In this document: one piece after another, positions 1 to 64,000 of the stretch
Layout of the letters: every line of letters begins with the position of its first letter
Position numbering within the stretch: the stretch's first letter is position 1
NCBI GenBank assembly: GCA_965208615.1
Contig: CBDBPB010000007.1
Coordinates: 128,001 to 192,000, forward strand
Length of the DNA stretch: 64,000 bases
Direction of reading: 5' to 3'
Source of the DNA: Spirochaetota bacterium
GTDB lineage: Bacteria; Spirochaetota; UBA6919; CBDBPB01
Program-made: the position numbers and the translations under genes
The notes under the pieces: model-generated
Told to the model about the DNA's origin: nothing
The model's input: only the letters and a program-made list of their open reading frames with translations
Database searches by the model: none

Positions 1-144
1 AATCCCTACACCCCCTAAACTAACCTTACCTTTACGTGCATAAATATTTTTCTTAACTACTTTTACTCCCGTTGTTTTTTTTATAATGTTTATGGCCGCA
101 GTTACAAATGGATTAATAAAAAATGGTTTCATTTTTAATATCAT
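1..144 (-). CDS. cheX: Chemotaxis phosphatase CheX, 5' part (runs off the window)
   Basis: Manual translation MILKMKPFFINPFVTAAINIIKKTTGVKVVKKNIYARKGKVSLGGVGI shows the CheX N-terminal 'INPF..AA' motif. Confidence 0.65.
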   Translation of the reverse strand, partial: MILKMKPFFINPFVTAAINIIKKTTGVKVVKKNIYARKGKVSLGGVGI

Positions 145-489
145 AGATTTTTTTAATATAGACTTAACTTAACCTTCGGATAAAATTAAAATTATTATAG
201 TGTGTTTTTTTTATATTGTCGATAATAGAAAAATCTTGAGAAAATGTTAAATAGATAAATATTTTAAACTTTTTTATAAAAAGTCATAGGTTTTTATAAA
301 TATATAGAGTATATTTATAAAAAAAATAATATAATAAAAACCGTTTTAACAACTTTTAAGTCTTCTATACGCAGAATAAAGAGTTTTCTATTAAGTATAT
401 ATTAGTTTAATTGTCAAGGAAAAGTTTATCATAAGCTTTAAATACAAGTGTTTAGTATGCTTTAACATACAAATAGTGGGATAAAATAT

Positions 490-1878
490 ATGATTAAAAG
501 GTTTAGTATATTTTTTATACTGTTTTTTTTAATATTGGTATCATGCTCTAAGGACGTAAAAAAATCAGAATCCTTGAAGGAATCGCCCTTTATTACATTG
601 ATAAAACAAAAAGCGAATACCATTGTAAGGGAATTTGATTTATCTGTTAAAATTAATAAAAGTGATGCACTACATTTGATGTGGAGCGGGAATGGACTTG
701 TAAAAACTCAAAAAACGAAAAAACATAAATTAATAAAACATTTTACACATCCAATTAATTTTGCTAATATGCTAAAAGTATATTATGTGGATAAAAATGG
801 TATTTATCGTTATAACTATAATAAAAGTAATATAGAACTTGTCAAAAAGGGAGATTATCTTTCTTTTTTAAAGGTGCCAAAGTGGATTAGATATGATACT
901 CCAGCCCATATTTTTATCTCTATAAGGCCTGATAAAGAGAAAATGTTAAAAGGACTCTCTAATTATGAAGGAATATATAAGCAAAAATTATTAAATAAAA
1001 TTAAGAATACCATAGTTGATATATACTCTGATGACAGGATTAAAGAGTCGTCTCTTCTTGAGTTGGGAATGGCAGCTCAAAACATTATGCTGTTATCAAC
1101 TGCTTATAATTTTTCTTATTATCCAATTAGTTTTCAAGGTTCTTCAGAAAGACTAAAAAGTTATTTTAAATTAGATAAAAACGAAAAGCTGTTTTTGGCT
1201 ATTTCATTGGCATCCAAAAAAGATAAAAAGAAAAATAGTCTTTTTATTAACTATGTAACTAAATTAATAAAAAATGCTAAAAATCATTCTCCAACAAAGG
1301 CATTCAATAATTTAGCTCCTGTTAAGCTTGAGAATATTAAAAAACTATTATGGGTTGGTAATGGTATTATTAAAAAAACTATAGGAAATAAAAAAACATT
1401 TTTGTTTACTCATAGCACCCTGCTAAACTCGTTAATAGACCTTTATTACATAACTGATAAGAAACTTTATAAATATGATCCTATAGCTAATAAACTGCTA
1501 ACTAAAAAACATGGTGATTTTAGATATAGGCTAGGGCGTATGGTAACTAAATATAAGGCTCCTGGTGCAATTATTATTACAATAAAAAATAAGGTGCCAG
1601 AAGTAAAAAATCTTGTAGTACCCTCAAAAAGGACTATTAGGTATTATCAAAGGCTTTTTAAATATTCAAATGGCTTATATTATTCATCGATAATCCAGGC
1701 AGGTGGAGCTATTGAAAATATAAGGCTCCTGGCAACTGACTTTAATCTAGCTTATCAACTAATAGAAATACGTTTTAATGCTGCTAGAGAGAAAATGAGA
1801 AGGTTTTTGTCATTAGATGAGAATAACTTGCCGATTTTTATAATTCCCATAGGAAATAAGAAAAAACTAAATAATTAA
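490..1878 (+). CDS. Lipoprotein with two tandem nitroreductase-like domains
   Basis: Lipobox LVSC; motifs ELGMAAQNIMLLST and QAGGAIENIRLLAT; internal duplication (LMWSGNG / LLWVGNG). Confidence 0.6.
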   Translation: MIKRFSIFFILFFLILVSCSKDVKKSESLKESPFITLIKQKANTIVREFDLSVKINKSDALHLMWSGNGLVKTQKTKKHKLIKHFTHPINFANMLKVYYVDKNGIYRYNYNKSNIELVKKGDYLSFLKVPKWIRYDTPAHIFISIRPDKEKMLKGLSNYEGIYKQKLLNKIKNTIVDIYSDDRIKESSLLELGMAAQNIMLLSTAYNFSYYPISFQGSSERLKSYFKLDKNEKLFLAISLASKKDKKKNSLFINYVTKLIKNAKNHSPTKAFNNLAPVKLENIKKLLWVGNGIIKKTIGNKKTFLFTHSTLLNSLIDLYYITDKKLYKYDPIANKLLTKKHGDFRYRLGRMVTKYKAPGAIIITIKNKVPEVKNLVVPSKRTIRYYQRLFKYSNGLYYSSIIQAGGAIENIRLLATDFNLAYQLIEIRFNAAREKMRRFLSLDENNLPIFIIPIGNKKKLNN

Positions 1879-1888
1879 GAGATAAATT

Positions 1889-2851
1889 ATGCATAGGTTA
1901 ATTACATTTATATTATCTATTTGTTTTTTTATAACAGCTATAGAGCTTAGTTATTCTCAAACTGATACAGAAAAAGCAAATGATGGCTTAATAGAAATAC
2001 GAGAAAAAGAAGTAAAAGAAGTAGAAAAAATACTTAATCTTAGAAAAAAAGACTTAATAAATAATACTATTATGCCTTTATCCAAAATTGATAAGGGGAT
2101 TGCAAGAATAAAACAAGGGGATGGCAATTTCTTAAAAAAGATAACTTATATAAAATATCGCCTGTTTTTAAGAGGAGTAAATATTTACGCTCAGGCACTT
2201 AAAGTTCACCCTGTTGAGATCTTAAGTATAGATGATAAATTCGATACTGCTAACAGGTTAAATAATACTAAAAGGAATGATAATATTATTAAGGCTTTGA
2301 TTGGAGGTATTAAAAATAAAGATCCTAGGGTTCGCCTTAGTATTTCTTATTTTCTTAAAGAGATAGAATTTGATTATTATATAGAAGAAAAATTGTTTAA
2401 AATATTCAAAGAAGAAACAGTAGAAACTGGATATTATGTTTTTGTTGATCCAGAACTAAATGTTAGTGAAGCTAATCCACAGTTTGAGGTAGCATTAATA
2501 CAAAAATACCTTGAGAGAAAGAGATTAACTTTATTAATTAAAAGAAATGTTCTAAAGCCAAGTGATATGTCTAATATAAAGCGTTATTTTTTTATTCTTT
2601 TAACTGAGCGTATTGCTAATGAACCAAGTAATGAGATTCCATTAATATCTTTTGGAGCCAAAAAGATTGACTATTTTATTGCAGGGCTATTCAATAAAGA
2701 CTCATATATAAAAGGGAAGTGTGCTGAACATATATATTTATTATTTCCAAAGCTAAATAGTAAAAAGCAAAAAGAAATTAAAAAACTAATAGATAGGTTT
2801 TATGTATTAAAATTAATTTTTAGACAAAAAAGTAGAGAACGTTATGAATAA
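1889..2851 (+). CDS. Exported hypothetical protein, HEAT-repeat-like
   Basis: Signal peptide; [14 protein letters not shown] and [13 protein letters not shown] are HEAT-like segments. Confidence 0.5.
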
Positions 2852-3221
2852 AAGTCCTAACTTTGCTAAGTATAAGTTAATTCCGGTGATAATACAAGAT
2901 TTTAAAAGCTTAAAGGTTTTGATGTTGGCATATATGAATAGTGAAGCTTTTGAAAAAACTGTTAAAGAGAATATTGTTCATTTTTTTAGTAGGAGTAGGA
3001 ATGCCTTATGGAAAAAAGGTGAACAGTCTGGTAATATCCAAAAAGTTAAGCGTATTCTTTTTGATTGTGATGATGATACCTTAGTTATTCAGGTTGAGCA
3101 GATAGGGGATGCCTCATGTCATACAGGTCATTTAAGCTGTTTTTATAGAGAGCTAAAAGGTGATTCTTTTGAAGTTGTTGAACCTAAAATATTTGATCCT
3201 AATACGGTATATCGTAGTTAG
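2844..3221 (+). CDS. hisI: Phosphoribosyl-AMP cyclohydrolase
   Basis: [26 protein letters not shown] and CHTG..SCF motifs. Confidence 0.95.
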
Positions 3222-3239
3222 AGTTTTTGGAACGGCTAA

Positions 3240-3809
3240 ATGAATAACTTTGGTACAGAATATATAGAAGAACTCGATAGCGAACAGCGAAAGATAATAC
3301 TTCCTGCAAAGGAAATACTTAAAAAAACTGGTCTTAAGCCAAATATGACTATTGCAGATATGGGCTGTGGAACCGGATTCTTTACTATTCCTGCTGCAAA
3401 TATCCTTGGAAATGAAGGTAAAGTTTATGCTTTTGATATTGAAAGAAAAATGCTTACTCGTCTTAGGATGAAAATTGAAAAACCAAATATTGTACCTATT
3501 TTAATAAATGGTGATAGCCTGCCTTTGAAAGATAAACTTTTAGATTATGTTCTTGTAGCGTTTGTTCTGAACGAGGTTGAGGATTTATCATTATTATTAG
3601 CTGAAATAAAAAGAGTTATAAAGCATAGTGGAATAATAACTATTATTGATTGGGTTACACTGCCTGAAGATGATAAAGCCCTTAAAAAAAAGCAAATAGA
3701 TCAAAATGATTTAGTATATTTGTTTAATGAAGGAAATATTAAAATCGAGCAAACTTATTTGCTGAATCCATCTCATTATCTTATTCAAGGCAAGGTTCAA
3801 CACTCTTAG
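3240..3809 (+). CDS. Class I SAM-dependent methyltransferase
   Basis: IADMGCGTG motif I; VYAFD. Confidence 0.85.
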   Translation: MNNFGTEYIEELDSEQRKIILPAKEILKKTGLKPNMTIADMGCGTGFFTIPAANILGNEGKVYAFDIERKMLTRLRMKIEKPNIVPILINGDSLPLKDKLLDYVLVAFVLNEVEDLSLLLAEIKRVIKHSGIITIIDWVTLPEDDKALKKKQIDQNDLVYLFNEGNIKIEQTYLLNPSHYLIQGKVQHS

Positions 3810-3875
3810 ACTAAAAAATAATAGAATAATGGGGATTTATAATAATTTGTTAATAGCTAAAATAAATACACTGAT

Positions 3876-4889
3876 TTGGAGGTAGTTATGGCTGATAATA
3901 GATTTAAAGCTATGAAGGTGTTTGAAAGCGACGATGGAAAGTTTAATAGAGAGATTGTTACTAAAGAAATAGATGAGTTACCCCAAAATGATGTTCTAAT
4001 TAAGGTGTGTTATTCTTCATTAAATTATAAGGATGCACTTTCTGCAACAGGACATAAGGGGATTACTAGGAACTTTCCACATACACCGGGCATTGATGCG
4101 GCTGGTACGGTCGTTGATAGCAAAAATAATAGCTTTAGAGTTGGTGATGAGGTTATAGTAATTGGTTTTGATTTAGGTATGAATACATCGGGTGGATTTG
4201 CACAGTATATTAGGGTTCCGTCTTCGTGGATAGTTAAGCTTCCTGAAAACTTATCCCTAAAAGAGAGTATGATTTATGGTACAGCAGGTTTTACTGCTGC
4301 TTTATCCATTTACAAGTTAGAGTTGAATGGTGTTAGGCCGGGAACAGGAGAAATATTAGTAACTGGGGCTACTGGCGGAGTAGGATCTATGGCTGTTGCT
4401 ATGCTTAGTCATATAGGGTATGAGGTAGTAGCTGTAACTGGAAAACACTCAGAAAAAGACTTTTTAAGAAAAATAGGAGCCAAAACTATTATAAGTAGAG
4501 AAGAGGCAGATGATACAAAAGAAAAACCTCTACTAAAAGAGAGATGGGCAGGAGTAATAGATACTGTAGGAGGAAGGATACTTTCTACTGCCATAAAGTC
4601 TACTAAATATGGAGCTAGTGTAACCTGTTGTGGTATGATTACTTCTACAGAGCTAAAATCTACAATATTTCCGTTTATTTTGAGGGGAGTTAATTTATTA
4701 GGTATAGCGTCATCAGACTCTACTTTAGAAGAAAAAAGAGAAATATGGTCAAAGATTTCATCTGAATGGAAGTTAAATAATTTAGATTATATTCATAGGG
4801 AGTGTGCATTAGAGAGCGTTATAGATGAAATACCAGTAATCTTAGACGGCAAGTTAAGAGGGAGGATAGTTATAAATTTATTAAGCTAA
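3876..4889 (+). CDS. acuI: YhdH/AcuI-family quinone oxidoreductase (MDR); probable start 3888
   Basis: YSSLNYKD, PGIDAAG, VTGATGGVGS, PFILRGV; RBS GGAGG before ATG 3888. Confidence 0.85.
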   Translation: MEVVMADNRFKAMKVFESDDGKFNREIVTKEIDELPQNDVLIKVCYSSLNYKDALSATGHKGITRNFPHTPGIDAAGTVVDSKNNSFRVGDEVIVIGFDLGMNTSGGFAQYIRVPSSWIVKLPENLSLKESMIYGTAGFTAALSIYKLELNGVRPGTGEILVTGATGGVGSMAVAMLSHIGYEVVAVTGKHSEKDFLRKIGAKTIISREEADDTKEKPLLKERWAGVIDTVGGRILSTAIKSTKYGASVTCCGMITSTELKSTIFPFILRGVNLLGIASSDSTLEEKREIWSKISSEWKLNNLDYIHRECALESVIDEIPVILDGKLRGRIVINLLS

Positions 4890-4968
4890 CTAATATTAAT
4901 CAACTATTTTATATTTTTACTTTAGCTATTTGCTGACTTTAAAATACGTTAGTTAGCTCTAAAAGTTA

Positions 4969-5328
4969 TTATATAATATATAGCTCGGGTTTTTCAAAGA
5001 AAATGGATGTTCCTTTAAGACAGCCAATAAACTTATTGTCTTTATCAAATATTTTACCAGAACTTATAATATATCCTTTAAGTTTTTCGAATTTATTATA
5101 AATAAGTCCTATTTCATTGATATATCCACCATAGTTGTGGTTGATGTCAAAAATAGTACCATCATTAAGGGTATATCCAAAGTAATTTAGTTTTTCGTCT
5201 TCAAAAAAGCAATTGGATGCTTTGTCGTGACAAATATCTTTTTGTTCATTAAGGTTATTATCAATTAGCATGCTACTAAAACTGAAGTCGCTATAAGTAA
5301 TATCCATTAAATATGTCTCCGCTAACAA
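4969..5328 (-). CDS. Hypothetical protein with short beta repeats
   Basis: ORF with repeated G-I-[YF]-D/N...G-Y units. Confidence 0.45.
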   Translation of the reverse strand: MLAETYLMDITYSDFSFSSMLIDNNLNEQKDICHDKASNCFFEDEKLNYFGYTLNDGTIFDINHNYGGYINEIGLIYNKFEKLKGYIISSGKIFDKDNKFIGCLKGTSIFFEKPELYII

Positions 5329-5748
5329 ATAAAATATATTAAGTAATATATACTCTTATTTTAAAGATGGCAAAAACAAGCCTATTAGTCAATATAAATT
5401 TATTTTTATATAGATTTAGCTATCTTTTGGTATATTATGTCAATATATAATAAATCTAAGAAGTTAGTCTAGTGTTTTGCGGAATAGCAAATAATATTAC
5501 TAATACGTTTCAGCATAATACTTTACTTTTTTTGTTCTAAAAAGGAATGAAAACATATCTTAACATTATATGTTAATTAGCATATTATAAAATTATAATC
5601 TTTTTTAACTAGTTAAAGTTATGCTTAAGCTTTTTATTATATTCTAATTGGTTATACCTTCTGGATATTTGTTCGAAGTTATATTTTTGCTAACTCTATG
5701 TTGTATATAAGTGAGAATCTTTGTATTAAATAATATAAAAATTAATGT

Positions 5749-8153
<2,405 letters not shown>

Positions 8154-8183
8154 AGCTAAAGATTTTATACTTGTAGTTTTGGT

Positions 8184-9572
8184 TTAGAATTGGGTTGCAA
8201 AGTATTCTTTTAGGTTATTTATTGCTATTCGTTCTTGATTCATTGAGTCTCTTTCTCTTATGGTAACTTTTTGATCGTCTTCTATTGTTTGGAAGTCTAC
8301 GGTTATACAAAATGGAGTACCTATTTCATCTTGTCGTCTATAGAGCTTGCCTATACTACCTGTATCGTCGTATTGAACATGATAATCATCTTTTAACATG
8401 TTGAATATTTCTCTAGCTTTAGCTTTGATACGTTGTTCATTGCGTTTTAGGGGTAGGATAGCTATTTTGATTGGTGCTAAACGGCGATCTAGCTTTAGTA
8501 AGTTTCTAGTACCCTTTTCAAGTTTCTCTTCTTCGAATGCGGCCGATAAGAAAGCTAAGAATGCTCTATCTGCACCAAAAGACGGCTCAATTACATATGG
8601 TATATATTTTTCATTTGTATCTGTATCATGGTAGTTTAGTTCATCGTTACTAAAGTTTGAATGTTGAGTTAGGTCAAAGCTGGTACGAGAGGCTATTCCT
8701 TCGAGTTCTCCCCAGCCAAAGGGAAAGTTAAATTCTATATCAACGGTTTTGTTGGAGTAGTGTGATAGTTCATCTTTGCTGTGTTCTCTTAGTCTCAATT
8801 TATTTTTGTTAATGCCAAGCCCAACAAACCAGTTCATAGACTCTTCTACAAGGTGATCAAGGGTAGTAAACTCTGTTCCTGGTTTGACAAAGTATTCTAT
8901 TTCCATTTGTTCAAATTCTCTTGTTCTAAATATGAAGTTACCTGGAGTGATTTCGTTTCTAAATGATTTTCCTATTTGTGCTATTCCAAAGGGTATCTTT
9001 TTTCTTGATGTTCTTAATATGTTTTTAAAGTTTACGAATATGCCTTGTGCGGTTTCTGGACGTAGATATAATTCAGTACTTTTATCTTCTATTACGCCTT
9101 GGAAGGTTTTAAACATAAGGTTAAACTCTCTTAGTTCAGTAAAGTTGTGGTTACCGCAGCTAGGACATGGTATTTTATTATCTTTAATGATGTTGGATAA
9201 TTCATCTATGGTTTTACCTGCCATATCTATTTTTAGTTTTTGTTCAATTAGGTGATCGGCTCTAAAGCGTTCTTTACAGTTTTTGCAGTCTATTAGGGGA
9301 TCAGAAAATGAGCCAATATGTCCACTTGCCTCCCATACTTTTGGATGCATTAATATTGCACAGTCCAGTCCTACCATATCCTCTTTATTTTGTACAAAGT
9401 CTTTCCACCACTGATTTTTGATATTATTTTTTAGTTCAACTCCAAGGGGACCATAGTCCCAAGTATTTGCTAGTCCGCCGTATATCTCAGAGCCTGGGAA
9501 TATAATTCCTCTTTGTTTACAAATAGAAATCATTTTTTTCATAATGTCTTCAGTCATCAGAACCTCATTCAT
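8184..9572 (-). CDS. glyQS: Glycine--tRNA ligase (alpha2 type)
   Basis: DYGPLG, LRPETAQG, FRNEITP, FRTREFEQME, IEPSFG, YRRQDEIGTP. Confidence 0.96.
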   Translation of the reverse strand: MNEVLMTEDIMKKMISICKQRGIIFPGSEIYGGLANTWDYGPLGVELKNNIKNQWWKDFVQNKEDMVGLDCAILMHPKVWEASGHIGSFSDPLIDCKNCKERFRADHLIEQKLKIDMAGKTIDELSNIIKDNKIPCPSCGNHNFTELREFNLMFKTFQGVIEDKSTELYLRPETAQGIFVNFKNILRTSRKKIPFGIAQIGKSFRNEITPGNFIFRTREFEQMEIEYFVKPGTEFTTLDHLVEESMNWFVGLGINKNKLRLREHSKDELSHYSNKTVDIEFNFPFGWGELEGIASRTSFDLTQHSNFSNDELNYHDTDTNEKYIPYVIEPSFGADRAFLAFLSAAFEEEKLEKGTRNLLKLDRRLAPIKIAILPLKRNEQRIKAKAREIFNMLKDDYHVQYDDTGSIGKLYRRQDEIGTPFCITVDFQTIEDDQKVTIRERDSMNQERIAINNLKEYFATQF

Positions 9573-9792
9573 AAGTTAGTTAATCTTAGAGATATGTGTT
9601 ATAATAAGATTATATAATCGTAGTAACAGGTTATGGTAAAAGCTTTATTGTTTGCCGTAATTGTTAGGATAAAATATAACAATTTTGAGCATAATTAGCA
9701 AAATGATAAGTTAAAATCTCAAAGATTAAAGTATAACCACAGATCATTTTTAGTAATGTTTTTTTGCTATTTGAATATTATTCTTAAAAGGG

Positions 9793-10062
9793 CTAATTCT
9801 TAGATATACGGTTTGCCAAAAAGTTATATAGCCATGCAAATATAGCTCCACTGATTGCACCATCAACGAGTCCCCATATTAGCCCGTATATACTACCCAT
9901 AGGACTAATATTATAACCTCTATATATTTTAGCAATAATAGTAGGTTCATTGGTTATGCCGTCAAATAGGATTATCCACCATGTTATACCGAATATGGTT
10001 AATCCTAGTGTTATACCAAAGGTTATGCTAAAAGCTTTAATATTTAGTTTCATATTAATCAC
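9793..10062 (-). CDS. Small two-TM membrane protein
   Basis: Hydrophobic ORF with GY..S..G...G..WG.VDG...G..FAWLYN motif. Confidence 0.6.
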   Translation of the reverse strand: MINMKLNIKAFSITFGITLGLTIFGITWWIILFDGITNEPTIIAKIYRGYNISPMGSIYGLIWGLVDGAISGAIFAWLYNFLANRISKN

Positions 10063-10162
10063 CTATTAATAGTGGATTAATAAAAATAGCCTTATAAGTA
10101 TGTTGCTAATTTATTGTTATATATAACGGTTATATTTTTTGGTTTTAGATCATAATTTAATG

Positions 10163-11137
10163 CTAATAGTTTTCTTCAATAAACTTCTCTGCATCCAAAG
10201 CAGCCATACATCCAGTACCAGCGGCGGTAATAGCCTGCTTATATAGTGTATCTTGAACATCACCACAGGCAAATACACCTGGTATAGAGGTTTCAGTGAG
10301 TTTAGTTGGATTTTTTTTAGTAATAATAAATCCTTTATTATCGAGGTCAATTTGTCCTTTGAATATTGAGGTGTTTGGAGTATGTCCTATTGCAAGAAAG
10401 ATGCCGTCACACTTTTCTATAAAGGTATTATTGGTTTTAACGTTTTTTAATAATGCACCTGTAACTTTTTGCTGTTTAATGTCTAGCACATCTTCTACAA
10501 CAGTATCCCAAATAACGGAGGCTTTATTAGTTTTAAACAATCTGTTCTGCATAATATGTGATGCTCTAAGTTTATTTCTTCTGTGTACTAGTTTAACCTC
10601 ACTTGCAAACTTAGTTAAGAATATAGCTTCTTCAATGGCAGAGTCTCCTCCACCAATCACTATAACCTTTTTATTTTTAAAAAAGAAGCCATCACAGGTT
10701 GCACATGCGGATACTCCTCTACCTATTAGTTTTAGTTCATTTTCTAGTCCTAGATAGTTAGCAGAGGCTCCGGTAGCTATAATTATAGTTTTAGTTTCAA
10801 TTTGTTCACGGTTGTCTATTTTTAGTGTAAAAGGATTTGTATTAAGGTTGACTTGTGTAACATCACCTGCTTTAGTTTTGGTACCGAATTTTATAGCTTG
10901 ATTTTTCATTTTATCAATGATTTCAGGCCCCATAACACCATCAGGAAAGCCAGGGAAGTTTTCCACATCATTAGTTGTCATAAGCTGTCCACCACTTGCT
11001 ATGCCTTCAATCAAAAGTGGATTAAGACTAGCTCGGGCGGTATAGATAGCGGCTGTATATCCAGCTGGACCAGAGCCAATAATGACAACTTCTTTTTTCA
11101 TTCTTCCTCCAAAAGCTTTTTGTATACTTGTTAGCAA
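10163..11137 (-). CDS. trxB: Thioredoxin reductase (probable start 11101)
   Basis: GSGPAG, CATCDG, GGGDSA, GVFACGD, QAITAAG. Confidence 0.97.
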   Translation of the reverse strand: MLTSIQKAFGGRMKKEVVIIGSGPAGYTAAIYTARASLNPLLIEGIASGGQLMTTNDVENFPGFPDGVMGPEIIDKMKNQAIKFGTKTKAGDVTQVNLNTNPFTLKIDNREQIETKTIIIATGASANYLGLENELKLIGRGVSACATCDGFFFKNKKVIVIGGGDSAIEEAIFLTKFASEVKLVHRRNKLRASHIMQNRLFKTNKASVIWDTVVEDVLDIKQQKVTGALLKNVKTNNTFIEKCDGIFLAIGHTPNTSIFKGQIDLDNKGFIITKKNPTKLTETSIPGVFACGDVQDTLYKQAITAAGTGCMAALDAEKFIEENY

Positions 11138-11526
11138 ACGTTCTAATAAATATAATAAAAAGCGTTCTATGATAATTTAACAAAATTAGATTGAAAAGTA
11201 TACTAATATTTGCGGTTTATTAGTTGGTACGGTTTTTGATGGCATAATCTATTTTTATTAATAGTCCGTTTTGATTAGTATGAAAAAAGGTTATAGGATA
11301 ACGTTTTAAGTTAGGATGGCTTATTATACGCGGGGATTTTACTGAAATATGCCTAATCAATTAGTTATTAATTTTATAATAGCTTTAAGAAAATTAATAA
11401 TATCATATTAAGATATTTAAAGGCTAACACAGGAGTCTTAGATTATCCATCATGACTCCTTTTTTTGAACTTGGCTTTGATGCTTGTCTTAAGCTGGATT
11501 ACTTACACAACCTTTGCATTATATAA

Positions 11527-12936
11527 CTAACCCACCTTCTCAATGAAGATTTGAGCATAGATAGCCTTAAGACCAGTGGGAGGTGTACGTCTATTAGAGG
11601 ATGCTACGCCTAACGTTTCTTTGGGATTTGGAGCTTCCTTTAGAACATAGTGCTCTAGTTTAAAGTTGTCATCTGAAGAGATATTCAATACCCCTATCAA
11701 ATGCGATCTTGTTTGTACACTTTCAATATCAGAATACTCCCATGAGCCGTTTATTGTTTTTCCTCTATCGCTTTTAATTCTAAAAGTGTGCTTTTGTACT
11801 CGAATAGCTGGTGCAGAAGCTCGAATTTTATATATCCCTTTTGGTAATGTAAATTCGTTTTTAGGCTTATCTAATTTTAATCCTGCTATGTTAGTGTCTA
11901 TTTTGTTTAGCTCTCTAGTTGTCCAGGCATTATCTTTAGCTTCACCACCACCTATTCCCATGTGTCTATTTACATCAAGTTCATGCCATATTTTAGCGTA
12001 TTCATATTTTAGCTTTGGTGGAGTGATGGCACCATTAGCTATCTTAGCCGTTTTGATAGCATTATCAGCTACCTTAGTCTTTGTGATGGCACCATTAGCT
12101 ATTTTAGGCGTTGTGATGGCCTCACTATCTACCTTATCCTTTGTGATGGCACCATTAGCTATCTTATTCGTTGTGATGGCATCATCAGCTACCTTAGCCC
12201 TTATGATGGTATTATCAGGTATCTTATCCGTTGTGATGGCACCATTAGCTATTTTAGGCGTTGTGATGGCACCATCAGCTACCTTAGCCGTTTTGATGGC
12301 TTCATTAGCTATTTTAGGCGTTGTGATGGCACCATCAGCTACCTTAGCCGTTTTGATGGCTTCATCAGGGATCTTACTTTCTATAACAGTATCGTCTGCT
12401 ATCTCATAAACGCCTTTTTTTAGCGTTGACTTTTGTCTGGTGATTTCTATTTTTTTATAAGTCCCGTCTGATATGGCTTTTATGATTATCTTTCCGCATA
12501 AAACGCCATGTTCACTTTTATGCTCGTGATCATTAGTATCTTTAACAAGGCTTATTTCAGCAGCAAAACTGCTGTACTCATGCTCTTTAGTAAAAGGGTC
12601 TTCTGATATTTCAGTAGTCTTTACGTCCTCAACAGCTTTTAGGTATACATAGTACTCACCGTACTCAGAGGGCATTGAATGGGTTTTATCCTTGTCTAAA
12701 GAGGCATAATTTCCATTGTAATAAAATCCGTTAGGACAGCTTGTTATTTTTATTTTATCGGTACCTACGGTTTCTATTAATCCGTGATCAGTACCAAGGG
12801 GAGTGCAAAAGCCATCGGTCATATACTTTTCTACATTTCTTTTGATACGACTGCTAAGCTCATCCATAGTGTTAGTCCAATCTGTATCGAAAAACTTTAT
12901 AGGCTTATCCAGATTCCCAAGTTTTAAATATCCCAT
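11527..12936 (-). CDS. Tail fibre C: shared N-terminal anchor, 10-aa repeat shaft, beta-sandwich head
   Basis: N-terminus shared with the other two fibres; AITTxKIANG repeats; distinct C-terminus (FTLPKGIYKIRASAP). Confidence 0.75.
   Translation of the reverse strand: MGYLKLGNLDKPIKFFDTDWTNTMDELSSRIKRNVEKYMTDGFCTPLGTDHGLIETVGTDKIKITSCPNGFYYNGNYASLDKDKTHSMPSEYGEYYVYLKAVEDVKTTEISEDPFTKEHEYSSFAAEISLVKDTNDHEHKSEHGVLCGKIIIKAISDGTYKKIEITRQKSTLKKGVYEIADDTVIESKIPDEAIKTAKVADGAITTPKIANEAIKTAKVADGAITTPKIANGAITTDKIPDNTIIRAKVADDAITTNKIANGAITKDKVDSEAITTPKIANGAITKTKVADNAIKTAKIANGAITPPKLKYEYAKIWHELDVNRHMGIGGGEAKDNAWTTRELNKIDTNIAGLKLDKPKNEFTLPKGIYKIRASAPAIRVQKHTFRIKSDRGKTINGSWEYSDIESVQTRSHLIGVLNISSDDNFKLEHYVLKEAPNPKETLGVASSNRRTPPTGLKAIYAQIFIEKVG
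12020..12400 (-). repeat. 30-bp tandem repeats encoding AI(T/K)TxK(I/V)A(N/D)x
   Basis: ttgtgatggcaccattagctat-type units recur every 30 nt. Confidence 0.9.
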
Positions 12937-12962
12937 GTTATATCCTTTAATGAATAAAATTT

Positions 12963-13532
12963 CTAATCCATGTTTATAATGTTTTTAATTTTGTTGTTAT
13001 ATGTGATCCACTTGCTTAAATTAGAATTGGGATCACGAGTTAAAGTTTTTAGCTTTCTCTTTAAGGATGACATTGTAAGAGAGTGCATTATTGTATTAAT
13101 GAGGGTATCCATAGCCTTACGGTTTAGAGATAGTTCTTTGGATGTCTCAAAAGCCTCAGCTATATTAGTTTTAGCCCTTAACTTTTTCTGATCAACATAG
13201 TCAGGATGATTTTTGATTTCTTGATCACTTCGTTTTTTTACGGTTACCTTCATGTTAGGTAGTTCTGAATGATATTTCTTTCTTCGATGATATTTTTCGT
13301 AATCATCTATATGGTGATATTCCTTTCTTAGTCTTGGATCATATTTTTCATAATCCTCATGATCAAGGTTTTCCATAGTATTTGGGTCTATGTAGTACAC
13401 ATATACGTCGTCTTTTATTGGATTAAATTGTTCGTCAAAGACATCTGGATTATTAACTAAAATATAATCCCCATACCGTCCTCTATGATCAATGTCAACA
13501 ACGTTGTTATTATTATCTATTCTTACAAACAT
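12963..13532 (-). CDS. Hypothetical phage protein, possible fibre assembly chaperone
   Basis: Lies between two fibre genes; RBS AGAGGG. Confidence 0.5.
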   Translation of the reverse strand: MFVRIDNNNNVVDIDHRGRYGDYILVNNPDVFDEQFNPIKDDVYVYYIDPNTMENLDHEDYEKYDPRLRKEYHHIDDYEKYHRRKKYHSELPNMKVTVKKRSDQEIKNHPDYVDQKKLRAKTNIAEAFETSKELSLNRKAMDTLINTIMHSLTMSSLKRKLKTLTRDPNSNLSKWITYNNKIKNIINMD

Positions 13533-13550
13533 AATTCCCTCTTTTTATAT

Positions 13551-16136
13551 TTAATAGTCTATAATGTGGGACTTAGCAACTACTGCCCTAAGGTCAGAGC
13601 TATATTTGCCCCATCTTTGTGTTTCCCACTTTTCGCCTTTAGAGGAGCTAAGGATATTGTCATAATCTCCCACAGCTATGAACTTATTATTACCGTATGC
13701 AACTCCCGCTAAGCCACGAAGCGTATCGTTTGTTTTAACCCATGTTATGCCATCATTAGAGCTAAAGATATAGCCATACACTCCTCCCACAGCTATGAAC
13801 TTATTATTTGCATAGGCAACTCCCCTTAAGTATTTATAAGTGAAGTTTTCGTTATTATCCTTTTCATTCACTATTTTAGTCCAGCTTTCGCCGTCAGAGG
13901 AGCTAAGGATAGTGCCATACGTTCCCACAGCTATGAACTTATTATTTGCATAGGCAACTCCCTCTAAGTATTTATCAGTGAAGTTTTTGTTATTATCCTT
14001 TTCATTCACTATTTTAGTCCAGCTTTCGCCGTCAGAGGAGCTAAGGATAGTGCCACCACTTCCCACAGCTATGAACTTATTGTTACCGTATGCAACTCCA
14101 TTTAAGTAATTAGTAGTTTCACTTGTTTGTTTAGTCCAGCTTTTGCCATCATAGGAGCTAAGGATAGTGCCATTTTCTCCCACAGCTATGAACTTATTAT
14201 TTGCATAGACAACTCCACTTAAACCGTCACATTTTTCAATTATCTCCCACTTTTCATTATCAGAGGAGCTAAGGATAGTGCCATCCCACCCCACAGCTAT
14301 GAACTTATTATTTGCATAGGCAACTCCACTTAAACCGTCACATTTTTCAATTATCTCCCACTTTTCATTATCAGAGGAGCTAAGGATAGTGCCATCCCAC
14401 CCCACAGCTATGAACTTATTATTTGCATAGACAACTCCACTTAAACTGTCACATTTTTCAATTATCTCCCACTTTTCATTATCAGAGGAGCTAAGGATAG
14501 TGCCATTTTCTCCCACAGCTATGAACTTATTATTTACATAGGCAACTCCCTCTAAGTCATAACTCGTACCGCTTGTTTGTTTAGTCCAGCTTGTGCCATC
14601 AGAGGAGCTAAGGATAGTGCCATACGTTCCCACAGCTATGAACTTATTATTTGCATAGGCAACTCCCTCTAAGTATTTATCAGTGAAGTTTTTGTTATTA
14701 TCCTTTTCATTCACTATTTTAGTCCAGCTTTCGCCGTCAGAGGAGCTAAGGATAGTGCCATTATTACCCACAGCTATGAACTTATTATTAATATATGCAA
14801 CTCCATATAAGCTATTAGTAGTTTCACTTGTTTGTTTAGTCCAAGTTTTTTCATCATCAGAGGAGCTAAGGATAGTGCCACCACTTCCCACAGCTATGAA
14901 CTTATTATTACCGTATGCAACTCCCTGTAACCATTCAGTAGTTTTACTTGTTTGTTCAGTCCAGCTTTCGCCGTTATTAGATGAGCTAAGGATAGCGCCA
15001 CTTGATCCCACAGCTATGAACTTATTATTACCGTATGCAACTCCATATAAGCTATTACTCGCATCGTATGTTTCAACCCATGTTATGCCATCATAGGAGC
15101 TAAGGATATCGCTATACTTTCCCACAGCTATGAACTTATTATTACCATAGGCAACTCCATTTAAATTGTTATATTGTTTAGCTCTCTCCCACTTTTCTCC
15201 ATCATAGGAGCTGAGGGTAGTGCCTTCTCCCACTATTATATAATTTACTCCAGTTACAGCTTTAATCCTTGATAGGAGATAGTTCATTTGTTCTTCTATT
15301 GTTTTATGGTCTATACTACCTTTTAAGTGTTTCTGCTTAGTCCTACTAAAATAAATGTCTTCACCTGTTAGAGAGGTTTTGTCAGTGTCACGTTTTACTT
15401 TATTCGTTGTGATGGCTTTATCGTTTACCTTATCCGTTGTGATGGCATCATTAGCTATCTTAGCCCTTGTGATGGCATTATTGACTATCTGAGGGGTGTT
15501 AACGGTTTTGTCCTTTAGGGTTGACTTTTGTCTGTCAGTGTTTAGTATTTCTATCTTTCCGCTAGAAAGCTTTATCTTCCCGCATAAAACTCCATATTCA
15601 CTTTTATGCTTGTGATCATTAACAGCTTTAAGAAAATGTATCTCAGGCTTAAAACTGCTATACTCATGATCCTTAGTAAGAGGGTCTTCTGGTATTTTAA
15701 TGGCTTCTACGTTTTCAACAGCTTTTAGGTATACGTAATAATCCCCATCCTTAGGGGGTTCACCGTCCTTAGAGGGTATTGAGGAGGTTGTATCCTCGTT
15801 TAAAGAGGCATAATTTCCATTGTGATAGAATCCATTTGGACATTTGCTTATTTTGATCGTATTCGGTTGATCAGTCTTTATTATTTTGCCCTCGTTATCC
15901 CCAAGGGGAGTGCAAAAGCCATCGGTCATATACTTTTCTACATTTCTTTTGATACGACCGCTAAGCTCATCCATAGTGTTAGTCCAGTCGGTGTCGAAAA
16001 ACTTTATAGGCTTATCCAACTCATCAAGTTTTAGATATCCCCTTTTTGTATCTCCCATTTTTGTCTCCTTGAACAAAATAGTTAACTTTTCTGGTTTTAT
16101 TGTTATACCCCTTGCTAAGGTATAACCAGTATCCAA
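13551..16136 (-). CDS. Tail fibre B with C-terminal beta-propeller (BNR/Asp-box-like) repeats; probable start 16058
   Basis: Shared fibre N-terminus; ~13 L.GVAY.NNKFIAVG..GTILSSSDG..W repeats; RBS AAGGAG before ATG 16058. Confidence 0.75.
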   Translation of the reverse strand: MDTGYTLARGITIKPEKLTILFKETKMGDTKRGYLKLDELDKPIKFFDTDWTNTMDELSGRIKRNVEKYMTDGFCTPLGDNEGKIIKTDQPNTIKISKCPNGFYHNGNYASLNEDTTSSIPSKDGEPPKDGDYYVYLKAVENVEAIKIPEDPLTKDHEYSSFKPEIHFLKAVNDHKHKSEYGVLCGKIKLSSGKIEILNTDRQKSTLKDKTVNTPQIVNNAITRAKIANDAITTDKVNDKAITTNKVKRDTDKTSLTGEDIYFSRTKQKHLKGSIDHKTIEEQMNYLLSRIKAVTGVNYIIVGEGTTLSSYDGEKWERAKQYNNLNGVAYGNNKFIAVGKYSDILSSYDGITWVETYDASNSLYGVAYGNNKFIAVGSSGAILSSSNNGESWTEQTSKTTEWLQGVAYGNNKFIAVGSGGTILSSSDDEKTWTKQTSETTNSLYGVAYINNKFIAVGNNGTILSSSDGESWTKIVNEKDNNKNFTDKYLEGVAYANNKFIAVGTYGTILSSSDGTSWTKQTSGTSYDLEGVAYVNNKFIAVGENGTILSSSDNEKWEIIEKCDSLSGVVYANNKFIAVGWDGTILSSSDNEKWEIIEKCDGLSGVAYANNKFIAVGWDGTILSSSDNEKWEIIEKCDGLSGVVYANNKFIAVGENGTILSSYDGKSWTKQTSETTNYLNGVAYGNNKFIAVGSGGTILSSSDGESWTKIVNEKDNNKNFTDKYLEGVAYANNKFIAVGTYGTILSSSDGESWTKIVNEKDNNENFTYKYLRGVAYANNKFIAVGGVYGYIFSSNDGITWVKTNDTLRGLAGVAYGNNKFIAVGDYDNILSSSKGEKWETQRWGKYSSDLRAVVAKSHIIDY
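13600..15240 (-). repeat. Near-identical propeller-blade repeats (~115-150 bp)
   Basis: cccacagctatgaacttatt and gaggagctaaggatagtgcc recur in almost every unit. Confidence 0.9.
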
Positions 16137-16154
16137 AAGGCTATGCCGATCTAA

Positions 16155-17057
16155 CTAAATGGATATGTTTATCTTAGCTAAAGTATTCAACTTTTTAGCC
16201 CTCAATAAGGATTTTTTAAGTTTATCAGCCTTTTCATCGAGATCAAGTTTTTGTTTAATCTCCTCAAAAGACTGCTTTAGCATGTTGGAGTCTATATCTT
16301 TCTTTTTACTTTTGTCTAGCTTTAACTCATCCACTAAATTATTATGTTCCCTAATGGCTATAACCCTTTGGGATGCCAATTGTAATTCATTACTAAGGCT
16401 AATCTGCTTATCCTTTAAGGCATTAAGCCTTTCTTTGCGTAACTCTTCAATATCCTTTGCCTCAATAAAGGTCTTTTTGTCCTTGTCATATTTAGGCTTT
16501 AATAATTTATCATCAGGATTAATATCAACCCATTTCTGATCAGTAAAATATATGTCGGATAAGTCTATATCCTTAGTCGTTACAAATCCATCATTGTCCA
16601 AAACCGTAACCTTTTTATTAGCCTCTTCCCATTCGCTCTTCGTTTTATTCCATTTTGCTAACTTTAAATCCTTATTAGGCTCTTTAAAAGGCAGATCAGG
16701 CACCTTATCAAAGCATCCACCCTCATTAAGGTCATTTAAGAAGTATCCGTCTTTGTCGATCTTATAAGACGGCTCAGGGATATAATAAGCCTGATCCCAA
16801 TGGCCTTCTATCGCCATATAGTTGTCCCATATCCATCTGTCAACCTTATTAGCCATTCGCCAATCAAGACTTTTTAGTTTAGACTCATATTCGTCACTAT
16901 GCTCAAAAGGGGAATTGTTAAGCTTAGGCTCAAGTTCTGTAGCATCAGACGGCACCTGAGGATCGTTAGAGTTAGGTAATGGCAAAGCCTTACTAGAGTG
17001 TTTATATACCCCATTTTCAGCATCAAAAAAGTATATCGTTGTGTTAGACATATTCAT
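16155..17057 (-). CDS. Putative tail fibre assembly chaperone
   Basis: Follows the collar fibre; IYFFDAENGVY...P.DATELEP and W....W motifs are typical of Tfa-like proteins. Confidence 0.6.
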   Translation of the reverse strand: MNMSNTTIYFFDAENGVYKHSSKALPLPNSNDPQVPSDATELEPKLNNSPFEHSDEYESKLKSLDWRMANKVDRWIWDNYMAIEGHWDQAYYIPEPSYKIDKDGYFLNDLNEGGCFDKVPDLPFKEPNKDLKLAKWNKTKSEWEEANKKVTVLDNDGFVTTKDIDLSDIYFTDQKWVDINPDDKLLKPKYDKDKKTFIEAKDIEELRKERLNALKDKQISLSNELQLASQRVIAIREHNNLVDELKLDKSKKKDIDSNMLKQSFEEIKQKLDLDEKADKLKKSLLRAKKLNTLAKINISI

Positions 17058-17067
17058 ATCAATCTCC

Positions 17068-18507
17068 TTAACCTAATTTAATAAAACAATTAAAAGCAAT
17101 ATTCTTCATACGAGTCTCAGACGCAGTACGAACAGTGCCATAGGTTGATGAGTAGGTTACTGCGTTGCCAAGATTGGCTTTGCCTGACCTTGTGTTAAGA
17201 TTAAAAACCCTAAAAGCCGTTCGAGATCGACGTGTTGCAGTATACCCACCCCCTGTTTGCCATCTCCAGCCAGTAAGTTCATAATCACCTTTACTATGGT
17301 TTATAACCTCATGCCTATGCCCAGGGTCATGATGCTTATGTCCTTGAAGGGCGTCGTCTTGTCTTGAGCCTAATTCTCTTCTTGAATCAGGACCAGTACT
17401 TTCCGTATTAGTAAACCTTATACCATATCCCCTTGTGTCTGGTAAACGAAACTGAGTACTATTAGAGCCAAACTTAGTACCTATTCTATCGTAAGTTTTA
17501 CGATAGGTTGACTTTGAAACAGGCTGGCCATGACATGGAACAAAGGTTGGATCAGGGTGGCTTACGTCAAAAGTCATTATAATATCACCTGGCCTAAAAG
17601 CTGACGTATCCTTGTGTAGTTTGTCAAAGGTGATAGTGTTGTCAGCTATCTTGCTTTCTGTAATGGCACTATTGTTTATCTTACTCGTTGTGATGGCATT
17701 ATTGTCTATTTTATCCGTTGTGATAGCATCACTAGCTACCTTATACGTTGTGATGGCATCATTAGCTATCTTATTCGTTGTGATGGCATCATTAGCTACC
17801 TTAGCCCTTGTGATGGCATCATTAGCTATCTTATTCGTTGTGATGGCATTATCAAGTATCTTAGGCGTTGTGATAGCACCATTAGCTATCTTATCTGTTG
17901 TGATGGAATTATTAAGGATCTTACTTGCTATAACAGTTTTGTCTGCTATCTCATAAACGCCTTTTTTTAGCGTTGACTTTTGTCTGTTGATTTCTATTTC
18001 TTTATAAGTCCCGTCTGATATGGCTATCTTCCCGCATAAAACTCCATATTCACTTTTATGCTTGTGATCATTAGTACCTTCAACAAGGTTTATTTCAGCA
18101 GCAAAACTGCTATACTCATGCTTTTTAGTAAAAGGGTCTTCTTGTATTTCAGTAGTCTTTACGTCCTCAACAGCTTTTAGGTATGCGTAATAATCCCCAT
18201 CACTTTTGCCGTCTATGCTGAACTCTTTATCTTCTTTTAAGTCAGCGTAGTTACCATTGTGATAAAATCCGTTAGGACAGCTTGTTATTTTTATTTTATC
18301 GGTACTTACGGTTTCTATTAATCCGTCATCAGTACCAAGGGGAGTGCAAAAGCCATCGGTCATATACTTTTCTACATTTTTTTTAATACGACCACTAAGC
18401 TCATCCATAGTGTTAGTCCAGTCGGTATCGAAAAACTTAATAGGCTTATCCAGCTCTCCAAGTTTTAGATATCCCATTTTTGTATCTCCCATGTTTGTAT
18501 CTCCCAT
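17068..18507 (-). CDS. Tail fibre A with phage tail-collar domain
   Basis: Shared N-terminus; 10-aa repeats; PGDIIM...FVPCHGQPVSKSTY...IGTKFG...FRLPDTRG collar motif; ETRMKNIAFN end. Confidence 0.8.
   Translation of the reverse strand: MGDTNMGDTKMGYLKLGELDKPIKFFDTDWTNTMDELSGRIKKNVEKYMTDGFCTPLGTDDGLIETVSTDKIKITSCPNGFYHNGNYADLKEDKEFSIDGKSDGDYYAYLKAVEDVKTTEIQEDPFTKKHEYSSFAAEINLVEGTNDHKHKSEYGVLCGKIAISDGTYKEIEINRQKSTLKKGVYEIADKTVIASKILNNSITTDKIANGAITTPKILDNAITTNKIANDAITRAKVANDAITTNKIANDAITTYKVASDAITTDKIDNNAITTSKINNSAITESKIADNTITFDKLHKDTSAFRPGDIIMTFDVSHPDPTFVPCHGQPVSKSTYRKTYDRIGTKFGSNSTQFRLPDTRGYGIRFTNTESTGPDSRRELGSRQDDALQGHKHHDPGHRHEVINHSKGDYELTGWRWQTGGGYTATRRSRTAFRVFNLNTRSGKANLGNAVTYSSTYGTVRTASETRMKNIAFNCFIKLG
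17625..17950 (-). repeat. 30-bp tandem repeats (AITTxKIAND)
   Basis: ttgtgatggcatcattagcta units, same family as in fibre C. Confidence 0.9.
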
Positions 18508-18543
18508 TTTTGTCTCCTTACTTTTTGCTGCAGATTAAACAAT

Positions 18544-19440
18544 CTAGGACCTAATAGCCACTCCGTAAAGTTCATCTCCATTTTCTACGTCTCTTTGTAT
18601 TTCCCAGTTTTCGCCGTCAGAGGAACTAAGTATAGTCTCTTTATCCCCCACAGCTATGAACTTATTATTTGCATAGGCAACTTTGTATAACCGTTTATCA
18701 GTGAAGTTTTTGTTATTATCCTTATCTATTATTTTAGTCCAATCTTTGTCGTCATTAGATGAGCTAAGGATAGTGCCACTCTTTCCCACAGCTATGAACT
18801 TATTATTACCGTATGAAACTCCCTCTAAGTCTTTATCAGTGAAGTTTTTGTTATTATCCTTTTCATTCACTATTTTAGTCCAGCTTTCGCCGTTATTAGA
18901 TGAGCTAAGGATAGTGCCATCCGCTCCCACAGCTATGAACTTATTATTACCGTATGAAACTCCCTCTAACTGATTAGTAGTTTCACTTGTTTGTTTAGTC
19001 CAAGTTTTTTCATTATCAGAGGAGCTAAGGATAGTGCCACTCTTTCCCACAGCTATAAACTTATTATTACCGTATGCAACTCCATATAAGTACTTCTCAG
19101 TGAACTTTTTGTTATCCTTATCTAGTATTTTAGTCCATATTTTTTCATTATCAGAGGAGCTAAGGATCCTACCCCAGTCTCCCACAGCTATGAACTTATT
19201 ATTTCCATAGGCAACTTCATTTAAGTAATTAGTAGTTCCACTTGTTTGTTCAGTCCAGCTTTCGCCGTCAGAGGAGCTAAGGATAGTGCCACCCGCTCCC
19301 ACAGCTATGAACTTATTATTACCGTATGCAACTTCATGTAAGGCTTTATCAGTAAAGTTTTTGTTACCATCATCTTTATTTACTATTTTAGTCCAATCTT
19401 TGCCATCATTAGAGCCAAGGATAGAACCACTTTTTCCCAC
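18544..19440 (-). CDS. Beta-propeller repeat protein, probably the C-terminal part of the upstream tail-protein-I-like gene
   Basis: ~7 blades of the same repeat as fibre B; frame stays open upstream to the TAA at 19594-19596. Confidence 0.7.
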   Translation of the reverse strand: MGKSGSILGSNDGKDWTKIVNKDDGNKNFTDKALHEVAYGNNKFIAVGAGGTILSSSDGESWTEQTSGTTNYLNEVAYGNNKFIAVGDWGRILSSSDNEKIWTKILDKDNKKFTEKYLYGVAYGNNKFIAVGKSGTILSSSDNEKTWTKQTSETTNQLEGVSYGNNKFIAVGADGTILSSSNNGESWTKIVNEKDNNKNFTDKDLEGVSYGNNKFIAVGKSGTILSSSNDDKDWTKIIDKDNNKNFTDKRLYKVAYANNKFIAVGDKETILSSSDGENWEIQRDVENGDELYGVAIRS

Positions 19441-19593
19441 AACTATATAGTTTATTTCAGTAATAGATTCAATATAGTACTCATATCCAGGGACTCTTTT
19501 CTTTAATATAGATTTAAGCTCATCTATAGATTTAAGTTCCTTATTAGTAGACGGGTTGGGTTTAGATTTAAGTTTATATTCATGTGAATCTTT

Positions 19594-20344
19594 TTAGTTT
19601 TCTTTATTCCGTTTACGTTCTAATTGGTTGTACTTAAGTTTATAGTGGTCCAATATCTTTTTTATAGCCTTTTTACCTGTATAAGGCATGAGGTAAACAC
19701 CTTGATAAGGCTCAACAATATCATCAAGGGTTCTTTTAATGAGGTCTATATTTATACCAGGCATATTGAAGAAGCGTATATAAGCTCTGGACCAAGTTCT
19801 CTTATGTGAGGTAATAAAGCTAAGTTTTTCGCTTTTGTCTTCGTCACTATTTTCGCTTTTGTTTTTAAGAATTCTAATGGTAAGATCGTGTTCATCATCA
19901 ATTGAATTTATATTTAAGTTTTTACTATAAAACTCTAAAAACTTTTTAATAGCCTCTCTTGGTATACCAGGGCTATTAGCACTATTAATCATTATCTCCT
20001 TGATTTTCTCTATATGTTTTCTAAAGTCACTATCTGATTCTTCTTTAACCTCTTTATTTTTAACCTCATCCTTACGACTAACTCCGTATAACTGGCCTAT
20101 AAGGTCTAAAAACCTTTTCTCAGCAGTATTCAAAAATAGTTGTTTGGCAAGGTAGTTTATCTTTTTTAGTGAGCGATCCTTAATTAGAATATCAAATATG
20201 GTATTATGGAACTTATAGATATTCGATTTCTTAGTAAGGCTGGTTATAGTAGGGGGGACAGTTACTCCAAACGTCTTTGTCAAAAGTTATATCCACCTCT
20301 GGAGCTGTTTTCTCAGTATCATCTGAATTAGCTGGATTACTCAT
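19594..20344 (-). CDS. Baseplate wedge / tail protein I-like (P2 gpI, Mu gp48 position); apparent frameshift near 20240
   Basis: LFLNTAEKRFLDLIGQLYGVSR...ESDSDFR motif; ATG 20344 overlaps the baseplate J stop and reads MSNP...DVWSNCPPYYN in another frame. Confidence 0.65.
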
Positions 20345-21670
20345 CTTGGAACCTCATTAAAATCTTCAAACTTTAACTTAGGCCAACCTTTATCTTTATA
20401 ATAATCTATTATAATATTAGGCTTAGGATCAATAATCCCTTTATTAATATCAATATCCTTCCAAGGCTGACCAGTATCGCTATCATTATTAGGAATCTTT
20501 ATGGAACCAGTCTTAATATTAAAAACATTAGGAGCGTTTATAATAAAGCTTTCCATTTTTTCTTTAACAAAGACATCTCCTGGATTAAACTTATTAAAAT
20601 ATTGATCAAGTGCATCTTTAATATCTTTTTCAAGGGGTTTAGTTTTTCTATAGTATATAGTAAGTTCAATTTTAATTGGTTGTACTTCAGCAAGACTTAC
20701 AAAAGCTCTCCAGTTAGCTAATGGCTTATGCTCTTTAGCATTAATCTTATTTTCGATATCTTTAGGATTAATACTAGCATTACTAGAGTCCTTATATCCT
20801 CTTACAATAATCCCAACAGAACCTTCACCATGCATTCGTGGTACAATCTTTGCTTCTTTTACTAATTCTTGTGATTCAGCTTTAGCTTTAAACCATCCAA
20901 TAGATCCCTCTACTGAACCGCTAGCACTATGTATGATTCTTTGTCTAAAATCGTCATCGCTTTCTTTGTCTATACCTCCTCCGATAATGCTTTTATTTCT
21001 TACATAATCAAAATGTTGAACAGCGGTTGATATTTCTGTTATCATTGCCCCATTTATACTTATCCCCGCCTTTTAAGGCTATTACAGGCACTTCTACACG
21101 ATATACCTTTTTATCATCGTCATCAATGGTATTATCCTCATAAGGCTTGGTTTCTTCATTAATTTCAACATCATTTAGTGTTTTAAACTTCAAAGGCTCA
21201 TTGTTAATAGTACTTTTAGCAGCCACAATATTACCTTTCTTAAATGTATAAGTGATTTTAGGCTTAGTGGTAGCACCAACATACACCTTTCCAACGGCAT
21301 TAGTTAGGATTTTACGCTCTATACTATATCTTTGTGCATGTAGGTCAAGCCATTCGTCTTCAGCGGTCTGTACAAGCATTTGTTTTTTAAGCTCTTCAAT
21401 ACCCTTATCTAAGACTTCATACTGCATGAGGGCGAATATCTTTAACACTCTCATTATTTTACCTTGTGGTCTTAAGTTAGAGATACTTTTATCATCACTT
21501 TCATTATCAGGTTTAACAACATTATTATAAAAACGAGTAATTAAGTCCTCTAACAAGTCGTTAAACTCGGGTTCTTTTTCGATTATACTATCTAACAACA
21601 AGTTATAATCGCTTCGTGATAACTTCTTATCTTCGATAAGCTTTACTATTTCTTTTACACTTTCATTCAT
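20341..21670 (-). CDS. Baseplate J/gp47-like protein, split by a 1-nt frameshift near 21055
   Basis: QTAEDEWLDLHA in the first ORF; GGIDKESDDDFRQRI and PRMHGEGSV in the second; removing one A joins them (YNGAMITE). Confidence 0.8.
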
Positions 21671-22080
21671 TAATATTCCTCCAAAGCATTATTAATAATA
21701 TTGACTTTCAAAGTGCTAATGTTAATCCTGTCATCCATGCTAAGCCAATTTTCTATATTTTGTTTAAGCTCAATAGCGGTTCCTTTAGTATAAGTCCGAT
21801 TTTTAAACTTCCAAATATCATTACCCTCTTGGACGTCGATAATATCATCGAAATATTTAAGTCTAAATCCCTCTATTAAGTCCTGTTCCAGAGCCTTTTT
21901 TCCATCAGCTATCTGCCAATCGTTTGTATATTCATTCGGAGCTATCACAAAGCTCCAGTCTTCTGGAATCTTTCTACTATATTTGTCAGCCTCAGTATAG
22001 CATAGAATGTCATTATCTAGGTTATCATCAACAACGTCGAATGATAACTCAATTTTATAATCTCCAATATTAAACTCCAT
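21670..22080 (-). CDS. Baseplate wedge / sheath initiator (gp25/gp46-like)
   Basis: Between spike and baseplate J; ADGKKALEQDL...DDRI pattern. Confidence 0.55.
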   Translation of the reverse strand: MEFNIGDYKIELSFDVVDDNLDNDILCYTEADKYSRKIPEDWSFVIAPNEYTNDWQIADGKKALEQDLIEGFRLKYFDDIIDVQEGNDIWKFKNRTYTKGTAIELKQNIENWLSMDDRINISTLKVNIINNALEEY

Positions 22081-22089
22081 ATAATTCTC

Positions 22090-22734
22090 CTACTCTAAAA
22101 CAACTTTTTTAGATTCAACTTCATTAGAAGTGACAAAAATAGGTTTCTCAGGGATCTTTACAGCACCATTCCCAATAAAAAAATGAGAATGACTATTAAA
22201 CTCCTTGACAATTTTATCAATAATCTTTTTAAGAGGTCCAGCAAGAACAGCCTTCTCACTGTCACCAGCAAGTTTAATCTTGTCTGCCTCTAGGACAATG
22301 TTATCCTTAGCCTTAATGTTAATATCCTTTTCTTTTGCGGTAATGGCTATTCCATCTTTTTTTGCCGTTATATTTACGGTTTTTTCAGCGAGGATAATAT
22401 ACTCCTCCACCTCTGAAAACTGTATAACAGCCCAGTCATTCTCTTCTTCAGATTCAAAATGAAGGGGTATAACGCTTACCATGGAGTCTTTTTTAGGGAT
22501 AACCAATATACCGCTTTTATTAATGGGAGTTAATTTAGCCTCTACTATCGGAGCCGATTGATCCTCTGGGTCAACATCACATACGTATATGCCTTTGTCA
22601 TCATCTTTTTTAACAGACTTAACAATTCCCCTCTTTCCACCTTTTTGATGGATTACCACATTAACTAAGTCCGTAAAAACATCTGTAAAACTACGATTAC
22701 CTGTCATGGAATAACCTCTATTATGAAAAGCCAT
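22090..22734 (-). CDS. Baseplate spike (gpV/gp45-like)
   Basis: OB-fold-like N-terminus (PKKDSMVSV), short beta-helix repeats, C-terminal HSH iron-binding motif. Confidence 0.75.
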   Translation of the reverse strand: MAFHNRGYSMTGNRSFTDVFTDLVNVVIHQKGGKRGIVKSVKKDDDKGIYVCDVDPEDQSAPIVEAKLTPINKSGILVIPKKDSMVSVIPLHFESEEENDWAVIQFSEVEEYIILAEKTVNITAKKDGIAITAKEKDINIKAKDNIVLEADKIKLAGDSEKAVLAGPLKKIIDKIVKEFNSHSHFFIGNGAVKIPEKPIFVTSNEVESKKVVLE

Positions 22735-22741
22735 AGTGATT

Positions 22742-22825
22742 TATATAAAAGCTAATGTAGAAACCTGATAAGGCAAGTACACTTATGCTATATATGCTAT
22801 ATATGCTACCTTTCTAAAAAAGTGA
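22742..22825 (-). promoter_or_regulatory. Late promoter with 9-bp direct repeats, upstream of the spike operon
   Basis: Minus strand: (TAGCATATA)x~3, then TTGCCT-N16-TAGCTT. Confidence 0.6.
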
Positions 22826-22977
22826 TAAAAATCTATGATATTTTAAAAGGCTAATAGTCTTTTCAGCAAAATAACACTGTCTTTTTTGTACAAAAGCTAA
22901 AATGTGATAAGTTAAAACAATAGGTTAAAAGAGAGATTAACAGCAGTATAGGGTTAAAATCAAAGGCTAAAACCTCA

Positions 22978-24834
22978 TCAGCTTTCAGTTCTAATTTGTC
23001 GAGCATCTCTTCTAATTTGTTCAACATCTCTTCTAATACTTTCTTCGAGACAATTCTTAGCATCCCACCCCTCGTATGAGCCTATCCAGTTGGGGTTTTG
23101 CTTATATGCATTAATATTATGTAGATTATTAAAAAGTTGCCAACCCCATTCAATAGCTCTACCAGAATGGGGATTCATGCCATAATAAGGCTTATTTTCA
23201 CATTCATCATGAGCAGCATAATTAAAAATAGCCTTGACTAACGCTATATCTATACCGCCGGATAGTTGGAATGCAGCAGCCAATAATATAGTCTTCCTCA
23301 AATCTAAGGTTATACCTAAGGTTTCCCCACGTGTAGCCATATGCATACCAAAGAAAAAGTTTCCTAACTCTTTGACTGTCATATAATAGTTATAACAATG
23401 AACGCCGTTAAAGTGTTTACCAGAGCCTCCGCCGTATTCTTTTAAATTTTTAAAGTCATAGATTTGGTTAGTTCGAGAATTCATGATTGTTGTAACTATA
23501 TTATCACTAACTGCAGGACTAAGAAAACCGCTTATCTTATCGCTATAATCGTATATTTTTATAGTGCCTTTTGTATTACTTTCCCTATCCATAAAGGAGT
23601 CCCAAAATATAGTTTCACCTATATACATACCCGTATGATCATATACTTCATTAGAACCCTCATTCACAGCTATAACCTTACGATCCTTATCAATATAGGT
23701 GCCAGGTTTAGAGGTATCAACCTTTTTATTTTGTTCATCTTTTTTATCTTGCTCATCTTTTTTATCTTGGTCATCTTTTTTAGGCTGTGCTGGCTTTTTA
23801 TTTTGTGTTGCCTTAGTTAGGGCACTAGGTTTTTTAGGTATATAGCCGGATTTTTTACCTACTATAACCTCAGTACCTGGTTTTGGGAAATAATGGTTAA
23901 CTCCGTCTAGGGGTACGTTATAGCTATCTTCATCGAGTTTTTGATTTAGTAAGTCAGAGCCCTTTTGTTTTAGGATAACCTCGGATAATAAGTTAATTGT
24001 TGGATCTAGTCCTGTTTTAACGGATCCCACTAAACCTGATGAGCTTAGGTTTTTATATATTTTATTGGCAAGAAGAGGTAGTTCATTTTTGCTTAATCCT
24101 GGTTCAAAGTAGTTATAAGCGTTTTTACCGCTACCTTTTTTAGCAATATTGACTTTTCTTTTTTCATCTTTGCCAATGACGGATACTTCTAAATCCGATA
24201 TACCCTTATCCATCTTAAGATCGTTTGTATTGGTGGATAGGTCTATATTATTGGAACTTATAATTTGTCCCTTTTTCCCATACTTTTTAATACTAGGTTT
24301 TATAAAGCTGTACTTATTGCCGTAATAAAGTTGTTTGCCTATTAGAAACCATTCTCCAAAGGCTTTAGTGGCCAACCTATTTATTATATACCTAACTGAT
24401 CTGTTTGTAAAGGATAATACCTTATACTTATTTATCTTTTTCACATTGGAGGTAATAATACTAACGCCTTTAACCTCGGATATTATATTTTTAATAATTT
24501 CGTCATCACTCATATCCTTAAAGGTTTTGGTAATTTTGTTTTGAGCAAATTTATAACTATAGTCCTCGCATTCTATACGTATAGAGTCTTGGAGAATATT
24601 AACATCCGTAATTACTCCCTCAAAGACCTCTTCAATGTTATTGTTATGTCCAAGGGATACTATAATAGTATTTTCTTTTTCATAGGGATAGCTATCCCTT
24701 CCGCCTTTTTTAAAGAGTTCCACAACGCAGCTATTAGGACGGTTAAGCCTTGTATTTTGAACATGTAGAGATTTTATAATATCTTGTTCAACGCTGTTAT
24801 TAGCGATTTTTATTTTTGCTTTAAAGACTAACAT
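22978..24834 (-). CDS. Baseplate hub (gpD/gp44/VgrG-like) with C-terminal Ntox44-like toxin domain
   Basis: IIVSLG...VFEGVIT...IECED hub motif; low-complexity linker; ELGNFFFG...AAAFQ...AIEWGWQLF at the C-terminus. Confidence 0.7.
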   Translation of the reverse strand: MLVFKAKIKIANNSVEQDIIKSLHVQNTRLNRPNSCVVELFKKGGRDSYPYEKENTIIVSLGHNNNIEEVFEGVITDVNILQDSIRIECEDYSYKFAQNKITKTFKDMSDDEIIKNIISEVKGVSIITSNVKKINKYKVLSFTNRSVRYIINRLATKAFGEWFLIGKQLYYGNKYSFIKPSIKKYGKKGQIISSNNIDLSTNTNDLKMDKGISDLEVSVIGKDEKRKVNIAKKGSGKNAYNYFEPGLSKNELPLLANKIYKNLSSSGLVGSVKTGLDPTINLLSEVILKQKGSDLLNQKLDEDSYNVPLDGVNHYFPKPGTEVIVGKKSGYIPKKPSALTKATQNKKPAQPKKDDQDKKDEQDKKDEQNKKVDTSKPGTYIDKDRKVIAVNEGSNEVYDHTGMYIGETIFWDSFMDRESNTKGTIKIYDYSDKISGFLSPAVSDNIVTTIMNSRTNQIYDFKNLKEYGGGSGKHFNGVHCYNYYMTVKELGNFFFGMHMATRGETLGITLDLRKTILLAAAFQLSGGIDIALVKAIFNYAAHDECENKPYYGMNPHSGRAIEWGWQLFNNLHNINAYKQNPNWIGSYEGWDAKNCLEESIRRDVEQIRRDARQIRTES

Positions 24835-24837
24835 TTT

Positions 24838-25842
24838 TTATATCTCTTTGTTTTTAGCAAGGGCGGGTAGTGTTATTATAATGCCCTCGATTAGTTTAAT
24901 GTAATTATTTGCTTTTCTAATTTTTTTAGCATGTCTTGTGTCATTATAATATGCGTTAGCTATGCTAAAATATGTATCGCCTTTTTTTACAACATATTCC
25001 TTGTCTTTCTTGGGGATTATTGGTATTTTAGCGGTTTTACCTGTATTACCAAGATCTTTAGCCTTTTTCATATCACCGTCTTGTATGGCCTTAAGGATTT
25101 TTTTTAATTCTGTTACCTTATTTTCTTCTAGTCCGAGTGTGTCTTTTGCAAATCCTAGAATTTCAGTAACGCCTTCAAAGCCTTTAACAGCCTTATTAAC
25201 GTATTTATTAAGTTCATCAACTTCTTCTTTGCTAGATGTTTTTCCTTGTAGGATAGAGAGTAATGGATGAGCTCCCATATCTTTATTAATTTTTAAGAAC
25301 TCTTTTTCTAAAGTATGATCTCCGAATACGTCAGCGGCTATTTTTGCAAAGTCATCGCCTTTTTTCAGTATCAGTTTTGAATATTTATTAGCTTTTTTTA
25401 TGCCGTTTATTACTTTTACAATTCCACCTATGGATTCGCTTAGGAATGAGGGAGTACTAGTCTTAGATTTATCTTCCACACACTCGATTCTCATGTCTCT
25501 TGCCGAGTCTATCCCCTCTACGGTGGATATATAATGATTTTCTATAATAACTTTTTTAATATCGTGATTTTCGGTTTCTATTGATACCATAGATAAAGAC
25601 TCTAGTTTTTTAGCCAGATCCCTTATCAATTTAATTTGTTTATTTAGGGATAGGTTATCTGTAGATATAAGACGTCCTGTAATGGTAACTTTAAAGTCGT
25701 TCCATCCTGTTTGACGTTTTACACCATTTTGAGTAGTTATTATTTTACCTCCGCCATGAACCTTAACATCGCATGGACAGGGGATGTCTACTCCACCAAG
25801 CTTAACTTTATTTTGAGGATCTATTTTATAATATTTACCCAT
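24838..25842 (-). CDS. Tail tube initiator-like protein with two LysM domains
   Basis: LKKGDDFAKIA and YVVKKGDTYFSIANAYY...IRKAN; RBS AAGGA before ATG 25842. Confidence 0.75.
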   Translation of the reverse strand: MGKYYKIDPQNKVKLGGVDIPCPCDVKVHGGGKIITTQNGVKRQTGWNDFKVTITGRLISTDNLSLNKQIKLIRDLAKKLESLSMVSIETENHDIKKVIIENHYISTVEGIDSARDMRIECVEDKSKTSTPSFLSESIGGIVKVINGIKKANKYSKLILKKGDDFAKIAADVFGDHTLEKEFLKINKDMGAHPLLSILQGKTSSKEEVDELNKYVNKAVKGFEGVTEILGFAKDTLGLEENKVTELKKILKAIQDGDMKKAKDLGNTGKTAKIPIIPKKDKEYVVKKGDTYFSIANAYYNDTRHAKKIRKANNYIKLIEGIIITLPALAKNKEI

Positions 25843-25881
25843 GGTGTTTTTCCTTTTATTTTGCAGGATTTGATGATAATA

Positions 25882-25961
25882 CATAAAAGCTAATGTAGAA
25901 AATTGATAAGACAAGCACACTTATGCTATATATGCTATATATGCTACCTTTCAGAAAAAGT
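25882..25961 (-). promoter_or_regulatory. Late promoter with 9-bp direct repeats, near copy of 22742-22825
   Basis: ataaaagctaatgtagaaa..tgataag.caag.acacttatgctatatatgctatatatgctacctttc is shared. Confidence 0.6.
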
Positions 25962-26070
25962 ACGAGTTTTTTTTTTAAGAAGATAATCTTCAAAATGACA
26001 AAATTTATCATTTTCGATTTTATAGTCTAAATGCGGTTCAGTTGATATATTGTAGGGGGGGGGGGGAGGG

Positions 26071-26949
26071 TTATTTTTTTAGTAGTTTTGTTTTATAGCG
26101 GTGAAATTTTATTAATGCTTTTTTTGAGTTTTGTTTCCAAAGTTTTAAATATTCGATCCATGTATAATGGGATTCGATTTCTGACAAAGTGGATCTGTTA
26201 TTTTCTTGAGCCTCCTTATTGAATATTGTATATAGCGATTTAACTCTATAGTATTCCTTAGGGTTTAACTCTTTAGATAGCATATCGTTAGGGATGATTT
26301 TTGATAATTTCCTGCCGTGATATTCGAATATAATTTTATAATAATCTGTTTCAGAAAGCATAGTAATTTTATCATCGAGAGCATCTATTAACATGTATCG
26401 GTAATCTGGATAAGTGATAAGATCATCCCATATTTTTCTATACTGAGTAGCAAGCTTTTTTGAGTGGGGTAGCATTTTATTTATTGTAGACTTATCAACA
26501 CTAATTTCTAGATTCTTTTCTAGTTTATGAGTAATACCAGCACCTAAGGGAGTAGTAAGACGGCCCCTAGTCCGCTCTAAATCTATGTTGCTTATTTTTG
26601 GCGTCTTAGATAACTCAGTAAGCTCATCTACACTTTCTATTATAGTACTAAAAGAGCTATAATATGATTTAAATGCTTTAGAGTTAAGAGATATTTTTTC
26701 CCCTTTAACTTTGCTTAAGCTATGGAGATAGTTATTAAACATATCACTCATAGCTACACCATAGTGAATATTAATAAGGTTGTTTTTAAGTTCATAAGCC
26801 AACAACTTTTCATTCATATAGCTATCAAAAATATTTTTATTTAACATAGCTATTATATCTTTATTTCCTTTGTAAGTCAGGTTGTATAAGATAGTTATAA
26901 CGCTTAATGCTAAAACAATTAGGAAGATAATGGATCGTTTTTTTTTCAT
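26071..26949 (-). CDS. Membrane-anchored paralogue of the unknown core domain
   Basis: N-terminal TM; HYGVAMSDMFNNYL, YRKIW and YYRVKSLY motifs shared with neighbours. Confidence 0.6.
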   Translation of the reverse strand: MKKKRSIIFLIVLALSVITILYNLTYKGNKDIIAMLNKNIFDSYMNEKLLAYELKNNLINIHYGVAMSDMFNNYLHSLSKVKGEKISLNSKAFKSYYSSFSTIIESVDELTELSKTPKISNIDLERTRGRLTTPLGAGITHKLEKNLEISVDKSTINKMLPHSKKLATQYRKIWDDLITYPDYRYMLIDALDDKITMLSETDYYKIIFEYHGRKLSKIIPNDMLSKELNPKEYYRVKSLYTIFNKEAQENNRSTLSEIESHYTWIEYLKLWKQNSKKALIKFHRYKTKLLKK

Positions 26950-27022
26950 TATGAACCCTCCAAAAAGTTATGCTGTAAAGTTAGCCCGTAAGGATAGGGG
27001 ATATCAACATTCACCTGCGATA

Positions 27023-27056
27023 AAAGTTAATATATAAAAATGTAGAGTCAAGGCTT
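27023..27056 (-). promoter_or_regulatory. Sigma70-like promoter, shared with 29641-29670
   Basis: TTGACT-CTACATTTTTATATAT-TAACTT on the minus strand. Confidence 0.5.
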
Positions 27057-27090
27057 ATTCTAGTTTTCAGGAAGGGTTAAGAAGTTTTTT

Positions 27091-28791
27091 TTATACATAC
27101 AATAGTTCTTTACTAAAACTACTATTAGGTATATAATCGTTATTGTTCTGGTTACGGATTTGATATGCCTGTTGATAAATCTCACTAATCCCCTCTTCAT
27201 TATTTGGGAAATGCTTAGCGAAGTTGTTAAGATCATTCTCAGTCAATCTATTACCATTATTATAAAAAGGCCTTATATCCTTTTTAATCTGCTTGGGTAG
27301 GCTGTCAGATAAAATCTTCTCTATATTAATTTTATTACTAGCCTTACTAAGAACAGCATTTATAATTCCGCCTTTGTTGGAGGCGTTATTAATCATGCCT
27401 CCAAGGTGGAGAAGCTTTCTCTCGCCGTTATTACCACTATGGCTAGTAGGATTAACTTTAACATTACTCCCTTTCAAAGAACTGATTCTATTATTCTTTC
27501 TCTTATCATAGCTATTTATATAACTATTTACTTCCTTTTCTATATCTTTATATTTATCTTCGATAATGTTATTATAGTAAGTCAATGAAAGTGATTTTGT
27601 ATCTAAAGCATTAGCCGCATATAGAATATCAGCTGTAGAAGCCCCTGTTTTAACTTCCAAATCGCCTAATGTATTTCTATACTCTATTTTTTCACTTAAA
27701 TAATCATAAAGATAATTATCATAGAGCTCTGCATATTTTTTTTTGTTAAGCTTTTTGACTGAATACTTTGGTACCTTTGCCTTTCTAAACTTATTAGCTA
27801 TATTTTTTATGACATCTGTCTCTTTAAATGTTTTTAATAATTTATTTCTATAACAGAAGAAGTCCATCATTTTATCTTGAGAAAACTTGGTAAAAATCCT
27901 AATTAACTTGCACATTCTCAAGCTATTACCAAAAAGCATTGAAGCTGTTGTAGCACGTCCGATAGATATCCTTGCCCTTGCTTTTCTATCAAGTATCATA
28001 TATAACGATCTAGCAAGATAGTATTTATCAAGATTTAAATTAGGCTTAAAATAAGGCTTAGGCAAATTTAGCCTATCATAAAGCCCTCCTTCTGCATCAT
28101 CAAGGTCATCATAATTATATTTTGTAAGAATCTCTTGCCATAACCTTCTATAAGCCTTTACAGTAAGCAATGACTCGCTAATGGCAGACTTATGTATTTT
28201 AATAGGGATATTAATATAATAACCTTTCTCATCCATATTTGATTTTAGTAAAGAATCAATGGAATAACCATACCCTTGAGCTTTTAAGTAATTATTAATA
28301 GCTTTACTAATAAGTGCATGTGCCCCAAAGTTAGTATCAGTACCAAAATCTTTATAATCTAAGTAATTTATCTGAGCTTTTGTCTTATCTAAACTATTAG
28401 AATATTTCTTAAATATCTTGACGTTAAACCTTTTTTCTTTTACTGAGTCATCATCACTTTCTATAGTCTCTAGATTAAGCAAATATTTATGAAACATATC
28501 ACTAATAAACATACCATAGTGGGTACCCATTATAGGAGTTCGTTTCCCCTTATCGAGTGCTTTAGTATGTTCATATATAGCGCCTATTGTTACTCCAATA
28601 AGAGCTGCATAAGGATTTGGAATTCTAGAAGTTGCTGCACTAGTTGCTAATGCTACTGCAATACTATCATAATCTACTCCTGCTTCATTTTTATCTTTAA
28701 GGATAGTACTTTTATTAATTGCCTCATTCTTAATTGCCTTCTTTAATAGATTCATATGGTGATAATTTTTTAAGATACTACTGTTACCCAT
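27091..28791 (-). CDS. Tape-measure-position protein, paralogue 2 (putative cargo/effector)
   Basis: Shares SILKNYHH N-terminus, hydrophobic hairpin, core domain and LTE.....GIS...YQ.AY C-terminus with 29699-31357. Confidence 0.55.
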   Translation of the reverse strand: MGNSSILKNYHHMNLLKKAIKNEAINKSTILKDKNEAGVDYDSIAVALATSAATSRIPNPYAALIGVTIGAIYEHTKALDKGKRTPIMGTHYGMFISDMFHKYLLNLETIESDDDSVKEKRFNVKIFKKYSNSLDKTKAQINYLDYKDFGTDTNFGAHALISKAINNYLKAQGYGYSIDSLLKSNMDEKGYYINIPIKIHKSAISESLLTVKAYRRLWQEILTKYNYDDLDDAEGGLYDRLNLPKPYFKPNLNLDKYYLARSLYMILDRKARARISIGRATTASMLFGNSLRMCKLIRIFTKFSQDKMMDFFCYRNKLLKTFKETDVIKNIANKFRKAKVPKYSVKKLNKKKYAELYDNYLYDYLSEKIEYRNTLGDLEVKTGASTADILYAANALDTKSLSLTYYNNIIEDKYKDIEKEVNSYINSYDKRKNNRISSLKGSNVKVNPTSHSGNNGERKLLHLGGMINNASNKGGIINAVLSKASNKINIEKILSDSLPKQIKKDIRPFYNNGNRLTENDLNNFAKHFPNNEEGISEIYQQAYQIRNQNNNDYIPNSSFSKELLYV

Positions 28792-28855
28792 AGTTATTAC
28801 CTCATATTTTTATTTTTGCCTTATAGGCTAATACTTTATCTTAATATAAAAAGTT

Positions 28856-29494
28856 CTATTTTATATTAGTCCTTTTTTCAAGAGAAAAAAGGTCTGTCTT
28901 GTCCTTAAGCTTGTATTCTTCATCATCAAGCTCATCATATTTATGCTTTTTAAGGCTTCTCCACAGCTTTATATAAGCCTTTACAGTAAGCAATGACTCG
29001 CTAATGGCATAATTATGTATTTCAATAGGAATATTAATATAATAACCTTTCTCATCCCACATATTTAATGTTAGTAAATAACCAATGGAATAACCATACC
29101 CTTGAGCTTTTAAGTAACTATCAATAGCTATATTAATAAGTGCATGTGCCCTAAAGTTAGTATCAGTACCAAAATCTTTATAATCTAAGTAATTTATCTG
29201 AGCTTTTGTCTTATCTAAACTATTAGAATATTTCTTAAATATCTTGACGTTAAACCTTTTTTCTTTTACTGAGTCATCATCACTTTCTATAGTCTCTAGA
29301 CTAAGCAAATATTTATGAAACTTATAGCTCTCTATCATACCATAGTAAGCACCATGATAAGCAATCTTTTTATATTCCTTTTCCTCATTGATTAGTGGAA
29401 GATTTATTATTATAACTCCAACAACCACTAAAAGAGTCACTAACCACTTATATCTAACCAAAAAACTCTTTAAACCATTAACTTGCTTTATCAT
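28856..29494 (-). CDS. Membrane-anchored partial copy of the 27091-28791 core domain
   Basis: ~345 bp nearly identical to 28150-28495; N-terminal TM; RBS AGGGAG. Confidence 0.65.
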   Translation of the reverse strand: MIKQVNGLKSFLVRYKWLVTLLVVVGVIIINLPLINEEKEYKKIAYHGAYYGMIESYKFHKYLLSLETIESDDDSVKEKRFNVKIFKKYSNSLDKTKAQINYLDYKDFGTDTNFRAHALINIAIDSYLKAQGYGYSIGYLLTLNMWDEKGYYINIPIEIHNYAISESLLTVKAYIKLWRSLKKHKYDELDDEEYKLKDKTDLFSLEKRTNIK

Positions 29495-29640
29495 GTATGC
29501 TCCCTATACCAATAAGTCGCTTTTAAAGTGGCAAGGCGACGAGTCGCTTTAAAGGGTGACTGATCACTAAGCTACGTAGCCAGCTACTCTAATGTGACCT
29601 GGCTGTGTGTACACCTTGTGGGTATCATCAAGCCGTCTAT

Positions 29641-29695
29641 AAAATTAATATATAAAAATGTAGAGTCAAGCCTGGTTATGCTATATATGCTACTT
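29641..29695 (-). promoter_or_regulatory. Promoter with two 9-bp repeats
   Basis: TAGCATATATAGCATAA upstream of TTGACT-N16-TAATTT. Confidence 0.5.
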
Positions 29696-29698
29696 TTC

Positions 29699-31357
29699 TT
29701 ACGCTGTATGAGCTAATACTTCTTTAACATTATGTCCCTGAGGAACACTAGAATTAGTTATTTCGTTATAGGCCTGATACAGCAGTTGAGAAATCCCATT
29801 AAGCTTATCTTTATTATCTGGATGACATCTAACTAGCTGGTTAATATTATCCTCAGTCAATATATTATCATTATTTTCAGTATTAGCATGAGAGTCATTA
29901 CTAAAAAGATTTTCCAAGTTATCATTATAGCTAGCTTTGACTACTCTTTCAGTGTTGGCTACTCCTACAGCATTTCTGAGTACCGGATTAAGAGATTTTC
30001 TCCTAAGAGATCTTTTCCTAATAAGATTTGCCAACTTGTTATAGTTATATGCCAAGTTCTTATAATTAGCGGTATTAGCTACTCCAGCTATCTTGTCATT
30101 CTTAGAACCAATTCCTTTAGTGTTGTTAGTATATTCCACATTTGTCTTTGTAAATAGATTACTAATTCTGTTATGATTATCATTTACAAAAAGTCTACTC
30201 TCATCGTTATCAAATGCGGCAGCAAGTATGTCAGAATGACTAACTCCTGTTTCTTTTATTAGGCTATTTATATTTAGGTTATATAAAGAAGCGTACATCT
30301 CTCTAGATTTCACATCACTAGTTAGGTACGGATCTGTAGCATATCTGTATTGTTTTTTTATATGTCTAAGAAAGTTCGCGTATTTACTCTGTAATATTCC
30401 TTTTCTATATCGGTAGAATTCTTCCATTGCAGCTTGACCACTAAACCTATCCCATTCACGCCCTTCTGCTGCTCTTGAGTTAATCTTTAAAATTGTTGGA
30501 TAACTAATATAATGATTAATTGCCTTAGCTTCAGCTTGCTTATCAAGTACCATATATAGTGATCTAGCAGCATAATATTCATTAAGATCAAGGTCAGTAT
30601 CTGGAGTATAAGGTATATTCGTGCCTATCTTAGCATCAAGTAATAGTCCTAATAAACCTAAGTTATTTTTATTATTAGTAATGGAGCTCCACATATTTCT
30701 ATAACCAGTAGCAAAGTTTTTTGACTTACCCTTAACTTTTTTATATATAGCAAAAGGAATAGTAAAAGATTCCTTGTCTTTTAGTACAGTATCAATTGTT
30801 ACTGAATTATTAGAACTATTTCCCAAGTACTCATTAATTATGTCCACAATAGCTCCAGAACTTCCGAATACAGACCCAAGTCCATGTTTACCAATTAGAT
30901 TTTTAGGAATATTACTTACGGCATCTTGTATAGGAGTCCAAGACTTCATATATGAATCAAATGTTTTACTATTAATAACAACTGGCTTATTTTTAGTACC
31001 AATTGATTCTAAGTAATTATCAAACAGCTCACTAATAACCATACCATGATGAGCACCTAATACACTGTAGCTTTTTTTAGTTCGTATATTACGATAGATA
31101 GCTAAACTGCTCAGTAATAACCCAATGATTGTTCCAACCGCGGCTGGTGGAACAGAACTAATACCAGCAATTAATATTGTTAATAAAATATTATTAATCA
31201 GTTTCCTCTGATCTTCATTCTTTTCACTTTTAAAAATACTTTTAACATTTTTATCCTTTTTAATTGCTCTATCTAATAGGTTTTCATGGTGATAGTTTTT
31301 TAGAATACTGGGGGCATTATTCTTAGAAAGATTAGCTATACTACTTGTTTTTCCCAT
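29699..31357 (-). CDS. Tape-measure-position protein, paralogue 1
   Basis: Directly downstream of the G/GT chaperone; 552 aa; hydrophobic segment near the N-terminus. Confidence 0.55.
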   Translation of the reverse strand: MGKTSSIANLSKNNAPSILKNYHHENLLDRAIKKDKNVKSIFKSEKNEDQRKLINNILLTILIAGISSVPPAAVGTIIGLLLSSLAIYRNIRTKKSYSVLGAHHGMVISELFDNYLESIGTKNKPVVINSKTFDSYMKSWTPIQDAVSNIPKNLIGKHGLGSVFGSSGAIVDIINEYLGNSSNNSVTIDTVLKDKESFTIPFAIYKKVKGKSKNFATGYRNMWSSITNNKNNLGLLGLLLDAKIGTNIPYTPDTDLDLNEYYAARSLYMVLDKQAEAKAINHYISYPTILKINSRAAEGREWDRFSGQAAMEEFYRYRKGILQSKYANFLRHIKKQYRYATDPYLTSDVKSREMYASLYNLNINSLIKETGVSHSDILAAAFDNDESRLFVNDNHNRISNLFTKTNVEYTNNTKGIGSKNDKIAGVANTANYKNLAYNYNKLANLIRKRSLRRKSLNPVLRNAVGVANTERVVKASYNDNLENLFSNDSHANTENNDNILTEDNINQLVRCHPDNKDKLNGISQLLYQAYNEITNSSVPQGHNVKEVLAHTA

Positions 31358-31987
31358 TATAAAATTCCTCTAAAAACTTGATATCAGCTATAAGTTTGTA
31401 ATAGTCATCCGATAGCGGTAGGATGGTGGATTCGCTAATATTTTTATTAGGGAACCACCTACCGGCAAGCAAGTATACAGAAGGGTCATATCCCACTTCT
31501 ATAGAGCCAAGTTTTATATACTTACCTTTATTGAGTTCTGTTACCCGCTTGTCTATTAATTCTTTCCCGCTTCGGCTATTCCAACCCCCTCTTTGGTTAG
31601 GAGTATATTACCCAAACTGAGCAGGAAGGTTGCTGGGACTTCGTGATTATCAAAACTTATATCATTAATTAGTTTTAAAGTTCCGCCCTCACTGTTACCA
31701 GCAGCCATGAGCCTACAGATTTGTATATTTTGATCTAACCCATCCTTTGACGGTTTATTAATCACTCTCATAAGCCTTTTAACATCGGCTGAGTGGAATA
31801 TTCCACTAAATTCAAAGTCGGGTTCATGCACTAAATATACCCGTTTATTTTTTTTAATGACAATATCAATCTCAACCTTATGATTGTTAAATGCTTTAAC
31901 ATCCTCGTTATTGTCCAAGAAGTCTTTTGGATCAACTCCGTCTTTAATTTTATCTCTGTGTCTGTGCAAGCTAATGCAGTATATCAT
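31341..31987 (-). CDS. Tail assembly chaperone G (31556-31987) and GT fusion via programmed -1 frameshift
   Basis: G GGA AAG slippery site at 31562-31568 just before the stop; -1 frame open for ~73 codons to TAG at 31341. Confidence 0.8.
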
Positions 31988-32024
31988 ATTTTTATCCTTT
32001 AACGAGTTGGATTAGTCTTTTTAT

Positions 32025-32432
32025 TTATTTACTGGATATTTTAACATCACCGAGTACAGTAAAGTCAATACTAGTTTTGTCATCAGCTGTTTTACCAAGA
32101 TTATATCCGTCATTGCTAAAGCGAGCTTGTTTTATCTCGACTTTTCTACCTTGATCGTCTGTAGCAGTGATATCACAAATTAGATCAGACAGTGTACCGT
32201 CAGTTGATCCTAGTTCTTCAGCAATAATAAGTTTTTCACTTTGTTCTAAAGATATTTTACCCTTATTACTTTCCACAGCACTCGCAGTACTAACCACTTT
32301 ACCATTTCTAAAAGTGTTAGCCTCTTTTAGAGTTTTTGTCCACTCAAGACTTTCGATAGTTACAGTCTGTTTTCCGTTTATGAGTACATCGGTTTTATCT
32401 AAATCAAACTTTTTATATATTTGTTCAGCCAT
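32025..32432 (-). CDS. Tail tube protein
   Basis: 135 aa, beta-rich, directly after the sheath; RBS AGGAGG. Confidence 0.7.
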   Translation of the reverse strand: MAEQIYKKFDLDKTDVLINGKQTVTIESLEWTKTLKEANTFRNGKVVSTASAVESNKGKISLEQSEKLIIAEELGSTDGTLSDLICDITATDDQGRKVEIKQARFSNDGYNLGKTADDKTSIDFTVLGDVKISSK

Positions 32433-32443
32433 AATTCACCTCC

Positions 32444-33616
32444 TTAACTAAGTTTTGGCATTGCATACATTGCATCAAATGTCATACTCTCAATATGACT
32501 ATTTTCATAAAGCTTAAAAGTTCCCTCTAGCTTACCCTTTATGATAAGTTCAGCCAGGTCAGCCACTGTCGTATTAGGGTTGTCAATAGCAGGTATATCA
32601 ATTTCATAACCATTAATCTCATCCCTACCCATCATACCGTCTAATGCAGTCTCCATTTTAAGCTTTAGATTTAGGATACCAGCTTTAGAACCAGCTACTA
32701 ACTTTGAACTTCCCTGATTAGACCTCAAAAATGGGAATACTGCATTATGTATTACTCTTAATGCCTTATCCATAACCCGTCCTGAGCTAATCTTTCTGAA
32801 ATCGCTTTTTGGCGGAGCCTTTAATAAACCAATACCAAAAAATGGATATTTACCAGCGGCTTCTCCATCTTCATAATAAAGACTGTTAAAGTTTTTATCA
32901 GTAAGAGCACTGTGATTATCTCTTATAACGCTGTCCCAGTCTTCAATACTAATTACGTCGTCTTGAGGGAATGCACCTGTCCATCCAATACTCTCTTGTA
33001 CCTTAGCCCTGCTTAGCGTTGCAAGAGCATGATTAGCAACACTAGTAGTCTCATTTAGTGTTTTTGACTTAACATCTTGATAGAATAAGGCTATATTCTT
33101 ACTATCAAGGCCGGCAAGATCTTTTAGCTTATCAATATTATCTTTACTCTCCACTTTATCCACACTAGCAATAGCCCTAACCCAACGCTTAGATTGACGC
33201 ATTTCCTTTATTTTAGTGTCTAGGGTTTTAAAAAAACTAGTGTCTATCTTAGGAATACTGGAATCAATAATAGGGTCTACAATGTGTATTATCCTAACTT
33301 CCTTAGCACTTTCATCATCTTTAACGGCTTTCAATGCATTAATTAAACTACCAGTATTTAGTTCATTACCCTCTAACCTAACACAATATAAGGTTGACCC
33401 CCCTAATGCAAAGTGCAATAAACATGATTTGTGTAGTGAACTATCTTTTCCATAAAGCTTTTCTGCATAGGATGCAGAAGTAACTTTTTCAACTTTACTA
33501 GTAGTAGTGTCTCCATTGTTTGCAGTACCAATCTTAGCAAAGATATTATCAGCACCTGCCACTAATGAATTACGATCACTTTCTTTAACTACAAATTTAA
33601 TTTTACTATCACTCAT
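32444..33616 (-). CDS. Tail sheath protein (DUF2586-like)
   Basis: ~390 aa; VQESIGW and SDFRKISSGRVMDKALR sheath motifs; RBS AGGAGG before ATG 33616. Confidence 0.8.
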   Translation of the reverse strand: MSDSKIKFVVKESDRNSLVAGADNIFAKIGTANNGDTTTSKVEKVTSASYAEKLYGKDSSLHKSCLLHFALGGSTLYCVRLEGNELNTGSLINALKAVKDDESAKEVRIIHIVDPIIDSSIPKIDTSFFKTLDTKIKEMRQSKRWVRAIASVDKVESKDNIDKLKDLAGLDSKNIALFYQDVKSKTLNETTSVANHALATLSRAKVQESIGWTGAFPQDDVISIEDWDSVIRDNHSALTDKNFNSLYYEDGEAAGKYPFFGIGLLKAPPKSDFRKISSGRVMDKALRVIHNAVFPFLRSNQGSSKLVAGSKAGILNLKLKMETALDGMMGRDEINGYEIDIPAIDNPNTTVADLAELIIKGKLEGTFKLYENSHIESMTFDAMYAMPKLS

Positions 33617-33738
33617 ACTTACCTCCTTTTGTTGAGTCATAATTAAACTTTAGATTTCTTTTCATTTTTCCTCCTGTCCACAAAATGGACTATCTATTAT
33701 TATTTTTTTAAAACGAACATTATCTGTTTTAAAACCTT

Positions 33739-34389
33739 TTACGAACTATCTTTCTTTTCATCTTTCAGGACTATTTCAAGTTTTTCCACAAGATGTATTG
33801 TCTCTTTTTCGTATATCCCTGTTTTGATAGCAAAATCCAGGATAATTTCTGTATGGCTTTTTGGAACTTCATTAGCCTTATCAGGTCTTTTTGTGTAGTG
33901 GTGATAATATCCGTGGAAGTCCCTATTACGGGTTATCGATATTATATCATAGTACCTAACTGTGCCGCTTTCTCTTTTGTGATAGGTTTTATTGTCGTGT
34001 TTTCTTTCGTATCTTAGGGATGGCGTTATATTTTCAGTAATCCTGCCTATGGTATTAGGTTCACCATATCGGTTATATAGAGCGCTGAAAAGCTTGTATA
34101 GAATATCGTCGTAGTCCTTATCTTTATTTATAATCAGCCTCAGCCTTAGGTTGTATAGAACTTCTAAAACTTGCTTTTCTACAAACTGATATTTTTTATC
34201 ATCGTCAATATCTTCAATACTTATGGGTCTAGTTTTTTGTTTAACTTTGCCATAAACGTTTAGGAACTCGGCCAAAGGACTTTTGAGATTATCATTAGAC
34301 CAATTATCCTGTTCGTGATAAAAAACATTTGCGTCTGTAAAGCCTATTTTAGTTAGCTTTTCTTTGATTAACTTTTTAACAGCCTGCAT
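33739..34389 (-). CDS. Putative tail terminator/completion protein
   Basis: First gene of the tail operon, upstream of the sheath; RBS AGGAG. Confidence 0.45.
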   Translation of the reverse strand: MQAVKKLIKEKLTKIGFTDANVFYHEQDNWSNDNLKSPLAEFLNVYGKVKQKTRPISIEDIDDDKKYQFVEKQVLEVLYNLRLRLIINKDKDYDDILYKLFSALYNRYGEPNTIGRITENITPSLRYERKHDNKTYHKRESGTVRYYDIISITRNRDFHGYYHHYTKRPDKANEVPKSHTEIILDFAIKTGIYEKETIHLVEKLEIVLKDEKKDSS

Positions 34390-34411
34390 ATTTTACTCCT
34401 ATTACAAAAAA

Positions 34412-34487
34412 AGTTAATACCTAAACTCTATTAGGCAAGGACAGTTATGCTATATATGCTATTTGTGCTACCTATCTGAAAAAAGTT
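34412..34487 (-). promoter_or_regulatory. Late promoter with 9-bp repeats for the sheath/tube operon
   Basis: TAGCACAAA-TAGCATATA-TAGCATAA, then TTGCCT-N16-TAACTT. Confidence 0.6.
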
Positions 34488-34703
34488 AGGAAAAAGCTGG
34501 GTATTCCATGAAAAACCTTGACTGACACAATAATGCTGAGGGTTTGGATAAAAAAATATTTTTATTTTAGCCAGAAATTGTATACCGAGAATATAAAAAA
34601 ACTAATTATTAAACAATTGCTATCTAGTTTGGCTATATGATATTATCTTTTAAAAAGAGAAGTAACTAGTCAAATCCAGCAAGTTGAGATTACTGACGTT
34701 AAA

Positions 34704-34943
34704 ATGGAAAAGCTTAAAAATGAGATAACTGGTGCTGAATCAAGGCTGAGAGTGGAGTTAAAAGCAGTCGAAAATAAAATATTAGCTGTGGAAAATAAGC
34801 TTGACAGTAAAATATCAGATGTCGAAAATAGACTTGATAATAAGATTAGTAAACTGGAAGGCATGATGAAGGTTGTTATAACGATAACATCGGCTACAGC
34901 AATAGGAATTGTCATGCTAATGCTTAAGGATATTTTTAAATAG
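34704..34943 (+). CDS. Bdr/DUF1640-like coiled-coil membrane protein, copy 1 (5'-truncated)
   Basis: Lacks the MITDDLRQE start and RBS; otherwise matches the other copies. Confidence 0.55.
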   Translation: MEKLKNEITGAESRLRVELKAVENKILAVENKLDSKISDVENRLDNKISKLEGMMKVVITITSATAIGIVMLMLKDIFK

Positions 34944-34980
34944 CCCGCTTGACAGTGCTATACCTCAAAAGGAGAGAAAT

Positions 34981-35301
34981 ATGATAACGGATGACCTAAG
35001 ACAGGAGATAAAAAGAGAAGTAACTAGTCAAATCCAGCAAGTTGAGATTACTGACGTTAAAATGGAAAAGCTTAAAAATGAGATAACTGGTGCTGAATCA
35101 AGGCTGAGAGTGGAGTTAAAAGCAGTCGAAAATAAAATATTAGCTGTGGAAAATAAGCTTGACAGTAAAATATCAGACGTGGAAAATAGACTTGATAATA
35201 AGATTAGTAAGCTGGAAGGCATGATGAAGGTTATTATAACGATAACATCGGCTACAGCAATAGGAATTGTCATGCTAATGCTTAAGGATATTTTTAAATA
35301 G
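34981..35301 (+). CDS. Bdr/DUF1640-like protein, copy 2
   Basis: KISDVENKLD repeats, C-terminal TM, RBS AAGGAG. Confidence 0.8.
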   Translation: MITDDLRQEIKREVTSQIQQVEITDVKMEKLKNEITGAESRLRVELKAVENKILAVENKLDSKISDVENRLDNKISKLEGMMKVIITITSATAIGIVMLMLKDIFK

Positions 35302-35338
35302 CCCGCTTGACAGTGCTATACCTCAAAAGGAGAGAAAT

Positions 35339-35659
35339 ATGATAACGGATGACCTAAGACAGGAGATAAAAAGAGAAGTAACTAGTCAAATCCAGCAAGT
35401 TGAGATTACTGACGTTAAAATGGAAAAGCTTAAAAATGAGATAACTGGTGCTGAATCAAGGCTGAGAGTGGAGTTAAAAGCAGTCGAAAATAAAATATTA
35501 GCTGTGGAAAATAAGCTTGACAGTAAAATATCAGATGTCGAAAATAGACTTGATAATAAGATTAGTAAACTGGAAGGCATGATGAAGGTTGTTATAACGA
35601 TAACATCGGCTACAGCAATAGGAATTGTCATGTTAATGCTTAAGGATATTTTTAAATAG
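35339..35659 (+). CDS. Bdr/DUF1640-like protein, copy 3
   Basis: As copy 2. Confidence 0.8.
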   Translation: MITDDLRQEIKREVTSQIQQVEITDVKMEKLKNEITGAESRLRVELKAVENKILAVENKLDSKISDVENRLDNKISKLEGMMKVVITITSATAIGIVMLMLKDIFK

Positions 35660-35696
35660 CCCGTTTAGCAGTGCTATACCTCAAAAGGAGAGAAAT

Positions 35697-35963
35697 ATGA
35701 TAACGGATGACCTAAGACAGGAGATAAAAAGAGAAGTAACTAGTCAAATCCAGCAAGTTGAGATTACTGACGTTAAAATGGAAAAGCTTAAAAACGAGAT
35801 AACTGGTGCTGAATCGAGGCTGAGGCTGGAGTTAAAAGAAGTGGAAAATAGACTTGATAATAAGATTAGTAAACTGGAAGGTATGATGAAGGTTATTATA
35901 ACGATAACATCGGCTACAGCAATAGGAATTGTCATGTTAATGCTTAAGGATATTTTTAAATAG
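35697..35963 (+). CDS. Bdr/DUF1640-like protein, copy 4 (shortest full copy, 88 aa)
   Basis: As copy 2, fewer repeats. Confidence 0.8.
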   Translation: MITDDLRQEIKREVTSQIQQVEITDVKMEKLKNEITGAESRLRLELKEVENRLDNKISKLEGMMKVIITITSATAIGIVMLMLKDIFK

Positions 35964-36000
35964 CCCGCTTAGCAGTGCTATACCTCAAAAGGAGAGAAAT

Positions 36001-36366
36001 ATGATAACGGATGACCTAAGACAGGAGATAAAAAGAGAAGTAACTAGTCAAATCCAGCAGTCTGAGATTACTGACGTTAAAATGGAAAAGCTTAAAAATG
36101 AGATAACTGGTGCTGAATCAAGGCTGAGAGTGGAGTTAAAAGCAGTCGAAAATAGACTTGATAATAAAATATCAGACGTGGAAAATAGACTTGACAGTAA
36201 AATATCAGACGTGGAAAATAAGCTTGATAATAAAATATCAGACGTGGAAAACAGGCTTGATAATAAGATTAGTAAGCTGGAAGGTATGATGAAGGTTATT
36301 ATAACGATAACATCGGCTACAGCAATAGGAATTGTCATGTTAATGCTTAAGGATATTTTTAAATAG
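36001..36366 (+). CDS. Bdr/DUF1640-like protein, copy 5 (121 aa)
   Basis: As copy 2, more repeats. Confidence 0.8.
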   Translation: MITDDLRQEIKREVTSQIQQSEITDVKMEKLKNEITGAESRLRVELKAVENRLDNKISDVENRLDSKISDVENKLDNKISDVENRLDNKISKLEGMMKVIITITSATAIGIVMLMLKDIFK

Positions 36367-36403
36367 CCCGCTTAGCAGTGCTATACCTCAAAAGGAGAGA
36401 AAT

Positions 36404-36757
36404 ATGATAACGGATGACCTAAGACAGGAGATAAAAAGAGAAGTAACTAGTCAAATCCAGCAAGTTGAGATTACTGACGTTAAAATGGAAAAGCTTAAAA
36501 ATGAGATAACTGGTGCTGAATCAAGGCTGAGAGTGGAGTTAAAAGCAGTCGAAAATAAAATATTAGCTGTGGAAAATAGACTTGACAGTAAAATATCAGA
36601 CGTGGAAAATAAGCTTGATAGTAAAATATCAGATGTCGAAAATAGACTTGATAATAAGATTAGTAAACTGGAAGGTATGATGAAGGTTATTATAACGATA
36701 ACATCGGCTACAGCAATAGGAATTGTCATGTTAATGCTTAAGGATATTTTTAAATAG
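36404..36757 (+). CDS. Bdr/DUF1640-like protein, copy 6 (117 aa)
   Basis: As copy 2. Confidence 0.8.
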   Translation: MITDDLRQEIKREVTSQIQQVEITDVKMEKLKNEITGAESRLRVELKAVENKILAVENRLDSKISDVENKLDSKISDVENRLDNKISKLEGMMKVIITITSATAIGIVMLMLKDIFK

Positions 36758-36794
36758 CCCGCTTGACAGTGCTATACCTCAAAAGGAGAGAAAT

Positions 36795-37193
36795 ATGATA
36801 ACGGATGACCTAAGACAGGAGATAAAAAGAGAAGTAACTAGTCAAATCCAGCAGTCTGAGATTACGGATGTTAAAATGGAAAAGCTTAAAAATGAGATAA
36901 CTGGTGCTGAATCGAGGCTGAGAGTGGAGTTAAAAGAAGTCGAAAATAGACTTGATAATAAAATATCAGATGTCGAAAATAAGCTTGGCAGTAAAATATC
37001 AGATGTCGAAAATAAGCTTGACAGTAAAATATCAGATGTCGAAAATAAGCTTGACAGTAAAATATCAGATGTCGAAAATAGACTTGATAATAAGATTAGT
37101 AAACTGGAAGGTATGATGAAGGTTATTATAACGATAACATCGGCTACAGCGATAGGAATTGTCATGCTAATGCTTAAGGATATTTTTAAATAG
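36795..37193 (+). CDS. Bdr/DUF1640-like protein, copy 7 (132 aa)
   Basis: As copy 2, most repeats. Confidence 0.8.
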   Translation: MITDDLRQEIKREVTSQIQQSEITDVKMEKLKNEITGAESRLRVELKEVENRLDNKISDVENKLGSKISDVENKLDSKISDVENKLDSKISDVENRLDNKISKLEGMMKVIITITSATAIGIVMLMLKDIFK

Positions 37194-37227
37194 TACTATG
37201 AGCCTGCATTAAACCTGTAAATACATA

Positions 37228-37740
37228 TTATAAACTATATCCAATGCCGACTAACCAATAAAAATCCCCTTTATGTTTATATATATACTCATATCCCCCT
37301 GTCAGGAAGAAGTTAAAGCTTTTCAAAGCCTTAAAAGGACTAATACGTACAGAGGCCTCTGTTCTAAGTTTGTCATTGCTTACTCCAAAATTAATGGACA
37401 TGCTTATCCATTTGTGAGCAAACTTTTTATTTCTTAACTTTTCGTATTCCTTTATCCAAAAGGTTTGCTTATCCAGACTGTTGTTTAGCTTAGTCCTTAC
37501 AGCAATAAGCTCATTAGTAATCTCTATACTCTGCTTTAGCAAAGCCTTATACCTTTTTCTGAGATTATAATTAACCTGCCTTAGCTCTATTATAACCCTA
37601 TTGGCATCCTCAAGTCCTTTATACAGGTCTATAGCGGCCTTTTTGTGATTGTTTTCATTATTTGCCTGTGCTATAGTGCTTATAACGCTCAAGGAGATTA
37701 TTAATATCCACTTTAGAGCGAACTTTTTTATTTTTCTCAA
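37228..37740 (-). CDS. Exported coiled-coil protein with C-terminal beta strands (u-spanin/OM-anchor-like)
   Basis: Signal peptide, long helix, amphipathic strands ending LVGIGYSL; last gene of the lysis operon. Confidence 0.45.
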   Translation of the reverse strand: MRKIKKFALKWILIISLSVISTIAQANNENNHKKAAIDLYKGLEDANRVIIELRQVNYNLRKRYKALLKQSIEITNELIAVRTKLNNSLDKQTFWIKEYEKLRNKKFAHKWISMSINFGVSNDKLRTEASVRISPFKALKSFNFFLTGGYEYIYKHKGDFYWLVGIGYSL

Positions 37741-37939
37741 ACTCTATTTCCTCTTTTTTAAGTTCATTTAGCTTTATTTTAATGGTTTTGATTTTTGAGT
37801 TATTATCTTTTTTATTTTTTTTAATTTCTTTTTTTCTTTCTATAAGATTATGCCAATTTAACTGGCTGTTCTTGTTTACCATAAAGAAAATAGCAATAGC
37901 TATTATAATAGCTATTGCGATAATTATAAGTTTTTTCAT
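37658..37939 (-). CDS. Membrane-anchored coiled-coil protein (i-spanin-like)
   Basis: N-terminal TM plus Lys-rich helix, in the lysis operon. Confidence 0.45.
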   Translation of the reverse strand: MKKLIIIAIAIIIAIAIFFMVNKNSQLNWHNLIERKKEIKKNKKDNNSKIKTIKIKLNELKKEEIEFEKNKKVRSKVDINNLLERYKHYSTGK

Positions 37940-37954
37940 TGTACTAGCCTATTG

Positions 37955-38062
37955 TTATCCAGCGTATAGTAATAGTACAGCTAAACAAATAGCACCTATG
38001 GTAAGGGCTATTATTTTCCAATGTTTAGCTAGTTGACCAAGTATTGTCTTGACGCTTGTCAT
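37955..38062 (-). CDS. 35-aa single-TM peptide (not in the ORF track)
   Basis: MTSVKTILGQLAKHWKIIALTIGAICLAVLLLYAG; RBS AAGGAG. Confidence 0.5.
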   Translation of the reverse strand: MTSVKTILGQLAKHWKIIALTIGAICLAVLLLYAG

Positions 38063-38318
38063 AGTTTTTACTCCTTAAATTAAAAGTTAGATTTTCTATA
38101 AAACTATCCTTATTCTTCATAGAGAATTTTCTTAGATAGAAGTCGAAAAACTCGAAAGAACCATCTTTATCCGCAGAAAAATATTTACTATTATTCTTCC
38201 AGACATCTTTTTCATGACCCCCGAATTCTGACCACTTTTTTATTAGAGTGTTCTTAGCTTTTTTGAGATTTTCATTGTACCACAAAAATTCACTTTTAAA
38301 GCTTAATTTTTTAGCCAT
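38025..38318 (-). CDS. Hypothetical phage protein
   Basis: ORF abutting the upstream gene; RBS GAGG. Confidence 0.5.
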   Translation of the reverse strand: MAKKLSFKSEFLWYNENLKKAKNTLIKKWSEFGGHEKDVWKNNSKYFSADKDGSFEFFDFYLRKFSMKNKDSFIENLTFNLRSKNYDKRQDNTWSTS

Positions 38319-38741
38319 TTATAACCACCTCATAGTTTTTCTATCCTTATATTTTAGTGATGACCCAGAAGTTAGACCAGTTGGTTTAACATTAGTTCCG
38401 AGTTTTGATGTATAAGCTGTCATAAAGTATGTTAAAAACAGCAAATACGTACTCACTGACCTACCGAGGGAGCTTTCCAGTTGTTTAGCTCTATCTTGCC
38501 AAGATTTCAGCTGTTCCTTAGTTATTTTAAGCTCATCCCATTTTTTAACTACGATAGAAAAGGCAATTTGGATGTTCTTATGCCTAATGTCGTTCATTTT
38601 AGTTTTGGTGTATTTTCTAATGTATACGTTACTTCTAAGGATAGAGTCGTCAACCATCTCTTTTTTAGTTTTTACGTATACGATATTCCCCACTCTACCG
38701 CTTATAGCAGAGACTGGGTAAGCTAATTGTATTTTAGCCAT
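38319..38741 (-). CDS. Hypothetical basic phage protein
   Basis: MAKI...ISGRVGNIVY motif; RBS AGGAGG. Confidence 0.6.
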   Translation of the reverse strand: MAKIQLAYPVSAISGRVGNIVYVKTKKEMVDDSILRSNVYIRKYTKTKMNDIRHKNIQIAFSIVVKKWDELKITKEQLKSWQDRAKQLESSLGRSVSTYLLFLTYFMTAYTSKLGTNVKPTGLTSGSSLKYKDRKTMRWL

Positions 38742-38919
38742 ATATATCCTCCTATATTTTTTTTAGAATAACCTTTTTATAAGGTTATTAAGATCCTTAT
38801 TTAATAAGGCAGTGTTAAGTTTTTTAGTCTTACTGGGATATCGTCTAATATATAGTTTATTTTTTCTATTTACTAGTACGAACTTTCTTATATCGTTTTT
38901 GTTGAATGCAAACTCTATA

Positions 38920-39132
38920 CTAGCCATTATTGCTGTCCCTATTATCTAAATAGCTGTTTAATCCGTTGTGAGCCACATTACCCACGATATAACTAGCGCC
39001 AATGACCTCCACAACATCCACCCAGTTATCGCTATTTATTATATTATTCATAAGCAGTATGGTAGCGGATATTATAATTATAATAGTTACAATGAACTTT
39101 CTGCTTATGATAGAGCCAATTTTTTTATTCAT
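38920..39132 (-). CDS. Putative holin
   Basis: 70 aa, two TMs, SRKF motif, adjacent to the endolysin. Confidence 0.65.
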   Translation of the reverse strand: MNKKIGSIISRKFIVTIIIIISATILLMNNIINSDNWVDVVEVIGASYIVGNVAHNGLNSYLDNRDSNNG

Positions 39133-39590
39133 AGATAATTATTAGGCATAATGCCTTCCCAGAGTTTATAAGACCTCTTATTTTTTATGGGATAGCTTAC
39201 CATTAAGACTTTCCCGCCATAATCTTTATAATTTCTGTCTATGTGGAACCAAGGAATGCCGTCTATTCTGCCATTCCACTCCATAATAACTCTAAAACCG
39301 TTATTGGTGCTGAATTGGAACCAGTTCATAGATAATTTATATAATTTTATATTGTCCTCATAGAATTGTATATCTATAGCCTTACCCAGCCCGTGCGACC
39401 CCTTATCCTTTGGCCTATAGGTGCTATTAATCCTAATAGGTTCTTTTATGTATGACCTCAATTTTTGTATTAGTTCCATAGTGTGTATGAGGTTTCTTTT
39501 AATTTTGCCTGGCAGTTCCAGCCAATTATACGGGCAGTCATCAAGATTAGGGTTAACTATTTCGTTTATGGTAAAGTTAGTCCAATTCAT
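39129..39590 (-). CDS. Endolysin, peptidase M15 family
   Basis: INSTYR, SHGLGKAIDI and WFHID zinc-peptidase motifs. Confidence 0.85.
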   Translation of the reverse strand: MNWTNFTINEIVNPNLDDCPYNWLELPGKIKRNLIHTMELIQKLRSYIKEPIRINSTYRPKDKGSHGLGKAIDIQFYEDNIKLYKLSMNWFQFSTNNGFRVIMEWNGRIDGIPWFHIDRNYKDYGGKVLMVSYPIKNKRSYKLWEGIMPNNYL

Positions 39591-39874
39591 TTAAGAGCCT
39601 CTTTTGCGAACCATGCAATAAGTGCTAAACAGCCGGTTAACAATCCCCCTAATACTATTTCCATAATGCGTTTCCCCGCAGTCCTTGTATTAGTAAGGGT
39701 ATTAAGAGCTATACTATGTTCGTCGAGTTTTTTAAGAATTTCGTTATCAGTTATTTTTTGCTCGTTTACAGCCAGTTTAACATATTGCAAATCTTTTTTA
39801 ATTTCAGTTTGTCCAATTTGTAATAGTTTTATATCTTTTTCAGCTTCTTTTAGCCTTTCTTCAGGATCAGTCAT
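39587..39874 (-). CDS. XhlA-like coiled-coil + C-terminal TM lysis-associated protein
   Basis: ERLKEAEKDI helix, C-terminal TM, first gene of the lysis operon. Confidence 0.55.
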   Translation of the reverse strand: MTDPEERLKEAEKDIKLLQIGQTEIKKDLQYVKLAVNEQKITDNEILKKLDEHSIALNTLTNTRTAGKRIMEIVLGGLLTGCLALIAWFAKEALK

Positions 39875-39911
39875 TTTGGAACCTTTATTTTTAAATATTT
39901 TTTACTATTGC

Positions 39912-39985
39912 AAATATATGTTCAGAAAAGCAATACGGCAAGTCTAAGAATGCTATAACTGCTATAAATGCTATTAGTGTTATTC
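39912..39985 (-). promoter_or_regulatory. Lysis operon promoter with degenerate 9-bp repeats
   Basis: tgctataac-tgctataaa-tgctattag on the plus strand; TTGCCG-N17-TATATT on the minus strand. Confidence 0.5.
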
Positions 39986-40053
39986 TTTTTTAAAAAAGCC
40001 ATTATTTTACGGAATAGCTATAAGATAACTATTGGCATTTCGTTAATTCATTT

Positions 40054-40239
40054 ATGGCAAACAAAAAGGAACTTTTAACAATAAAAGAGGCAGAGCTGAA
40101 GTACAGGATAGGGCGTAATACTTTATACAGTCTATATGAAGATGGGCTGATTAAGGGTTATAAGCCGGGCAAAAAGAAGATTTTTCTTTATAAGGATAGC
40201 ATAGAAAAATATTTGTTAGGCAAGTCGAACATAAATTGA
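40054..40239 (+). CDS. Excisionase/MerR-like HTH_17 DNA-binding protein
   Basis: LLTIKEA...IGRNTLY.L...G.I.G.K.G. Confidence 0.8.
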   Translation: MANKKELLTIKEAELKYRIGRNTLYSLYEDGLIKGYKPGKKKIFLYKDSIEKYLLGKSNIN

Positions 40240-40324
40240 CAATAGTTGTCATTTTCTTCATTTTTTTATTACGAATCTTTTTCTTAAAGATTCGTATATA
40301 AGCTAGTTAAACTTTATTTTTTAA

Positions 40325-40358
40325 TAAAGCCCCTCTATATAGAGGGGTTTTATTTTAT
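40325..40358 (+). terminator. Rho-independent terminator (possibly bidirectional)
   Basis: aaagcccctct-atat-agaggggtttt followed by a T-rich tract; between convergent genes. Confidence 0.65.
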
Positions 40359-40612
40359 TAAGGAAAGTATAAATTGTTAATTACAAGGCATTTATAATAT
40401 ATACTTTATAGCAGTTATGCAAAAACAGCTCTCACTCTTTAGAGCAGGAGTTTAATCAAAAAGACAAAAAAACTAAAGAAATCATTTTTATATAAACAAG
40501 CAAATTTACAGCCGTATTCTTTCAAAAAATAGCTCCCTCTCCCAGAGGATTAGGAGCTTATGTGTCAAGTAATGCAGAGTTTTTTTTATAAATTTAGTAA
40601 TATTTCTAACTG

Positions 40613-41041
40613 CTAAGCGAGTTTTAGCATTACATCTATTTGTTTTTTATCGGCATTTTGTTCTTCTTTTTTATAGTGTAGAAAAAGGTTTACAATTTGC
40701 TCAGCCTTTTTCATTGGATCAATTTTAGCATTTAATTCTACGCATGCTTTTTCGGATAAATATATAATTTCAGTGAGTAAATCTATATCATTATTGTCAA
40801 TTTCATTATTTTCTTCATTGACAGCAAACATGGTACCAGAGCCAGTTAGGAGCCAATTTATACTTACGTTATATGTTTTTATGAGGTCAGCAAGCTGATG
40901 GAAGTTTAAGACACTTTCTCCACGTTCAACTCTGCTCAAGAAAGTCTGTTTTACCTTTATAGCATTGGCAACTTCTTCTTGTTTTATGTTTAGCATTTTT
41001 CTAAAATATTTAATTCTGTATCCTGGGTTCATACTATGCAC
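40613..41041 (-). CDS. XRE/CI-like phage repressor
   Basis: RIKYFRK...QEEVA...QTFLSRVERG...NVSINWLLTGSG. Confidence 0.9.
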   Translation of the reverse strand: MHSMNPGYRIKYFRKMLNIKQEEVANAIKVKQTFLSRVERGESVLNFHQLADLIKTYNVSINWLLTGSGTMFAVNEENNEIDNNDIDLLTEIIYLSEKACVELNAKIDPMKKAEQIVNLFLHYKKEEQNADKKQIDVMLKLA

Positions 41042-41080
41042 TCAAAATGTAAAAAAAAAAGAATTTATACACAAAATCCC

Positions 41081-41140
41081 TTGACTTTTAGAACTTAAAG
41101 TTATATATTAACAACTTCTTAAGCTTTAGAAATTTAAGGT
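41081..41140 (+). promoter_or_regulatory. Rightward early promoter with candidate operators
   Basis: TTGACT-N17-TATATT; near-palindromes CTTTTAGAACTTAAAG and CTTTAGAAATTTAAG. Confidence 0.55.
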
Positions 41141-41354
41141 CTAAAATAACTTCTCATTATGTAATCTAATTCTCATTATGTAATGTAACCTAATATGCCA
41201 GAAAAGCAAGTTATTTTTTTTAAAAATAAAATATGGAGGTTATATGAGTTTTTATAGCTATAAAAAATATAAGAATACAAAGGGCAAAAAGTGTATTAAC
41301 CATAAGATATTACTAATTTTAATCATGCTTGTAATCTAATATATTTTTTTAACC

Positions 41355-41774
41355 ATGTTTTACCAATTAAAACTAAAAAAAACTAAAATATTAAAAAAAT
41401 ATAACCTAATCAGCTTGCTACAAAAAGAATTAGGTTTATCCGCCAGTAGCTGTTATAAATTTCTTTTAAAAAAAGAATCTATAGGTTTTCTGAAAAAGAA
41501 AAACCTCTTAAACAAAGAAATCGAAATCTTGAACACTCCAATATTAAAAGAAGGATCTCTTAAAAAACAGGAGCGTAGCTTTTTAACTATTTGTCTTATG
41601 GATTTGTTAAACAATAATCCAAAGATTTTCTCTAAAGAAGAGTGGAAGAGACTTATAAAAATACGCCTTAGAAGGGCTAACCTTAAATATGATAGTAAAA
41701 TAGATGATTGCTCAGAAAAAGAACTACACGAGCTTTCTGAAAAGCTTTATCTAAAAGGATATAAAGGAGAATAA
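41355..41774 (+). CDS. Hypothetical early phage protein
   Basis: ORF in an operon with DUF3102 and GemA-like genes. Confidence 0.5.
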   Translation: MFYQLKLKKTKILKKYNLISLLQKELGLSASSCYKFLLKKESIGFLKKKNLLNKEIEILNTPILKEGSLKKQERSFLTICLMDLLNNNPKIFSKEEWKRLIKIRLRRANLKYDSKIDDCSEKELHELSEKLYLKGYKGE

Positions 41775-41775
41775 C

Positions 41776-42627
41776 ATGGAAAATGATACTGTGAATAACG
41801 GTTTAATAGTAGACGGCCTTATAGAAGGCGTTATGGAAGAGGATATTACAGATGATATAACGGAGAGTTCTATTGAGGAACAGGCAAAGCATACTATAAA
41901 AGATAGCCTAACGGATGGTTTAGTGTTCCATCCTGATAAAACTGCGGGAATAATAAGGGAACTCCATGCTAAAACGCTACTCAGCATTCTCGAAATTGGA
42001 AGGCATTTACTGGTCGCCAAAGAGCGTCTTAATCACGGTGAGTTCGGCCGCTGGATAGAGGATCGATGCGGATTTTCTTATAGCACGGCTAGGAGCTATA
42101 TGCAGATGACCAAGATAGGCTATCTACATAAAAATGAGATAGTTAACATGAAGGCAAGTGCATTTAGGTCAATAGCGAAGGGCAAACTGCCCCCTGATCT
42201 TTTTGGTGAGGTCATGAAAACGGGTATGATAAACGATAAGGAGATTTCTAATATGTCTACAAAAGAGATTGAAAATGAGATTGAAAAATTAAAATCCGAG
42301 ATTGACAAAGAGATAGACAGGCGTATGGATGCTGAAAAGACTTTGGAGATCAGTAAAAACATCTTAGAGGAAAAGGATAAGGAAATATCTAGCCTGGAAA
42401 GCAAGCTGGATAAGCTAAAGAGCCCTGATAAGCAATACGAACTCCACTTTGAACAAACTCAGGATATTATATCCGAGGCGATTTTTAACGTCCAAAAGGC
42501 GAGTTTAAAGTCTCCAAAGCCTAATGACGCTCTTAGTCTTCTGTCTTCCTTAATCATAGCGACAAACAGGCTGGGGGAAGAGTGGGGCGTTAAATGGGAC
42601 GATAAAAGTTTTATAAGCAGAAATTAA
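41776..42627 (+). CDS. DUF3102 domain phage protein
   Basis: EIGRHLLVAKERLNHGEFGRWIE...FSYSTARSYM. Confidence 0.8.
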   Translation: MENDTVNNGLIVDGLIEGVMEEDITDDITESSIEEQAKHTIKDSLTDGLVFHPDKTAGIIRELHAKTLLSILEIGRHLLVAKERLNHGEFGRWIEDRCGFSYSTARSYMQMTKIGYLHKNEIVNMKASAFRSIAKGKLPPDLFGEVMKTGMINDKEISNMSTKEIENEIEKLKSEIDKEIDRRMDAEKTLEISKNILEEKDKEISSLESKLDKLKSPDKQYELHFEQTQDIISEAIFNVQKASLKSPKPNDALSLLSSLIIATNRLGEEWGVKWDDKSFISRN

Positions 42628-42654
42628 GTGTTAAAAGGGTTATAAGGGGTTATT

Positions 42655-43023
42655 ATGCCTATGATGAACTCTATAACCAGCAAGCAAATAGCCAAAATAT
42701 GGTCTTATTCCAATGAGCTTGGCCTAAGCCTGGGTGAGTTGCATAATATAGTAAATACCTTCTTCAGAAAGCCTCTAAGACAGCTATCCGAGGAGGAGGC
42801 ACATAGGCTTATGACATTATTATCTAAATATAGAAAGCCTAATAAGATAGTTAATTTAATTAGTCCCACACAAAGAAAAAGGATACTCAATCTTAAGTCC
42901 AGCCTTAGCTGGACAGAGAATGAGCTAAACTGCTTCTCTATAAAGCTGACTGGTAAACCTTATAGTAAGCTTACCCAAGAGAAGGCATATAGACTAATAA
43001 AAGGTTTAAAATCTTTGTTTTAA
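42655..43023 (+). CDS. Mu GemA/gp16-like (DUF1018) protein
   Basis: QIAKIW....LGL...LS..EA..L...L unit, duplicated. Confidence 0.65.
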   Translation: MPMMNSITSKQIAKIWSYSNELGLSLGELHNIVNTFFRKPLRQLSEEEAHRLMTLLSKYRKPNKIVNLISPTQRKRILNLKSSLSWTENELNCFSIKLTGKPYSKLTQEKAYRLIKGLKSLF

Positions 43024-43593
43024 AAAACTTATTTGATTTTAACCATTTATATATAAAAACAAAAATAAATGGATCTTTATTAGTAAAAAAGTAATTTTTT
43101 TTATTTTTATCAAATTGATAAAATTTATCATTATGAATTCTTGATGTATTTTTGTACGGTGGATAACTTGTTATATTTATAATAAGTTAGCTTAATCTTT
43201 TATAAAAAAAAACAAAGTTACGCTGATATTTATTAGCAAAAAAAAATAAAATTACAAATTTTAGTTGACTTTAATGTTATATAGTTATATAATAAATATA
43301 TTAATTTATATACATAGTTAAATATACTAATAAAGAAATAGTGTTTACGTGTTATTATGTGTATGATTAATATGTAGTTAGAGAGAGGTTCAGGCAGTTT
43401 ATGCCTGCTTACCAATGGGTAATCCTAACGCTTACCGATAGGCGATATGGCTAATCGTTTACAGCGAGGCAACTGTGCGATTAGTCAGCTTTTTCAGGGA
43501 ATATCCTGCTTACCGATAGGACAATATTTCCCTTAGTGACAGATTGTTAAAGAGGGTTTGTTTACTGATAATGTTTTATTAGTGAAATTTAGT

Positions 43594-43666
43594 CGGGGTG
43601 TAGCTCAGTTGGCAGAGTGCTGGTTTTGGGAACCAGTTGTCGGAGGTTCAAGTCCTCTCACCCCGA
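43594..43666 (+). tRNA. tRNA-Pro(TGG)
   Basis: Cloverleaf; anticodon arm ctggt-tttggga-accag. Confidence 0.95.
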
Positions 43667-43671
43667 AAAAA

Positions 43672-43745
43672 GGGCCGGTAGCTCAGCTGGATAGAGCAAC
43701 AGCCTTCTAAGCTGTGGGTCGCAGGTTCGAATCTTGCTCGGCTCA
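43672..43745 (+). tRNA. tRNA-Arg(TCT)
   Basis: acagc-cttctaa-gctgt. Confidence 0.95.
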
Positions 43746-43749
43746 GTAT

Positions 43750-43821
43750 GGGGAGTGTAGTTCAATGGTAGAGCATTAGATTGTGGTTCTAATAACGCGG
43801 GTTCAATTCCCGTCATTCCCC
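43750..43821 (+). tRNA. tRNA-His(GTG)
   Basis: ttaga-ttgtggt-tctaa; G-1:C73 pair. Confidence 0.93.
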
Positions 43822-43827
43822 CAGTAG

Positions 43828-43901
43828 GCCTTCGTAGCTCAACTGGATAGAGCATCTGACTTCGGATCAGAGGGTTGAAGGTTCAAATCCTTCCGAGGGT
43901 A
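43828..43901 (+). tRNA. tRNA-Arg(TCG)
   Basis: tctga-cttcgga-tcaga. Confidence 0.93.
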
Positions 43902-43903
43902 GA

Positions 43904-43976
43904 GGGCCGTTAGCTCATTTGGTAGAGCAACTGACTCTTAATCAGTTGGTGGGAGGTTCGAGCCCTCCACGGCTCA
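43904..43976 (+). tRNA. tRNA-Lys(CTT)
   Basis: actga-ctcttaa-tcagt. Confidence 0.95.
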
Positions 43977-43980
43977 AAAA

Positions 43981-44061
43981 GCGAGAGTGGTGGAACTGGT
44001 AGACACGCAAGACTTAGAATCTTGTGCCTTTGGTGTGTGGGTTCAACTCCCACCTCTCGCA
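43981..44061 (+). tRNA. tRNA-Leu(TAG)
   Basis: caaga-cttagaa-tcttg; long variable arm. Confidence 0.95.
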
Positions 44062-44062
44062 T

Positions 44063-44134
44063 GCGGGAATAGTTCAGCGGTAGAACAGTACCTTGCCAAG
44101 GTGAAGGTCGCGGGTTCAAATCCCGTTTCCCGCT
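44063..44134 (+). tRNA. tRNA-Gly(GCC)
   Basis: acc-ttgccaa-ggt; acceptor stem gcgggaa/ttcccgc. Confidence 0.93.
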
Positions 44135-44203
44135 ATTTGCTTTTTTTTTCCAAAAATGAATTTTCTTCGGTATAAAAATTAAAAATTATTTGTTATTAAT
44201 TAT

Positions 44204-45514
44204 ATGCTATCAAACATGATTGAAACTAAAATTGAAAAAATGGATAATGCCAAAGTTAAGCTCTTTATCAACGTTCCAGCCGAGATCGTTAATAGAGAAT
44301 TCTCTAATGGCTGTATGAATATCGCTAAAAAGATTAGTATGCCAGGGTTTAGACGAGGAAAAGTCCCCAGTAATATTATCAAAAAACGATTCGGGGATAA
44401 TCTTAAAATTGAGGTTTTTAATAATATTGTCAATCTCGCTGTGACAGAAGCTTGCAAAAAAGAAAACCTTAGTTTTATCAACATAGATCTCGTTGATAAC
44501 TCTGCCTTTACTAAACTCGATGAAAACTGCCCCCTGCCCATAGAAGCCGTTTTGGAACTCTATCCATGGGTCGACGTTGCACCCTATACTAACTTGAAAA
44601 TCGAAACTTCTAAATATGTGTTCAACGAAAAAGACGCCCTGAACAAACTTAAAGAGTTTCAGGAAAAGGCATCCGAAATAGTTAAGAGCGAGGATCCTGT
44701 TGAAGACAGCAATATACTGGATATTAATTATAAGTTCTATCTCGTAGATAAAAGTGAACCCTATGAAAATATCGTCTGGAACATGAATGAAGATAACTGG
44801 CTCTCTGAAATCAAGACTGAGATTATTGGTATGAGGATTGGTCAAGAAAAAAATATTGCTATAAAAATCCCCGATACCTGTAAGGATGAAGGTCTTAGGG
44901 CTAAGCAGGGTTTTGTTTACATTAAGATTAGCGGTGTGGAAAAGATAGTCTTGCCTCCTATTAACGATGATCTGGCTCTGGACTTCGGTTTTGACAATAT
45001 AGAAAAGGCTAAAGCTTCTATAGAAGACTCATTAAAAGATATTTGTGATCGTGAAACTCGTAATCTTGCATACAAAAAGATAATGGAAAAAATAACTGAT
45101 GAATCGACCTTTAGCATTGGGAATAAGGCTATAGACTTCCAGGTTGACAGCTATATTGATAGGCTTAAATCAAACTTCAAAAGCGAGGATGACTTTCAGC
45201 TCTACTTAAATAGTATAAATAAGTCCATGAATAACCTTAGAAGCGAAATTAAAGATGACAGCGAAAAGAATATTAAAACTAGCCTGATTAGGGATAACAT
45301 TATCAAAGATAACTCCATTGAACTAAACGATGACGACCTCTCTAAAATACTCTCGGATTATAAATATAATATATCCCTGGATGAGGCAAAATTATCCAAC
45401 TCTGGCGACATGAAAACTATTAAAGAATTAAAACTTTATGATAAACTAATGGATTATTTGCTAAATAACAATGAAATAGAATATATAAATGAATTATCCA
45501 TCTCTAAGGTCTAA
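44204..45514 (+). CDS. tig: Trigger factor
   Basis: MPGFRRGKVP ribosome-binding motif; follows tRNA-Leu/Gly. Confidence 0.9.
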   Translation: MLSNMIETKIEKMDNAKVKLFINVPAEIVNREFSNGCMNIAKKISMPGFRRGKVPSNIIKKRFGDNLKIEVFNNIVNLAVTEACKKENLSFINIDLVDNSAFTKLDENCPLPIEAVLELYPWVDVAPYTNLKIETSKYVFNEKDALNKLKEFQEKASEIVKSEDPVEDSNILDINYKFYLVDKSEPYENIVWNMNEDNWLSEIKTEIIGMRIGQEKNIAIKIPDTCKDEGLRAKQGFVYIKISGVEKIVLPPINDDLALDFGFDNIEKAKASIEDSLKDICDRETRNLAYKKIMEKITDESTFSIGNKAIDFQVDSYIDRLKSNFKSEDDFQLYLNSINKSMNNLRSEIKDDSEKNIKTSLIRDNIIKDNSIELNDDDLSKILSDYKYNISLDEAKLSNSGDMKTIKELKLYDKLMDYLLNNNEIEYINELSISKV

Positions 45515-46782
45515 CTTTTTTTAATTTGTCTGCCTTCAAACTAAAAACTTAAACTATACTATAACACTTTTATTATAATAAAATAGAGCGTTTAATAATA
45601 ATGTTATTTAATTATTAAGTGTTATTTTTTATTTATAAGCTCCCCATAAAAAATATTAAGGATTCACAGTGAAAATAAAAGTTAATTATATGAACTTATT
45701 ATATTTATTATTTATTTTATTATATCTAATCGGCTGTAAGCCTATAGATATGAGACCAACTATAGAAGTAGATGTTACAAATATAGATAACGTAACATTA
45801 AATAAAGTCCAACAAACAAAACTATACGACTATACAAAGAATGCTGTTAAAGCATGGGAATCAAATATACCTAACGCTAACTATACTACAAAAAGGATGC
45901 TTATAAAAAAAGGTAATAATATGCATTTAAGGCCAAGCTTTTGGGTTACTTTAGCAGATTATCATTGTAATGGTCATGGAATATCAGAGCTAGAAAAAAA
46001 ATACTGTAACTTTACTCCTAAGACACTGGGGATAACAGTAATAACCACTTACGGCAACATAATAGACAGTGCAACTGTTATAATAAATAAGGCAAAGTTT
46101 GAAGAGTTTGAAAATGAAAATGAAAATAAAAATAAAAATAAAAATCAAATAATAATGACTCATGAAATAGGACATCTTCTTGGTTTACGACACCCAAACA
46201 GGCTTCCCCCTACCCGTACCCCTATCCCTAGTTTAGAGTCACTATCTGGCCTAATAGACCTTAGAAGTCTTATTATGTATAGCCATTTAAGTCCAGCTAT
46301 CCCTAATATACCCCATGACTACGAACTTCAAGCAATAAAAGGAGTTTATGGTGGTAATGGTTATACACAATACCCGGGTTATAAAACTATTAATATTAAT
46401 AAACCTATTAATAATATAAATGTATTTATCAAAGATTTTTATTATCAATTTTATGAATATCCTTATTATCATCCCTGGCGTATAAAAACAAAGCCGCAGA
46501 TTTATGTATATGGAAAACCAAGTCGAACAAAAAGGTCTGCTAAACTCGAAGATAGTTATATAATAGATGATAGCCTTAAGGATAAAGAAAGAAAGGTACA
46601 CGTTATAGATAACTAGTCTATTAAAAAACCTACTAAAATTGACCTTTTTTAAGGTCTAACTTTTTTTAAATATTTCTACCTTAAAACTAAAAACTTAAAC
46701 TATACTAGAACGTTTTTATTATAAAAAAATAGAGCGTTTAATAATAAGATTATAGTCTATTAAAAAACCTACTAAAATTGAC
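45505..46782. repeat. Direct repeats around the metalloprotease gene (A 45505-45600 / A' 46650-46748; B 46614-46641 / B' 46754-46782)
   Basis: taaggtctaactttttttaa...aaactaaaaacttaaactatacta...aaaatagagcgtttaataataa twice; tagtctattaaaaaacctactaaaattgac twice. Confidence 0.85.
45669..46616 (+). CDS. Matrixin-like (metzincin) metalloprotease lipoprotein
   Basis: HEIGHLLGLRH zinc motif; Met-turn LIMY; lipobox LIGC. Confidence 0.8.
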   Translation: MKIKVNYMNLLYLLFILLYLIGCKPIDMRPTIEVDVTNIDNVTLNKVQQTKLYDYTKNAVKAWESNIPNANYTTKRMLIKKGNNMHLRPSFWVTLADYHCNGHGISELEKKYCNFTPKTLGITVITTYGNIIDSATVIINKAKFEEFENENENKNKNKNQIIMTHEIGHLLGLRHPNRLPPTRTPIPSLESLSGLIDLRSLIMYSHLSPAIPNIPHDYELQAIKGVYGGNGYTQYPGYKTININKPINNINVFIKDFYYQFYEYPYYHPWRIKTKPQIYVYGKPSRTKRSAKLEDSYIIDDSLKDKERKVHVIDN

Positions 46783-46871
46783 TTTACCTAAAAAATATTA
46801 TATCCTTATTTTCTAGCTTCTAAAAAAACAAGCTAGAATAAATATTTACACAAACAAATATAGAGAGATAT

Positions 46872-48071
46872 ATGACCATAGAACAAGAGCTAAATGTTTT
46901 AACAAGAGGAGTAGTAGAGGTTATCCCAGAGAATGGCCTTAAAGATAAGCTTATAAAGGCTAAAAAAGAACAAAGACCTCTTATTGTTAAGTTGGGAGCT
47001 GATCCTACTGCTCCGGATATACACCTAGGGCATACTGTAGTTTTAAAAAAGCTAAAAGACTTTCAAACTTTTGGTCATAAGGTTATATTCCTAATTGGCG
47101 ACTTTACCAGTATGATTGGTGATCCAAGTGGAAAGTCTAAGACGAGAAGGCCCCTTACTAAAAAAGAAGTTGAGGAAAATGCTAAAACTTATGAGAGTCA
47201 GATTTTTAAGATACTTGATCCTAAAAAAACACAGATACGCTTTAACAGCGAGTGGAACGCTAAATTAACCTTTGAGGATGTTATTAGATTAACTTCTAAT
47301 ACTACCGTAGCCCAGATGCTGGAAAGGGATGACTTTAAAAAGCGTTATCAAAAAGGTAATTCTATTACTATTACTGAGTTTTTATACGGCATTATCCAAG
47401 GATATGATTCTGTTGCACTTAAGGCTGATATAGAGCTTGGAGGCACGGATCAGAAGTTTAACCTGTTATTAGCAAGAGACCTACAAAGAGAACTCAATCA
47501 GGAACCACAAACTGCCGTTATTATGCCAATATTAGAGGGATTAGACGGTGTAAATAAGATGAGTAAATCCCTTGATAATTATATTGGGATTAGTGATTCA
47601 GCTGATGATATGTTTGGTAAGATTATGTCTATTAGCGATGACATGATAATTAGATATTTTACTCTTCTCACCGATGTTAGCTTATCAGAGATTGATAGGC
47701 TTAATAACAGTATGAAAAATGGAACTAATCCCAGGGATATAAAAGTTATGCTGGCTAAAGAGGTTATTACTAGCTATTATAACGAAAAAGAGGCTAATCA
47801 GGCTTATAATAATTTTAACAAAGTTTTTGTAAAGAAAGCATTACCCAGTGAAATACCAGAGTATAAAATCGAAGAAGACGAAATATGGATAATTGAACTC
47901 CTTAATAAAACTGGTATAACGTTGTCTAAGAGCGATGCAAGACGCTTAGTAAAACAAGGCGGGGTATATATAGACAGTAAAAGGGTTAGTGATGAGAAAT
48001 TAATTCTTAAAATAAAGAGTGGAATGGTTATTAAAGCCGGTAAGAGAAGGTTTTTAAGGTTGATAAAATAA
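46872..48071 (+). CDS. tyrS: Tyrosine--tRNA ligase
   Basis: GADPTAPDIHLGH, GGTDQ, KMSKS, C-terminal S4 domain. Confidence 0.97.
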   Translation: MTIEQELNVLTRGVVEVIPENGLKDKLIKAKKEQRPLIVKLGADPTAPDIHLGHTVVLKKLKDFQTFGHKVIFLIGDFTSMIGDPSGKSKTRRPLTKKEVEENAKTYESQIFKILDPKKTQIRFNSEWNAKLTFEDVIRLTSNTTVAQMLERDDFKKRYQKGNSITITEFLYGIIQGYDSVALKADIELGGTDQKFNLLLARDLQRELNQEPQTAVIMPILEGLDGVNKMSKSLDNYIGISDSADDMFGKIMSISDDMIIRYFTLLTDVSLSEIDRLNNSMKNGTNPRDIKVMLAKEVITSYYNEKEANQAYNNFNKVFVKKALPSEIPEYKIEEDEIWIIELLNKTGITLSKSDARRLVKQGGVYIDSKRVSDEKLILKIKSGMVIKAGKRRFLRLIK

Positions 48072-48101
48072 GGCTTATATACAAATGTTCAGGAATAAAA
48101 A

Positions 48102-49145
48102 GTGAGTTATAAAAAAGAGGCTCATCTCATTAGTCTGTTTAACAGTTGGAGTAGTAAATATGCAAATAACATTATTCTTCTTCCAGAGTCTGGCTCATAC
48201 AGGGAGTATTATAGAATAGAAAGTGATAGTCATAGTGCTGTTGGGGTTTTAAATAATGATAAAAAAGAAAATACTGCTTTTATAGGGCTAACTAAACACT
48301 TTATAAAAGCTGGATTATCTGTCCCGAAGGTCTATAAAGAGGATTTAAGTAATAATGCATATCTTATAGAGGATTTAGGGGATACTAGTCTATTTTCTTA
48401 TATTAGCAGTATAAAGAACACTGAAAACCATTTACAGAAAACTATAGCTATATATAAACTAATTATAGATGAGCTTACAAAATTTCAGATATTAGCTAAT
48501 AAAAATCTTGATTATAGTATTTGCTATCCCAGACCAGCTTTTGATAAGCAGTCTATGATGTGGGATTTAAATTATTTTAAATACTATTTTTTAAAGTTGG
48601 CAAAAGTTCCTTTTGATGAGCAAAACCTTGAGGATGATTTTAATAATTTTTCTGATTATCTTTTGGAATGCGATTCTAACTTCTTTTTGTATAGAGACTT
48701 TCAGTCTGCTAATATTATGCTTTATAATAATAAGCCGTACTTTATTGACTATCAAGGAGGTAGACGGGGGGCTTTGCAATATGATATTGCATCCCTGCTT
48801 TTTGACTCTAAGGCTAACATACCACACAATATAAGGGATATATTACTGAATTATTATATTGACGTAATAAGGGAATTATACCCTATAAACGTGGATAGGT
48901 TTATTCATTTTTTTTATGGCTTTGTGTTAATAAGGATTATGCAGGCTATGGGTGCCTATGGATTTAGAGGGCTTTATGAGAAAAAGAAGCATTTTTTATA
49001 TAGCATTCCCTATGCTATTGGGCATCTTAAAAGTGTATTAGAGATTATTGACTTATCAGTTTTTAATAACGGTTGTAAAACTTTAATAAATACCCTAAGT
49101 TTGCTTGTGGAGGCTGATCATATAAGGCGGTTAACAGCGGAGTAA
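48102..49145 (+). CDS. amgK: APH-family phosphotransferase, AmgK-like MurNAc/GlcNAc kinase
   Basis: SGSYREYYR, EDLGD, RDFQSANIM, IDYQG, YDIASLL; paired with a nucleotidyltransferase. Confidence 0.65.
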   Translation: MSYKKEAHLISLFNSWSSKYANNIILLPESGSYREYYRIESDSHSAVGVLNNDKKENTAFIGLTKHFIKAGLSVPKVYKEDLSNNAYLIEDLGDTSLFSYISSIKNTENHLQKTIAIYKLIIDELTKFQILANKNLDYSICYPRPAFDKQSMMWDLNYFKYYFLKLAKVPFDEQNLEDDFNNFSDYLLECDSNFFLYRDFQSANIMLYNNKPYFIDYQGGRRGALQYDIASLLFDSKANIPHNIRDILLNYYIDVIRELYPINVDRFIHFFYGFVLIRIMQAMGAYGFRGLYEKKKHFLYSIPYAIGHLKSVLEIIDLSVFNNGCKTLINTLSLLVEADHIRRLTAE

Positions 49146-49240
49146 GCTTATTTTACTATATAAGGATTTTTTTATGTCGGCTTATAGATTTATGGGTTTG
49201 CATATTTTTAAATTATTTTATTTATATAAAAAGGCATACT

Positions 49241-49942
49241 ATGAAAGCTATGATACTTGCCGCTGGACTAGGAACTAGATTAAGGCCTATTACTAATAAA
49301 AAGCCTAAGGCTTTGATTGAGCTTGGGAATACTCCAATAATTGAGCATCTTATTAACAGGCTCAAGTTATTAGGTTTTGATCAGATAATAATTAATGTTC
49401 ATCATTTTGCTAATATGGTTATTGACTTTTTGCAGTCTAGGAACAACTTTGGAATTGATATAGCTATATCTTATGAAAATCAGCTTCTGAACACAGGAGG
49501 CGGCCTTTATAAGGCTAGATGGTTTTTTGATTCGGAGCCTTTTTTACTACACAATGTAGATATTTTTTCCAATATTAATATATTGGATATGTATAAAAGT
49601 CATGTTGATAATAATTCACTGGTAACATTGGCTGTACAAAAGGAATATATAGACAGGGTTTTACTTATTAATAAAGAAAGGCGTATTTGTGGCTGGAGGA
49701 ATGTAAAGACTAACGAAGAGAGAATTAGTTTTTTTTCTAAGGAGTTGTATTTAGTTAGTTTTTGTGGGTTGCATATTATTAGCCCAAGTATTTTTTCTTT
49801 AATTAAAGATAAAGTTTTTTCTATAATAGATTTATACTTACAATTGGCTAAGGATCATCCGATTAGGGCTTATTATTGCGAGGATATGTGTATTGATATT
49901 GGAACCCATGATAACCTGGATAAGCTAAAAGAGTTATATTAG
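49241..49942 (+). CDS. murU: Nucleotidyltransferase, MurU-like
   Basis: MKAMILAAGLGTRLRPIT..KPKAL, TGGGL, DIGT. Confidence 0.7.
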   Translation: MKAMILAAGLGTRLRPITNKKPKALIELGNTPIIEHLINRLKLLGFDQIIINVHHFANMVIDFLQSRNNFGIDIAISYENQLLNTGGGLYKARWFFDSEPFLLHNVDIFSNINILDMYKSHVDNNSLVTLAVQKEYIDRVLLINKERRICGWRNVKTNEERISFFSKELYLVSFCGLHIISPSIFSLIKDKVFSIIDLYLQLAKDHPIRAYYCEDMCIDIGTHDNLDKLKELY

Positions 49943-49986
49943 TTAATAGGGCTGTATTTGAATTATAATAGTATTGGTAAATAACT

Positions 49987-52029
49987 ATGATAAACAAGAT
50001 ATTAACTTGTATTTTTTTGTTAGTTATAATAATATTTACTACCACTTATCACACATCTGCCAATAGGTATTACGCTAAGGGATCAGTTCATTATAATAAT
50101 AGGCAGAAGTTTTCCTACTACAACATAGATAGTTATGATAGAAATACTGATAAACTTATAAAAACAAGGCAAATAGATGAGTTTAACAGGTTAATATCTT
50201 ATAGTAAGTATGACTATAGTTCTGACGGTTTATTAATAAAAAAAACGAAGTATTCCTCTAAGGATAAGTTTTTATCTAGCACCTCATATATATATAACGA
50301 TAAGAATAAGCTTAGTAAGTCTGTAGAGCATCGTGTTAAGAGTGAGGCTCTCACTAAGTATTTTACTTTTAAGTATGCTAATAATAGGTTATTATACAAG
50401 GAGATATTTGCTTTTAAGGGTCTTGTAAGAAAAAAGAAGAATTTTGACTATGTTAAGCGTATAACCTATAACTTAAATGGTTATCCAAAAAGGGTGGAAT
50501 ATTTTAAACCTCTTATTATGGATAATAAAAAAATAAAATTAAGATTAATATGGTATGAGGATATTATTTATAAGTCGGGTAGAAGGCACTATGTAATACG
50601 CTTTGGGGATGATGAATATATAAGGGTATTGGTGAAATATAAATATGACAATAAAAGGCGTATAGCTAATATTATAGTTTATGAGGGTTATACACGTTTT
50701 ATCGGATATAGATATGATTATAAGTTAAAGCTTAATATTAGTCAGAGAATTAAATTTGCGTATATAAAGCCTAAGACTAAAAAGCCAAAAAAGATTATAA
50801 AGATTAAAAAGCCAAAAAAGATTATAAAGATTAAAAAGCCAAAAAAGATTATTAATAGAAAAAAGCCAAGTTATATTGAGATAATTTTTGATGACCTATT
50901 AGAAGATGATAGTATAGAAATTATTGAGGAAAGTAGACAAAAGATTAAAAAGCCTAAAAAGGTGGATAAGCCAATAGTTAAGGTTAAAAAGCCTAAAGAG
51001 GCGGATAAGCCAATAGTCAAGGTTAAAAAGCCTAAAGAGGCGGATAAGCCAATAGTTAAGGTTGAAAAGCCAAAAACTAAAGAATTATTAGAATGGGTAC
51101 TTAATATTAATAAGGCATTTACGTCTAAACCATATTATTATAACTCTGCTATTTACTTAGGTATTATTGGGAATAAGTTAATAAGTATTTCAAGGTCTGG
51201 AAGGGTTAAGTGGGAGATAACTGTTGAGGGGGATGTAAAAAGTATTATTGGGAATAAAGGTTTAATTTATATTGGAACTAATAAGGGATTAGTTTATAGA
51301 GTTAGGCCTATGAATGGAAAAGTAGTATGGAAAAAGAAAAACAGTTATTCTAAGGGTTTTTATATTTATAATTCAAGGCTTATTACTATTAATAAGGATA
51401 ATGAGGTTATGGCCCTTAGGTTAAAAACTGGAAAACTCTTATGGAAGCTTAAGTATAAAGATAATATTGTGTACTCCCCTATAGGGAGGAAAAATATAGT
51501 AATGGTTTTTTCACGGAATATGGGTTTAGCTATTGACGTTAAAAACGGTAAGAGGTTATGGAAGAAAAAGTATACTAATAGTATAATTAATCAGCCTGTT
51601 TTGATGGGTGATAATATAATAGCTGGTTTTAATAATGGGTTAGCCGCTTGGAGTTATAATAATTTTTCTAAGCAAAAATGGTTTATAAAGGATATAAATA
51701 TAACATCTTCTATTTTTGTTTATAAAAATAGTATTTATTTGGGTACTGATGAAGGAAAGCTCCTTAAGATTAGGACAAAAGATGGCTACATTTATTGGGA
51801 AAGGCTTACTAATAAGGTTAATTTTTATTTAACTATTGATAACAAGTTTATTTATATGACTCATAAGGGTGATAACATAACTTTAATTAATCATAATGGT
51901 ATTGAGGATAATAATTATATTGGTATTTATGGTGAGGCTATTATTACCCCAGTTATAGTTGTGGATAATGGTAAAACAGTTTTTTACGGAACTAGTTCAT
52001 GGAAGCTATATAGGGGCAGGATTTACTGA
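49987..52029 (+). CDS. Exported protein: YD-like repeats, Lys/Pro-rich linker, PQQ/BamB-like beta-propeller
   Basis: Signal peptide; repeated G...W blades; KKPKKIIKI x3 and KKPKEADKPIVKV x3. Confidence 0.7.
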   Translation: MINKILTCIFLLVIIIFTTTYHTSANRYYAKGSVHYNNRQKFSYYNIDSYDRNTDKLIKTRQIDEFNRLISYSKYDYSSDGLLIKKTKYSSKDKFLSSTSYIYNDKNKLSKSVEHRVKSEALTKYFTFKYANNRLLYKEIFAFKGLVRKKKNFDYVKRITYNLNGYPKRVEYFKPLIMDNKKIKLRLIWYEDIIYKSGRRHYVIRFGDDEYIRVLVKYKYDNKRRIANIIVYEGYTRFIGYRYDYKLKLNISQRIKFAYIKPKTKKPKKIIKIKKPKKIIKIKKPKKIINRKKPSYIEIIFDDLLEDDSIEIIEESRQKIKKPKKVDKPIVKVKKPKEADKPIVKVKKPKEADKPIVKVEKPKTKELLEWVLNINKAFTSKPYYYNSAIYLGIIGNKLISISRSGRVKWEITVEGDVKSIIGNKGLIYIGTNKGLVYRVRPMNGKVVWKKKNSYSKGFYIYNSRLITINKDNEVMALRLKTGKLLWKLKYKDNIVYSPIGRKNIVMVFSRNMGLAIDVKNGKRLWKKKYTNSIINQPVLMGDNIIAGFNNGLAAWSYNNFSKQKWFIKDINITSSIFVYKNSIYLGTDEGKLLKIRTKDGYIYWERLTNKVNFYLTIDNKFIYMTHKGDNITLINHNGIEDNNYIGIYGEAIITPVIVVDNGKTVFYGTSSWKLYRGRIY

Positions 52030-52355
52030 TAATATATTACTCTTATACTTGTTAATAATTTTGCCTAACTTATTATGAATAAAGATGTTATTCGGCTTTT
52101 TTAGATGTCAAGTAAAAATGCTAAAAAAAAATACATCTTTTAAAAAGTGCTTGCCTTTTTATAGCTTTTTAGTATATTATATTTCAATTGTTGGTTTCAG
52201 GGGTTTGTTAATAATATTTTTATTGTTAGCAATATCTAAGGAAAATTGTTTATAATCATACTGCGGAGTAGAACGATTAATTTTGCTCTTTTGTATGGTA
52301 ATAAAATTATGAGGATAGTGTATCCTCAAAAATTAAATCTTAAGGAGAATTTATT

Positions 52356-53435
52356 ATGCGGAAAAGTTTAGTTTTTGTGCTTAGTGCCATATTGCTTTTC
52401 ATTGCTAGTGCTGTAACATTTGCTGCTGATGTAAAAGTATTTGGACGAGTTAATTTTAGGTATGACCATAGTATACAAGTACCTGATGGCCAAGAAGGTG
52501 GTTCTTTTACTGCTACGAGCATACGTCTTGGAGCAAAGGGAAAGCTTGCTGACTCTGTTAGCTATTACGTGCGTTTTAGTGCCAAAGGTAGTGCGACATC
52601 ACTAAATGCTGGGCTTGACTATGCATTTATAGGCTTGCATTTTGCCCCAGTTAATATTATTGCTGGTGTTATCCCTAGTGGCTTTACCAGGGCTGTAAGC
52701 AATGGTACTGTTTTTGCTGATGATAGTCTTGCTTATGCAGTTGTTGGGCTTCACAGAATAGCTGGTTTAAAGGTAGGTACTTCACTTTTAGACAAAAAAC
52801 TTCATATTGGTCTTTTCTTTGGTAACTCACCAGCTGCAACTTTAAATGCCTCACCAAGTACGGCTGACTTTAAGTTAGGTAAGGATGATAACTATTTAGT
52901 TGGTCTTAACCTACGTTTTGATCCTTTAGGAAAATGGGGTGGTGGAGAGTGGCTTCAAACTAGTGATATGAAAGCAACTGTTGGTGTTGGTCTTGTTTTT
53001 GTACCAATGATGGGCAGTGAGACTGTTGCTGCTAAAGATGGAAATGGCACTCTTAAGCTTACTGCTGATGTAGGTTTTACTTATAGCTTGCTTTTCTTAT
53101 CTGTAGACCTATATGTAAACATGGATAATTTACAAGACGATGCTGATAGTATGACTGACTTGGGCTTAAAAGTTGATTTAGGCGTAACAGTTAATATGCT
53201 TCCAGGTATCGACATTGTTCCTGCTCTTAGGTTTACATGGATTGACAGAGATCTTAACAAAAGCGAAGTAAAAAATGCTGATGATTTTATGAGATTAACT
53301 ATAGCTATTGCTTTATATCCAGGTAAGTTGGGTAATAAGCTTGCTATTACTCCAGAGTTTGGTTTTGATCTTGCTAGAGAAGCTGATGCTGTTAAGCAAT
53401 CATACGCTAGAGTAAACTTTATGCTTAATTTCTAA
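52356..53435 (+). CDS. Outer-membrane porin (OprO/P-like)
   Basis: Signal peptide, amphipathic strands, RLGAKG and LDYA motifs, C-terminal Phe. Confidence 0.7.
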   Translation: MRKSLVFVLSAILLFIASAVTFAADVKVFGRVNFRYDHSIQVPDGQEGGSFTATSIRLGAKGKLADSVSYYVRFSAKGSATSLNAGLDYAFIGLHFAPVNIIAGVIPSGFTRAVSNGTVFADDSLAYAVVGLHRIAGLKVGTSLLDKKLHIGLFFGNSPAATLNASPSTADFKLGKDDNYLVGLNLRFDPLGKWGGGEWLQTSDMKATVGVGLVFVPMMGSETVAAKDGNGTLKLTADVGFTYSLLFLSVDLYVNMDNLQDDADSMTDLGLKVDLGVTVNMLPGIDIVPALRFTWIDRDLNKSEVKNADDFMRLTIAIALYPGKLGNKLAITPEFGFDLAREADAVKQSYARVNFMLNF

Positions 53436-53477
53436 GCGTTACAAAGACGTTATTTATTTATCAAAGTATATATAATA

Positions 53478-53507
53478 GACCTTCGTCTGAATGGGCGAAG
53501 GTTTTTT
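53478..53507 (+). terminator. Rho-independent terminator
   Basis: accttcgtct-gaat-gggcgaaggt followed by a T tract. Confidence 0.75.
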
Positions 53508-53601
53508 AGTGTTTCAGTCTTAGAGAGAAGTTTTAGTTTTTATTATTATACAAAAAAGTAGTTATCTATGGCCATGGTAGTGTTTTTTTATATAGGAGGC
53601 C

Positions 53602-54147
53602 GTGGTTTTTATGATAACTAAAATGCTTATGATTTTTTTTACTGTGTTTTTTGTTCAGCTAAGTTTTATTAGTCTGTACGGGATGAAAACTAAAACTTTT
53701 GATAGATATGGCATTCAATTTGAGTATCCAGATTATTATATATTAAAGGATAATCAAAAGAAAAGATATCACGAGGTATTTTTAAAACAGCAAGGTAGGT
53801 CGCATATATCTGTACAGATTTTTAGTGGTAATTTAAATGAGATATTTAGAAGGGGTTTTATAGGGTCATTTTCTAAGACTCTTGAGAATTCTGGTTTTGA
53901 GAACGTTAAAAGAGAAAAGGTTAAGAAGAGTATTAAGGTAAAAATATCCAGTGATGAATATGCGACTGTAAAGGCGGTTAAGTTTGAGATGTCTTTTCTC
54001 CATAATAATGGGAATAGGATAGATACTTCTTTATTCTTTTTTTCTTATGGCGGCAGGGGATATACAATTGGCTTTAGTAGTTTTGGAAGTAAAACGGTAG
54101 AGAAAGATTTTAGGGTAATACAAAAGTCATTTACTATAACAGAATAG
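53602..54147 (+). CDS. Exported hypothetical protein (PsbP/DcrB-like fold possible)
   Basis: Signal peptide; YGIQFEYP motif; RBS AGGAGG. Confidence 0.55.
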   Translation: MVFMITKMLMIFFTVFFVQLSFISLYGMKTKTFDRYGIQFEYPDYYILKDNQKKRYHEVFLKQQGRSHISVQIFSGNLNEIFRRGFIGSFSKTLENSGFENVKREKVKKSIKVKISSDEYATVKAVKFEMSFLHNNGNRIDTSLFFFSYGGRGYTIGFSSFGSKTVEKDFRVIQKSFTITE

Positions 54148-54465
54148 CCAATATTTTAAAACTAAAATAATAAATTTGTATATACTAAAGTTAAAAATAT
54201 TTAGATATAAATATTTTAAGCACAGCTAATATATTATTACAATAATAGTTAGCTGTGGATTTTTTAATAACTTACATTTTCTTATAAGCATTTAACAAAA
54301 AAATACTATTCAACTTTGAAACTTATTATTAATATTTGTTGTTTTAGATTTGAGCATATTTTATAACCTTTATGGTTATAAAGGATAAGTATTTTTTTAT
54401 TATACAGTTAGTTATAAATATCATAATAAGTTTAATATTTACAAGAAAGTTTAAGGGAGTGTTTT

Positions 54466-55734
54466 ATGCAACTAACGGGTTTACTGTGGGGGTACAAACT
54501 ACTTGATTATGTTGGTTTTCCTCACTCGGATGTTTTAGGTCCTAACGCCTCTGTGGAAAGTATAAGGGCATTAATTGATAAGAACAAAGAGGTTTTTATT
54601 AAGCCTATATTCAAGGGTGGTATTGGTAAAAAGGGAAAGTCTGGTTTACTTGGTCGGGCTAATAACGTTACTGATGCCTTAAAAGAAAAAGAAAGGCTTT
54701 TTTTTGTAGAGCATATTGTAGGTAATACCAGTGCTAAGGCAGAGGGGGTTACTTTTGAGGGGAGTGTTCCTGCAAAGTACGAGGTTTATTTTTCTATTAC
54801 TGATGATACTAAGTTTAGGGCTCCTGCTATTACTATAACCCATCATGGTGGGGTTGATATTGAGGAGCTTGATAAGGATAAGATTCAGGTAATACCGTTT
54901 GACCCTCTAACTGGTTTTAAGGGTTTTATAGTATCCAATGCCTTACGTAGTCTTGGGGCGCCTGCTGAGATAATTAGTCCATTAGTACAGCAGTTACCAA
55001 AGTTATGGGATTTATATCATAATTATGGTATGACAATGTTGGAGCTAAATCCAATTAGGATGAAGAAGGTTGGTGGGAGACTATTACCTGTGGCATGCGA
55101 TTTTAAATGTGCTTTTGACATTGATGATCCCAATTGGCAAAGGCTTAATTTGCCGAGTCATTTATTTGCCTCTAACTATTCTGAGTTTGAGCAGGAAATT
55201 AATCAGCTTAGAACATATCAGGGTCAAAGTGATGTTTTTGTTATTAACGAAAAGGGTTCTATTACGGCTATGACATTTGGTGGTGGTGCTAATGCCCTTG
55301 TGACTGAGCTACTTGGGGATTATGCTACTATTTCGTCAGATTTTGGTGGTAATCCTCCTTATCAAAAGATGAAGCTTGTGTCTGAGATTGTTTATAAATA
55401 TTGGCTACCTCAGAGTCATGTTTTATTTATTATTGGGGGAAAGGCTAATAACACTGATATTTTTGAGACCTTTAGAGCTATGGCAGATGCCTTGCGTGAA
55501 TTCTTCTCTAAAAATGGTGCAAAACCTCTTTATGTTGTGGTTGGTCGTGGTGGGCCTAATCTAGTAAGAGGTATGGGCTATTTAAGGGATACTCTTGATG
55601 CTATTGGTTTACCTTATAGGTTTTTTGGTCATGATAGTGCTATGAGTGAGGTTATTAACTATGCAAAGGCTGCTAATGACTGGATGGAAGAAGAAGGGAT
55701 CGATTTATTAGCTAAAAACTTAGGAATTAAATAG
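54466..55734 (+). CDS. aclB: ATP-citrate lyase beta (ATP-grasp) subunit
   Basis: IKP...GKKGKSGL, GGVDIE, LELNP, GGGA, DFGGNP, IGGKANNTDI, GRGGPN. Confidence 0.8.
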   Translation: MQLTGLLWGYKLLDYVGFPHSDVLGPNASVESIRALIDKNKEVFIKPIFKGGIGKKGKSGLLGRANNVTDALKEKERLFFVEHIVGNTSAKAEGVTFEGSVPAKYEVYFSITDDTKFRAPAITITHHGGVDIEELDKDKIQVIPFDPLTGFKGFIVSNALRSLGAPAEIISPLVQQLPKLWDLYHNYGMTMLELNPIRMKKVGGRLLPVACDFKCAFDIDDPNWQRLNLPSHLFASNYSEFEQEINQLRTYQGQSDVFVINEKGSITAMTFGGGANALVTELLGDYATISSDFGGNPPYQKMKLVSEIVYKYWLPQSHVLFIIGGKANNTDIFETFRAMADALREFFSKNGAKPLYVVVGRGGPNLVRGMGYLRDTLDAIGLPYRFFGHDSAMSEVINYAKAANDWMEEEGIDLLAKNLGIK

Positions 55735-55746
55735 TGGAGGACATAT

Positions 55747-58497
55747 ATGCATCCTAATGGGGTAACAAAATTTGATAAATACTATGTTGGAATTAATTCT
55801 TTAGAAGAGATTGCCATAAAAGATGATAAGGTATGTGTTTTAAACATACTTGGGGGTGAGAGTAGGGGTGTAACGCCTACGAGTCATGCTTTTTCTGGTG
55901 GTAATGTAGTTTTTGGTACATCTCCTGGCAGGTCTGGGCAGGTGCTTGAGACGCCAATTGGTAATATTCCTGTATATAACAACATATCCGAGGGTATGGA
56001 GGCTGGACATAAGTTTAATACTGCGGTTATTTATTTACCTCCTGGTGGTGTTAGAGATGGTGTTACAGAGGCTATTAGGGTTAACCCTGACCTTAAAAAG
56101 GTTATTATACTAACTGAGAAAGTACCTCTTAAGGACGCTCGGATTATTAGGGCATTAGGCCAGATGAGGGGTATAGACATATTAGGTGCTAATTGTCTTG
56201 GTGTAGCCGACTCATACAACCGTATTAGGATTGGGGGAGCTTTAGGAGGGAGTAATCCTACTGAATCGCTTATACCTGGTTCTGTTTCAATATTTTCTAA
56301 TTCTGGTAATTTTACTACTACTATTGGCGTATACTTACTGAGTCAGGGCTGGGGTACTACTACCTGCGTATCCAGTGGTAAGGATGTTTACATACACTAT
56401 TCAGCACCAGAATTTATTCATGCTTTTGAGAATGATCCTCGTAGCAAGGGCGGCTGTTATGTACATTGAGCCTGGTGGATATTATGAGCATGGTCTTGAG
56501 TTTACTAAGCCGGTTTATTGCTTGTATAGTTGGTCGTTGGAAGGCAAAATTAACTAAGGCAGTTGGTCATGCTGGTTCACTTGCTGGGGCTGGGGATGAT
56601 GCTATAGCAAAAGAAAAGTGGTTTATGGACTACTTTGGTGTGGATGGTATTTTTACACCGGCTAAACCTATTTTTTCTAAGAAGGGTGCGGTAGTTACTA
56701 ATATTAGTCATATTCCTGAGGCTATGACTAAGGTTATTGGAGTTAAATGGTGTAGACAGGGACTTTCCATCAAAGGGGACTTTATCATTAAAGCCGTGGT
56801 TTGGTAATAGTCAGGGTTTAGACTTGCCTGATTTTCTTGATTTACCTGTTGTTGAGGCGGTTAAGCCTTATAATGAGCAAGTTTCTGTTATTAACAAGCA
56901 GATTGGTTCTGTATTCCCAAGGCAAAACCTTAAGGATGCCAGTGGTGCATCCATGATGGACCCTAAAACTCAGGTTACAAGGCTCCATAATATATCCGTT
57001 TTGGATGCCAGTAAACACTTCCTTTGAGGAAAACTTAGTTTTTGCTCTTACTAAAGGATTATCCTAATGAGTTTAGCACTAAGGCTCACAAATATTATTT
57101 TGAATGCTTATGTTAATTTACATGGTGACCCTATGTTGATTGCCTCTGACTCGTCTAGAGAGAGTGGTAATTCACCTAATACTGTTTTGAGTTCTGCCAT
57201 AGGTATATTGGGTAAGAATAGGGTTAAGTCTGCACAGAAAGCGGTTGAGGTGTTGATTGATGCTTTTCAATTTTCTGGATTAGATGATCCAACTAAGGGG
57301 TAACTTTAACTTATAAGGAACAGTTAAAGTCGGTTGATAGTAAATATCTTCTTGGCAAAAGTGAGGATGACTTATCAGATAGTCGTGCTGAGGCTTAGTA
57401 CTTAATGCTATTGATAAGCTTGATGGCAGTTCTATATTCATAAACTTTTTAAAAGACTTATCTAAAAAGGAAGGCAAGGAGATATCACCTTGTGCATTAT
57501 TGGCTGCTTTTACGACTACTATTTCTTGGAAATCTCTTATGCGTAAGAGGTTATCTAAGTTAACTCTTATTAACTTGCCGTGGTATTTTAAGTTATATAG
57601 TGCTATGGTTGGCTCAAGTACGAAGTCCAGTTGTCATGGGGCTAATAGTTTTTGTGGAATTAGTAATGACGACTTAGTTAGTAACTATGCATTTGGTGAG
57701 ACTGCGTTTTTAGCATTGGTTAATAGACGCCCTAATTCAGAGGAGCTTTTTACATTTAACATACTTATGGGACTTTTGGTGAGCAATGGTCCTGGTACTA
57801 TTTCTGCACAAGGTGCTAAGGGTGCCGTTAGTGCTGATGGCTCAGAGGATCCTTTTAGGGTACAGATTAACAAGGCTTTTATTGGTTTTATGACTCATAC
57901 TGGTTTTGCCCATGGTGGCAACGGCTATGAGGGTATGGCATTTTAATTGAGCAATTTAGGGATAGTGGGTCTTAATGATCCTGGCAATCCTAATCATGCG
58001 TTTAGATATAAGGTCTATTGCTCGTAAGTATGCTAAAAAACTACGCTGGATATAAGACTCAGCAAAAAGAACTGGGTAATATAGCCTATGCCAAGATTCC
58101 TTGTATTAATCACCCTGTGTTTAAGGGTAAGGATGTTAATTTTGATCCGAGAGAGGTTTTTATAAGGGAGCTTTTTGATAATAGGGGATCATATAACATT
58201 TTTCTTTCATTTTACCATGAGATGGTTAAGGCATTGTATGAGTCTGGGGTATCTAAGAACGTATACTGTGTTAATGTTGATGCAGGTTATAGCAGTATCT
58301 TTGCTTAAGGTATTGTGGGGTTCTTTTGCTGATGGTAGTTTGAGTGAGTCGGATATGGAGTCTGCTGCATTTTACTACCTTTTTGTATGCTCGGATGATA
58401 GGTTGTGCGGCGGAGATTGAGGGATCACATTAACCGCGGGGCGTAATATGGATACTAGGACTCGCCTGGCTAGTAAGTGTTCTATTTTGTTAATTAG
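55747..58497 (+). pseudogene. aclA: Long ATP-citrate lyase alpha subunit (CoA-binding + citryl-CoA lyase domains), broken by multiple frameshifts; end approximate
   Basis: GANCLG, SNSGN, GHAGS (phospho-His), NGPGTISA, HGGNG, HPVFK, NVDA spread over 6+ ORF fragments. Confidence 0.75.
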
Positions 58498-58559
58498 TCT
58501 ATTATTAATTTATAGTTAATATAATGAGGTAGTCTATTTATTGGGCTACCTTTTTTTTA

Positions 58560-59332
58560 TACTCTTTAGATGGCTCCATGACTTTGTGGAGTATTTATTT
58601 TTTATTAGACAGTTAAGGTTTGTAATTTCGTTATTGTTAAGTTTGGATGGTATTAGTTTTATATTTTGTGATATACCTTTTAGAAAGGGTATTAATTTTT
58701 CATTTTATTAGTTTTTGGTTGATATGATTATCTGTATTACTTATTGGGCTTGGGTTTATATATTGGTTAATATCTTTATAGGAGTTAGTTAGAGGTATTG
58801 AGCCTTGGTATAAGTATATTATTTTTTTGAATTAGCAATGCACTGCCCACTATTTTTTTGTTTATGCTCGTTAATTATTTCGTGTACAGATGTTGTATTA
58901 AAGCAGTTAGGATTTTTGTGATTTCCTTTTATTTTTGGGTTAATGGATGCGTTTATGCCTAGAGCATTAAGGCCATTTATTATTATTTTAGAGAGTTCAT
59001 AAAACACCTCTTTTTTATTGGTTATGGGTTTATTAGCCTTAATCGACATGGAATATGTTATTTCGTTTGTATGGAGTACGGCTCTACCTCCTGTGATTTC
59101 GTCTTATTACTGGTATATTATTATTAATACAGTTAGTTAGGTTTAGGTCATGTATTTTTTGAAAGTAACCTATAGTTATACTTGGTTTTATCCAGCCGTA
59201 TAGTCTAAATACCGCTTTTCTACTGCTGTTTTTTATGCTGCTATATATAACTTCGTCCAAAGCCATATTTACATAACCATGGTTAATTTTGTATGGTATA
59301 AAGTCAAATTTGTCTATATTCAATGAGTTCAT
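58560..59332 (-). pseudogene. Lipoate-protein ligase/octanoyltransferase family gene, frameshifted; end approximate
   Basis: NMALDE, FRLYGW..PSITIGYFQ, RR.TGGRAVLH and CF...HEI motifs across frames. Confidence 0.7.
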
Positions 59333-59621
59333 TTTCTGTAGTAGTAAAATTGATATTAAAACTTTGTCTTAGTTAGAAAAGTTGTTAATAGGGAATATAA
59401 TTAACACTAAAGTTTTATAACAACATTTTTTTTGCAAAGGCGTAAACTTGTTAAAGTTAACTACTGTTACTAATTAATATTAAATAAGTTAACATATAGT
59501 AAAAATAAAATTAATTAGGGTTGTCAGTATAAGCCATTTTTATTATCATATTCCATAATATAATAAGGCTATAATTCTAAAATTAGATTCAAGTTATAGT
59601 TATACTAATTTTGTATTATAA

Positions 59622-61316
<1,695 letters not shown>

Positions 61317-61326
61317 TATTCTTTAT

Positions 61327-61345
61327 GAGGCTCTTTTTTGAGCCT
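61327..61345. terminator. Hairpin between convergent groEL and folB
   Basis: gaggctc-tttttt-gagcctc. Confidence 0.55.
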
Positions 61346-61382
61346 CTCTCACCTGTTAATCTGCTTATATATAGATAATTAC

Positions 61383-61733
61383 TTAATCTCTTTTTATAGT
61401 ATGTCTAACAGAAACAGAGTCTGCCAAACGTATGGCATTAGGTTTATCTATTTCTACAACGGCTTTTTTTATTTTATCATATTCCATAATGATTTTTATT
61501 ATGCTGTCTGCCAACCTTTCTATCAAATAGAACTTTGATGTTGTAGCCTCACAGGTAATCTTTTGTTCTAGAACATAATAATCTATTGTATCACTAAGGT
61601 TATCGCTATTAGCGGCTAAGCTAGAGTCGAAGTCTAAAAATACGTTAATTATGAGTTCTTGTGGTTTAAGCCTTTCTTTTTCGTTTACGCCAATAGTAGC
61701 TTTTACTTTTAGATTTTTAATATGTATTTCCAT
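61383..61733 (-). CDS. folB: Dihydroneopterin aldolase/epimerase (FolB/FolX)
   Basis: IGVNEKER..PQ, TIDY, LIERLA, KPNA. Confidence 0.85.
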   Translation of the reverse strand: MEIHIKNLKVKATIGVNEKERLKPQELIINVFLDFDSSLAANSDNLSDTIDYYVLEQKITCEATTSKFYLIERLADSIIKIIMEYDKIKKAVVEIDKPNAIRLADSVSVRHTIKRD

Positions 61734-61773
61734 TATATTTACGTTATCCTTTTATAGATTTAATAATGTTAGT

Positions 61774-62938
61774 TTAGATAGTATTATTTTTTTTAAACTC
61801 CAGGTGAACATGGACAATACTAATACCATCAATGTTTGTGAGTCCTTTTTCTAAGAGGTCGGCAATGTCATGTCCTTGTTTAACAGATATATAAGGATTA
61901 ACAGCAATATCCAAGTTAATCTCTATGCCACCATGGACATAATGAATACGAATATTATTAATACAGTCAACTTCCTTAATTTTGCTAATATAACGCCTAA
62001 TAGCATTTATTATATCTGCTTCTAGGGGGTTAGTTTTGCTGGTATTTTTTGCAGGTTCAACATGGATAATTATTTCTCTTATATGATTTATAGAATTATA
62101 AATATTATCCTTTACAGTCTCAGATATTGCATGTGCTTGATCTATACTAAGAGCAGGATTAACTCTAATTTCCATATCCACCATACTCTCACTTCCAATA
62201 TACCGCGTTCTAACTTTATCAATTTCTAATACTCCCACGGTATTACTTGCAATATTTTTTATGTTATTTAATAATTCTTCACTTGCGGAGCTTTCGACCA
62301 GAGCCATAAAAGTAGGTTTTAATACCTTAAAGCCCATATGCATTATAAATACTGCCACTACTATAGCGGATAAAGGGTCCATAAAGGATAGAGAAGGATG
62401 TATTACCGTAAAAGTAATTCCAATAAGCACTCCTATTGATGAATAGCTATCAGAACGATGGTGATAGGCATTTGCCTTTAACGCTGAACTATTAAACTTT
62501 TTTGCATAATGCATTGTATAAAAATATAGCCATTCTTTAATGCCTACAGATAAAGTTGCCGCTATGAATGCCAAATAATAGCTATTTTGAACAAATGTAC
62601 CTCCATATGTTATATTAGCTATAACGTTAATGCCTTCATAAACGAGATACATACCCGTAAGAATAAGGGTAACACCTACTAACATAGATGCAAAGGTTTC
62701 AAACTTACCGTGTCCATAGGGGTGATTTTTATCAGGAGGCTTGGATGAGAGTTTTAATCCGATTATAATAACGAGGTCGCTAACATAGTCTGATACTGAG
62801 TGAGTGGCATCTGATATAAGAGCACTACTACCGGTAATAACTCCAATGGTATATTTTATTATTGTAAGAGCTAAATTAATAGCTGTACCTATTAGGGTTA
62901 CTTTTCTTTTTTTTAAAATAGTTGTTATTTTTTATCAT
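61774..62938 (-). CDS. CDF cation efflux transporter (FieF-like) with duplicated C-terminal domain; homopolymer frameshift near 62910
   Basis: Frame extends upstream of 62685 through ALISDATHS and PPDKNHPYGHGKFE; HHRSD; IHVEP and VHLE. Confidence 0.8.
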
Positions 62939-63112
62939 ATTATATAATTATATAAAAAAAAACACTTTACTTAGTATATGCTGACAAACGTTAAGAAATA
63001 TAATAAAAAGTGTTCTAATGCGTTTGTTATAGGCATTAATTTAGGTTTATAATTTTATACATAAGTCGGTATAGTCTTTGATGTTATATCTTTTTCTATA
63101 TAGACCAAATAA

Positions 63113-63817
63113 TTATATCTTCTTAAGAACTAAAAATAAGACTATATATTCGAAGTTTTTATTTTTACACCTGTTAGCCAACTCATCCAACTTACATTTA
63201 GTGTAGTTATCCTTTGAAGGATTAACCGTAGTACCTGTATAATGAAAGTATTTAATCAGGTCTATTCCAGAGAAAGGGATTTTAACTTTTATTGTTTTAT
63301 CTACAATAACCTTTAGATTAAACTGACCTATAATGTCGTATAGGTCATGAGCATTGGGAAAAGGAAATCTAAATTCTGGGATACTACCATTTATAGGTAT
63401 TGCAATAAATATATAATCAGATGTTATTCTTATCATTTCAGATAGACTTTTTTTAATATTTGTCCAGTGTAGAGAAAAACTTGAGAAGGAATGATTAAAA
63501 CAGTTATCTACAAAAGGTAATAACTCCATATCACAATGAATACTATTAGGATTAATATGTTCATAATGGCTTAACATCTTAGTTGATATATCAATTCCAG
63601 TAATATTTAGGCTGGTAAAACGTTTCATAAGGCAATTAGTTATGAGTCCAGTACCGCATCCAATATCAACAGCATTACCATTTAGGTTTATATTGCTAAA
63701 AGAGATAAGCTTTTTTGCTACCTCATCTTGAGGGATAGCCCAGTTATTGTAGGTTTTAGCAGACTTAGAAAAAGAGTTTTTTATTCTATTTTTAAGTATA
63801 TAGCTTGTTTTTATCAT
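63113..63817 (-). CDS. bioC: Malonyl-ACP O-methyltransferase BioC-like
   Basis: FSKSAKTY...Q..VA, DIGCGTG, DME.LPF, SLHW. Confidence 0.75.
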   Translation of the reverse strand: MIKTSYILKNRIKNSFSKSAKTYNNWAIPQDEVAKKLISFSNINLNGNAVDIGCGTGLITNCLMKRFTSLNITGIDISTKMLSHYEHINPNSIHCDMELLPFVDNCFNHSFSSFSLHWTNIKKSLSEMIRITSDYIFIAIPINGSIPEFRFPFPNAHDLYDIIGQFNLKVIVDKTIKVKIPFSGIDLIKYFHYTGTTVNPSKDNYTKCKLDELANRCKNKNFEYIVLFLVLKKI

Positions 63818-64000
63818 AATTCAGTTATTAGTAAAATAATTTTGATTAGCATTTATATGCAAGCTTTGAAAGGTTAATAATATAACCGTATTAGAAATAT
63901 AATAAATATACTAATACTAAAATTAATTAAAGACAAAGCCTTACTAACAATCAAATATAGCTATTTTTTAAGAAGCTTATCCAGCATAACGTTAATGGAC

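Follow-up and report, generated by a model that had tools for sequence, protein, structure and literature searches.

A headless contractile-tail gene cluster in a spirochaete chromosome looks more like a remodelled defective transposable prophage than a proven tailocin

R-type pyocins are headless contractile tails whose clusters include regulator and lysis genes, and a working R-type tailocin requires a tape measure. Headless contractile particles with sheath, tube, baseplate and fibres are also encoded by the chromosomal Afp, PVC and MAC systems. Conservation is the usual sign of domestication. The R-type syringacin of Pseudomonas syringae, in the available part of its description, keeps its tape measure, is conserved in many strains and forms killing particles of ~142 nm (Hockett et al., 2015; PMC4542187). 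The transposable prophages of the Leptospiraceae are described as B3/Mu-like myoviruses (Olo Ndela, Enault and Toussaint, 2021; PMC8705779). The portion of that text which was searched describes IS-disrupted prophages, and because the words 'tailocin', 'defective', 'incomplete' and 'remnant' have 0 occurrences there, we take that portion to describe no headless derivative.

We analysed a 64,000-nucleotide stretch of DNA (the window) from a spirochaete, as shown by FlaA copies and Bdr-family genes. Positions of about 11127-43023 hold a phage-derived chromosomal cluster, element A (Table 1), which encodes on the minus strand a sheath, hub, LysM protein, baseplate J and three fibres, together with a lysis cassette, a repressor, DUF3102 and a GemA-like gene; 18 of the 30 A ORFs scanned had no PHROG family. 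On the same contig, 254 kb away, lies an intact prophage, B (C7:424829-460178). We consider it probable, though well short of certain, that A is a non-autonomous, remodelled and defective transposable prophage, derived from a B3/Mu-like myovirus and a sibling of B. As far as the available text goes, A and B share with the Leptospiraceae prophages a central regulatory region from which two arms are transcribed oppositely, a gemA close to one end, the lack of Mor/C, a spirochaete host, lysis genes that adjoin the head module and a terminal tail block that runs from sheath, tube and tape measure through hubs and wedges to the fibre (PMC8705779), and B fits that description fully. However, A differs from these prophages in having no transposase, ATPase, head, connectors, tape measure or second end, and the host here belongs to a different, deep-branching spirochaete family. 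A sheath match was present in only 3 of the 41 genomes searched, this genome included. The headless, chromosomal sheath-tube-baseplate-fibre gene set of A is like that of Afp, PVC and MAC, whereas A is plainly the sibling of a transposable phage; among the A ORFs scanned we found no AAA+ ATPase and no identifiable payload. The syringacin, as far as its description was available, shares with A a Mu-like contractile tail, regulators and lysis genes, a fixed site and no head or replication genes (PMC4542187), but A is known from its genes alone, has no recognisable tape measure and has a broken wedge gene.

Table 1. Features of element A, in window coordinates.
Feature	Position	Strand	Evidence or remark
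Fibre-side terminal repeat	11127-11175	.	starts TGTTA, contains AACGTTCTAA motif; ~75% identity to right end of B
Tail fibre 3, 469 aa	11527-12936	-	phrog_892 1.2e-25; N-terminal anchor 62% identical to B's fibre
189-aa ORF between fibres	12963-13532	-	matches no family in PHROG, Pfam or NCBIfam
Tail fibre 2, 861 aa	13551-16136	-	common N-terminal anchor, then BNR/DUF6242-type repeats; DUF6242 9.6e-15
300-aa ORF	16155-17057	-	no family match
Tail fibre 1, 479 aa, phage tail collar domain	17068-18507	-	phrog_1858 2.2e-23; Pfam Collar 1.1e-10
BNR-repeat fibre fragment without fibre anchor	18544-19593	-	DUF6242 and PSII_BNR matches
Broken I-like wedge gene of the baseplate, at the Mu gp48 position	19594-20296	-	19594-20283 matches phrog_7378, phrog_6, phrog_5857
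Baseplate J	20341-21670	-	Pfam Baseplate_J 2.1e-14; each half matches phrog_6
gp25-like wedge position, 136 aa	21670-22080	-	69% identity to B's 123-aa gene
Spike position, 214 aa	22090-22734	-	52% identity to B's 209-aa gene
Promoter box copy 5	22774-22799	-	upstream of spike-to-fibre block
Baseplate hub, residues 1-289	22978-24834	-	phrog_4930 1.9e-16; hub of B 326 aa
LysM/DUF6046 baseplate protein	24838-25920	-	LysM 3.1e-6; 38% identity to B's 272-aa gene
Promoter box copy 4	25912-25937	-	upstream of LysM-hub block
Four orphan paralogs in tape-measure slot	26071-31357	-	A292 26071-26949; A566 27091-28791; A212 28856-29494; A552 29699-31357
Promoter box copy 3	29667-29692	-	within orphan-paralog block, precedes paralogs
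Tail-chaperone (G/GT) position, 143-aa and 51-aa ORFs	31341-31987	-	76% and 80-82% identity to B's pair
Tube position, 135 aa	32025-32432	-	81% identity to B's 136-aa gene
Contractile tail sheath, 398 aa	32444-33640	-	Pfam DUF2586 1.4e-23; phrog_907 tail sheath 1.3e-14
216-aa first gene of tail block	33739-34389	-	46% identity to B's 183-aa gene, confined to residues 1-26
Promoter box copy 2	34436-34461	-	upstream of 216-aa gene and sheath
Tandem Bdr-family array, one 5'-truncated and six complete genes	34651-37193	+	in head-module place, opposite strand
Lysis cassette	37228-39874	-	63-92% identity to B's cassette
170-aa o-spanin-like gene	37228-37740	-	
93-aa i-spanin-like gene	37658-37939	-	
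Three small A-specific ORFs of lysis cassette	38025-38927	-	
70-aa membrane protein of lysis cassette	38920-39132	-	
Endolysin	39129-39590	-	phrog_894 1.2e-7; Pfam Peptidase_M15_3 below its cut-off
95-aa membrane protein of lysis cassette	39587-39874	-	
Promoter box copy 1	39939-39964	-	upstream of lysis cassette
61-aa HTH_17 protein	40054-40239	+	Pfam 1e-7; 73% identity to B's counterpart
XRE-type repressor, 142 aa	40613-41041	-	phrog_8 6e-16; 41% identity to B's repressor, 57% to C's
Shortened early arm: 139-aa ORF, DUF3102, GemA-like	41355-43023	+	DUF3102 at 41776-42627; GemA-like at 42655-43023

Prophage B is bounded by 50-bp inverted repeats with a CAGCAC target duplication on both flanks. 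It encodes an rve-type transposase (a weak match, 23.4 bits), an AAA_22 ATPase, the head genes TerL, a Portal_Mu+MuF fusion, protease, scaffold and capsid, an adaptor, Neck1, a tape measure and a 409-aa J in one unbroken ORF. Using tblastn of B ORFs against the window (49 at E <= 0.1 and 4 more at E <= 1), we found counterparts inside A for 23 of the 53 and none in A for terminase, portal/MuF, protease, scaffold, capsid, adaptor, Neck1, DDE transposase, ATPase or tape measure. Head, transposase and integrase genes are all absent from the cluster, which bears out an earlier note on this DNA that had reported no terminase, portal, capsid, protease, integrase or replication genes. The head genes that it proposed to seek elsewhere, and whose discovery it named as a possible refutation, lie in B, on the same contig, a find that by itself leaves a tailocin in contention. 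The presence of head genes on this contig, and at least one assembly indel not common to an independent contig, would also fit a complete phage with head and replication genes elsewhere in the genome, or a headless look produced by the assembly. We find either hardly credible, given that the genome's only Portal_Mu and Terminase_6N matches sit within B's own inverted ends and target duplication, that A has a single terminal repeat and that independent Logan contigs, spanning 19765-34400 except gaps at 21833-21983, 28179-28444 and 29002-29270, agree with the assembly but for one base.

Gene for gene, A and B are 40-92% identical. Their homology ends at 37224, the exact boundary of the spanin-like gene and B's terminase gene, which upholds the clean loss of modules claimed previously; losses exactly at module boundaries are rare in random decay and count against a defective prophage. 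A 902-bp tract (37224-38119) has 91.6% identity to B, compared with about 70-80% elsewhere, which points to a probable recent exchange between the two. This tract would suit a dependence of A on B, in which co-induced tail, baseplate and fibre proteins of A use B's tape measure and connectors to form alternative baseplates and fibres, with a wider host range, or mixed tails. In its favour, the gaps in A are exactly what B provides, the tube- and chaperone-position proteins are 76-81% identical and each of the three A fibres has the anchor of B's single fibre. We nonetheless consider such dependence improbable, as identity falls to only 38-39% in the hub and LysM proteins and only 41% in the repressors, and the first tail gene is almost wholly different. 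Furthermore, the promoter box of A is missing from B, whose late promoter has a different repeat, and co-induction is therefore not indicated.

Five perfect matches to this box (TAGCA-N4-TAGCA-N8-CTTG) occur in the window, where 0.00 would be expected, and each of them is intergenic and on the late strand; of the 12 copies genome-wide, B has none and 7 precede host genes. The dedicated promoters that had been proposed are thus supported by a specific box, but a generic promoter scan was at chance level (94 sites versus 82.8 +/- 8.2 in shuffles). Five boxes before A's gene blocks look like rewiring, not neglect, which counts against a defective prophage. The lysis cassette and the repressor/DUF3102/GemA-like block named in the earlier note also stand, through phrog_894, phrog_8 and identity to B, with holin and spanin roles suggested by position and hydrophobic segments only. 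The GemA-like protein is 39% identical to that of B, which passes Pfam GemA, and the early arm of A has no transposase, ATPase or sigma-factor genes.

The fibre-side repeat of A precedes the trxB start codon by 23 bp, and no match to a second terminal repeat was found at the opposite end. The cluster is flanked by trxB and seven tRNAs. The synteny comparison proposed for this site went against a conserved element: in a same-order relative, ~4.9 kb separates trxB from the same tRNA-Pro/Arg pair and the interval contains no element of this kind, which counts for a remodelled prophage and against a conserved tailocin. Only 3 sheath homologs were found among 5.8 billion clusters, 2 of them from the same genome, and no close relative with the A cluster was found in any other genome searched.

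Most tail ORFs of A are intact. The ordered minus-strand tail set of the earlier note is supported by family matches for sheath, hub, LysM, J, I-like and fibre genes, but tube, G/GT chaperone, spike and gp25-like wedge are putative identifications by position, in the same order as in B (52-81% identity). None of these four had a Pfam gathering-level or PHROG match, and tube, spike and wedge had no significant match to PDB sequences; the spike-position ORF gave weak hints only of DUF2345 (0.004) and VgrG (0.092). The 502-aa sheath of B is 67% identical to that of A and contains an additional insert of ~105 aa. The first gene of the tail block, formerly called terminator-like, is likewise placed by position: it shares only 26 N-terminal residues with B's gene there and has no family match. 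The LysM/DUF6046 gene likely starts near 25842, where alignment to B begins. After residue 289 the hub ORF continues through a linker rich in Lys and Gln into a C-terminal domain (~residues 380-618) that is an orphan, with no match in Pfam, PDB, Atlas or 5.8 billion clusters, which leaves the proposed toxin fusion unsupported. Multiple fibres were confirmed: three have a common N-terminal anchor, two have tail-fibre PHROGs to 1e-25 and fibre 2 aligns with B's fibre over 575 aa at 55% identity. The 189-aa ORF between fibres may act in fibre assembly, judging from its position.

Two baseplate genes are interrupted. J is two ORFs in the assembly, with a break near 21050 and halves covering phrog_6 profile positions 52-207 and 212-391; a Logan contig of run X1 (contig depth 3.6) has one base fewer at 21053 and so a continuous 442-codon J frame. 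In the I-like gene, a C6 run near 20255 carries a +1 shift, present also in an independent Logan contig; two further indels of the assembly (19572, 19598), outside the part that A-type contigs cover, give an in-frame TAA at 19594; the fibre fragment that follows is in frame with the end of the I-like gene, the frame being open from 19593 downward. Probably inactivating mutations in core tail genes were found in the I-like gene and, less certainly, in J, whose split is missing from the independent contig, and some lesions of A may be assembly errors or minority variants. Among the 11 A-B pairs for which the ratio is defined (NG86), dN/dS of the A late ORFs was 0.07-0.42, mostly reflecting phage history. 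Intact late ORFs with these ratios count against a defective prophage, with that same reservation, and the lesions of the I-like gene, together with its having the highest dN/dS (0.42), count for a remodelled one.

The 919-aa tape measure of B matched >20 tape-measure PHROGs, and no counterpart was found in A by tblastn; between it and the orphan paralogs in its place, hhalign gave a probability of 0.6%. These four paralogs matched 0 PHROG, Pfam or NCBIfam families, and a search of 1.84 billion representatives gave only 5 hits, every one in this genome, with partial copies at a host locus on contig C4. By crude calculation, 3 of 4 have an N-terminal hydrophobic segment. Compared with each other, A212 and A566 have a dN/dS of 1.09, which counts for a remodelled prophage. 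A552 starts at the expected tape-measure position, overlapping the 3' end of the chaperone ORF, and could be an unrecognised length-determining protein, but its family, with an N-terminal membrane segment and Asn/Tyr-rich composition (again a crude calculation), is unlike B's tape measure. The tail described earlier as complete is therefore not so: no recognisable tape measure, a part silently skipped in that list, is present, the I-like gene is broken and J is split in the assembly.

These results bear on whether A is a working R-type tailocin, with A552 as its tape measure, whose repression is lifted by stress so that the boxed promoters fire and headless particles with up to three fibre types lyse out and kill competitors. 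Its headless repressor, lysis and tail layout is that of R-type pyocins and, in the part of its description available, of the Mu-like R-type syringacin (PMC4542187). The sheath, tube-, chaperone- and spike-position, LysM, hub and fibre ORFs are intact, and the boxes, the clean losses, the continuous J and the start of A552 all speak for it as well. We still think a working tailocin unlikely, as the reading is weakened by the absence of a recognisable tape measure and the damaged I-like gene, frameshifted in two assemblies with a fibre fragment joined in frame behind it. The divergent 216-aa gene, the unsupported toxin domain and the failure to find a conserved copy in any other genome searched also oppose it. 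The domesticated weapon of the earlier note thus keeps its boxes, clean losses and intact tail ORFs and lacks a recognisable tape measure, a whole I-like gene and any conserved copy in the genomes searched. Taken together, A resembles a remodelled defective prophage more closely than it does a proven tail-shaped weapon, and we infer a cryptic prophage under host remodelling, not a demonstrated tailocin.

As a remodelled prophage, A would have retained one terminal repeat, the repressor with a short early arm, the lysis cassette, most contractile-tail genes and three fibre genes, and would have shed the DDE transposase and ATPase, the second terminal repeat, all head and connector genes and the tape measure. 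Alone it would be unable to transpose or package DNA, and a length-determined tail would most likely be beyond it. Its lysis and tail blocks, each behind a host-used promoter box, may still be co-transcribed. Two lost segments would have been refilled by host-type gene families, the head by seven bdr-like genes and the tape measure by the four orphan paralogs, putative membrane proteins.

Neither of these gene families had appeared in the earlier note. Many bdr genes of Borrelia lie on cp32 prophage plasmids. The array in A matched annotated bdr genes of Borrelia plasmids by tblastn (39-46% identity, E down to 4e-10), and 247 of 269 matching records were Borrelia or Borreliella, although the similarity is partly coiled-coil and 19 Thermus records match too. 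Like Bdr of Borrelia, the A copies have a conserved N-terminal part, short tandem repeats (11 residues, varying in number), a C-terminal hydrophobic anchor and a prophage-derived setting; they differ in being chromosomal, in a non-Borrelia spirochaete and seven in tandem. Single bdr-like copies also lie beside ordinary host genes in this genome. The array repeats in tandem with periods of 358, 304 and 403 nt (93-97% match), and its dN/dS of 0.00-0.04 at dS 0.10-0.26 suggests that the seven genes are under purifying selection.

The genome that carries element A, a headless phage-derived stretch, comprises 2.46 Mb in nine contigs with 31% G+C and 99.4% completeness, and the window corresponds to C7:128001-192000. 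By its gene content the host organism is a spirochaete, because the spirochaete flagellar sheath protein FlaA has eight matches in the host genome vs none in 14 control genomes, and because the genome contains Bdr-family genes. Element A consists of about 32 kb of phage-like DNA with trxB on one side and a cluster of seven tRNA genes on the other, and Rfam detected those seven tRNAs and nothing more within the window. The comparison of trxB-tRNA synteny in relatives, which the earlier note had proposed, was confined to the same order, the host genome being the sole member of its own genus and family among the genomes searched. Two relatives of that order were compared. One has trxB at a distance of 4.9 kb from a tRNA-Pro(tgg)/tRNA-Arg(tct) pair with no A-like or B-like genes between them, which represents the locus without the element. 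In the other relative, the sequence covered around trxB, which extends approximately 6.5 kb in one direction and 12.5 kb in the opposite one, contains no tRNA.

A genome search with the A sheath returned a second sheath copy at C7:447574-449082, and comparison of all A ORFs with all genome ORFs by blastp revealed a collinear sibling prophage, B, on the same contig. Prophage B spans 35.3 kb (C7:424829-460178; loci L006, L007 and L012) and is apparently intact. Its ends are 50-bp terminal inverted repeats that start with TGTTA and contain two AACGTTCTAA motifs each, and CAGCAC is present on both sides, which is a mark of transposition. The genes are arranged in two divergent arms with gemA close to one end and the tail genes last, which is the published layout of the transposable prophages of Leptospiraceae (PMC8705779). 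The early arm encodes GemA (Pfam), an AAA_22 ATPase, three P22_AR_N antirepressor-like proteins, a sigma-70-family protein and a 532-aa protein whose match to rve is weak (23.4 bits, under the cut-off). A repressor and a lysis cassette are also present, together with a head module (TerL, a 991-aa Portal_Mu and Mu F fusion, protease, scaffold and major capsid), a head-tail adaptor, Neck1 and a tape measure of 919 aa, for which over 20 tape-measure PHROGs gave matches. The rest of the tail comprises sheath, tube, chaperones, LysM protein, hub, spike, a 123-aa wedge, an uninterrupted 409-aa J, a 272-aa I-like protein and one fibre. The search for head genes elsewhere in the genome, which had been suggested as a check, placed the only matches to Portal_Mu and Terminase_6N inside B. 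The genome also holds piece C (C3:10639-15823; locus L009), an isolated copy of the B early arm that is 98.5% identical over 5200 bp and encodes a 344-aa gene, DUF3102, transposase, ATPase, a 127-aa gene and GemA, with a different repressor adjoining. Piece C carries no lysis, head or tail genes and could be a mini-element or a by-product of transposition. B and C are homologous only as far as gemA, and we considered whether the sigma-70-family gene of B is a host gene; this assignment was rejected, as the terminal repeats place the gene inside B. A second copy of the sigma-70-family gene, with 80% identity, is located at C4:36385-37161.

When 53 B ORFs were compared with the window by tblastn (49 at E ≤ 0.1 and four at E ≤ 1), counterparts in A were found for 23. 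None was found by this search for the B transposase, ATPase or sigma factor, for TerL, portal/MuF, protease, scaffold or capsid, or for the adaptor, Neck1, the 71-aa protein upstream of the sheath and the tape measure; the DDE transposase and transposition ATPase are present in B and C and missing from A. Family scans of the A ORFs likewise gave no match to a terminase, portal, capsid, protease, integrase or transposase. Both approaches bear out the initial claim that A is headless, as neither detected head, packaging or replication genes. The boundaries of the lost modules are clean. DNA homology between A and B ends at 37224, which is the stop of the o-spanin-like gene and the start point of the B terminase gene; the first tail-block gene of A (33739-34389) still has its 26 initial residues in common with the B gene at the same position; and the GemA-like gene follows DUF3102 after 27 bp, where B has the transposase, the ATPase and the 127-aa gene in between. 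The fibre-side terminal repeat is kept at 11127-11175, which is 23 bp from the start of trxB, and no gemA-side repeat was found with two mismatches allowed. Because the transposition genes, the head genes and the gemA-side repeat are missing, A is capable neither of transposition nor of DNA packaging and does not amount to a whole phage. It lacks the features of an autonomous Mu/B3-like prophage, namely the DDE transposase and ATPase, paired terminal repeats with a target duplication, and a head module. Its closest kin are the Leptospiraceae transposable prophages (PMC8705779), and A is a defective derivative of this kind. On balance, we favor the reading that A is what remains of a transposable myovirus, non-autonomous and remodelled by its host.

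We also examined which genes A retains. PHROG families were matched in 12 of the 30 scanned ORFs, and the matched genes include three fibres, the I-like and J-like wedges, the hub, the LysM protein, the sheath (which also matches Pfam DUF2586), the endolysin and the repressor, to which Pfam added DUF3102 and an HTH_17 protein. The tube was assigned only by its position and its 81% identity to the B gene, and the chaperone, spike and gp25-like genes were similarly assigned by position and similarity to B, none of the four having a family match of its own; PDB sequence searches with the tube, spike and gp25-position proteins returned nothing significant. ORFs are present at the chaperone position, and those of the hub, LysM, spike and gp25 positions are intact, as are the remaining late ORFs, for which dN/dS between A and B ranges from 0.07 to 0.42 with dS saturated in five of 16 pairs. 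These values are mostly a record of the phage past. The regulator of A is a repressor, and its lysis cassette, which includes the endolysin and putative holin and spanin genes, is 63-92% identical to that of B. Within the cassette, the spanin-like genes lie in a 902-bp tract (37224-38119) that has 91.6% identity to B, vs approximately 70-80% or less in the rest of A, which is a sign of recent exchange or recombination between the two elements. The cassette of A also contains three small ORFs that B does not have (54, 140 and 97 aa; 38025-38927, minus strand), which have no family match; the 54-aa and 140-aa ORFs are alike at their N-termini.

While the outline of tail, lysis and repressor genes without a head was right, the tail set is not complete as had been supposed, because no recognisable tape measure occupies the corresponding slot and the I-like gene is frameshifted. 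The slot instead contains four paralogs of 552, 212, 566 and 292 aa (A552, A212, A566 and A292), the first of which starts at the tape-measure position and overlaps the end of the chaperone ORF. A tape measure was not found by family scans of these four ORFs, by tblastn with the B tape measure, or by hhalign, which gave a probability of 0.6% against the B protein. The paralogs match no PHROG, Pfam or NCBIfam family and have no homolog outside the host genome among 1.84 billion representative proteins, the five hits all being from their own genome. Their best ESM Atlas score was 0.77, which is below a usable level, and a PDB profile search was empty. By crude calculation they are rich in Asn and Tyr, with one N-terminal hydrophobic segment in three of the four, and the B tape measure is rich in Ala and has six hydrophobic segments in its central part. 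The divergence between A212 and A566 looks neutral (dN/dS 1.09), and partial paralogs of the A552/A566/A292 family form a cluster at a host locus (C4:560146-561972). A552 could conceivably be a new kind of length determinant, although nothing positive favors this.

The baseplate genes were compared with Logan contigs, which are independent of the genome assembly. Across 19500-34400, contigs from sequencing run X1 agree with the assembly wherever they cover it, with one exception. J is split near 21050 in the assembly, and at 21053 the X1 contig (depth 3.6) lacks one base of an A/T run, which makes the J frame continuous over 442 codons and improves its alignment with B. Because the contig lacks this base, the split is an assembly error or a minority variant rather than firm evidence of decay. 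The first approximately 30 codons of the I-like gene are in another frame owing to a C6 run that is one base longer than in B, and here the same contig agrees with the assembly. Two further indels in A runs (19572 and 19598) shift the frame over 26 bases and thereby introduce a TAA. Neither of these indels falls within an A-type contig; X1 contains none over 19500-19764, and runs X2 and X3 provide tiny fragments only. Beyond the stop, the frame continues into a BNR-repeat fibre fragment that has no fibre anchor, and this junction is a deletion scar. The only Logan contig over 19556-19794, from X1, is B sequence with a word depth of 8.87 vs 3.2-4.8 in A-type contigs, which could mean that B was replicating or present in additional copies in the sample, or could simply be noise, as the contig is single and short. 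The hub of A is 618 aa vs 326 in B and contains a Lys/Gln-rich linker followed by a C-terminal domain of about 240 aa. This domain is the only candidate found for the toxin fusion proposed earlier, and it is an orphan with no relative in the Atlas, PDB, Pfam or 5.8 billion clusters (the cluster search being limited to lengths of 339-1082), which leaves the toxin label unsupported.

The dedicated promoters claimed for A are real: a generic sigma-70 scan performed at chance, but a specific box, TAGCA-N4-TAGCA-N8-CTTG, has exactly five copies in the window, compared with 0.00 expected from 100 shuffles. All five copies are intergenic and on the strand of the late genes, and at least two of them sit in gaps that are absent from B because the corresponding B genes overlap. 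Genome-wide there are 12 copies, with none in B, whose single late promoter has a different repeat, and seven upstream of host genes; all 12 are immediately upstream of a -35-like TTGAC or TTGCC. From their N-terminal sequences, we take the boxed host genes to be lipoprotein paralogs, a nuoA-like gene, a P-type ATPase-like gene and a TAT-signal protein gene, and Rfam found nothing at five box-carrying host loci. The arrangement of the boxes suggests coordinated expression of the A blocks and perhaps a link to the host. Equally, the clean deletions could have arisen by recombination between the repeated boxes.

Coordinates of the flanking genes, promoter boxes and repeat-gene array of element A (window positions, except where a contig is named)
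Feature	Position	Strand	Remark
trxB	10163-11104		E 1.6e-101 to solved thioredoxin reductases
Seven-tRNA cluster	43593-44134		
Box	39964	-	upstream of lysis cassette
Box	34461	-	upstream of 216-aa gene and sheath
Box	29692	-	upstream of second orphan paralog
Box	25937	-	upstream of LysM-hub block
Box	22799	-	upstream of spike-to-fibre block
Host-gene boxes	C2:78647, 90598, 118273, 119885, 135932; C4:588514; C7:38757		
Bdr-family tandem array	34651-37193	+	head slot of A, strand opposite to late genes

Based on these features, we weighed whether A could function. It resembles R-type tailocins in its headlessness, regulator, lysis genes and tail genes. The clean losses and promoter boxes fit the tailocin interpretation of the earlier note, but the missing tape measure, the frameshifted I-like gene and the unsupported toxin count against it, and we consider it unlikely that A is a working tailocin. 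The Mu-like R-type syringacin has retained a tape measure, shows conservation among strains and forms particles that kill (PMC4542187); A, in contrast, has no recognisable tape measure. A further reading, which we hold to be doubtful, sees in A a tail-and-lysis module without a head that has been domesticated, which would be a first for spirochaetes. Clean losses of modules would have cut it from a transposable phage, and it would have been rewired onto five copies of a box used by the host, with A552 or A566 acting as the tape measure or with parts borrowed from B, as in a tail-donating satellite. That A serves as a helper-dependent donor of tails strikes us as quite improbable. Finally, A is not an extracellular contractile injection system, because no AAA+ ATPase or payload was found: Pfam scans of its ORFs gave no AAA domain and detected no effector family.

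Relatives of the sheath are few. Three were found among 5.8 billion clusters, two of them from the host genome, and tblastn against phage records returned only six Flavobacterium phages at 26% identity. A single-protein scan of genome and viral contigs and an alignment scan of metagenome contigs found nothing, and an alignment scan of viral contigs found two distant loci with 35-36% identity over 44-81 residues. Full-text literature searches, with subscription journals outside their coverage, turned up no account of a tailocin from a spirochaete, and the present evidence falls short of making the case for one. Particle production by A would make it the first such system among spirochaetes and would imply that contractile tails can form either in the absence of a canonical tape measure or by drawing on components of a resident phage. 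Even if A is a defective prophage, the headless tail arm, the intact phage B and the early arm C within one genome constitute a natural experiment, which shows exactly which modules go and what the host puts in their place.

What occupies the head slot of A is a tandem array of seven Bdr-family genes, one truncated at its 5' end and six complete (88-132 aa). The encoded proteins contain a variable number of 11-residue repeats, from two to six, and a C-terminal hydrophobic anchor. By tblastn, they match genes annotated as "Bdr family repetitive protein" on Borrelia plasmids at 39-46% identity (E to 4e-10), and 247 of the 269 matching records are from Borrelia or Borreliella; Pfam and NCBIfam gave nothing above threshold. 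The similarity, the short internal repeats and the C-terminal anchor are all features of the Bdr family. Because the copies differ mainly at synonymous sites (dN/dS 0.00-0.04 at dS 0.10-0.26), the array genes are live, and purifying selection on them is strong. The array is a chromosomal bdr-like set in a non-Borrelia spirochaete, located exactly where the prophage head module was lost, and a seven-copy array within a prophage remnant bears on the origin of the Borrelia Bdr family and its association with prophages. Single bdr-like genes elsewhere in the genome adjoin ordinary host genes; one of them (C5:29013-29300) lies between two host genes that, from their N-terminal sequences, are presumably pstB and phoU. 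Another tandem array, at C1:264765-273860, contains approximately nine paralogs of lipoprotein-like character. Their repeats are similar to the BNR/DUF6242 repeats found in the phage fibres, and phage fibres and host surface proteins may exchange repeat modules.

Follow-up and report, generated by a model that had tools for sequence, protein, structure and literature searches.

The window, by which we mean the whole stretch of 64,000 nucleotides that was analyzed, contains a contractile-tail gene cluster without head genes, in which a LysM protein, a hub, a spike, a gp25-like protein and a J-like protein are encoded in this order (Table 1). Our analysis was centered on the hub gene, an open reading frame (ORF) that proved to be real, as the sequence-only reading had proposed, and that was found on the minus strand, which this reading had not given. 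The ORF is supported at the level of assembly, as an independent Logan contig is identical to the window over 22785-25000. It should be noted that this contig stems from the same reads and thus says nothing about the biology. The stretch is present in one sequencing run only (among runs kept as contigs), with no RNA run among the holders listed. The J-like gene appears as two ORFs in the window, with the letter at 21053 being different in the sequencing run's own contig.

Table 1 Features of the tail cluster and of the extended hub gene, given as window positions. Residues are numbered along the hub protein.
Feature	Positions	Strand	Remarks
Contractile-tail cluster without head genes	11527..34389	-	Sheath, tube, LysM protein, hub, spike, gp25-like, J-like, I-like, fibres
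Spike, 214 aa, gpV / gp45 / VgrG-tip-like	22090..22734	-	Weak DUF2345 and TssI/VgrG matches
Non-coding gap, 243 nt, hub to spike	22735..22977	-	Stops in all frames
Whole ORF, 618 aa	22978..24834	-	ATG start; hub, linker, toxin-derived domain, helical tail
Extra tail, residues 576-618	22981..23109	-	Absent from other toxin-family members; predicted long helix (model H217-242)
Rhs/CdiA-type C-terminal toxin module, Ntox44-related, residues 377-575	23110..23706	-	Homology; AF2 model
M553	23176..23178	-	E in 44/45 other family members
GNxxxG motif, G491-N492-F-F-F-G496	23347..23364	-	G, N and G invariant (46/46)
DxK motif, D460-F-K462	23449..23457	-	Invariant in 46/46 aligned sequences
Linker rich in K/D/E/Q, residues 346-371	23722..23799	-	KKPAQPKKDDQDKKDEQDKKDEQNKK; encoded by an 18-nt tandem repeat
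Hub domain, gp27 / Mu gp44 / P2 gpD-type, residues 1-335	23830..24834	-	Profile, fold, gene order
LysM + DUF6046 baseplate protein, 360 aa, upstream of hub	24838..25920	-	

The hub protein and the tail cluster

Residues 1-289 of the protein match profile positions 1-279 of 319 of the 'baseplate hub' family phrog_4930 (E 1.9e-16). Other sequence searches with the 618-aa protein were poor in results: Pfam gave no match at all, hub families included, NCBIfam gave only orf58_phage_fam, far below threshold (31.9 bits vs a cut-off of 170), a PDB sequence search gave weak rows only (7aef_q, E 0.068), and a word-index search with the whole protein gave nothing, the low-complexity linker having probably swamped the query. 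The AF2 model of residues 1-345 (pLDDT 79) was compared with the PDB by Foldseek, yielding 63 matches at E<=0.001 that were led by CIS, VgrG, Mu gp44, pyocin and T4 gp27 hubs. The best matches were CIS hubs (7b5h_AJ, 1.8e-19; 7aef_q, 1.8e-18), followed by VgrG structures (8gra_G, 6.2e-16; 4mtk_A, 3.2e-13), Mu gp44 (1wru, 1.6e-13, TMt 0.64, with the Mu baseplate chain 9ki1_G also matched), T4 gp27 (1k28_D, 7.7e-11) and the pyocin R2 hub (6u5h_A, 4.5e-10). The assignment to a gpD/gp44 hub made by the sequence-only reading thus holds, while its extent of ~315 residues does not, as alignment with plain hubs of 326 and 347 aa (39% and 33% identity, respectively) places the end of the hub at about residue 335.

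With a complete set of tail genes, the cluster would be a tailocin-like element or a defective prophage. Among the window ORFs, no terminase, portal or capsid match was found. The only Terminase_6N and Portal_Mu matches of the genome are in a sibling Mu-like prophage (G000:C7:435.5-460 kb), which is intact, with a terminase, a Portal_Mu-MuF protein, a capsid-like protein and Gp36. The sibling hub is a plain one of 326 aa that overlaps the spike gene; the two spikes are 52% identical, and the order of LysM protein, hub and spike is kept in the sibling prophage and in one further relative. The Portal_Mu-MuF protein of the prophage carries an unexplained extension of ~300 aa.

As the two clusters are closely related in part, with 67-81% identity for the sheath, the tube and a 143-aa protein and 41-92% for three more genes in common (repressor-like, endolysin-like and one of 170 aa), we considered that the window encodes a spare tail module, whose tails would join the heads of the sibling prophage and whose hub domain would open the cell wall during infection. 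Wall-degrading domains are common on phage tail-tip proteins, and the Foldseek matches of the hub model include 9m7n_A, an entry titled 'bacteriophage NF5 tail-associated lysin'. We nonetheless regard this explanation as highly improbable, since the head-tail joining genes (Gp36, Phage_tail_S) are found only in the head module of the prophage, whose 8 head-region ORFs have no match in the window. Moreover, three copies of a promoter-like element are private to the tail cluster, and the C-terminal part of the hub gives no sign of wall-hydrolase chemistry.

To place the length of the hub in context, we refer to a survey of the phylum, in which 17 of 401 genomes were found to have a hub, at 18 places in all. 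At the 17 places other than that of the window hub, the open frames measure 255-369 aa, as compared with 619 for the window hub, and none of them carries a C-terminal extension. No relatives of the hub were found in viral contigs, and only one was found in metagenome contigs (a 347-aa hub). The sequence-only reading had suggested that homologous hubs be checked for swapped C-termini; as no other hub is extended, the exchange of cassettes by which polymorphic toxins are defined was not seen.

The extra part of the protein begins where plain hubs end, these having a short K/R-rich tail at the position of the linker. Within the linker, TRF reports a repeat at 23723-23782 with a period of 18, 3.3 copies and 92% matches. 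A second tandem repeat, of 21 nt (22989-23037, 2.3 copies), encodes the IRRDVEQ/IRRDARQ end of the helical tail. In the case of plain hubs, the hub gene overlaps the spike gene or lies directly against it, whereas the 618-aa hub is separated from its spike by the 243-nt gap. This gap carries one of the three copies of the promoter-like element noted above; promoter prediction yielded one promoter-like site there vs 1.6 expected, no terminator was found, and an Rfam scan of the gap region gave one sub-threshold row only. A 66-aa ORF at 22863..23063 that overlaps the end of the hub gene has no family match.

The C-terminal module and its relation to Ntox44

The homology of the C-terminal part was established in part with searches that did not depend on the window copy. 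Two family HMMs built without the window sequence match residues 377-575 (E 1.8e-17 and 1.5e-23), the second having been built from 45 family members and aligning over residues 395-575. In this second search, the segment was the sole match at E<=1 among the 14,909 six-frame segments of the genome. An exhaustive phmmer search with residues 385-618 against 1.84 billion representatives yielded 7 matches at E<=1e-3 (9.2e-6 to 9.5e-4), of which 6 span the whole domain at protein C-termini, one of them in a 1928-aa Rhs protein, and some are fragments that open with an ...NPxxxxDPxG boundary. The top match, P0002, an Ig-repeat protein aligned in six short stretches, was considered to be a repeat artefact and was excluded from all alignments.

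Searching with the family profile gave 43 proteins of 89-426 aa, with RHS (9) and filamentous hemagglutinin (4) among their source names, and 11 proteins of 427-2000 aa. In eight of these 11, Pfam recognizes RHS_repeat, TEN_YD-shell, DUF6443 or PT-VENN domains, and 2 of the remaining 3 are named RHS at the source. The same module ends a CdiA protein with ESPR, TPS, DUF637 and PT-VENN domains. The homology over residues 377-575 begins where toxin domains start after the DPxG boundary of Rhs or the PT-VENN boundary of CdiA proteins, and the domain is thus found at the extreme C-terminus of different carriers, namely Rhs, CdiA with PT-VENN and, here, a hub. Judged by these homologues, the C-terminal module is of the polymorphic-toxin type, far beyond chance similarity, as the sequence-only reading had suspected, and we consider it very probable that the protein as a whole is a hub plus a toxin-derived module. 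In a tblastn search with the window domain, no match was found among 50,697 phage records. A single match obtained with another family member (P0009) as the query is a CdiA gene that ends a prophage-derived record and was rejected as a phage structural protein.

The fold gives no clue to the chemistry, as no solved relative was found. The AF2 model based on the family alignment (pLDDT 78) shows a core that is mainly helical and that is preceded by a small beta pre-domain. With this model, Foldseek gave 0 matches in the PDB at E<=0.001, VIA-align gave a best Z of 4.1 among 48,161 chains (none at Z>=5) and a BFVD fold search gave 0 matches at E<=0.001; a PDB sequence search with the family profile gave no rows. 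No lysozyme, nuclease or structural fold was prominent in the fold searches, so that the lysozyme or structural fold named in the sequence-only reading as an outcome that would speak against a toxin was not seen. These results should not be taken as evidence for a new fold or against any family.

The sequence-only reading had compared the domain with Ntox44, based on the strings ELGNFFFG, LLAAAFQ and GRAIEWGWQLF. All of these are present, with the first spanning G491-G496 and the other two located in residues ~515-568. DxK and GNxxxG are two of the three Ntox44 signature motifs listed in the Ntox44 entry of Zhang 2012 (PMC3482391), and both are kept in the window copy. The Pfam family itself was, however, not recovered. 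PF15607 (gathering cut-off 24 bits) matches neither the protein nor its halves, even at E<=10, and has no match in the whole genome at E<=0.001. Among the family, sub-threshold PF15607 matches were obtained for 7 of 47 members (1/7 and 6/40), the best scoring 22.3 bits. A comparison by hhalign of the family alignment with three true Ntox44 members gave a P of 0.0024 and a probability of 12%, with collinear motifs, and in an ESM-Atlas feature search, 27 of the 30 nearest clusters carry Ntox44 (top 0.94, 209 of 256 features). On these grounds the C-terminal family is probably a distant relative of Ntox44, whereas strict Pfam membership fails; the likeness seen by the sequence-only reading can be kept in this weaker form. 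The Lipocone paper (10.1101/2025.01.14.632903) does not mention Ntox44.

No other member of the family is as divergent as the window copy. Of the 35 columns with a conservation of 80% or more among the other 45 members, 13 are changed in this copy, as compared with 7 in the next most divergent members. The substitutions include E553M (E in 44/45), L494F (45/45), R488K (43/45), A495F (43/45) and G520A (43/45), so that the interior of GNxxxG, with L and A in other members, has F and F here. In the hhalign comparison, the E of the family's YYGE is aligned to the D that follows G in the Ntox44 profile (sGDdpaD). We read this D as the first of the Ntox44 DxxxD motif, which would then be lacking in the window copy, where M553 is found. 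If the acid at this position is catalytic, the window copy is dead.

This divergence speaks for a second explanation, in which the module was captured once, lost its catalysis and now serves as a passive plug, as a binding or spacer domain at the tip of the tail, or for nothing. The searches for an immunity gene and for related extended hubs gave no match, which fits such a relic, and the composition of the ORF shows no anomaly (GC 0.348 vs 0.331 for the window) and is thus fully ameliorated, indicating that the capture was not recent. On the other hand, 243 extra codons have stayed free of stops in a genome of 33% GC, the five residues that are invariant in the family are retained, the AF2 model is confident, and a producer of the tailocin type would need no immunity anyway. 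Taken together, we consider a relic or exapted module rather unlikely.

Immunity genes and site of action

We examined the genes downstream of the homologues. An ORF of at least 60 aa follows the toxin at 76 of 80 homologous loci, and 67 of these 76 start within 31 nt of the toxin stop codon. A single blastp-linked family accounts for 62 of the 76. Of its proteins, 53 (of 62) have a strongly hydrophobic N-terminal segment, i.e. a membrane anchor or a lipoprotein signal, with a lipobox-like site being present in at least 15. The loci found within the phylum present the same picture, all three having a TM-anchored 158-aa ORF 15 nt downstream of the toxin. At both true Ntox44 loci that were inspected, the ORFs downstream also bear TM segments, and a LysM domain is present in one true Ntox44 protein.

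The pairing of toxin and downstream protein was further examined by complex prediction for the homologues, which scored 0.84 vs 0.00 for the best of 3 controls. Among solved complexes, 58 of 80 attained a score of 0.84, as did 2 of 110 mismatched pairs, although this calibration should be considered only rough, as own alignments were used. The runs share at least 86% of contacts, with a partner pLDDT of at least 89. In the predicted complex, the interface covers the DxK, GNxxxG and AGAYQ positions. For the 618-aa hub, no homologue of the immunity protein was found, either in the 243-nt gap or genome-wide (best E 0.22, with filters off).

These results should be considered in relation to the predicted RNase function that the sequence-only reading had brought up for the domain and that is the function given in the Pfam description of Ntox44. 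According to this explanation, the RNase would be injected into the cytoplasm of the target. The table in PMC3482391 places Ntox44 among toxins that target nucleic acids, the wording 'predicted RNase' has been repeated by later papers, and PMC9635880 names Ntox44 as one of the nuclease domains 'characterized', with reference to Ma et al. 2017. However, in the parts of PMC3482391 that deal with Ntox44, no immunity family is named for it, so that the label rests there on prediction. The RNase function is not supported by our data, in which no nuclease fold was matched, and the export of the neighboring proteins points to a target in the envelope. As the cognate proteins of homologues are exported or anchored and are predicted to sit over the conserved motif face, the target would be the wall or the membrane rather than cytoplasmic RNA, with the limitation that this periplasmic action is deduced from the topology of immunity proteins whose cognate homologues are only 25-33% identical. 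If nuclease activity has been demonstrated for an Ntox44 domain, the case for the envelope is weakened. We consider injection of an RNase very unlikely in the present case, and the 'RNase' label, which many surveys of T6SS effectors have taken over, is probably incorrect, at least as far as this Ntox44-related branch is concerned.

Proposed capture by a tail hub and relation to known systems

Our preferred explanation, to which we assign a probability of roughly 55%, is that the central hub of a head-less Mu-like tail captured a released C-terminal toxin fragment of the Rhs/CdiA type. A Mu-like contractile tail would have lost its head module and would remain either as a tailocin-like element or as a defective prophage. 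The captured fragment would then have been placed behind the normal K-rich end of the hub and a repeat-encoded flexible linker. As the hub presumably sits as a trimer at the tip of the tube, together with the spike, contraction of the sheath would drive the domain, in three copies, across the outer membrane and into the periplasm of the target. The producer would have no need of immunity, as the protein would remain in the cytoplasm until lysis. That the tail thereby delivers an active envelope effector is a separate matter, for which we see slightly less than an even chance. The widest version of this scenario is put forward only tentatively, and we hold it to be doubtful as a whole: a Mu-like prophage turned into a head-less weapon, its hub captured an Rhs/CdiA module, an immunity-less envelope enzyme goes with each shot, which would make the tail the equivalent of an evolved VgrG on the phage side, and, as a corollary, the widespread Ntox44 superfamily (PAAR-, Rhs- and CdiA-borne, with 'RNase' as its annotation) would act in the periplasm.

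A close parallel by architecture is found in the evolved VgrGs of the T6SS, such as VgrG-3 of V. cholerae, with its wall-degrading end, and VgrG2b of P. aeruginosa. As in these proteins, a gp27-like hub of a contractile machine, with three copies at the tip, has an effector domain at its C-terminus. In VgrG, however, the effector follows a fused gp5-like spike, while here the spike is a separate gene and the effector comes directly after the hub. The machine, moreover, is a Mu-type phage tail. In T4 gp5 lysozyme and in tail-associated lysins, the domain on the hub or tip protein has a lysozyme, peptidase or glucosaminidase fold. By analogy, the window protein would also have an enzyme domain on the central puncturing device that acts in the periplasm, but no solved fold was matched by this domain, and the proteins related to it are inter-bacterial toxins with immunity genes. 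In eCIS, the cargo is separately encoded and loaded into the particle. These systems (AlgoCIS 7aef, Anabaena CIS 7b5h, PVC 6j0m and AFP 6rbk) provide the best fold matches of the hub and deliver protein toxins. The window cluster differs from them, as no AAA+ ATPase is found (no AAA Pfam family in the 22 proteins scanned, i.e. 21 of the tail cluster and one flanking gene), and the nearest sequence relatives are genes of Mu-like prophages.

In terms of the toxin domain, the protein resembles Rhs-CT and CdiA-CT toxins of the Ntox44 kind, as treated in PMC3482391, having a homologous C-terminal module with DxK and GNxxxG kept. It differs in its carrier, which is a phage-tail hub and not an Rhs cage or a CdiA filament, and in that it has no DPxG/VENN boundary, immunity gene or alternative cassettes, has M in place of the acid of the third motif and scores below the Pfam threshold. 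MuF polymorphic toxins, as outlined by Jamet et al. 2017 (PMC5576092), also combine a structural protein of a tailed-phage virion with a C-terminal toxin domain. They are described there as internal to the head, as presumably leaving it together with the DNA and as mostly nucleases, whereas in the present case a head-less tail carries the toxin domain on its baseplate hub. Finally, the cluster is similar to those of R-type pyocins, as covered by Ghequire et al. 2015 (PMC4684702), in being a head-less contractile cluster with a gpD-type hub and with regulator-like and lysis-like genes that sits in the chromosome between housekeeping genes. The R-type particles known so far are described as killers by puncture alone, with plain hubs, while the window hub has ~280 extra residues of toxin origin and would form part of a putative particle. 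A full-text literature search in a limited collection returned no paper on a hub-fused polymorphic toxin.

A Mu/P2-type hub with an Rhs/CdiA module would bridge tailocins that kill only by puncture and the toxin-carrying spikes of T6SS and eCIS. Such a hub-toxin fusion would be a natural template for the loading of cargo onto tailocin hubs. The exported immunity-type neighbors make the 'RNase' label of Ntox44 testable, and the sibling prophage with its plain hub in the same genome offers a rare side-by-side view of a tail losing its head.

A baseplate hub joined to a toxin-derived module

The hub gene encodes a 618-aa protein from an ATG start, in which a baseplate hub and a toxin-derived module are joined via a flexible, repeat-encoded linker (KKPAQPKKDDQDKKDEQDKKDEQNKK); for this architecture and origin we put the probability at about 0.9. 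The ORF lies on the minus strand, and all strings quoted in an earlier sequence-only reading were found in it, with their coordinates re-checked. A separate Logan assembly, from the only public run with this stretch, is letter-identical to the window over 22785-25000, although, as it was made from the same reads, this identity tests the assembly only. An additional C-terminal helix is present, part of which is encoded by a 21-nt (heptad-length) repeat.

Coordinates of the features considered in this section of the window
Feature	Position	Strand	Remark
Tail cluster (contractile-tail genes)	11527-34389	minus	set between housekeeping genes
Hub gene	22978..24834	minus	618 aa
Linker	residues 346-371 of hub protein	minus	repeat-encoded
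GNFFFG	residues 491-496 of hub protein
YYGM	residues 550-553 of hub protein
82-nt repeat	22742-22823; 25880-25961	minus
32-nt core	22779-22810; 25917-25948; 34441-34472	minus
J-like gene, two parts	20341..21045; 21008..21670	minus	overlapping ORFs
Beta-propeller genes	13551..16136; 18544..19440	minus	BNR/DUF6242
Tape-measure region	26071-31357	minus	rearranged
212-aa ORF	28856..29494	minus	in tape-measure region
Five small ORFs	34981-37193	plus	106-132 aa

The proposed N-terminal hub is borne out by profile, fold and gene position. While a Pfam search of the protein gave no match even at E<=10, the PHROGs profile phrog_4930 ('baseplate hub') matches residues 1-289 (E 1.9e-16). A model of residues 1-345 (pLDDT 79), built with an alignment of 17 hub homologues, gave 63 Foldseek matches in the PDB at E<=0.001, including CIS hubs (7b5h_AJ, 1.8e-19; 7aef_q, 1.8e-18), VgrG, Mu gp44 (1wru, 1.6e-13), the Mu baseplate (9ki1_G), the pyocin R2 hub (6u5h_A) and T4 gp27 (1k28_D). 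The gene also stands where a hub is expected, with DUF2586 sheath and tube genes upstream, a LysM/DUF6046 gene before it and, in order on its 3' side, a separate 214-aa spike, gp25-like, J-like, I-like and fibre genes. The hub is, however, longer than the ~315 aa first assigned to it: two plain hubs, i.e. homologues without the C-terminal extension, match residues 1 to about 335 and then end in a short K/R-rich tail (326 aa and 39% identity to the hub domain in the window's own genome; 347 aa and 33% in the same order). Run over 401 genomes of the phylum, a profile of these three hubs matched 18 places, spread over 17 of the genomes. Only the window's frame reaches 619 aa, and the other 17 places, with frames of 255-369 aa, show no swapped C-termini. 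One more hub, of 347 aa, was found at a metagenome locus, and a search of viral_contigs found no hub relative. Plain hubs have a spike gene that overlaps their stop or directly adjoins it; in the window, a 243-nt gap separates the two genes.

The C-terminus had been proposed to be that of a polymorphic toxin, and this was confirmed by homologues on Rhs and CdiA proteins and by HMMs built without the window. Exhaustive phmmer with residues 385-618 against 1.84 billion representatives yielded 7 matches at E<=1e-3, one of which, an Ig-repeat protein, was discarded as a repeat artefact. The remaining 6 cover the whole domain, always at the protein C-terminus, and include a 1928-aa Rhs protein and several fragments that open with the Rhs-core end ...NPxxxxDPxG. 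A profile from these 6 found 43 proteins of 89-426 aa, with the source names, where present, RHS (9), filamentous hemagglutinin (4) or else hypothetical, as well as 11 proteins of 427-2000 aa. RHS_repeat, TEN_YD-shell, DUF6443 or PT-VENN domains occur in 8 of these 11, and two of the other three carry the source name RHS. The HMMs, of 13 and of 45 sequences, match residues 377-403 plus 402-568 (E 1.8e-17) and residues 395-575 (E 1.5e-23), respectively, with no other match at E<=1 in 14,909 six-frame genome segments; as the window's sequence was left out of both, this test of homology is not circular. The homology begins at 'GTYIDKDRKVIAV', which in the Rhs/CdiA relatives is the start of the C-terminal fragment, directly past the DPxG or VENN boundary.

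Of 125 candidate stretches located by a pattern scan in species genomes, 86 were confirmed, most of them from Bacteroidota, and 80 of the 86 served as the loci of the toxin family, i.e. the proteins sharing this module. The family is rare in Spirochaetota (4 of 401 genomes, the window's own counted), where the other carriers are Rhs-like ORFs. The module also ends a CdiA, with ESPR, TPS, DUF637 and PT-VENN, at the edge of a Moraxella prophage record. This CdiA, of two-partner-secretion type, is the end 'hypothetical protein' of Moraxella phage Mcat25 (KR093649.1, record 1-4959); as it adjoins a truncated-looking JAB tail gene, the record probably extends into flanking bacterial DNA.

Kinship with Ntox44 and the probable target of the toxin family

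Of the Ntox44-like character first proposed, a distant relationship holds, as judged from motifs, sub-threshold matches and the ESM Atlas, but Pfam membership does not, with no match of the hub protein to Pfam Ntox44 (PF15607) even at E<=10. In 46 aligned sequences, only the D and K of DxK and the G, N and G of GNxxxG are invariant, and these are two of the three Ntox44 signature motifs tabulated in Zhang et al. 2012 (PMC3482391); the third is not retained in the window's copy. Sub-threshold PF15607 matches were found for 1 of 7 and 6 of 40 family members, the best scores being 22.3 and 20.1 bits against a cut-off of 24. When the family was aligned by hhalign with three true Ntox44 proteins (those matching PF15607) of the same phylum, GNxxxG, AGxxQ and YG[ED] were collinear (P 0.0024, at a probability of only 12%). 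When the ESM Atlas was searched by features with the window's domain, 27 of 30 matches were Ntox44 clusters; the top match (0.94) had 209 of 256 features in common.

Ntox44 is predicted in the literature to be an RNase, and its entry in Zhang 2012 (PMC3482391) carries no immunity protein. At 76 of the 80 toxin-family loci, a same-strand ORF of at least 60 aa lies downstream (2 of the other 4 reach the contig end), beginning within 31 nt of the toxin stop codon in 67 cases. Linked by blastp, the 76 ORFs form one family of 62 and 14 singletons. The members of this downstream family, which follow toxin domains at 62 of the 76 loci, are ~145-aa proteins, exported or membrane-anchored: in 53 of the 62, a basic start is followed by a strongly hydrophobic stretch at the N-terminus and, by a crude pattern, at least 15 have a lipobox-like cysteine, while the 8 scanned against Pfam at E<=0.001 gave no match. 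At all three in-phylum loci, a 158-aa ORF with an N-terminal membrane helix but without a family HMM match lies 15 nt downstream. Two true Ntox44 loci likewise have downstream ORFs with TM. One true Ntox44 protein (54.5 bits) in a genome of the same phylum (ORF 829..2022, plus strand) contains a LysM domain and is followed by a TM-bearing ORF, which hints that classical Ntox44, too, is wall-associated and not an RNase.

For one toxin domain and its neighbour, whose membrane anchor was removed for the prediction, the predicted complex scored 0.84, as compared to 0.00 for the best of 3 controls. Of the solved complexes, 58 of 80 reached the score mark, as did 2 of 110 mismatched pairs, although these counts are only roughly valid, as the alignments were self-made. 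Runs share at least 86% of contacts, partner pLDDT is at least 89, and the predicted interface spans the DxK, GNxxxG and AGAYQ positions of the toxin domain. The downstream family, predicted to bind the conserved face of the toxin, is a candidate immunity family, as yet without a name.

In T6SS and CDI, immunity proteins that carry a signal peptide or a lipoprotein anchor pair with periplasm- or membrane-acting toxins, and nuclease immunity proteins are cytoplasmic. By analogy with this rule, we infer from the anchored downstream proteins that the toxin family probably targets the cell envelope, and this genomic context points away from the RNase activity proposed earlier. Against this stands PMC9635880, where Ntox44 appears in a list of nuclease domains 'characterized', with reference to Ma et al. 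2017. The AF2 model of the C-terminal domain (pLDDT 78) has no fold match among solved and viral predicted structures, lysozyme and structural folds, named in the sequence-only reading as contrary outcomes, included.

The window's copy and its surroundings

The window's copy is the most divergent member of its family, differing in 13 of 35 conserved columns (next-most divergent, 7). A column counted as conserved at 80% or more in the other 45 sequences, a choice made without the query that biases towards scoring it as divergent. The substitutions include E553M (E in 44 of 45), L494F (45 of 45), R488K, A495F and G520A (43 of 45 each). The family's consensus E at column 553 is paired by hhalign with the D after the G of the Ntox44 profile, which we take, from the alignment, for the opening D of DxxxD. 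Even allowing for the column bias, the loss of this acid is a real warning on activity. Together with the divergence, it favours an inactive or exapted relic; nonetheless, all five invariant residues are retained, and we consider a relic unlikely. That the domain is an active envelope effector seems to us a tentative reading, somewhat short of an even chance.

No homologue of the immunity family was found in the 243-nt gap, which has stops in every frame, or in the whole genome (best E 0.22, filters off). Built on TAGCATATA direct repeats, the 32-nt core of the 82-nt repeat has only 3 copies in the 2.46-Mb genome: one ahead of the first tail gene, one ahead of the LysM gene and one ahead of the spike gene. 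With copies confined to the cluster and 5' of unit-leading genes, the element in the gap is thus promoter-like and not the remnant of an immunity gene. The 32-nt element, of which the sibling prophage (a paralogous Mu-like prophage on the same contig) has no copy, looks from its placement like a private promoter/operator that divides the tail cluster into three units, one being LysM plus hub. The J-like gene consists of ORFs of 220 and 234 aa and is a single ORF elsewhere (409 aa in the sibling prophage, 405 aa in a relative). The Logan contig has one letter fewer at 21053 (depth 3.6), which would bring both parts into one frame. The split is weak evidence for decay; it may stem from misassembly of a short run of A or from true variation.

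One flank of the tail cluster has thioredoxin-reductase-type, tRNA-synthetase and gyrB genes and the other has trigger factor. The cluster comes with an endolysin-like and an HTH repressor-like gene, and no head genes were found in it. The sibling prophage (C7:435500-460000), 300 kb away and apparently complete, has a terminase, a Portal_Mu-MuF fusion, a capsid-like protein, Gp36 and a morphogenesis protein, and none of its 8 head-region ORFs matches the window. The two share 37-81% identity in their sheath, tube and baseplate genes, with the lowest values for the hub (39%) and the LysM protein (37%).

Several side observations can be added. The sibling prophage's 991-aa protein has Portal_Mu and Phage_Mu_F, then ~300 aa without Pfam match, resembling extensions discussed for MuF polymorphic toxins. 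In the window, the five small ORFs occupy the position of the sibling's head module, two with weak apolipoprotein-like and phrog_9415 matches. The tape-measure region holds ORFs of 552 and 566 aa (27% mutual identity) and the 212-aa ORF, which over 162 aa shares 75% identity with a portion of the 566-aa ORF; no ORF of the region matched in a family search, and the sibling's counterpart is a single 919-aa ORF without match in the window. The beta-propeller proteins, amid tail fibres, have several paralogues on contigs C1, C2 and C4 of the same genome and may be receptor- or glycan-binding modules.

Proposed delivery and relation to known fusions

By homology to the Mu, P2, pyocin and T4 baseplates, three hub copies and the spike would sit at the tube tip. 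Contraction would drive the hub trimer through the outer membrane, and three toxin-domain copies would thereby reach the target periplasm, the apparent site of action of the relatives. If the hub protein remains cytoplasmic until lysis, the producer would need no immunity.

Effectors fused to a gp27-like module are known in principle from evolved VgrG, and T4 gp5 and tail-associated lysins are known to place enzyme domains at the tip of the tail. Fusions of virion proteins with toxins are known as well, as MuF toxins (PMC5576092). In full-text searches of the literature, no Rhs/CdiA-type toxin module carried by the Mu/P2-type hub of a head-less tail came up, and the sequence collections searched yielded no second hub-toxin fusion; the fusion is known from one genome. 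The principle of such a fusion is already known, and the Rhs/CdiA module on a Mu/P2-type hub would be a new form of it.

What the first reader, a model, noticed from the sequence alone, without database searches (positions are those of the whole stretch)
26071..31357. Tape-measure slot holds four paralogues of one unknown domain in a long/short/long/short pattern
Two long proteins (552 and 566 aa) share N- and C-terminal motifs and a hydrophobic hairpin. Two short ones (212 and 292 aa) have an N-terminal membrane anchor. All four share a core motif (HHGMVISELFDNYL / YYGMIESYKFHKYL / HYGMFISDMFHKYL / HYGVAMSDMFNNYL, then Y..[LMI]W). The short genes sit behind a shared ~30-bp TTGACT promoter. 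Inference: the long forms are tube-lumen tape-measure/effector proteins, and the short membrane-tethered forms are decoy-type immunity proteins homologous to the effector itself, which would be an unusual immunity logic.
Basis: partly seen in the sequence, partly recalled or inferred. Interest (0 to 1): 0.82.

Follow-up and report, generated by a model that had tools for sequence, protein, structure and literature searches.

The report
Orphan paralogues replace tail tape measure
In a headless phage-tail gene cluster, the usual tape-measure gene is replaced by four copies of a protein family seen nowhere else: the two long copies probably act as the tail's ruler, and the role of the two short membrane-anchored copies is still open.

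Summary
Four minus-strand ORFs (552, 212, 566 and 292 aa) are paralogues, and they lie exactly where a tape-measure protein (TMP) gene belongs. A complete Mu-like prophage on the same contig has the same gene order, at 37-81% identity, and carries a canonical 919-aa TMP (PF10145) in that slot. The window's cluster has no head genes and looks like a tailocin. The family is an orphan. A profile search of 1.84 billion proteins found only the four genes and one fragment, and that fragment lies at a decaying second locus in the same genome. The long forms share N- and C-terminal motifs, nearly the same length and a helical-bundle core. They probably serve as non-canonical tape measures, but this rests on position, not homology. 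The short forms keep one membrane helix and the core. The 212-aa gene carries a recent gene-conversion tract from the 566-aa gene, with dN/dS about 1. The "shared promoter" is real but not special to the short genes: the same module precedes three structural tail operons. Decoy immunity stays an untested minority reading. No RNA data exist, and the complex prediction could not be run.

The parts
33739..34389 (-). First gene of the tail module (216 aa, no family). It is preceded by the promoter module at 34446-34471.
32444..33640 (-). Tail sheath (398 aa, DUF2586 / phrog_907). 67% identical to the sister prophage's sheath.
32025..32432 (-). Tail tube candidate (135 aa). 81% identical to the 136-aa ORF at the same position in the prophage.
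31556..31987 (-). Tail assembly chaperone candidate (143 aa). 76% identical to the prophage's 143-aa ORF.
31341..31555 (-). Alternate-frame extension ORF of the chaperone (...GYDPSVYLLAGRWFPN...). It is conserved with the prophage's extension ORF. Its stop lies 14 nt inside the 552-aa gene.
29699..31357 (-). Long form 1 (552 aa): N-terminal motif, hydrophobic hairpin at 57-87, helical-bundle core at about 100-230 and 310-380, helical N-rich C-terminal half, conserved C-terminal block. Prime tape-measure candidate.
29641..29693 (-). Promoter-like module upstream of the 212-aa gene: two TAGCATA repeats, then CTTGACT-N17-ATTAATTTTAT.
28856..29494 (-). Short form 1 (212 aa): membrane helix at 17-35 plus core block 1 only. 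The core is a recent copy of the 566-aa gene's core.
28961..29353 (-). Gene-conversion or duplication tract in the 212-aa gene. It is 92-93% identical in DNA to 28138-28527 in the 566-aa gene.
   Evidence: families D1, D3
27091..28791 (-). Long form 2 (566 aa): same N- and C-terminal motifs as 552, 31% identical overall. The hairpin region is only weakly hydrophobic.
27023..27055 (-). Core promoter-like copy upstream of the 292-aa gene. It lacks the tandem TAGCATA repeats.
26071..26949 (-). Short form 2 (292 aa): signal-anchor helix at 7-25 plus core blocks 1 and 2. It ends just after the F.RY+..LL motif.
26055..26070 (-). CCCT + C12 tract directly after the stop of the 292-aa gene. It is the only C/G run of 11 or more in the genome.
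25886..25952 (-). Full promoter-like module (three TAGCATA repeats plus core) upstream of the LysM gene.
24838..25920 (-). LysM / baseplate-hub-associated protein. The likely start is the ATG at 25842. 37% identical to the prophage's LysM protein.
22978..24834 (-). Baseplate hub (618 aa). Residues 1-288 match the prophage's 326-aa hub at 39% identity. An orphan extension of about 330 aa follows.

Best explanation
The window holds a headless, prophage-derived contractile-tail element that resembles a tailocin. It comprises a repressor, a lysis cassette and a complete Mu-like tail module, and it sits next to a tRNA cluster. The canonical tape-measure gene of this module has been replaced by a fast-evolving gene family specific to this lineage.

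Long forms. The two full-length members (552 aa, directly behind the chaperone, and 566 aa) most likely act as the tape-measure or tube-lumen protein.
- A conserved N-terminal motif and a conserved C-terminal block would make the contacts at the two ends of the tube. This is inferred.
- A hydrophobic segment followed by a helical-bundle core would be the membrane-active module released on contraction. This is inferred by analogy with the TM plus helical-bundle module of T4 gp29.
- The near-equal lengths would set a tail of roughly 83-85 nm. This is inferred from about 0.15 nm per residue.

Short forms. These arose from long forms by duplication, loss of the N-terminal motif and the C-terminal half, and, for 212, recent gene conversion from 566. 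The sequence shows this directly. They retain only one membrane helix and the bundle core, are translatable, and sit behind copies of the cluster's own promoter module. Their function is not established. They are either membrane-inserted partners of the long forms' core (protective decoy, assembly or lysis aid) or duplicates drifting towards loss.
For: Synteny with a sister prophage.
- Every tail gene from the sheath to the fibres has a counterpart in the same order in a complete Mu-like prophage on the same contig, at 37-81% identity.
- Exceptions: the four paralogues, the 216-aa first gene and two small fibre-region ORFs of 300 and 189 aa.
- The prophage has one 919-aa ORF with PF10145 (E 3e-24) in the slot.

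Other clusters. In 2 of 3 more distant sheath clusters examined, the slot also holds a PF10145 protein, of 706 and 827 aa.

Chaperone. The chaperone and its alternate-frame extension are conserved, and the extension ends at the start of the 552-aa gene.

Headless element.
- None of the 50 window ORFs scanned with Pfam matches a head or packaging family. Most of the 25 ORFs scanned with PHROGs are among those 50; on them the only head-and-packaging-category hit is phrog_32822, a lesser hit of the two tail-fibre ORFs.
- An M15 endolysin-like gene, small membrane ORFs and an XRE repressor lie upstream.

Integrity. All tail ORFs are open. The one apparent split, in baseplate J, disappears with a 1-nt difference present in an independent contig.

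Long forms.
- Shared N- and C-terminal motifs, lengths of 552 vs 566 aa at 31% identity, and net charge of +20 and +28.
- The AF2 model is almost wholly helical. The core at 100-230 has pLDDT 66-86.

Native origin. Codon usage and GC are host-like, with a CAI-like index of 0.68-0.76 against 0.59-0.71 for the other tail genes.

History of the short forms. A tract of 92-93% DNA identity joins 212 and 566, and block identities are given.

Second locus. Outside the tail cluster, the long copy is broken into 104-aa and 127-aa remnants and a 292-like copy has decayed. This fits a function tied to the tail.
Against: - No sequence or profile similarity to the sister TMP or to any TMP family.
- Fold searches give only generic helical bundles: Z <= 9.2, below the level that means anything for helical proteins, and no Foldseek E <= 0.001.
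- The AF2 model is poor overall, with mean pLDDT 47.8.
- Two candidate rulers in one cluster are unexplained. My literature search found no precedent.
- The 566-aa form lacks a convincing hydrophobic segment.
- The prophage's TMP could in principle be used in trans.
- dN/dS of about 1 between 212 and 566 shows no purifying selection on at least one of them.
- The genome rests on low-depth data, 3-5x in the one run that holds it.
- There are no expression data and no relatives for comparison.
Confidence: 0.5

Rival explanations
1. Decoy immunity. The long forms are tape-measure proteins whose membrane module kills target cells. The short forms are membrane-tethered copies of that module. They bind incoming long forms in the periplasm or membrane and block pore formation, which protects sister cells.
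For: - The short forms keep exactly the membrane helix and the bundle core. Their N-in/C-out signal-anchor topology would put the core in the periplasm.
- Gene conversion keeps the 212 core matched to 566.
- The 292-aa gene's promoter copy lacks the upstream repeats and so might be constitutive.
- At the second locus, an intact anchored 272-aa gene sits beside broken long-form remnants. This resembles the orphan-immunity arrays of polymorphic toxin systems; the comparison itself is from recall.
- Precedent that a membrane protein blocks a TMP's TM plus bundle module: T4 Imm (10.64898/2026.03.06.709160).
Against: - There is no test of binding.
- The 212-aa gene sits behind the same promoter module as the structural operons. 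That suits co-expression in dying producer cells rather than standing immunity.
- dN/dS of about 1 is equally well explained by decay.
- The 272-aa protein shares only its leader with the family: hhalign finds nothing, and BLASTP gives E 0.004, mostly from the N-terminus.
- A review states that no immunity protein is known for R-type pyocins (PMC11871291, passages read), so the prior is low.
Confidence: 0.12
2. Defective remnant. The tail cluster no longer makes particles. The TMP gene was lost, and the four genes are an unrelated lineage-specific family of membrane-associated proteins. They settled in the gap and are duplicating and decaying there and at the second locus.
For: - No similarity to TMPs.
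- The family also occurs, in decay, at a locus flanked by housekeeping ORFs (a long multi-pass membrane protein and others) rather than tail genes.
- dN/dS of about 1.
- Very fast divergence, with dN of 0.74-0.83 between older pairs.
Against: - All roughly 20 tail ORFs are open, and the only split is probably an assembly indel.
- The slot is replaced precisely between the chaperone extension and the LysM promoter.
- The long forms keep conserved termini and equal length.
- The four genes carry the cluster's own promoter module.
- The copy outside the cluster is the one that decayed.
Confidence: 0.2
3. Lysis or release module. The short forms are TMP-derived membrane modules expressed from inside the producer. 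They permeabilise its membrane, acting like a holin or helping tail export, together with the tail genes.
For: - The 212-aa gene has the same promoter module as the structural operons.
- One membrane helix plus a helical domain is a simple membrane-active design.
- The T4 TMP fragment with TM plus bundle goes to the membrane when expressed in cells (10.64898/2026.03.06.709160, section 9).
Against: - A separate lysis cassette with an endolysin-like gene and small membrane ORFs already lies upstream.
- There is no similarity to any holin or spanin family.
- No functional data exist.
Confidence: 0.06
4. Cargo pairs with the TMP supplied in trans. The sister prophage's 919-aa TMP serves both tails. 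The window's four genes are loaded effector proteins (long) with cognate partners (short).
For: - The chaperone and its extension are 76% identical to the prophage's, so they might still handle the prophage TMP.
- The two clusters share a genome.
Against: - The LysM and hub proteins, which dock the TMP's C-terminus, are only 37-39% identical.
- The sheath differs by a roughly 100-aa insert (398 vs 502 aa).
- No effector or toxin domain was detected.
- It would require co-induction of two elements.
Confidence: 0.07

Closest known systems
Canonical tail tape-measure proteins (Pfam PF10145 PhageMin_Tail), such as the 919-aa TMP of the sister Mu-like prophage in the same genome
   Same: - Same gene position: after sheath, tube, chaperone and its frameshift extension, and before LysM and hub.
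- Long, basic and predicted helical.
- Hydrophobic segment(s).
- Conserved ends.
   Different: - No detectable sequence, profile or fold similarity.
- About 40% shorter.
- Two full-length paralogues instead of one gene.
- Accompanied by truncated membrane-anchored paralogues.
- A compact helical-bundle core follows the hydrophobic segment.
T4 gp29 TM plus helical-bundle module and the superinfection-exclusion protein Imm (bioRxiv 10.64898/2026.03.06.709160)
   Same: - A TMP with a membrane segment followed by a globular helical bundle.
- A small membrane protein of the same element acts on that module.
- The short forms here resemble the authors' truncated TMP-S construct in design.
   Different: - Imm is not homologous to gp29, whereas here the candidate partner is a paralogue of the TMP candidate.
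- No homology between this family and gp29 or Imm was tested or shown.
- T4 is a phage, not a headless tail.
R-type tailocins (R-pyocins, diffocins and the like)
   Same: - A contractile tail module without head genes.
- An adjacent lysis cassette and repressor.
- Chromosomal location next to tRNA genes.
   Different: - Known R-tailocins carry a canonical TMP (recalled).
- They have no known immunity protein (PMC11871291).
- Killing activity is not shown here.
- This element derives from a Mu-like lineage (DUF2586 sheath).
Polymorphic toxin loci with orphan toxin-tip and immunity modules (CDI, Rhs). Comparison from recall.
   Same: - Alternating long and short genes.
- Recombination tracts between copies.
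- A second locus with a C-terminal fragment of the long gene beside short genes.
   Different: - No toxin domain.
- No conserved N-terminal delivery region with variable tips; the whole protein diverges.
- The long and short genes are homologous to each other.

Membership tests
Tape-measure protein (functional class) | The gene lies between the tail chaperone (with its frameshift extension) and the baseplate hub genes. | tested here: met
   Synteny with the sister prophage. The extension ORF ends at the 552-aa gene's start, and the LysM and hub genes follow.
Tape-measure protein (functional class) | Sequence membership in a known TMP family (PF10145 or another Pfam, PHROG or NCBIfam TMP model). 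| tested here: not met
   None of the four proteins hits Pfam, PHROGs or NCBIfam. hhalign and BLASTP against the 919-aa TMP give nothing.
Tape-measure protein (functional class) | A long, mostly alpha-helical protein with hydrophobic, membrane-active segment(s). | tested here: inconclusive
   The AF2 model is helical, but mean pLDDT is only 47.8. 552 has a hairpin at 57-87; 566 has no segment at KD >= 1.6.
Tape-measure protein (functional class) | Protein length sets tail length, and the protein sits in the tube lumen of the particle. | not testable with these tools
   Needs particles, electron microscopy, proteomics and length mutants.
R-type tailocin | A contractile tail module with no capsid, portal or terminase genes in the element. 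| tested here: met
   Sheath, baseplate J, hub, collar and fibre hits are present. None of the 50 ORFs scanned with Pfam has a head or packaging hit; the single PHROG head-and-packaging-category hit (phrog_32822) is a lesser hit of the two tail-fibre ORFs. Housekeeping genes flank both sides.
R-type tailocin | Own regulator and lysis genes. | tested here: inconclusive
   An XRE repressor-like ORF (40613-41041), an M15 endolysin-like ORF (39129-39590) and small membrane ORFs are present. Their function is not shown.
R-type tailocin | Particles are released and kill related strains. | not testable with these tools
   Needs induction and killing assays.
Bacteriocin-type immunity protein (for the short forms) | Binds and neutralises the cognate killing protein. 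| not tested
Bacteriocin-type immunity protein (for the short forms) | Expressed in non-producing cells and protects them. | not testable with these tools
   No RNA run is listed. The promoter layout is ambiguous.
Mu-like tail module | DUF2586-type sheath and the gene order sheath, tube, chaperone, TMP, LysM/hub, spike, gp25-like, J. | tested here: met
   PF10758 at E 1.4e-23. The order matches the sister prophage, which also has portal/MuF-like and capsid-region ORFs.

The most novel reading that the evidence does not exclude
The long/short pairs are polymorphic 'warhead and shield' cassettes of a tailocin.
- The tape measure itself is the membrane-killing effector.
- Its truncated, membrane-tethered paralogues are dominant-negative decoys that protect kin.
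- Gene conversion keeps shield and warhead matched.
- An orphan shield with toxin remnants sits at a second locus.
This would be the first immunity system for a contractile tailocin, and an immunity protein homologous to its own toxin.
Probability: 0.12. Interest if true: 0.85.

Novelty: new variant of a known kind. Interest (0 to 1): 0.5.

Why it matters
Tape-measure proteins are thought to be indispensable and are usually easy to recognise. Here a complete and apparently intact contractile-tail module has swapped its canonical TMP for an orphan family, while a sister prophage with the canonical gene sits in the same genome as a built-in control.

If the long forms do measure the tail, the ruler function can be taken over by an unrelated protein. 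If the short forms interact with them, this would open the question of self-protection against tailocins. No immunity protein is known for R-type pyocins (PMC11871291).

If the cluster is dead, it is an ordinary decaying prophage remnant.

Tried and rejected
Searches for relatives, all empty apart from the genome itself.
- Word-based search of 5.8 billion proteins with 552 and with the C-terminus of 566.
- Exhaustive profile search of 1.84 billion representatives. It returned 5 hits: the four genes and P0005, which proved to lie in the same genome.
- 60 and then 400 genomes of the phylum.
- Phage records.
- Metagenome and genome contig scans with the C-terminal alignment.
- ESM Atlas, twice: best score 0.77, and no usable hit.

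Family libraries. Pfam, PHROGs and NCBIfam gave no hit for the four genes.

Structure.
- Single-sequence AF2 of the 292-aa protein was useless, at pLDDT 40.
- The AF2 model of 552 built on the four-sequence alignment was searched against BFVD, PDB Foldseek and the VIA wide library. Only generic helical bundles came back.

RNA and regulation.
- Rfam found only tRNAs in the window.
- The generic sigma-70 and terminator scan showed no enrichment: 53 sites found against 50 expected.
- The fold of the 212-aa gene's 5' leader is not significant, z -1.5.

Expression. No RNA holder is listed for this stretch.

Read laying. Runs X2 and X3 gave only short spurious pieces or traces of the same organism, so they say nothing about strain variation.

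Complex prediction. The 566 core with the 212 core was never accepted because the queue was full, so long/short binding remains untested.

Hub extension. The hub's C-terminal extension has no PDB sequence relative (best E 0.023) and no database relative.

Literature. The search for clusters with two tape-measure genes gave no true precedent. The two phage papers that matched used the phrase in another sense. Supplementary files were not consulted.

C4 272-aa protein. I considered counting it as a fifth family member. I rejected this because only its leader and first 27 residues match.
Full report
WHAT IS THERE

The finding's four ORFs are real and lie at the stated coordinates on the minus strand: 29699-31357 (552 aa), 28856-29494 (212 aa), 27091-28791 (566 aa) and 26071-26949 (292 aa). 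In a genome of 31% GC, open frames of these lengths have chance probabilities of 4e-8 to 1.5e-20. All four starts have a GGAG-type ribosome-binding site.

The four proteins are paralogues. Pairwise tblastn against the whole genome gives:
- 552 vs 566: E 4e-33.
- 566 vs 212: E 1e-64 to 1e-69, 75% identity over 162 residues.
- 552 vs 292: E 5e-7.
- 566 vs 292: E about 1e-5.
- 212 reaches 552 and 292 only through 566.

The four-way alignment has 19 invariant columns. The long forms also share an N-terminal motif and a C-terminal block.

Hydropathy confirms single strong N-terminal membrane helices in 212 (residues 17-35) and 292 (residues 7-25), and a hairpin in 552 (residues 57-87). The matching region of 566 does not reach the threshold, so the 'hairpin' is only half confirmed.

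An independent short-read assembly of the one public run that holds the stretch matches the window over most of the region. It breaks only at the internal repeat. Depth is only 3-5x.

THE SLOT

Pfam and PHROGs show the surrounding minus-strand genes to be a contractile-tail module:
- a DUF2586 sheath, then a 135-aa ORF and a 143-aa ORF;
- the four paralogues;
- a LysM protein, hub, spike-like protein and a 136-aa ORF in the gp25 position (no family hit; 65% identical to the prophage ORF there);
- baseplate J, then collar, fibre and BNR-propeller proteins down to 11527.

None of the 50 window ORFs scanned with Pfam matches a head or packaging family. The only PHROG hit in the head-and-packaging category, phrog_32822, is a lesser hit of the two tail-fibre ORFs. 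The flanks are housekeeping genes and a tRNA cluster. Upstream lie an M15 endolysin-like ORF, small membrane ORFs and an XRE repressor. The element therefore has the layout of an R-type tailocin.

The decisive control came from the same genome. A sheath search found a second copy 290 kb away on the same contig. That locus is a complete Mu-like prophage with the same tail gene order. The window's proteins match it as follows:

| Protein | Identity to prophage |
|---|---|
| sheath | 67% |
| tube | 81% |
| chaperone | 76% |
| LysM | 37% |
| hub (N-terminal part) | 39% |
| spike | 52% |
| gp25-like | 65% |
| J halves | 52% / 47% |
| next baseplate protein | 68% |
| fibres | 55-73% |

Between chaperone and LysM the prophage has one 919-aa ORF with PF10145 (E 3e-24) and many hydrophobic segments. 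This is a textbook TMP.

The prophage also has an alternate-frame ORF that extends the chaperone and ends at the TMP start. The window has the homologous extension, and it ends 14 nt inside the 552-aa gene.

In 2 of 3 more distant sheath clusters examined, the slot likewise holds a PF10145 protein. The third has only small ORFs without hits.

'Tape-measure slot' is therefore correct. The canonical gene has been replaced exactly between the chaperone extension and the LysM gene.

THE FAMILY IS AN ORPHAN

- Pfam, PHROGs and NCBIfam give no hit.
- There is no match to the 919-aa TMP by hhalign or BLASTP.
- No relatives appear in 5.8 billion clustered proteins, in phage records, in 60 and 400 genomes of the phylum, or in contig collections.
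- The exhaustive profile search of 1.84 billion representatives returned the four genes plus one 127-aa protein.

That 127-aa protein lies on another contig of the same genome. The organism is the only genome of its family and genus in the collection, so isolation explains part of the orphan status.

Codon usage and GC of the four genes are host-like. They are not a fresh import.

HISTORY

Block-wise identities are 24-37% for all pairs except 566/212, which share 78% in core block 1. That pair share about 390 nt at 92-93% DNA identity. This is a recent duplication or gene-conversion tract.

Over the 157 shared codons dS is 0.141 and dN is 0.142, so omega is 1.0 (bootstrap 0.55-2.25). In the 115 most similar codons there are 3 synonymous and 15 non-synonymous changes. 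Strong purifying selection is excluded. Neutral drift of one copy and diversifying selection both fit.

The short forms look like long forms that lost the N-terminal motif, one hairpin helix and the C-terminal half. 292 keeps core blocks 1 and 2, and 212 keeps block 1 only.

The second locus, on contig C4, carries the following:
- an intact 272-aa anchored protein that shares only the 5' leader and the first 27 residues with 292;
- two broken remnants (104 and 127 aa, in different frames) of the C-terminal half of a long form;
- a copy of the core promoter;
- a decayed 292-like gene.

Outside the tail cluster, then, the long form has not been maintained.

PROMOTERS

It is the core of a larger module, two or three TAGCATA repeats at 9-bp spacing followed by CTTG.CT-N17-ATTA.CTTTTAT. 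This module also precedes the first tail gene, the LysM gene and the spike gene.

The exact repeat occurs only at these four places in the genome. More diverged versions precede two housekeeping operons elsewhere on the contig.

The 292-aa gene's copy and the C4 copy have the core but only one degenerate repeat unit.

That these are promoters is inferred. The generic scan is uninformative and no RNA data exist. If they are promoters, the cluster is cut into five transcription units. The 212-aa and 566-aa genes are then co-regulated with structural genes, and 292 may be regulated differently.

STRUCTURE

AF2 on the four-sequence alignment gives a nearly all-helical model with mean pLDDT 47.8. 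Confidence is moderate only in the core: residues 100-230 at pLDDT 66-86, and 310-380 at 60-73.

Fold searches give only generic up-down helical bundles (best Z 9.2, below what is meaningful for helical proteins) and no significant Foldseek hit in the PDB or BFVD.

The design, a hydrophobic segment followed by a helical bundle, recalls the TM plus helical-bundle module of the T4 tape measure. That module goes to the membrane, dimerises and is bound by the exclusion protein Imm (10.64898/2026.03.06.709160; abstract and section 9 read). This is an analogy, not a tested relationship.

READING

A contractile tail needs a ruler (established knowledge of T4, P2, Mu and R-pyocins; recalled). The cluster appears intact. 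Its one split gene, baseplate J, reads through as 442 aa when a base that an independent contig lacks is left out.

The only candidates in the cluster are the long forms. 552 sits where translation from the chaperone extension ends.

I therefore put 0.5 on the composite reading: a tailocin-like element whose ruler is a non-canonical orphan protein, with short forms as truncated derivatives of its membrane module.

The rivals and their weights are:

| Reading | Weight |
|---|---|
| Dead remnant carrying an unrelated family | 0.2 |
| Decoy immunity | 0.12 |
| Cargo pairs, with the prophage's TMP used in trans | 0.07 |
| Lysis aid | 0.06 |

A review states that R-pyocins have no known immunity proteins (PMC11871291, passages read). 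The decoy idea would therefore be new, but nothing here tests it.

VERDICT

The finding is a new variant of a known kind. Interest is moderate, limited by the lack of relatives and expression data and by the low sequencing depth.

Noticed in passing
window 26055-26070 (minus strand): A CCCT + C12 tract lies directly after the stop of the 292-aa gene and about 100 nt upstream of the LysM promoter module. It is the only C/G homopolymer of 11 or more in the 2.46-Mb genome, and it has the same length in an independent contig. It could be a slipped-strand switch for the downstream baseplate operon. Unexplained.
   Followed up: partly
window 34704-37193 (+ strand): Seven tandem paralogous genes (79, 106, 106, 88, 121, 117 and 132 aa) lie between the tail module and the lysis cassette. 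Each has a variable number of 11-residue coiled-coil repeats (VENKLDSKISD-like) and a C-terminal membrane anchor.
   Followed up: no
window 20341-21670 (minus strand), around 21053: Baseplate J is split into 220-aa and 234-aa ORFs that overlap by 38 nt. An independent contig of run X1 lacks one base at 21053, and leaving that base out gives one 442-aa frame. This is probably an assembly indel or population variant, not a dead gene.
   Followed up: yes
window 22978-24834 (minus strand), residues about 290-618: The hub protein carries an extra C-terminal part of about 330 aa that the prophage's 326-aa hub lacks: a K/D/E/Q-rich linker followed by a domain. It has no Pfam, PDB or database relative. 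It may be a hub-borne payload.
   Followed up: partly
L012 (G000:C4:550000-569999), 9300-12050, minus strand: This is the second locus of the family. It holds an intact 272-aa anchored protein with the 292-type leader, broken 104-aa and 127-aa remnants of a long form's C-terminal half, a core promoter copy and a decayed 292-like gene. Neighbouring ORFs look like housekeeping genes, including a long multi-pass membrane protein.
   Followed up: yes
L025 (G000:C7:440001-460000), + strand: A complete Mu-like prophage on the same contig. It has portal/MuF-like and capsid-region ORFs, a 502-aa sheath, a canonical 919-aa TMP with repeated KHWDK..AFF..LW units, LysM, hub, a single 409-aa J protein and a BNR-repeat fibre.
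   Followed up: yes
G000:C7:38705-38760 and C7:5666-5728 (outside the window): Diverged copies of the TAGCA-repeat promoter module lie upstream of housekeeping ORFs. One ORF begins LKIHEYQAKEIF and looks like a succinyl-CoA ligase beta subunit (that label is from recall). This suggests the tail cluster uses a host-type regulatory element.
   Followed up: partly
L034 (G210:C28:132000-144000), 2463-4411: A distant sheath cluster in another family of the phylum has no large ORF in the TMP slot. It has only 260-, 152- and 252-aa ORFs without Pfam hits. This may be another non-canonical or very short ruler.
   Followed up: no
window 13551-16136 and 18544-19440 (minus strand): Fibre-region proteins carry many BNR/propeller-like repeats (DUF6242, PSII_BNR). 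They are shared with the prophage's 544-aa fibre, and the repeat number differs strongly between the two.
   Followed up: no

What the first reader, a model, noticed from the sequence alone, without database searches (positions are those of the whole stretch)
34651..37193. Seven tandem Bdr-like genes of graded length replace the head module
Seven near-identical genes lie on the opposite strand between the lysis and tail operons, where Mu-like phages keep terminase, portal and capsid. They differ mainly in the number of 11-aa repeats (88, 106, 106, 117, 121, 132 aa, plus a truncated copy) and each has a C-terminal TM. Established: Borrelia Bdr proteins have this repeat+TM architecture, occur on cp32 prophages and have no known function. 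Inference: a gene accordion giving high dosage and a ladder of coiled-coil lengths, perhaps for self-immunity or lysis control. This could be a handle on Bdr function.
Basis: partly seen in the sequence, partly recalled or inferred. Interest (0 to 1): 0.8.

Follow-up and report, generated by a model that had tools for sequence, protein, structure and literature searches.

The report
Tandem headless Bdr-like membrane-stalk genes
A spirochaete's headless phage-tail gene cluster carries six and a half tandem copies of a small membrane-anchored coiled-coil gene, distantly like the Borrelia Bdr genes whose function is unknown; what the copies do is still unknown too.

Summary
Window 34651-37193 (+ strand) holds one 5'-truncated and six complete copies of a gene for 88-132 aa proteins. 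Each has a unique 47-aa N-terminus, 11-aa repeats of variable number and a C-terminal membrane helix. The + frame is under purifying selection (10 synonymous against 4 non-synonymous variable sites).

The array lies on the opposite strand between a lysis unit and a tail unit of a roughly 32-kb contractile-tail element with no detectable head genes. Each of the four minus-strand units has the same conserved promoter-like module. The host is an uncultured-type spirochaete, judged by GroEL.

"Bdr-like" is half right:
- The repeat core (K-I-x-x-V-E-N-x-L), the 11-aa period, the anchor and the length ladder all match Bdr.
- The domain by which NCBI names Bdr proteins (N-terminal, NF040499) is absent, and Pfam KID and DUF1640 thresholds are not met.
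- Profile comparison places Bdr itself in the head-stalk-anchor DUF1640/CCDC90-like class. The window proteins are a rare stalk-plus-anchor form without the head.
- A three-copy model supports a parallel in-register coiled coil.

Function is only inferred. I read the array as an independently transcribed (moron-like) operon of abundant inner-membrane stalks, most likely tuning the element's lysis or membrane step. Immunity and a generic scaffold role remain open.

The parts
34617..34646 (+). Candidate sigma-70-type promoter of the array (TTGCTA, 18 nt, TATTAT, with TG), ending 4 nt before the truncated first copy
   Evidence: Weak evidence: the scan found 38 promoter-like sites against 36.5 expected from shuffles, so there is no enrichment.
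34651..34943 (+). 5'-truncated first copy. It starts at CDS nucleotide 29, has no start codon or ribosome-binding site of its own, and has an internal ATG at 34704 that would give 79 aa.
34981..35301 (+). Copy 2, 106 aa (95+11n series)
35339..35659 (+). Copy 3, 106 aa (95+11n series)
35697..35963 (+). Copy 4, 88 aa, the shortest form (88+11n series, n=0)
36001..36366 (+). Copy 5, 121 aa (88+33)
36404..36757 (+). Copy 6, 117 aa (95+22)
36795..37193 (+). Copy 7, 132 aa (88+44). Its stop codon lies 34 nt from the stop of the convergent gene 37228-37740.
34448..34470 (-). Core of the promoter-like module of the tail unit (3x ATAGCA at 9-bp spacing as read on the - strand). It points away from the array.
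33739..34389 (-). First gene of the tail unit (216 aa, no family match), divergent from the array
32444..33640 (-). Tail sheath (DUF2586, phrog_907)
37228..37939 (-). Two overlapping genes at the end of the lysis unit. The 93-aa product has an N-terminal membrane helix and a charged helical region. The 170-aa product has a signal-like N-terminus and a coiled coil. This is a spanin-like layout with no family match.
38920..39132 (-). 70-aa membrane protein, holin-like by size and position only
39129..39590 (-). Endolysin-like protein (phrog_894 E 2.1e-7; Peptidase_M15_3 below threshold)
39587..39874 (-). First lysis-unit gene: 95 aa, helical N-part plus C-terminal membrane helix. The architecture resembles XhlA, but there is no Pfam match and no similarity to the array proteins.
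39951..39982 (-). Core of the promoter-like module of the lysis unit
40613..41041 (-). HTH_3 / CI-type repressor-like regulator at the edge of the element

Best explanation
SHOWN
- The array is a real, protein-coding, tandemly amplified operon: six complete cistrons with strong ribosome-binding sites, plus a 5'-truncated leader copy.
- The products are small tail-anchored membrane proteins: a 47-aa helical N-part, then 11-aa (hendecad) repeats of variable number, then one C-terminal membrane helix.
- They belong to the sequence neighbourhood of the KID-repeat / DUF1640 (CCDC90-like) / Bdr class but lack that class's N-terminal head. They are a stalk-plus-anchor-only form.
- Length differences come from 33-bp repeat gain and loss, plus one 4-residue deletion. 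Both changes keep the hydrophobic seam in register.
- The array sits on the opposite strand between the lysis unit and the tail unit of a contractile-tail element with no detectable head genes (tailocin-like). That element has four minus-strand units, each preceded by the same promoter-like module.

INFERRED
- The proteins form parallel, probably trimeric, coiled-coil stalks about 10-16 nm long on the cytoplasmic face of the inner membrane. The N-in topology is inferred from the lack of a signal peptide, and from the matrix-facing topology reported for the yeast homologues Put6/Put7.
- They are made in quantity from a promoter of their own, independently of the late units, like a phage moron.

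COMMITTED GUESS AT FUNCTION (about 0.25 on its own)
- The stalks act at the membrane to restrain or time the element's own holin-endolysin lysis step.
- Convergent transcription of the array into the 3' end of the lysis unit adds a second, RNA-level brake.
- The length ladder is mainly a by-product of repeat instability, filtered for an intact coiled coil.
For: Coding and selection
- Outside the repeats, 14 sites vary among the copies. In the + frame 10 are synonymous and 4 non-synonymous (3 codons, all conservative). About 79% of sites are non-synonymous, so the binomial P is 6e-5.
- The antisense frame gives 6:8.
- All 6 spacers carry AAGGAGAG.
- GC and AT skew are positive over the array and negative over the flanking minus-strand genes.

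Architecture
- One hydrophobic 19-mer lies 5 residues from the C-terminus in all 6 complete copies.
- The 11-aa repeats have hydrophobic residues at positions 2, 5 and 9.

Oligomer
- The three-copy model scored 0.71 against 0.00 for the best of 3 controls.
- That mark was reached by 20 of 30 proteins solved as pairs of one chain and by 1 of 23 solved as single chains. These counts hold only roughly, because my own alignment and three copies were used.
- The runs agree in at least 94% of contacts, and partner pLDDT is at least 88.
- Contacts are between equal residue numbers, spaced 4-3-4, from residue 6 to about 129.

Class
- BLASTP to a B. miyamotoi Bdr: 38% identity over 156 columns, collinear through the anchor.
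- hhalign to Bdr: 96%, E 4.6e-9, 35 columns.
- hhalign to a DUF1640-like set: 98.8%, E 1.1e-16, 56 columns.
- hhalign of Bdr against that same set: 99.7%, E 2.6e-26, 168 columns from head to anchor.
- Of 134 small remote hits, 41 match PF07798, 19 match KID and 66 have a C-terminal membrane helix.

Context
- Sheath, baseplate and fibre families are present and no terminase, portal or capsid family was found.
- Four conserved promoter-like modules all face the minus-strand genes.

Independent-unit habit in relatives
- In most Lyme-agent cp32s, bdr 'has its own promoter', and Bdr proteins are inner-membrane associated (PMC10016077, passages).
- DUF1640-like genes in phage APSE-1 and in a Bordetella avium phage are opposite-strand inserts among early genes.

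Lysis link
- The array abuts the lysis unit.
- In B31 cp32-3 one bdr lies about 650 bp downstream of the last gene of the blyA/blyB/BBA14 cluster.
- PBSX needs the small membrane protein XhlA together with its holin and endolysin (PMC5589764, passages).
- No terminator-like site lies in the 34 nt between the convergent stop codons. The first one on the + strand is at 37625-37640, inside the convergent gene.
Against: - There are no expression, localisation or phenotype data of any kind.
- The promoter call is weak: promoter-like sites are not enriched over shuffles (38 against 36.5).
- The first copy lacks a ribosome-binding site and start codon.
- The link to lysis genes is not general. The second bdr of each cp32 examined follows the partition genes, and the APSE-1 and Bordetella phage genes sit in early regions.
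- The lysis unit already has its own tail-anchored 95-aa protein, which shows no similarity to the array proteins.
- Profile matches of the array family to Bdr and to DUF1640-like proteins cover only the repeats and the stretch just before them (35 and 56 columns). Such repeats can converge.
- The DUF1640-like comparison set was picked from hits to the array profile, so one search is partly circular.
- Only a trimer was modelled. Dimers and tetramers were not compared, and coiled coils are easy passes for such models.
- A cytoplasmic stalk gives no obvious reason for seven copies of graded length.
Confidence: 0.5

Rival explanations
1. Self-immunity or superinfection exclusion. The stalks are made in uninduced cells and protect them at the inner membrane from the element's own particles, or from related phages and tailocins, after sister cells lyse.
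For: - The array has an opposite-strand, moron-like layout with its own candidate promoter.
- Relatives in two temperate phages have the same habit.
- Bdr proteins are made without phage induction (PMC10016077, passages).
- From general knowledge, recalled and not from any call: small prophage-encoded inner-membrane proteins are a common form of exclusion.
Against: - Only 5 residues follow the membrane helix and there is no signal peptide. Almost nothing would face the periplasm, where an incoming tail tube arrives.
- PADLOC gave only weak coiled-coil-type matches, best E 3.4e-5 to LmuB.
- No case of protein-based immunity to a contractile tailocin was found or searched for here.
Confidence: 0.2
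2. A generic membrane scaffold unrelated to the tail element. These would be DUF1640/Bdr-type stalks that organise or titrate host inner-membrane complexes, for example by forming mixed trimers with head-bearing host paralogues. The element merely carries them as cargo.
For: - The yeast members of the class are described as matrix-facing membrane proteins that form hetero-oligomeric complexes, and human MCUR1 as a scaffold factor (PMC7519068, abstract and passages).
- Bdr against the DUF1640-like set gives 99.7% over the full length.
- Bdr paralogues lie at several kinds of loci: 10 bdr genes interleaved with vlp/vsp genes on B. turicatae lp48, and beside partition genes on cp32.
- The array proteins lack the head, so they could only contribute a stalk.
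Against: - The close family is tiny: one full-length 50%-identity cluster among 1.84 billion representatives.
- In the only locus that can be read, it sits inside a tail element.
- No head-bearing paralogue was seen in the 64-kb window.
- Mixed trimers were not modelled.
Confidence: 0.2
3. A true Bdr orthologue array: the genes are members of the Borrelia Bdr family and share its unknown function.
For: - 484 of 512 plasmid records hit by tblastn are Borrelia/Borreliella; the match lies at an annotated bdr gene in 29 of the 30 rows listed.
- The 11-aa period and the K-I-x-x-V-E-N-x-L core are the same.
- Both have a C-terminal anchor and a length ladder.
- The host is a spirochaete.
Against: - The Bdr N-terminal domain NF040499 scores E 4.6e-29 and 4.5e-26 on two Bdr controls but gives no match at E<=0.01 on any of the array proteins scanned (copies 2, 4, 5 and 7) or on the close relatives P0006 and P0007.
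- Pfam KID is not reported.
- hhalign overlap with Bdr is 35 repeat columns only.
Confidence: 0.07
4. No function: a neutral or selfish amplification, or an assembly artefact.
For: - Exact repeats of 302 and 266 nt inside the array could confuse a short-read assembly.
- The first copy is truncated.
- No relatives could be examined in context.
Against: - The excess of synonymous changes (10:4, P 6e-5) and the intact frames and ribosome-binding sites in 6 of 6 full copies argue for maintained coding function.
- Assemblers usually collapse repeats and seldom expand them.
- Copies carry distinct SNP and repeat-number combinations.
Confidence: 0.05

Closest known systems
Borrelia Bdr family repetitive proteins (NCBIfam NF040499 Bdr_N_group1; Pfam PF02524 KID repeat)
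   Same: - 11-aa repeats with a K-I-x-x-V-E-N-x-L core, a C-terminal membrane helix that ends within a few residues of the C-terminus, and paralogues that differ in repeat number.
- Both are carried on phage-derived DNA in spirochaetes. One cp32 copy lies just downstream of the blyA/blyB lysis genes.
- Function is unknown in both.
   Different: - The array proteins have no Bdr N-terminal head (about 52 aa).
- They are shorter (88-132 aa, against 177-323 aa for the four Bdr proteins translated or aligned here; the gene lengths annotated on B. turicatae lp48 imply 66-323 aa).
- They are head-to-tail and 93-97% identical within the array, whereas bdr genes are interspersed.
- They are chromosomal, inside a tail element without detectable head genes in a non-Borrelia spirochaete.
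- 'KIS' stands where Bdr has 'KID'.
DUF1640 / CCDC90-like proteins (Pfam PF07798; human MCUR1/CCDC90B, yeast Put6/Put7, many bacterial and some phage members such as APSE-1 P47)
   Same: - Coiled-coil stalk followed by a C-terminal membrane helix.
- Hendecad K-I-x-x-V-E-x-R-L repeats in the bacterial members recovered here.
- Opposite-strand placement in two temperate phages.
   Different: - The head domain is missing.
- The best Pfam score among the three copies scanned is 24.1, against a gathering cut-off of 33.5.
- The trimeric head-stalk structure of this family is recalled from Adlakha et al. 2019. I saw that paper only as a reference-list entry and did not read it.
XhlA of the Bacillus subtilis defective prophage PBSX (Pfam PF10779)
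   Same: A small protein with a helical N-part and a C-terminal membrane helix, encoded beside the holin and endolysin of a phage-tail-like particle producer. All three PBSX genes are needed for vesicle release and, per an earlier report cited there, for lysis (PMC5589764, passages).
   Different: - The array proteins give no PF10779 match.
- The array is on the opposite strand.
- The position equivalent to xhlA is held by a different 95-aa gene (39587-39874), which is unrelated in sequence.
R-type (contractile) tailocins such as R-pyocins, as context for the array; the comparison is from recall
   Same: Regulator, lysis cassette, and sheath, tube, baseplate and fibre genes, with no head or packaging genes, lying between housekeeping genes next to a tRNA cluster.
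   Different: - An opposite-strand multi-copy membrane-protein operon between the lysis and tail units is not a feature I know of in described tailocins (recalled).
- The only search touching this found 2 papers holding both 'tailocin' and 'spirochete', neither on this subject.

Membership tests
Bdr family (Borrelia) | Conserved N-terminal Bdr domain (NCBIfam NF040499, 52 positions) | tested here: not met
   Two Bdr controls score E 4.6e-29 and 4.5e-26. Array copies 2, 4, 5 (P0001) and 7, and relatives P0006-P0010, give no match at E<=0.01.
Bdr family (Borrelia) | KID repeats (Pfam PF02524, 11 aa) | tested here: inconclusive
   PF02524 is not reported at E<=0.01 and is not among the best 25 of 55 families at E<=10 (ranks 26-55 were not shown). 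The period and core are nevertheless the same: hhalign to the Bdr repeats gives 96%, E 4.6e-9, and BLASTP gives 38% identity. Among the Bdr controls, P0011 matches KID at 40.6 bits; for P0013, KID is not among its best 25 of 42 families.
Bdr family (Borrelia) | C-terminal hydrophobic anchor | tested here: met
   A 19-mer with Kyte-Doolittle score 2.02-2.04 ends 5 residues from the C-terminus in 6 of 6 complete copies.
Bdr family (Borrelia) | Paralogues that differ mainly in repeat number | tested here: met
   Array: 88, 106, 106, 117, 121 and 132 aa. Borrelia turicatae lp48: 10 bdr genes of 201-972 nt.
Bdr family (Borrelia) | Carried on Borrelia linear or circular plasmids (cp32 prophages) | tested here: not met
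   The window has gyrB, glyS, tig, tyrS and groEL around the element. The best organism-labelled GroEL hits are Spirochaetota MAGs at 84% and 81% identity, not Borrelia.
Bdr family (Borrelia) | Inner-membrane association and expression without phage induction | not testable with these tools
   Stated for Bdr in PMC10016077 (passages). No data exist for the window.
DUF1640 / CCDC90-like (PF07798) | Pfam gathering score | tested here: not met
   24.1, 18.1 and 17.3 bits for three copies, against a cut-off of 33.5. The distant relative P0008 just passes (33.8).
DUF1640 / CCDC90-like (PF07798) | N-terminal head domain before the stalk | tested here: not met
   The head-bearing set A7 shares an 'FDTL...AG...QAE' head. 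The array family aligns to A7 only over its positions 30-85, whereas Bdr aligns from head to anchor.
DUF1640 / CCDC90-like (PF07798) | Coiled-coil stalk plus C-terminal membrane helix | tested here: met
DUF1640 / CCDC90-like (PF07798) | Trimeric parallel stalk (recalled for CCDC90B; that paper was not read) | tested here: inconclusive
   The three-copy model scored 0.71 against 0.00 for the best control, parallel and in register. Other copy numbers were not modelled.
XhlA (PF10779) | Pfam match | tested here: not met
   Not reported at E<=0.01 and not among the best 25 at E<=10.
XhlA (PF10779) | Encoded within the lysis cassette, co-directional with the holin and endolysin | tested here: not met
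   The array is convergent with the lysis unit. The co-directional position is taken by the unrelated 95-aa gene 39587-39874.
Contractile tailocin (context element) | Sheath, baseplate and fibre genes present | tested here: met
   DUF2586/phrog_907 sheath, Baseplate_J, baseplate hub and wedge PHROGs, and tail-fibre PHROGs. The gene order after the sheath parallels Flavobacterium phage FPSV-S1.
Contractile tailocin (context element) | No head, packaging or replication genes | tested here: met
   No terminase, portal, protease or capsid family was found among the ORFs scanned between 10163 and 43023. The only match in the PHROG 'head and packaging' category is phrog_32822 'virion structural protein', hit by two fibre-like proteins whose better hits are tail-fibre families. 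Caveat: about half of the scanned ORFs have no family match, so this depends on the sensitivity of the searches.
Contractile tailocin (context element) | Particles produced and bactericidal | not testable with these tools
   An experiment is needed. The Baseplate_J-like gene is split over two overlapping frames, so the element may be decaying.

The most novel reading that the evidence does not exclude
KID-repeat/Bdr proteins began as accessory membrane stalks of spirochaete phage-tail elements, and this array shows the minimal working module: stalk plus anchor, no head. The graded-length paralogues assemble as pure or mixed trimers into a dense layer on the cytoplasmic face of the inner membrane. 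That layer sets the threshold at which holins breach the membrane. Copy number and stalk length, both changeable by recombination, would then tune how often a cell commits suicide to release tail particles. The same logic would explain why Borrelia keeps dozens of Bdr length variants on its prophage plasmids.
Probability: 0.1. Interest if true: 0.8.

Novelty: new variant of a known kind. Interest (0 to 1): 0.5.

Why it matters
Bdr proteins are still described as having no known function (PMC10016077, 2023), and they are studied in an organism that is hard to manipulate.

This locus offers three things:
- A stripped-down relative (stalk and anchor only), with natural length variants, in a defined genetic setting next to lysis genes. 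It can be expressed and assayed in a surrogate host.
- Evidence that Bdr proteins are full-length relatives of the DUF1640/CCDC90-like head-stalk-anchor class (99.7% hhalign). I found no open paper that holds both terms. If this holds, structural knowledge from MCUR1/CCDC90B could be brought to bear on Bdr.
- An example of a tail element without detectable head genes in an environmental spirochaete, with four clearly marked promoter modules.

The value is limited because the function is unproven, the close family is known from very few sequences, and the host appears uncultured.

Tried and rejected
Looking for relatives in genomic context
- Genome-contig scan with the array alignment: 217 pattern matches, 0 confirmed.
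- Second scan with a sheath alignment: 52 pattern matches, 7 confirmed. All are Bacteroidota at 22-26% identity and too distant to use.
The contexts of P0006, P0007 and the second sheath paralogue P0015 therefore stayed unknown.

Searches with no useful result
- tblastn of the 132-aa protein against phages: 10 records, best E 4e-3. That best hit lies inside a 2775-nt tail-region gene of a Vibrio phage and was dropped.
- PADLOC: only weak matches to coiled-coil parts of LmuB, LeoA and ZorA. Not taken as defence-system evidence.
- PDB sequence search with the family profile: only weak coiled-coil hits (reovirus sigma-1 E 0.01; keratins).
- ESM Atlas: nearest clusters score 0.89-0.92, mostly unnamed. 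One Spirochaetota cluster has KID in 13% of members, and one Deinococcota DUF1640 cluster appeared. I treated these as leads only.

Specific ideas tested and dropped
- That the 95-aa tail-anchored protein of the lysis unit is a paralogue of the array proteins: no similarity and no Pfam family.
- That the antisense ORFs of 63-107 aa in the array are the real genes: rejected on the synonymous/non-synonymous pattern and on skew.
- A 10-mer search for shared operators between the array's upstream region and other intergenic regions gave only A/T runs. The TGCTAT motif was seen by eye in that output and then tested.

Literature not available
- Older Bdr papers (PMC101917, PMC2640845, PMC538826) are not held.
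- Adlakha et al. 2019 was seen only in a reference list.
- No supplements were consulted.

Full report
**1. The observation**

The + strand of window 34651-37193 carries seven head-to-tail units.
- ORFs of 106, 106, 88, 121, 117 and 132 aa start at 34981, 35339, 35697, 36001, 36404 and 36795. A first unit has homology that begins at 34651.
- Tandem Repeats Finder reports periods of 358 bp (3.4 copies, 97% matches, score 2302) and 403 bp (3.1 copies, 93%, score 2095), and 33-bp repeats inside the genes.
- All six spacers are 37 nt and carry AAGGAGAG a few bases before the ATG.
- The first unit starts at nucleotide 29 of the coding sequence. It therefore has no start codon or ribosome-binding site of its own, only an internal ATG at 34704.
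- A 30-mer from the anchor region occurs seven times in the 64-kb window, all in the array.

I add one detail: the lengths form two series, 88+11n (88, 121, 132) and 95+11n (106, 106, 117 and the truncated copy). The second series lacks four residues of one repeat, which turns one hendecad into a heptad.

**2. These are real genes on the + strand**

- Outside the repeat tract, 14 nucleotide sites vary among the copies. In the + frame 10 are synonymous and 4 are not; those 4 fall in three codons (V/S, V/L, V/I).
- About 79% of sites in these stretches are non-synonymous, so the chance of four or fewer is 6e-5.
- In the antisense frame, which also gives ORFs of 63-107 aa, the split is 6 to 8.
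- GC and AT skew are positive over the array and negative over the neighbouring minus-strand genes.

The copies have therefore diverged under purifying selection. This argues against a very recent, transient amplification. I cannot test the assembly. Exact repeats of 302 and 266 nt lie inside the array, so copy number and order need long reads.

**3. The protein**

- Each complete copy has a 47-aa N-part, then a run of 11-aa repeats of variable number (consensus K-I-S-D-V-E-N-[KR]-L-D-[SN]), then K-I-S-K-L-E-G-M-M-K.
- A hydrophobic 19-mer (Kyte-Doolittle 2.02-2.04) follows, with five final residues, KDIFK.
- There is no signal peptide. I therefore infer a tail-anchored protein with its N-part in the cytoplasm, 64-108 residues long, or about 10-16 nm as a helix.
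- A three-copy model supports a parallel, in-register coiled coil from residue 6 to about 129. The score was 0.71 against 0.00 for the best of three controls.
- That mark was reached by 20 of 30 proteins solved as pairs of one chain and by 1 of 23 solved as single chains. These counts hold only roughly, because my own alignment and three copies were used.
- The runs agree in at least 94% of contacts and partner pLDDT is at least 88. Contacts are spaced 4-3-4, which is a hendecad pattern.
- Only the trimer was modelled.

**4. The family**

- The word-indexed search of 5.8 billion proteins found 10 proteins at E<=1e-3. Five are the window's own copies. Two are close relatives: P0006 (110 aa, 52% identity) and P0007 (95 aa, 56%), both with a nearly identical anchor. 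Three are distant.
- A full HMMER scan of 1.84 billion representatives found one full-length cluster (P0006, E 2e-48). The other 263 hits at E<=1e-3 matched through the repeats.
- Of the best 150 hits, 134 are 350 aa or shorter, and 66 of those have a C-terminal hydrophobic helix by my simple criterion.
- Among those 134 proteins, 41 match Pfam CCDC90-like/DUF1640, 19 match KID and 4 match XhlA at E<=1e-3. The commonest matches are the generic helical families Apolipoprotein (119) and Baculo_PEP_C (94).
- The array proteins themselves stay below the DUF1640 cut-off (24.1 bits against 33.5). They give no KID or XhlA match.

**5. Is it Bdr?**

Evidence for a relationship:
- tblastn against 72,556 plasmids hit 512 records. 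Of these, 484 are Borrelia or Borreliella; 29 of the 30 rows listed lie at genes annotated 'Bdr family repetitive protein', at 39-46% identity and E 1e-4 to 4e-10.
- Bdr proteins translated from B. miyamotoi and B. turicatae plasmids have repeats N-K-I-D-T-V-E-N-N-L-N, the same 11-aa period and a C-terminal helix.
- BLASTP of the 132-aa copy against one of them gives 38% identity over 156 columns, collinear from the stretch before the repeats to the final lysine.

Evidence against membership:
- NCBI names Bdr proteins by an N-terminal 52-position domain (NF040499). It scores E 4.6e-29 and 4.5e-26 on the two controls. It is not found in any of the array proteins scanned (copies 2, 4, 5 and 7) or in P0006-P0010.
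- Profile-profile comparison of the array family with four Bdr proteins gives 96% probability, but over only 35 repeat columns.

Where Bdr itself belongs:
- Bdr aligns from head to anchor with a set of 12 bacterial DUF1640-like proteins (99.7%, E 2.6e-26, 168 columns).
- The array family aligns with that set over 56 columns only (98.8%). That set was chosen from hits to the array profile, so this comparison is partly circular.

My reading is that Bdr is the Borrelia branch of a wider head-stalk-anchor class. The array encodes a form of that class, or a convergent look-alike, that has the stalk and anchor but no head. It is Bdr-like in how it is built, but it is not a member of the Bdr family as that family is defined.

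**6. The surroundings**

Host and flanks:
- GroEL places the host among spirochaetes. Four of the six organism-labelled rows among the 120 listed are Spirochaetota or Spirochaetes MAGs, including the best (84% identity). One is a partial Verrucomicrobiae entry and one is an unclassified 'bacterium'.
- The element runs from about 11.5 to 43 kb. On the left lie glyS and a ribonucleotide reductase gene. On the right lie seven tRNA genes and tig.

Minus-strand genes, from right to left:
- An HTH repressor-like gene (40613-41041).
- A lysis unit:
  - a 95-aa tail-anchored helical protein;
  - an endolysin-like protein (phrog_894, E 2.1e-7);
  - a 70-aa membrane protein;
  - three small unknowns of 54, 140 and 97 aa;
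  - an overlapping pair with spanin-like features.
- The array, on the other strand.
- A 216-aa unknown, then the sheath (DUF2586, E 1.3e-23).
- Small proteins and a 552-aa protein in the tape-measure position.
- Baseplate hub and wedge proteins, and fibre-like proteins.

Missing head genes:
- No terminase, portal, protease or capsid family was found.
- The only match in the PHROG 'head and packaging' category is a 'virion structural protein' family, hit by two fibre-like proteins whose better hits are fibre families.
- The nearest phage sheaths are from Flavobacterium psychrophilum phages (26% identity).
- In FPSV-S1, the terminase, Mu gp29-like portal, ClpP-type protease and an unnamed 365-aa gene in the capsid position lie directly upstream of the sheath. 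The order after the sheath parallels the window.

The head module is therefore absent at the place where the array lies. That the array 'replaced' it remains an inference.

**7. Transcription units**

- A triple motif, TGCTAT at 9-bp spacing, occurs at four places (five overlapping matches; 0.05 expected by chance). All are on the + strand and all are intergenic: 22786, 25924, 34448 and 39951.
- Aligned on the minus strand, the four regions share about 70 conserved positions around 3x ATAGCA. Each lies tens of bases upstream of a minus-strand gene start.
- The element therefore has at least four similarly controlled minus-strand units. The array sits between the first (lysis) and second (tail) unit, not inside an operon, and none of these modules faces it.
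- The only promoter candidate for the array is TTGCTA-18-TATTAT at 34617-34646. It comes from a scan that is not enriched over shuffles.
- The array's last stop codon is 34 nt from the stop of the convergent gene 37228-37740, with no terminator-like site between them. The first such site on the + strand is at 37625-37640. Array transcripts would therefore run antisense into the end of the lysis unit, and lysis-unit transcripts would run antisense into the array.

**8. Comparison with relatives in mobile elements**

- In B31 cp32-3, one bdr gene lies about 650 bp downstream of the last gene of the blyA/blyB/BBA14 lysis cluster, and a second lies after the partition genes.
- In cp32-1 only the second bdr is present.
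- A B. miyamotoi plasmid has two bdr genes convergent with a tape-measure gene.
- B. turicatae lp48 has ten bdr genes of 201-972 nt among vlp/vsp genes.
- The 2023 review states that bdr next to mlp has its own promoter. It also states that Bdr proteins are inner-membrane associated and made during infection, and that their functions are undiscovered (PMC10016077, passages).
- DUF1640-like genes in phage APSE-1 (P47) and in a Bordetella avium phage lie on the opposite strand to the surrounding early genes.

The recurring feature is an independently oriented small gene in a temperate element. Closeness to lysis genes recurs in only some cases.

**9. What it most likely does**

Shown:
- A maintained, amplified operon of tail-anchored hendecad stalk proteins inside a tail element with no detectable head genes.

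Inferred:
- The proteins are abundant parallel (probably trimeric) stalks on the cytoplasmic face of the inner membrane, made independently of the late units.

Function:
- My committed guess, at about one chance in four, is that they restrain or time the element's own holin-endolysin step, with convergent transcription as a second brake.
- The precedent is PBSX. There the small membrane protein XhlA is needed together with the holin and endolysin (PMC5589764, passages).
- Against this: the lysis unit has its own unrelated tail-anchored protein, the link to lysis genes is not general, and nothing explains the need for graded lengths.
- I think the ladder is largely a by-product of 33-bp repeat instability, filtered for an unbroken coiled coil.
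- The rivals are immunity or exclusion (weakened because only five residues would face the periplasm), a generic scaffold or titrating role as cargo, true Bdr orthology, and no function or artefact.

**10. Novelty and verdict**

- The kind of protein is known (KID / DUF1640 / Bdr-type tail-anchored coiled coils).
- New here are the headless form, its head-to-tail amplification with a length ladder, and its place in a spirochaete tail element.
- I found no open paper that holds both 'Bdr' and 'DUF1640'. The search for 'tailocin' with 'spirochete' returned two papers, neither on this subject.
- I rate it a new variant of a known kind, with interest 0.5. It is a real and unusual locus, and a possible experimental handle on a long-open question. 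Its function is unproven and it comes from a lineage known only from sequence.

**11. Left unchecked**

- Read-level support for the array.
- The older Bdr literature and Adlakha et al. 2019, which I saw only as a citation.

Noticed in passing
window 22786-22808, 25924-25946, 34448-34470, 39951-39982 (with about 70 nt around each): Four copies of a conserved promoter-like module. On the minus strand it reads TTTTT..A.A.GG, then 3x (A)TAGCA at 9-bp spacing, then CTTGCC. Each copy lies upstream of a minus-strand unit of the tail element. Chance expectation for the core motif is 0.05 matches. It is probably the binding site of a late activator. The site at 39951 also lies 72 nt upstream of a + strand 61-aa HTH_17 (excisionase-like) ORF at 40054-40239.
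   Followed up: partly
window 34944-34980 and the five other array spacers: Each 37-nt spacer contains GTGCTATAC followed by CCTCAAAAGG. This resembles the outer edge of the promoter-like module (TGCTACCTnTCnnAAAAA on the + strand). The ancestral single gene may have started right beside such a module, and the duplicated unit may have included its edge.
   Followed up: partly
window 39587-39874 (-): The first gene of the lysis unit encodes a 95-aa protein with a helical N-part and a C-terminal membrane helix, and it overlaps the endolysin start by 4 nt. The architecture and position resemble XhlA, but there is no Pfam match and no similarity to the array proteins.
   Followed up: yes
window 37228-37939 (-): Two genes overlap by 83 nt. 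The 93-aa product has an N-terminal membrane helix and a charged helical region. The 170-aa product has a signal-like N-terminus without a lipobox cysteine, a coiled coil and a beta-rich C-terminus. The layout resembles an embedded or overlapped spanin pair, but the outer component does not look like a lipoprotein.
   Followed up: no
window 20341-21670 (-): The Baseplate_J-like protein is split into two ORFs in different frames that overlap by 38 nt (21008-21045). Together they cover consecutive parts of phrog_6 (profile positions 53-207 and 212-391 of 548). This could be a frameshift mutation, a sequencing error or a programmed shift. If it is a mutation, the element may be decaying.
   Followed up: partly
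window 43593-44134 (+): A cluster of seven tRNA genes (Pro, Arg, His, Arg, Lys, Leu, Gly) lies directly beyond the right end of the element and just before tig. It is a likely integration landmark.
   Followed up: no
outside the window, same contig (protein P0015): A second sheath paralogue (502 aa, 67% identity over the 76% of the query that aligns) is recorded on a contig of the same length as the window's (479,702 bases). The genome probably holds a second related tail element, which could not be fetched.
   Followed up: no
L010 and L011 (B. burgdorferi B31 cp32-1, cp32-3) against alignment A7: Bdr proteins align over their full length (head, repeats, anchor) with bacterial DUF1640/CCDC90-like proteins (hhalign 99.7%, E 2.6e-26). 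No open paper holding both 'Bdr' and 'DUF1640' was found.
   Followed up: partly
window 11527-19440 (-): The distal end of the element has two fibre-like paralogues (469 and 479 aa). It also has a 298-aa protein with BNR/beta-propeller matches and an 861-aa protein with weak glycosylhydrolase-like repeats. This suggests a complex or duplicated receptor-binding module.
   Followed up: no
window 490-1878 (+): A 462-aa protein has a weak SagB-type dehydrogenase domain match (E 2.4e-8, below cut-off) at the left edge of the window. It may belong to a peptide-modification cluster.
   Followed up: no
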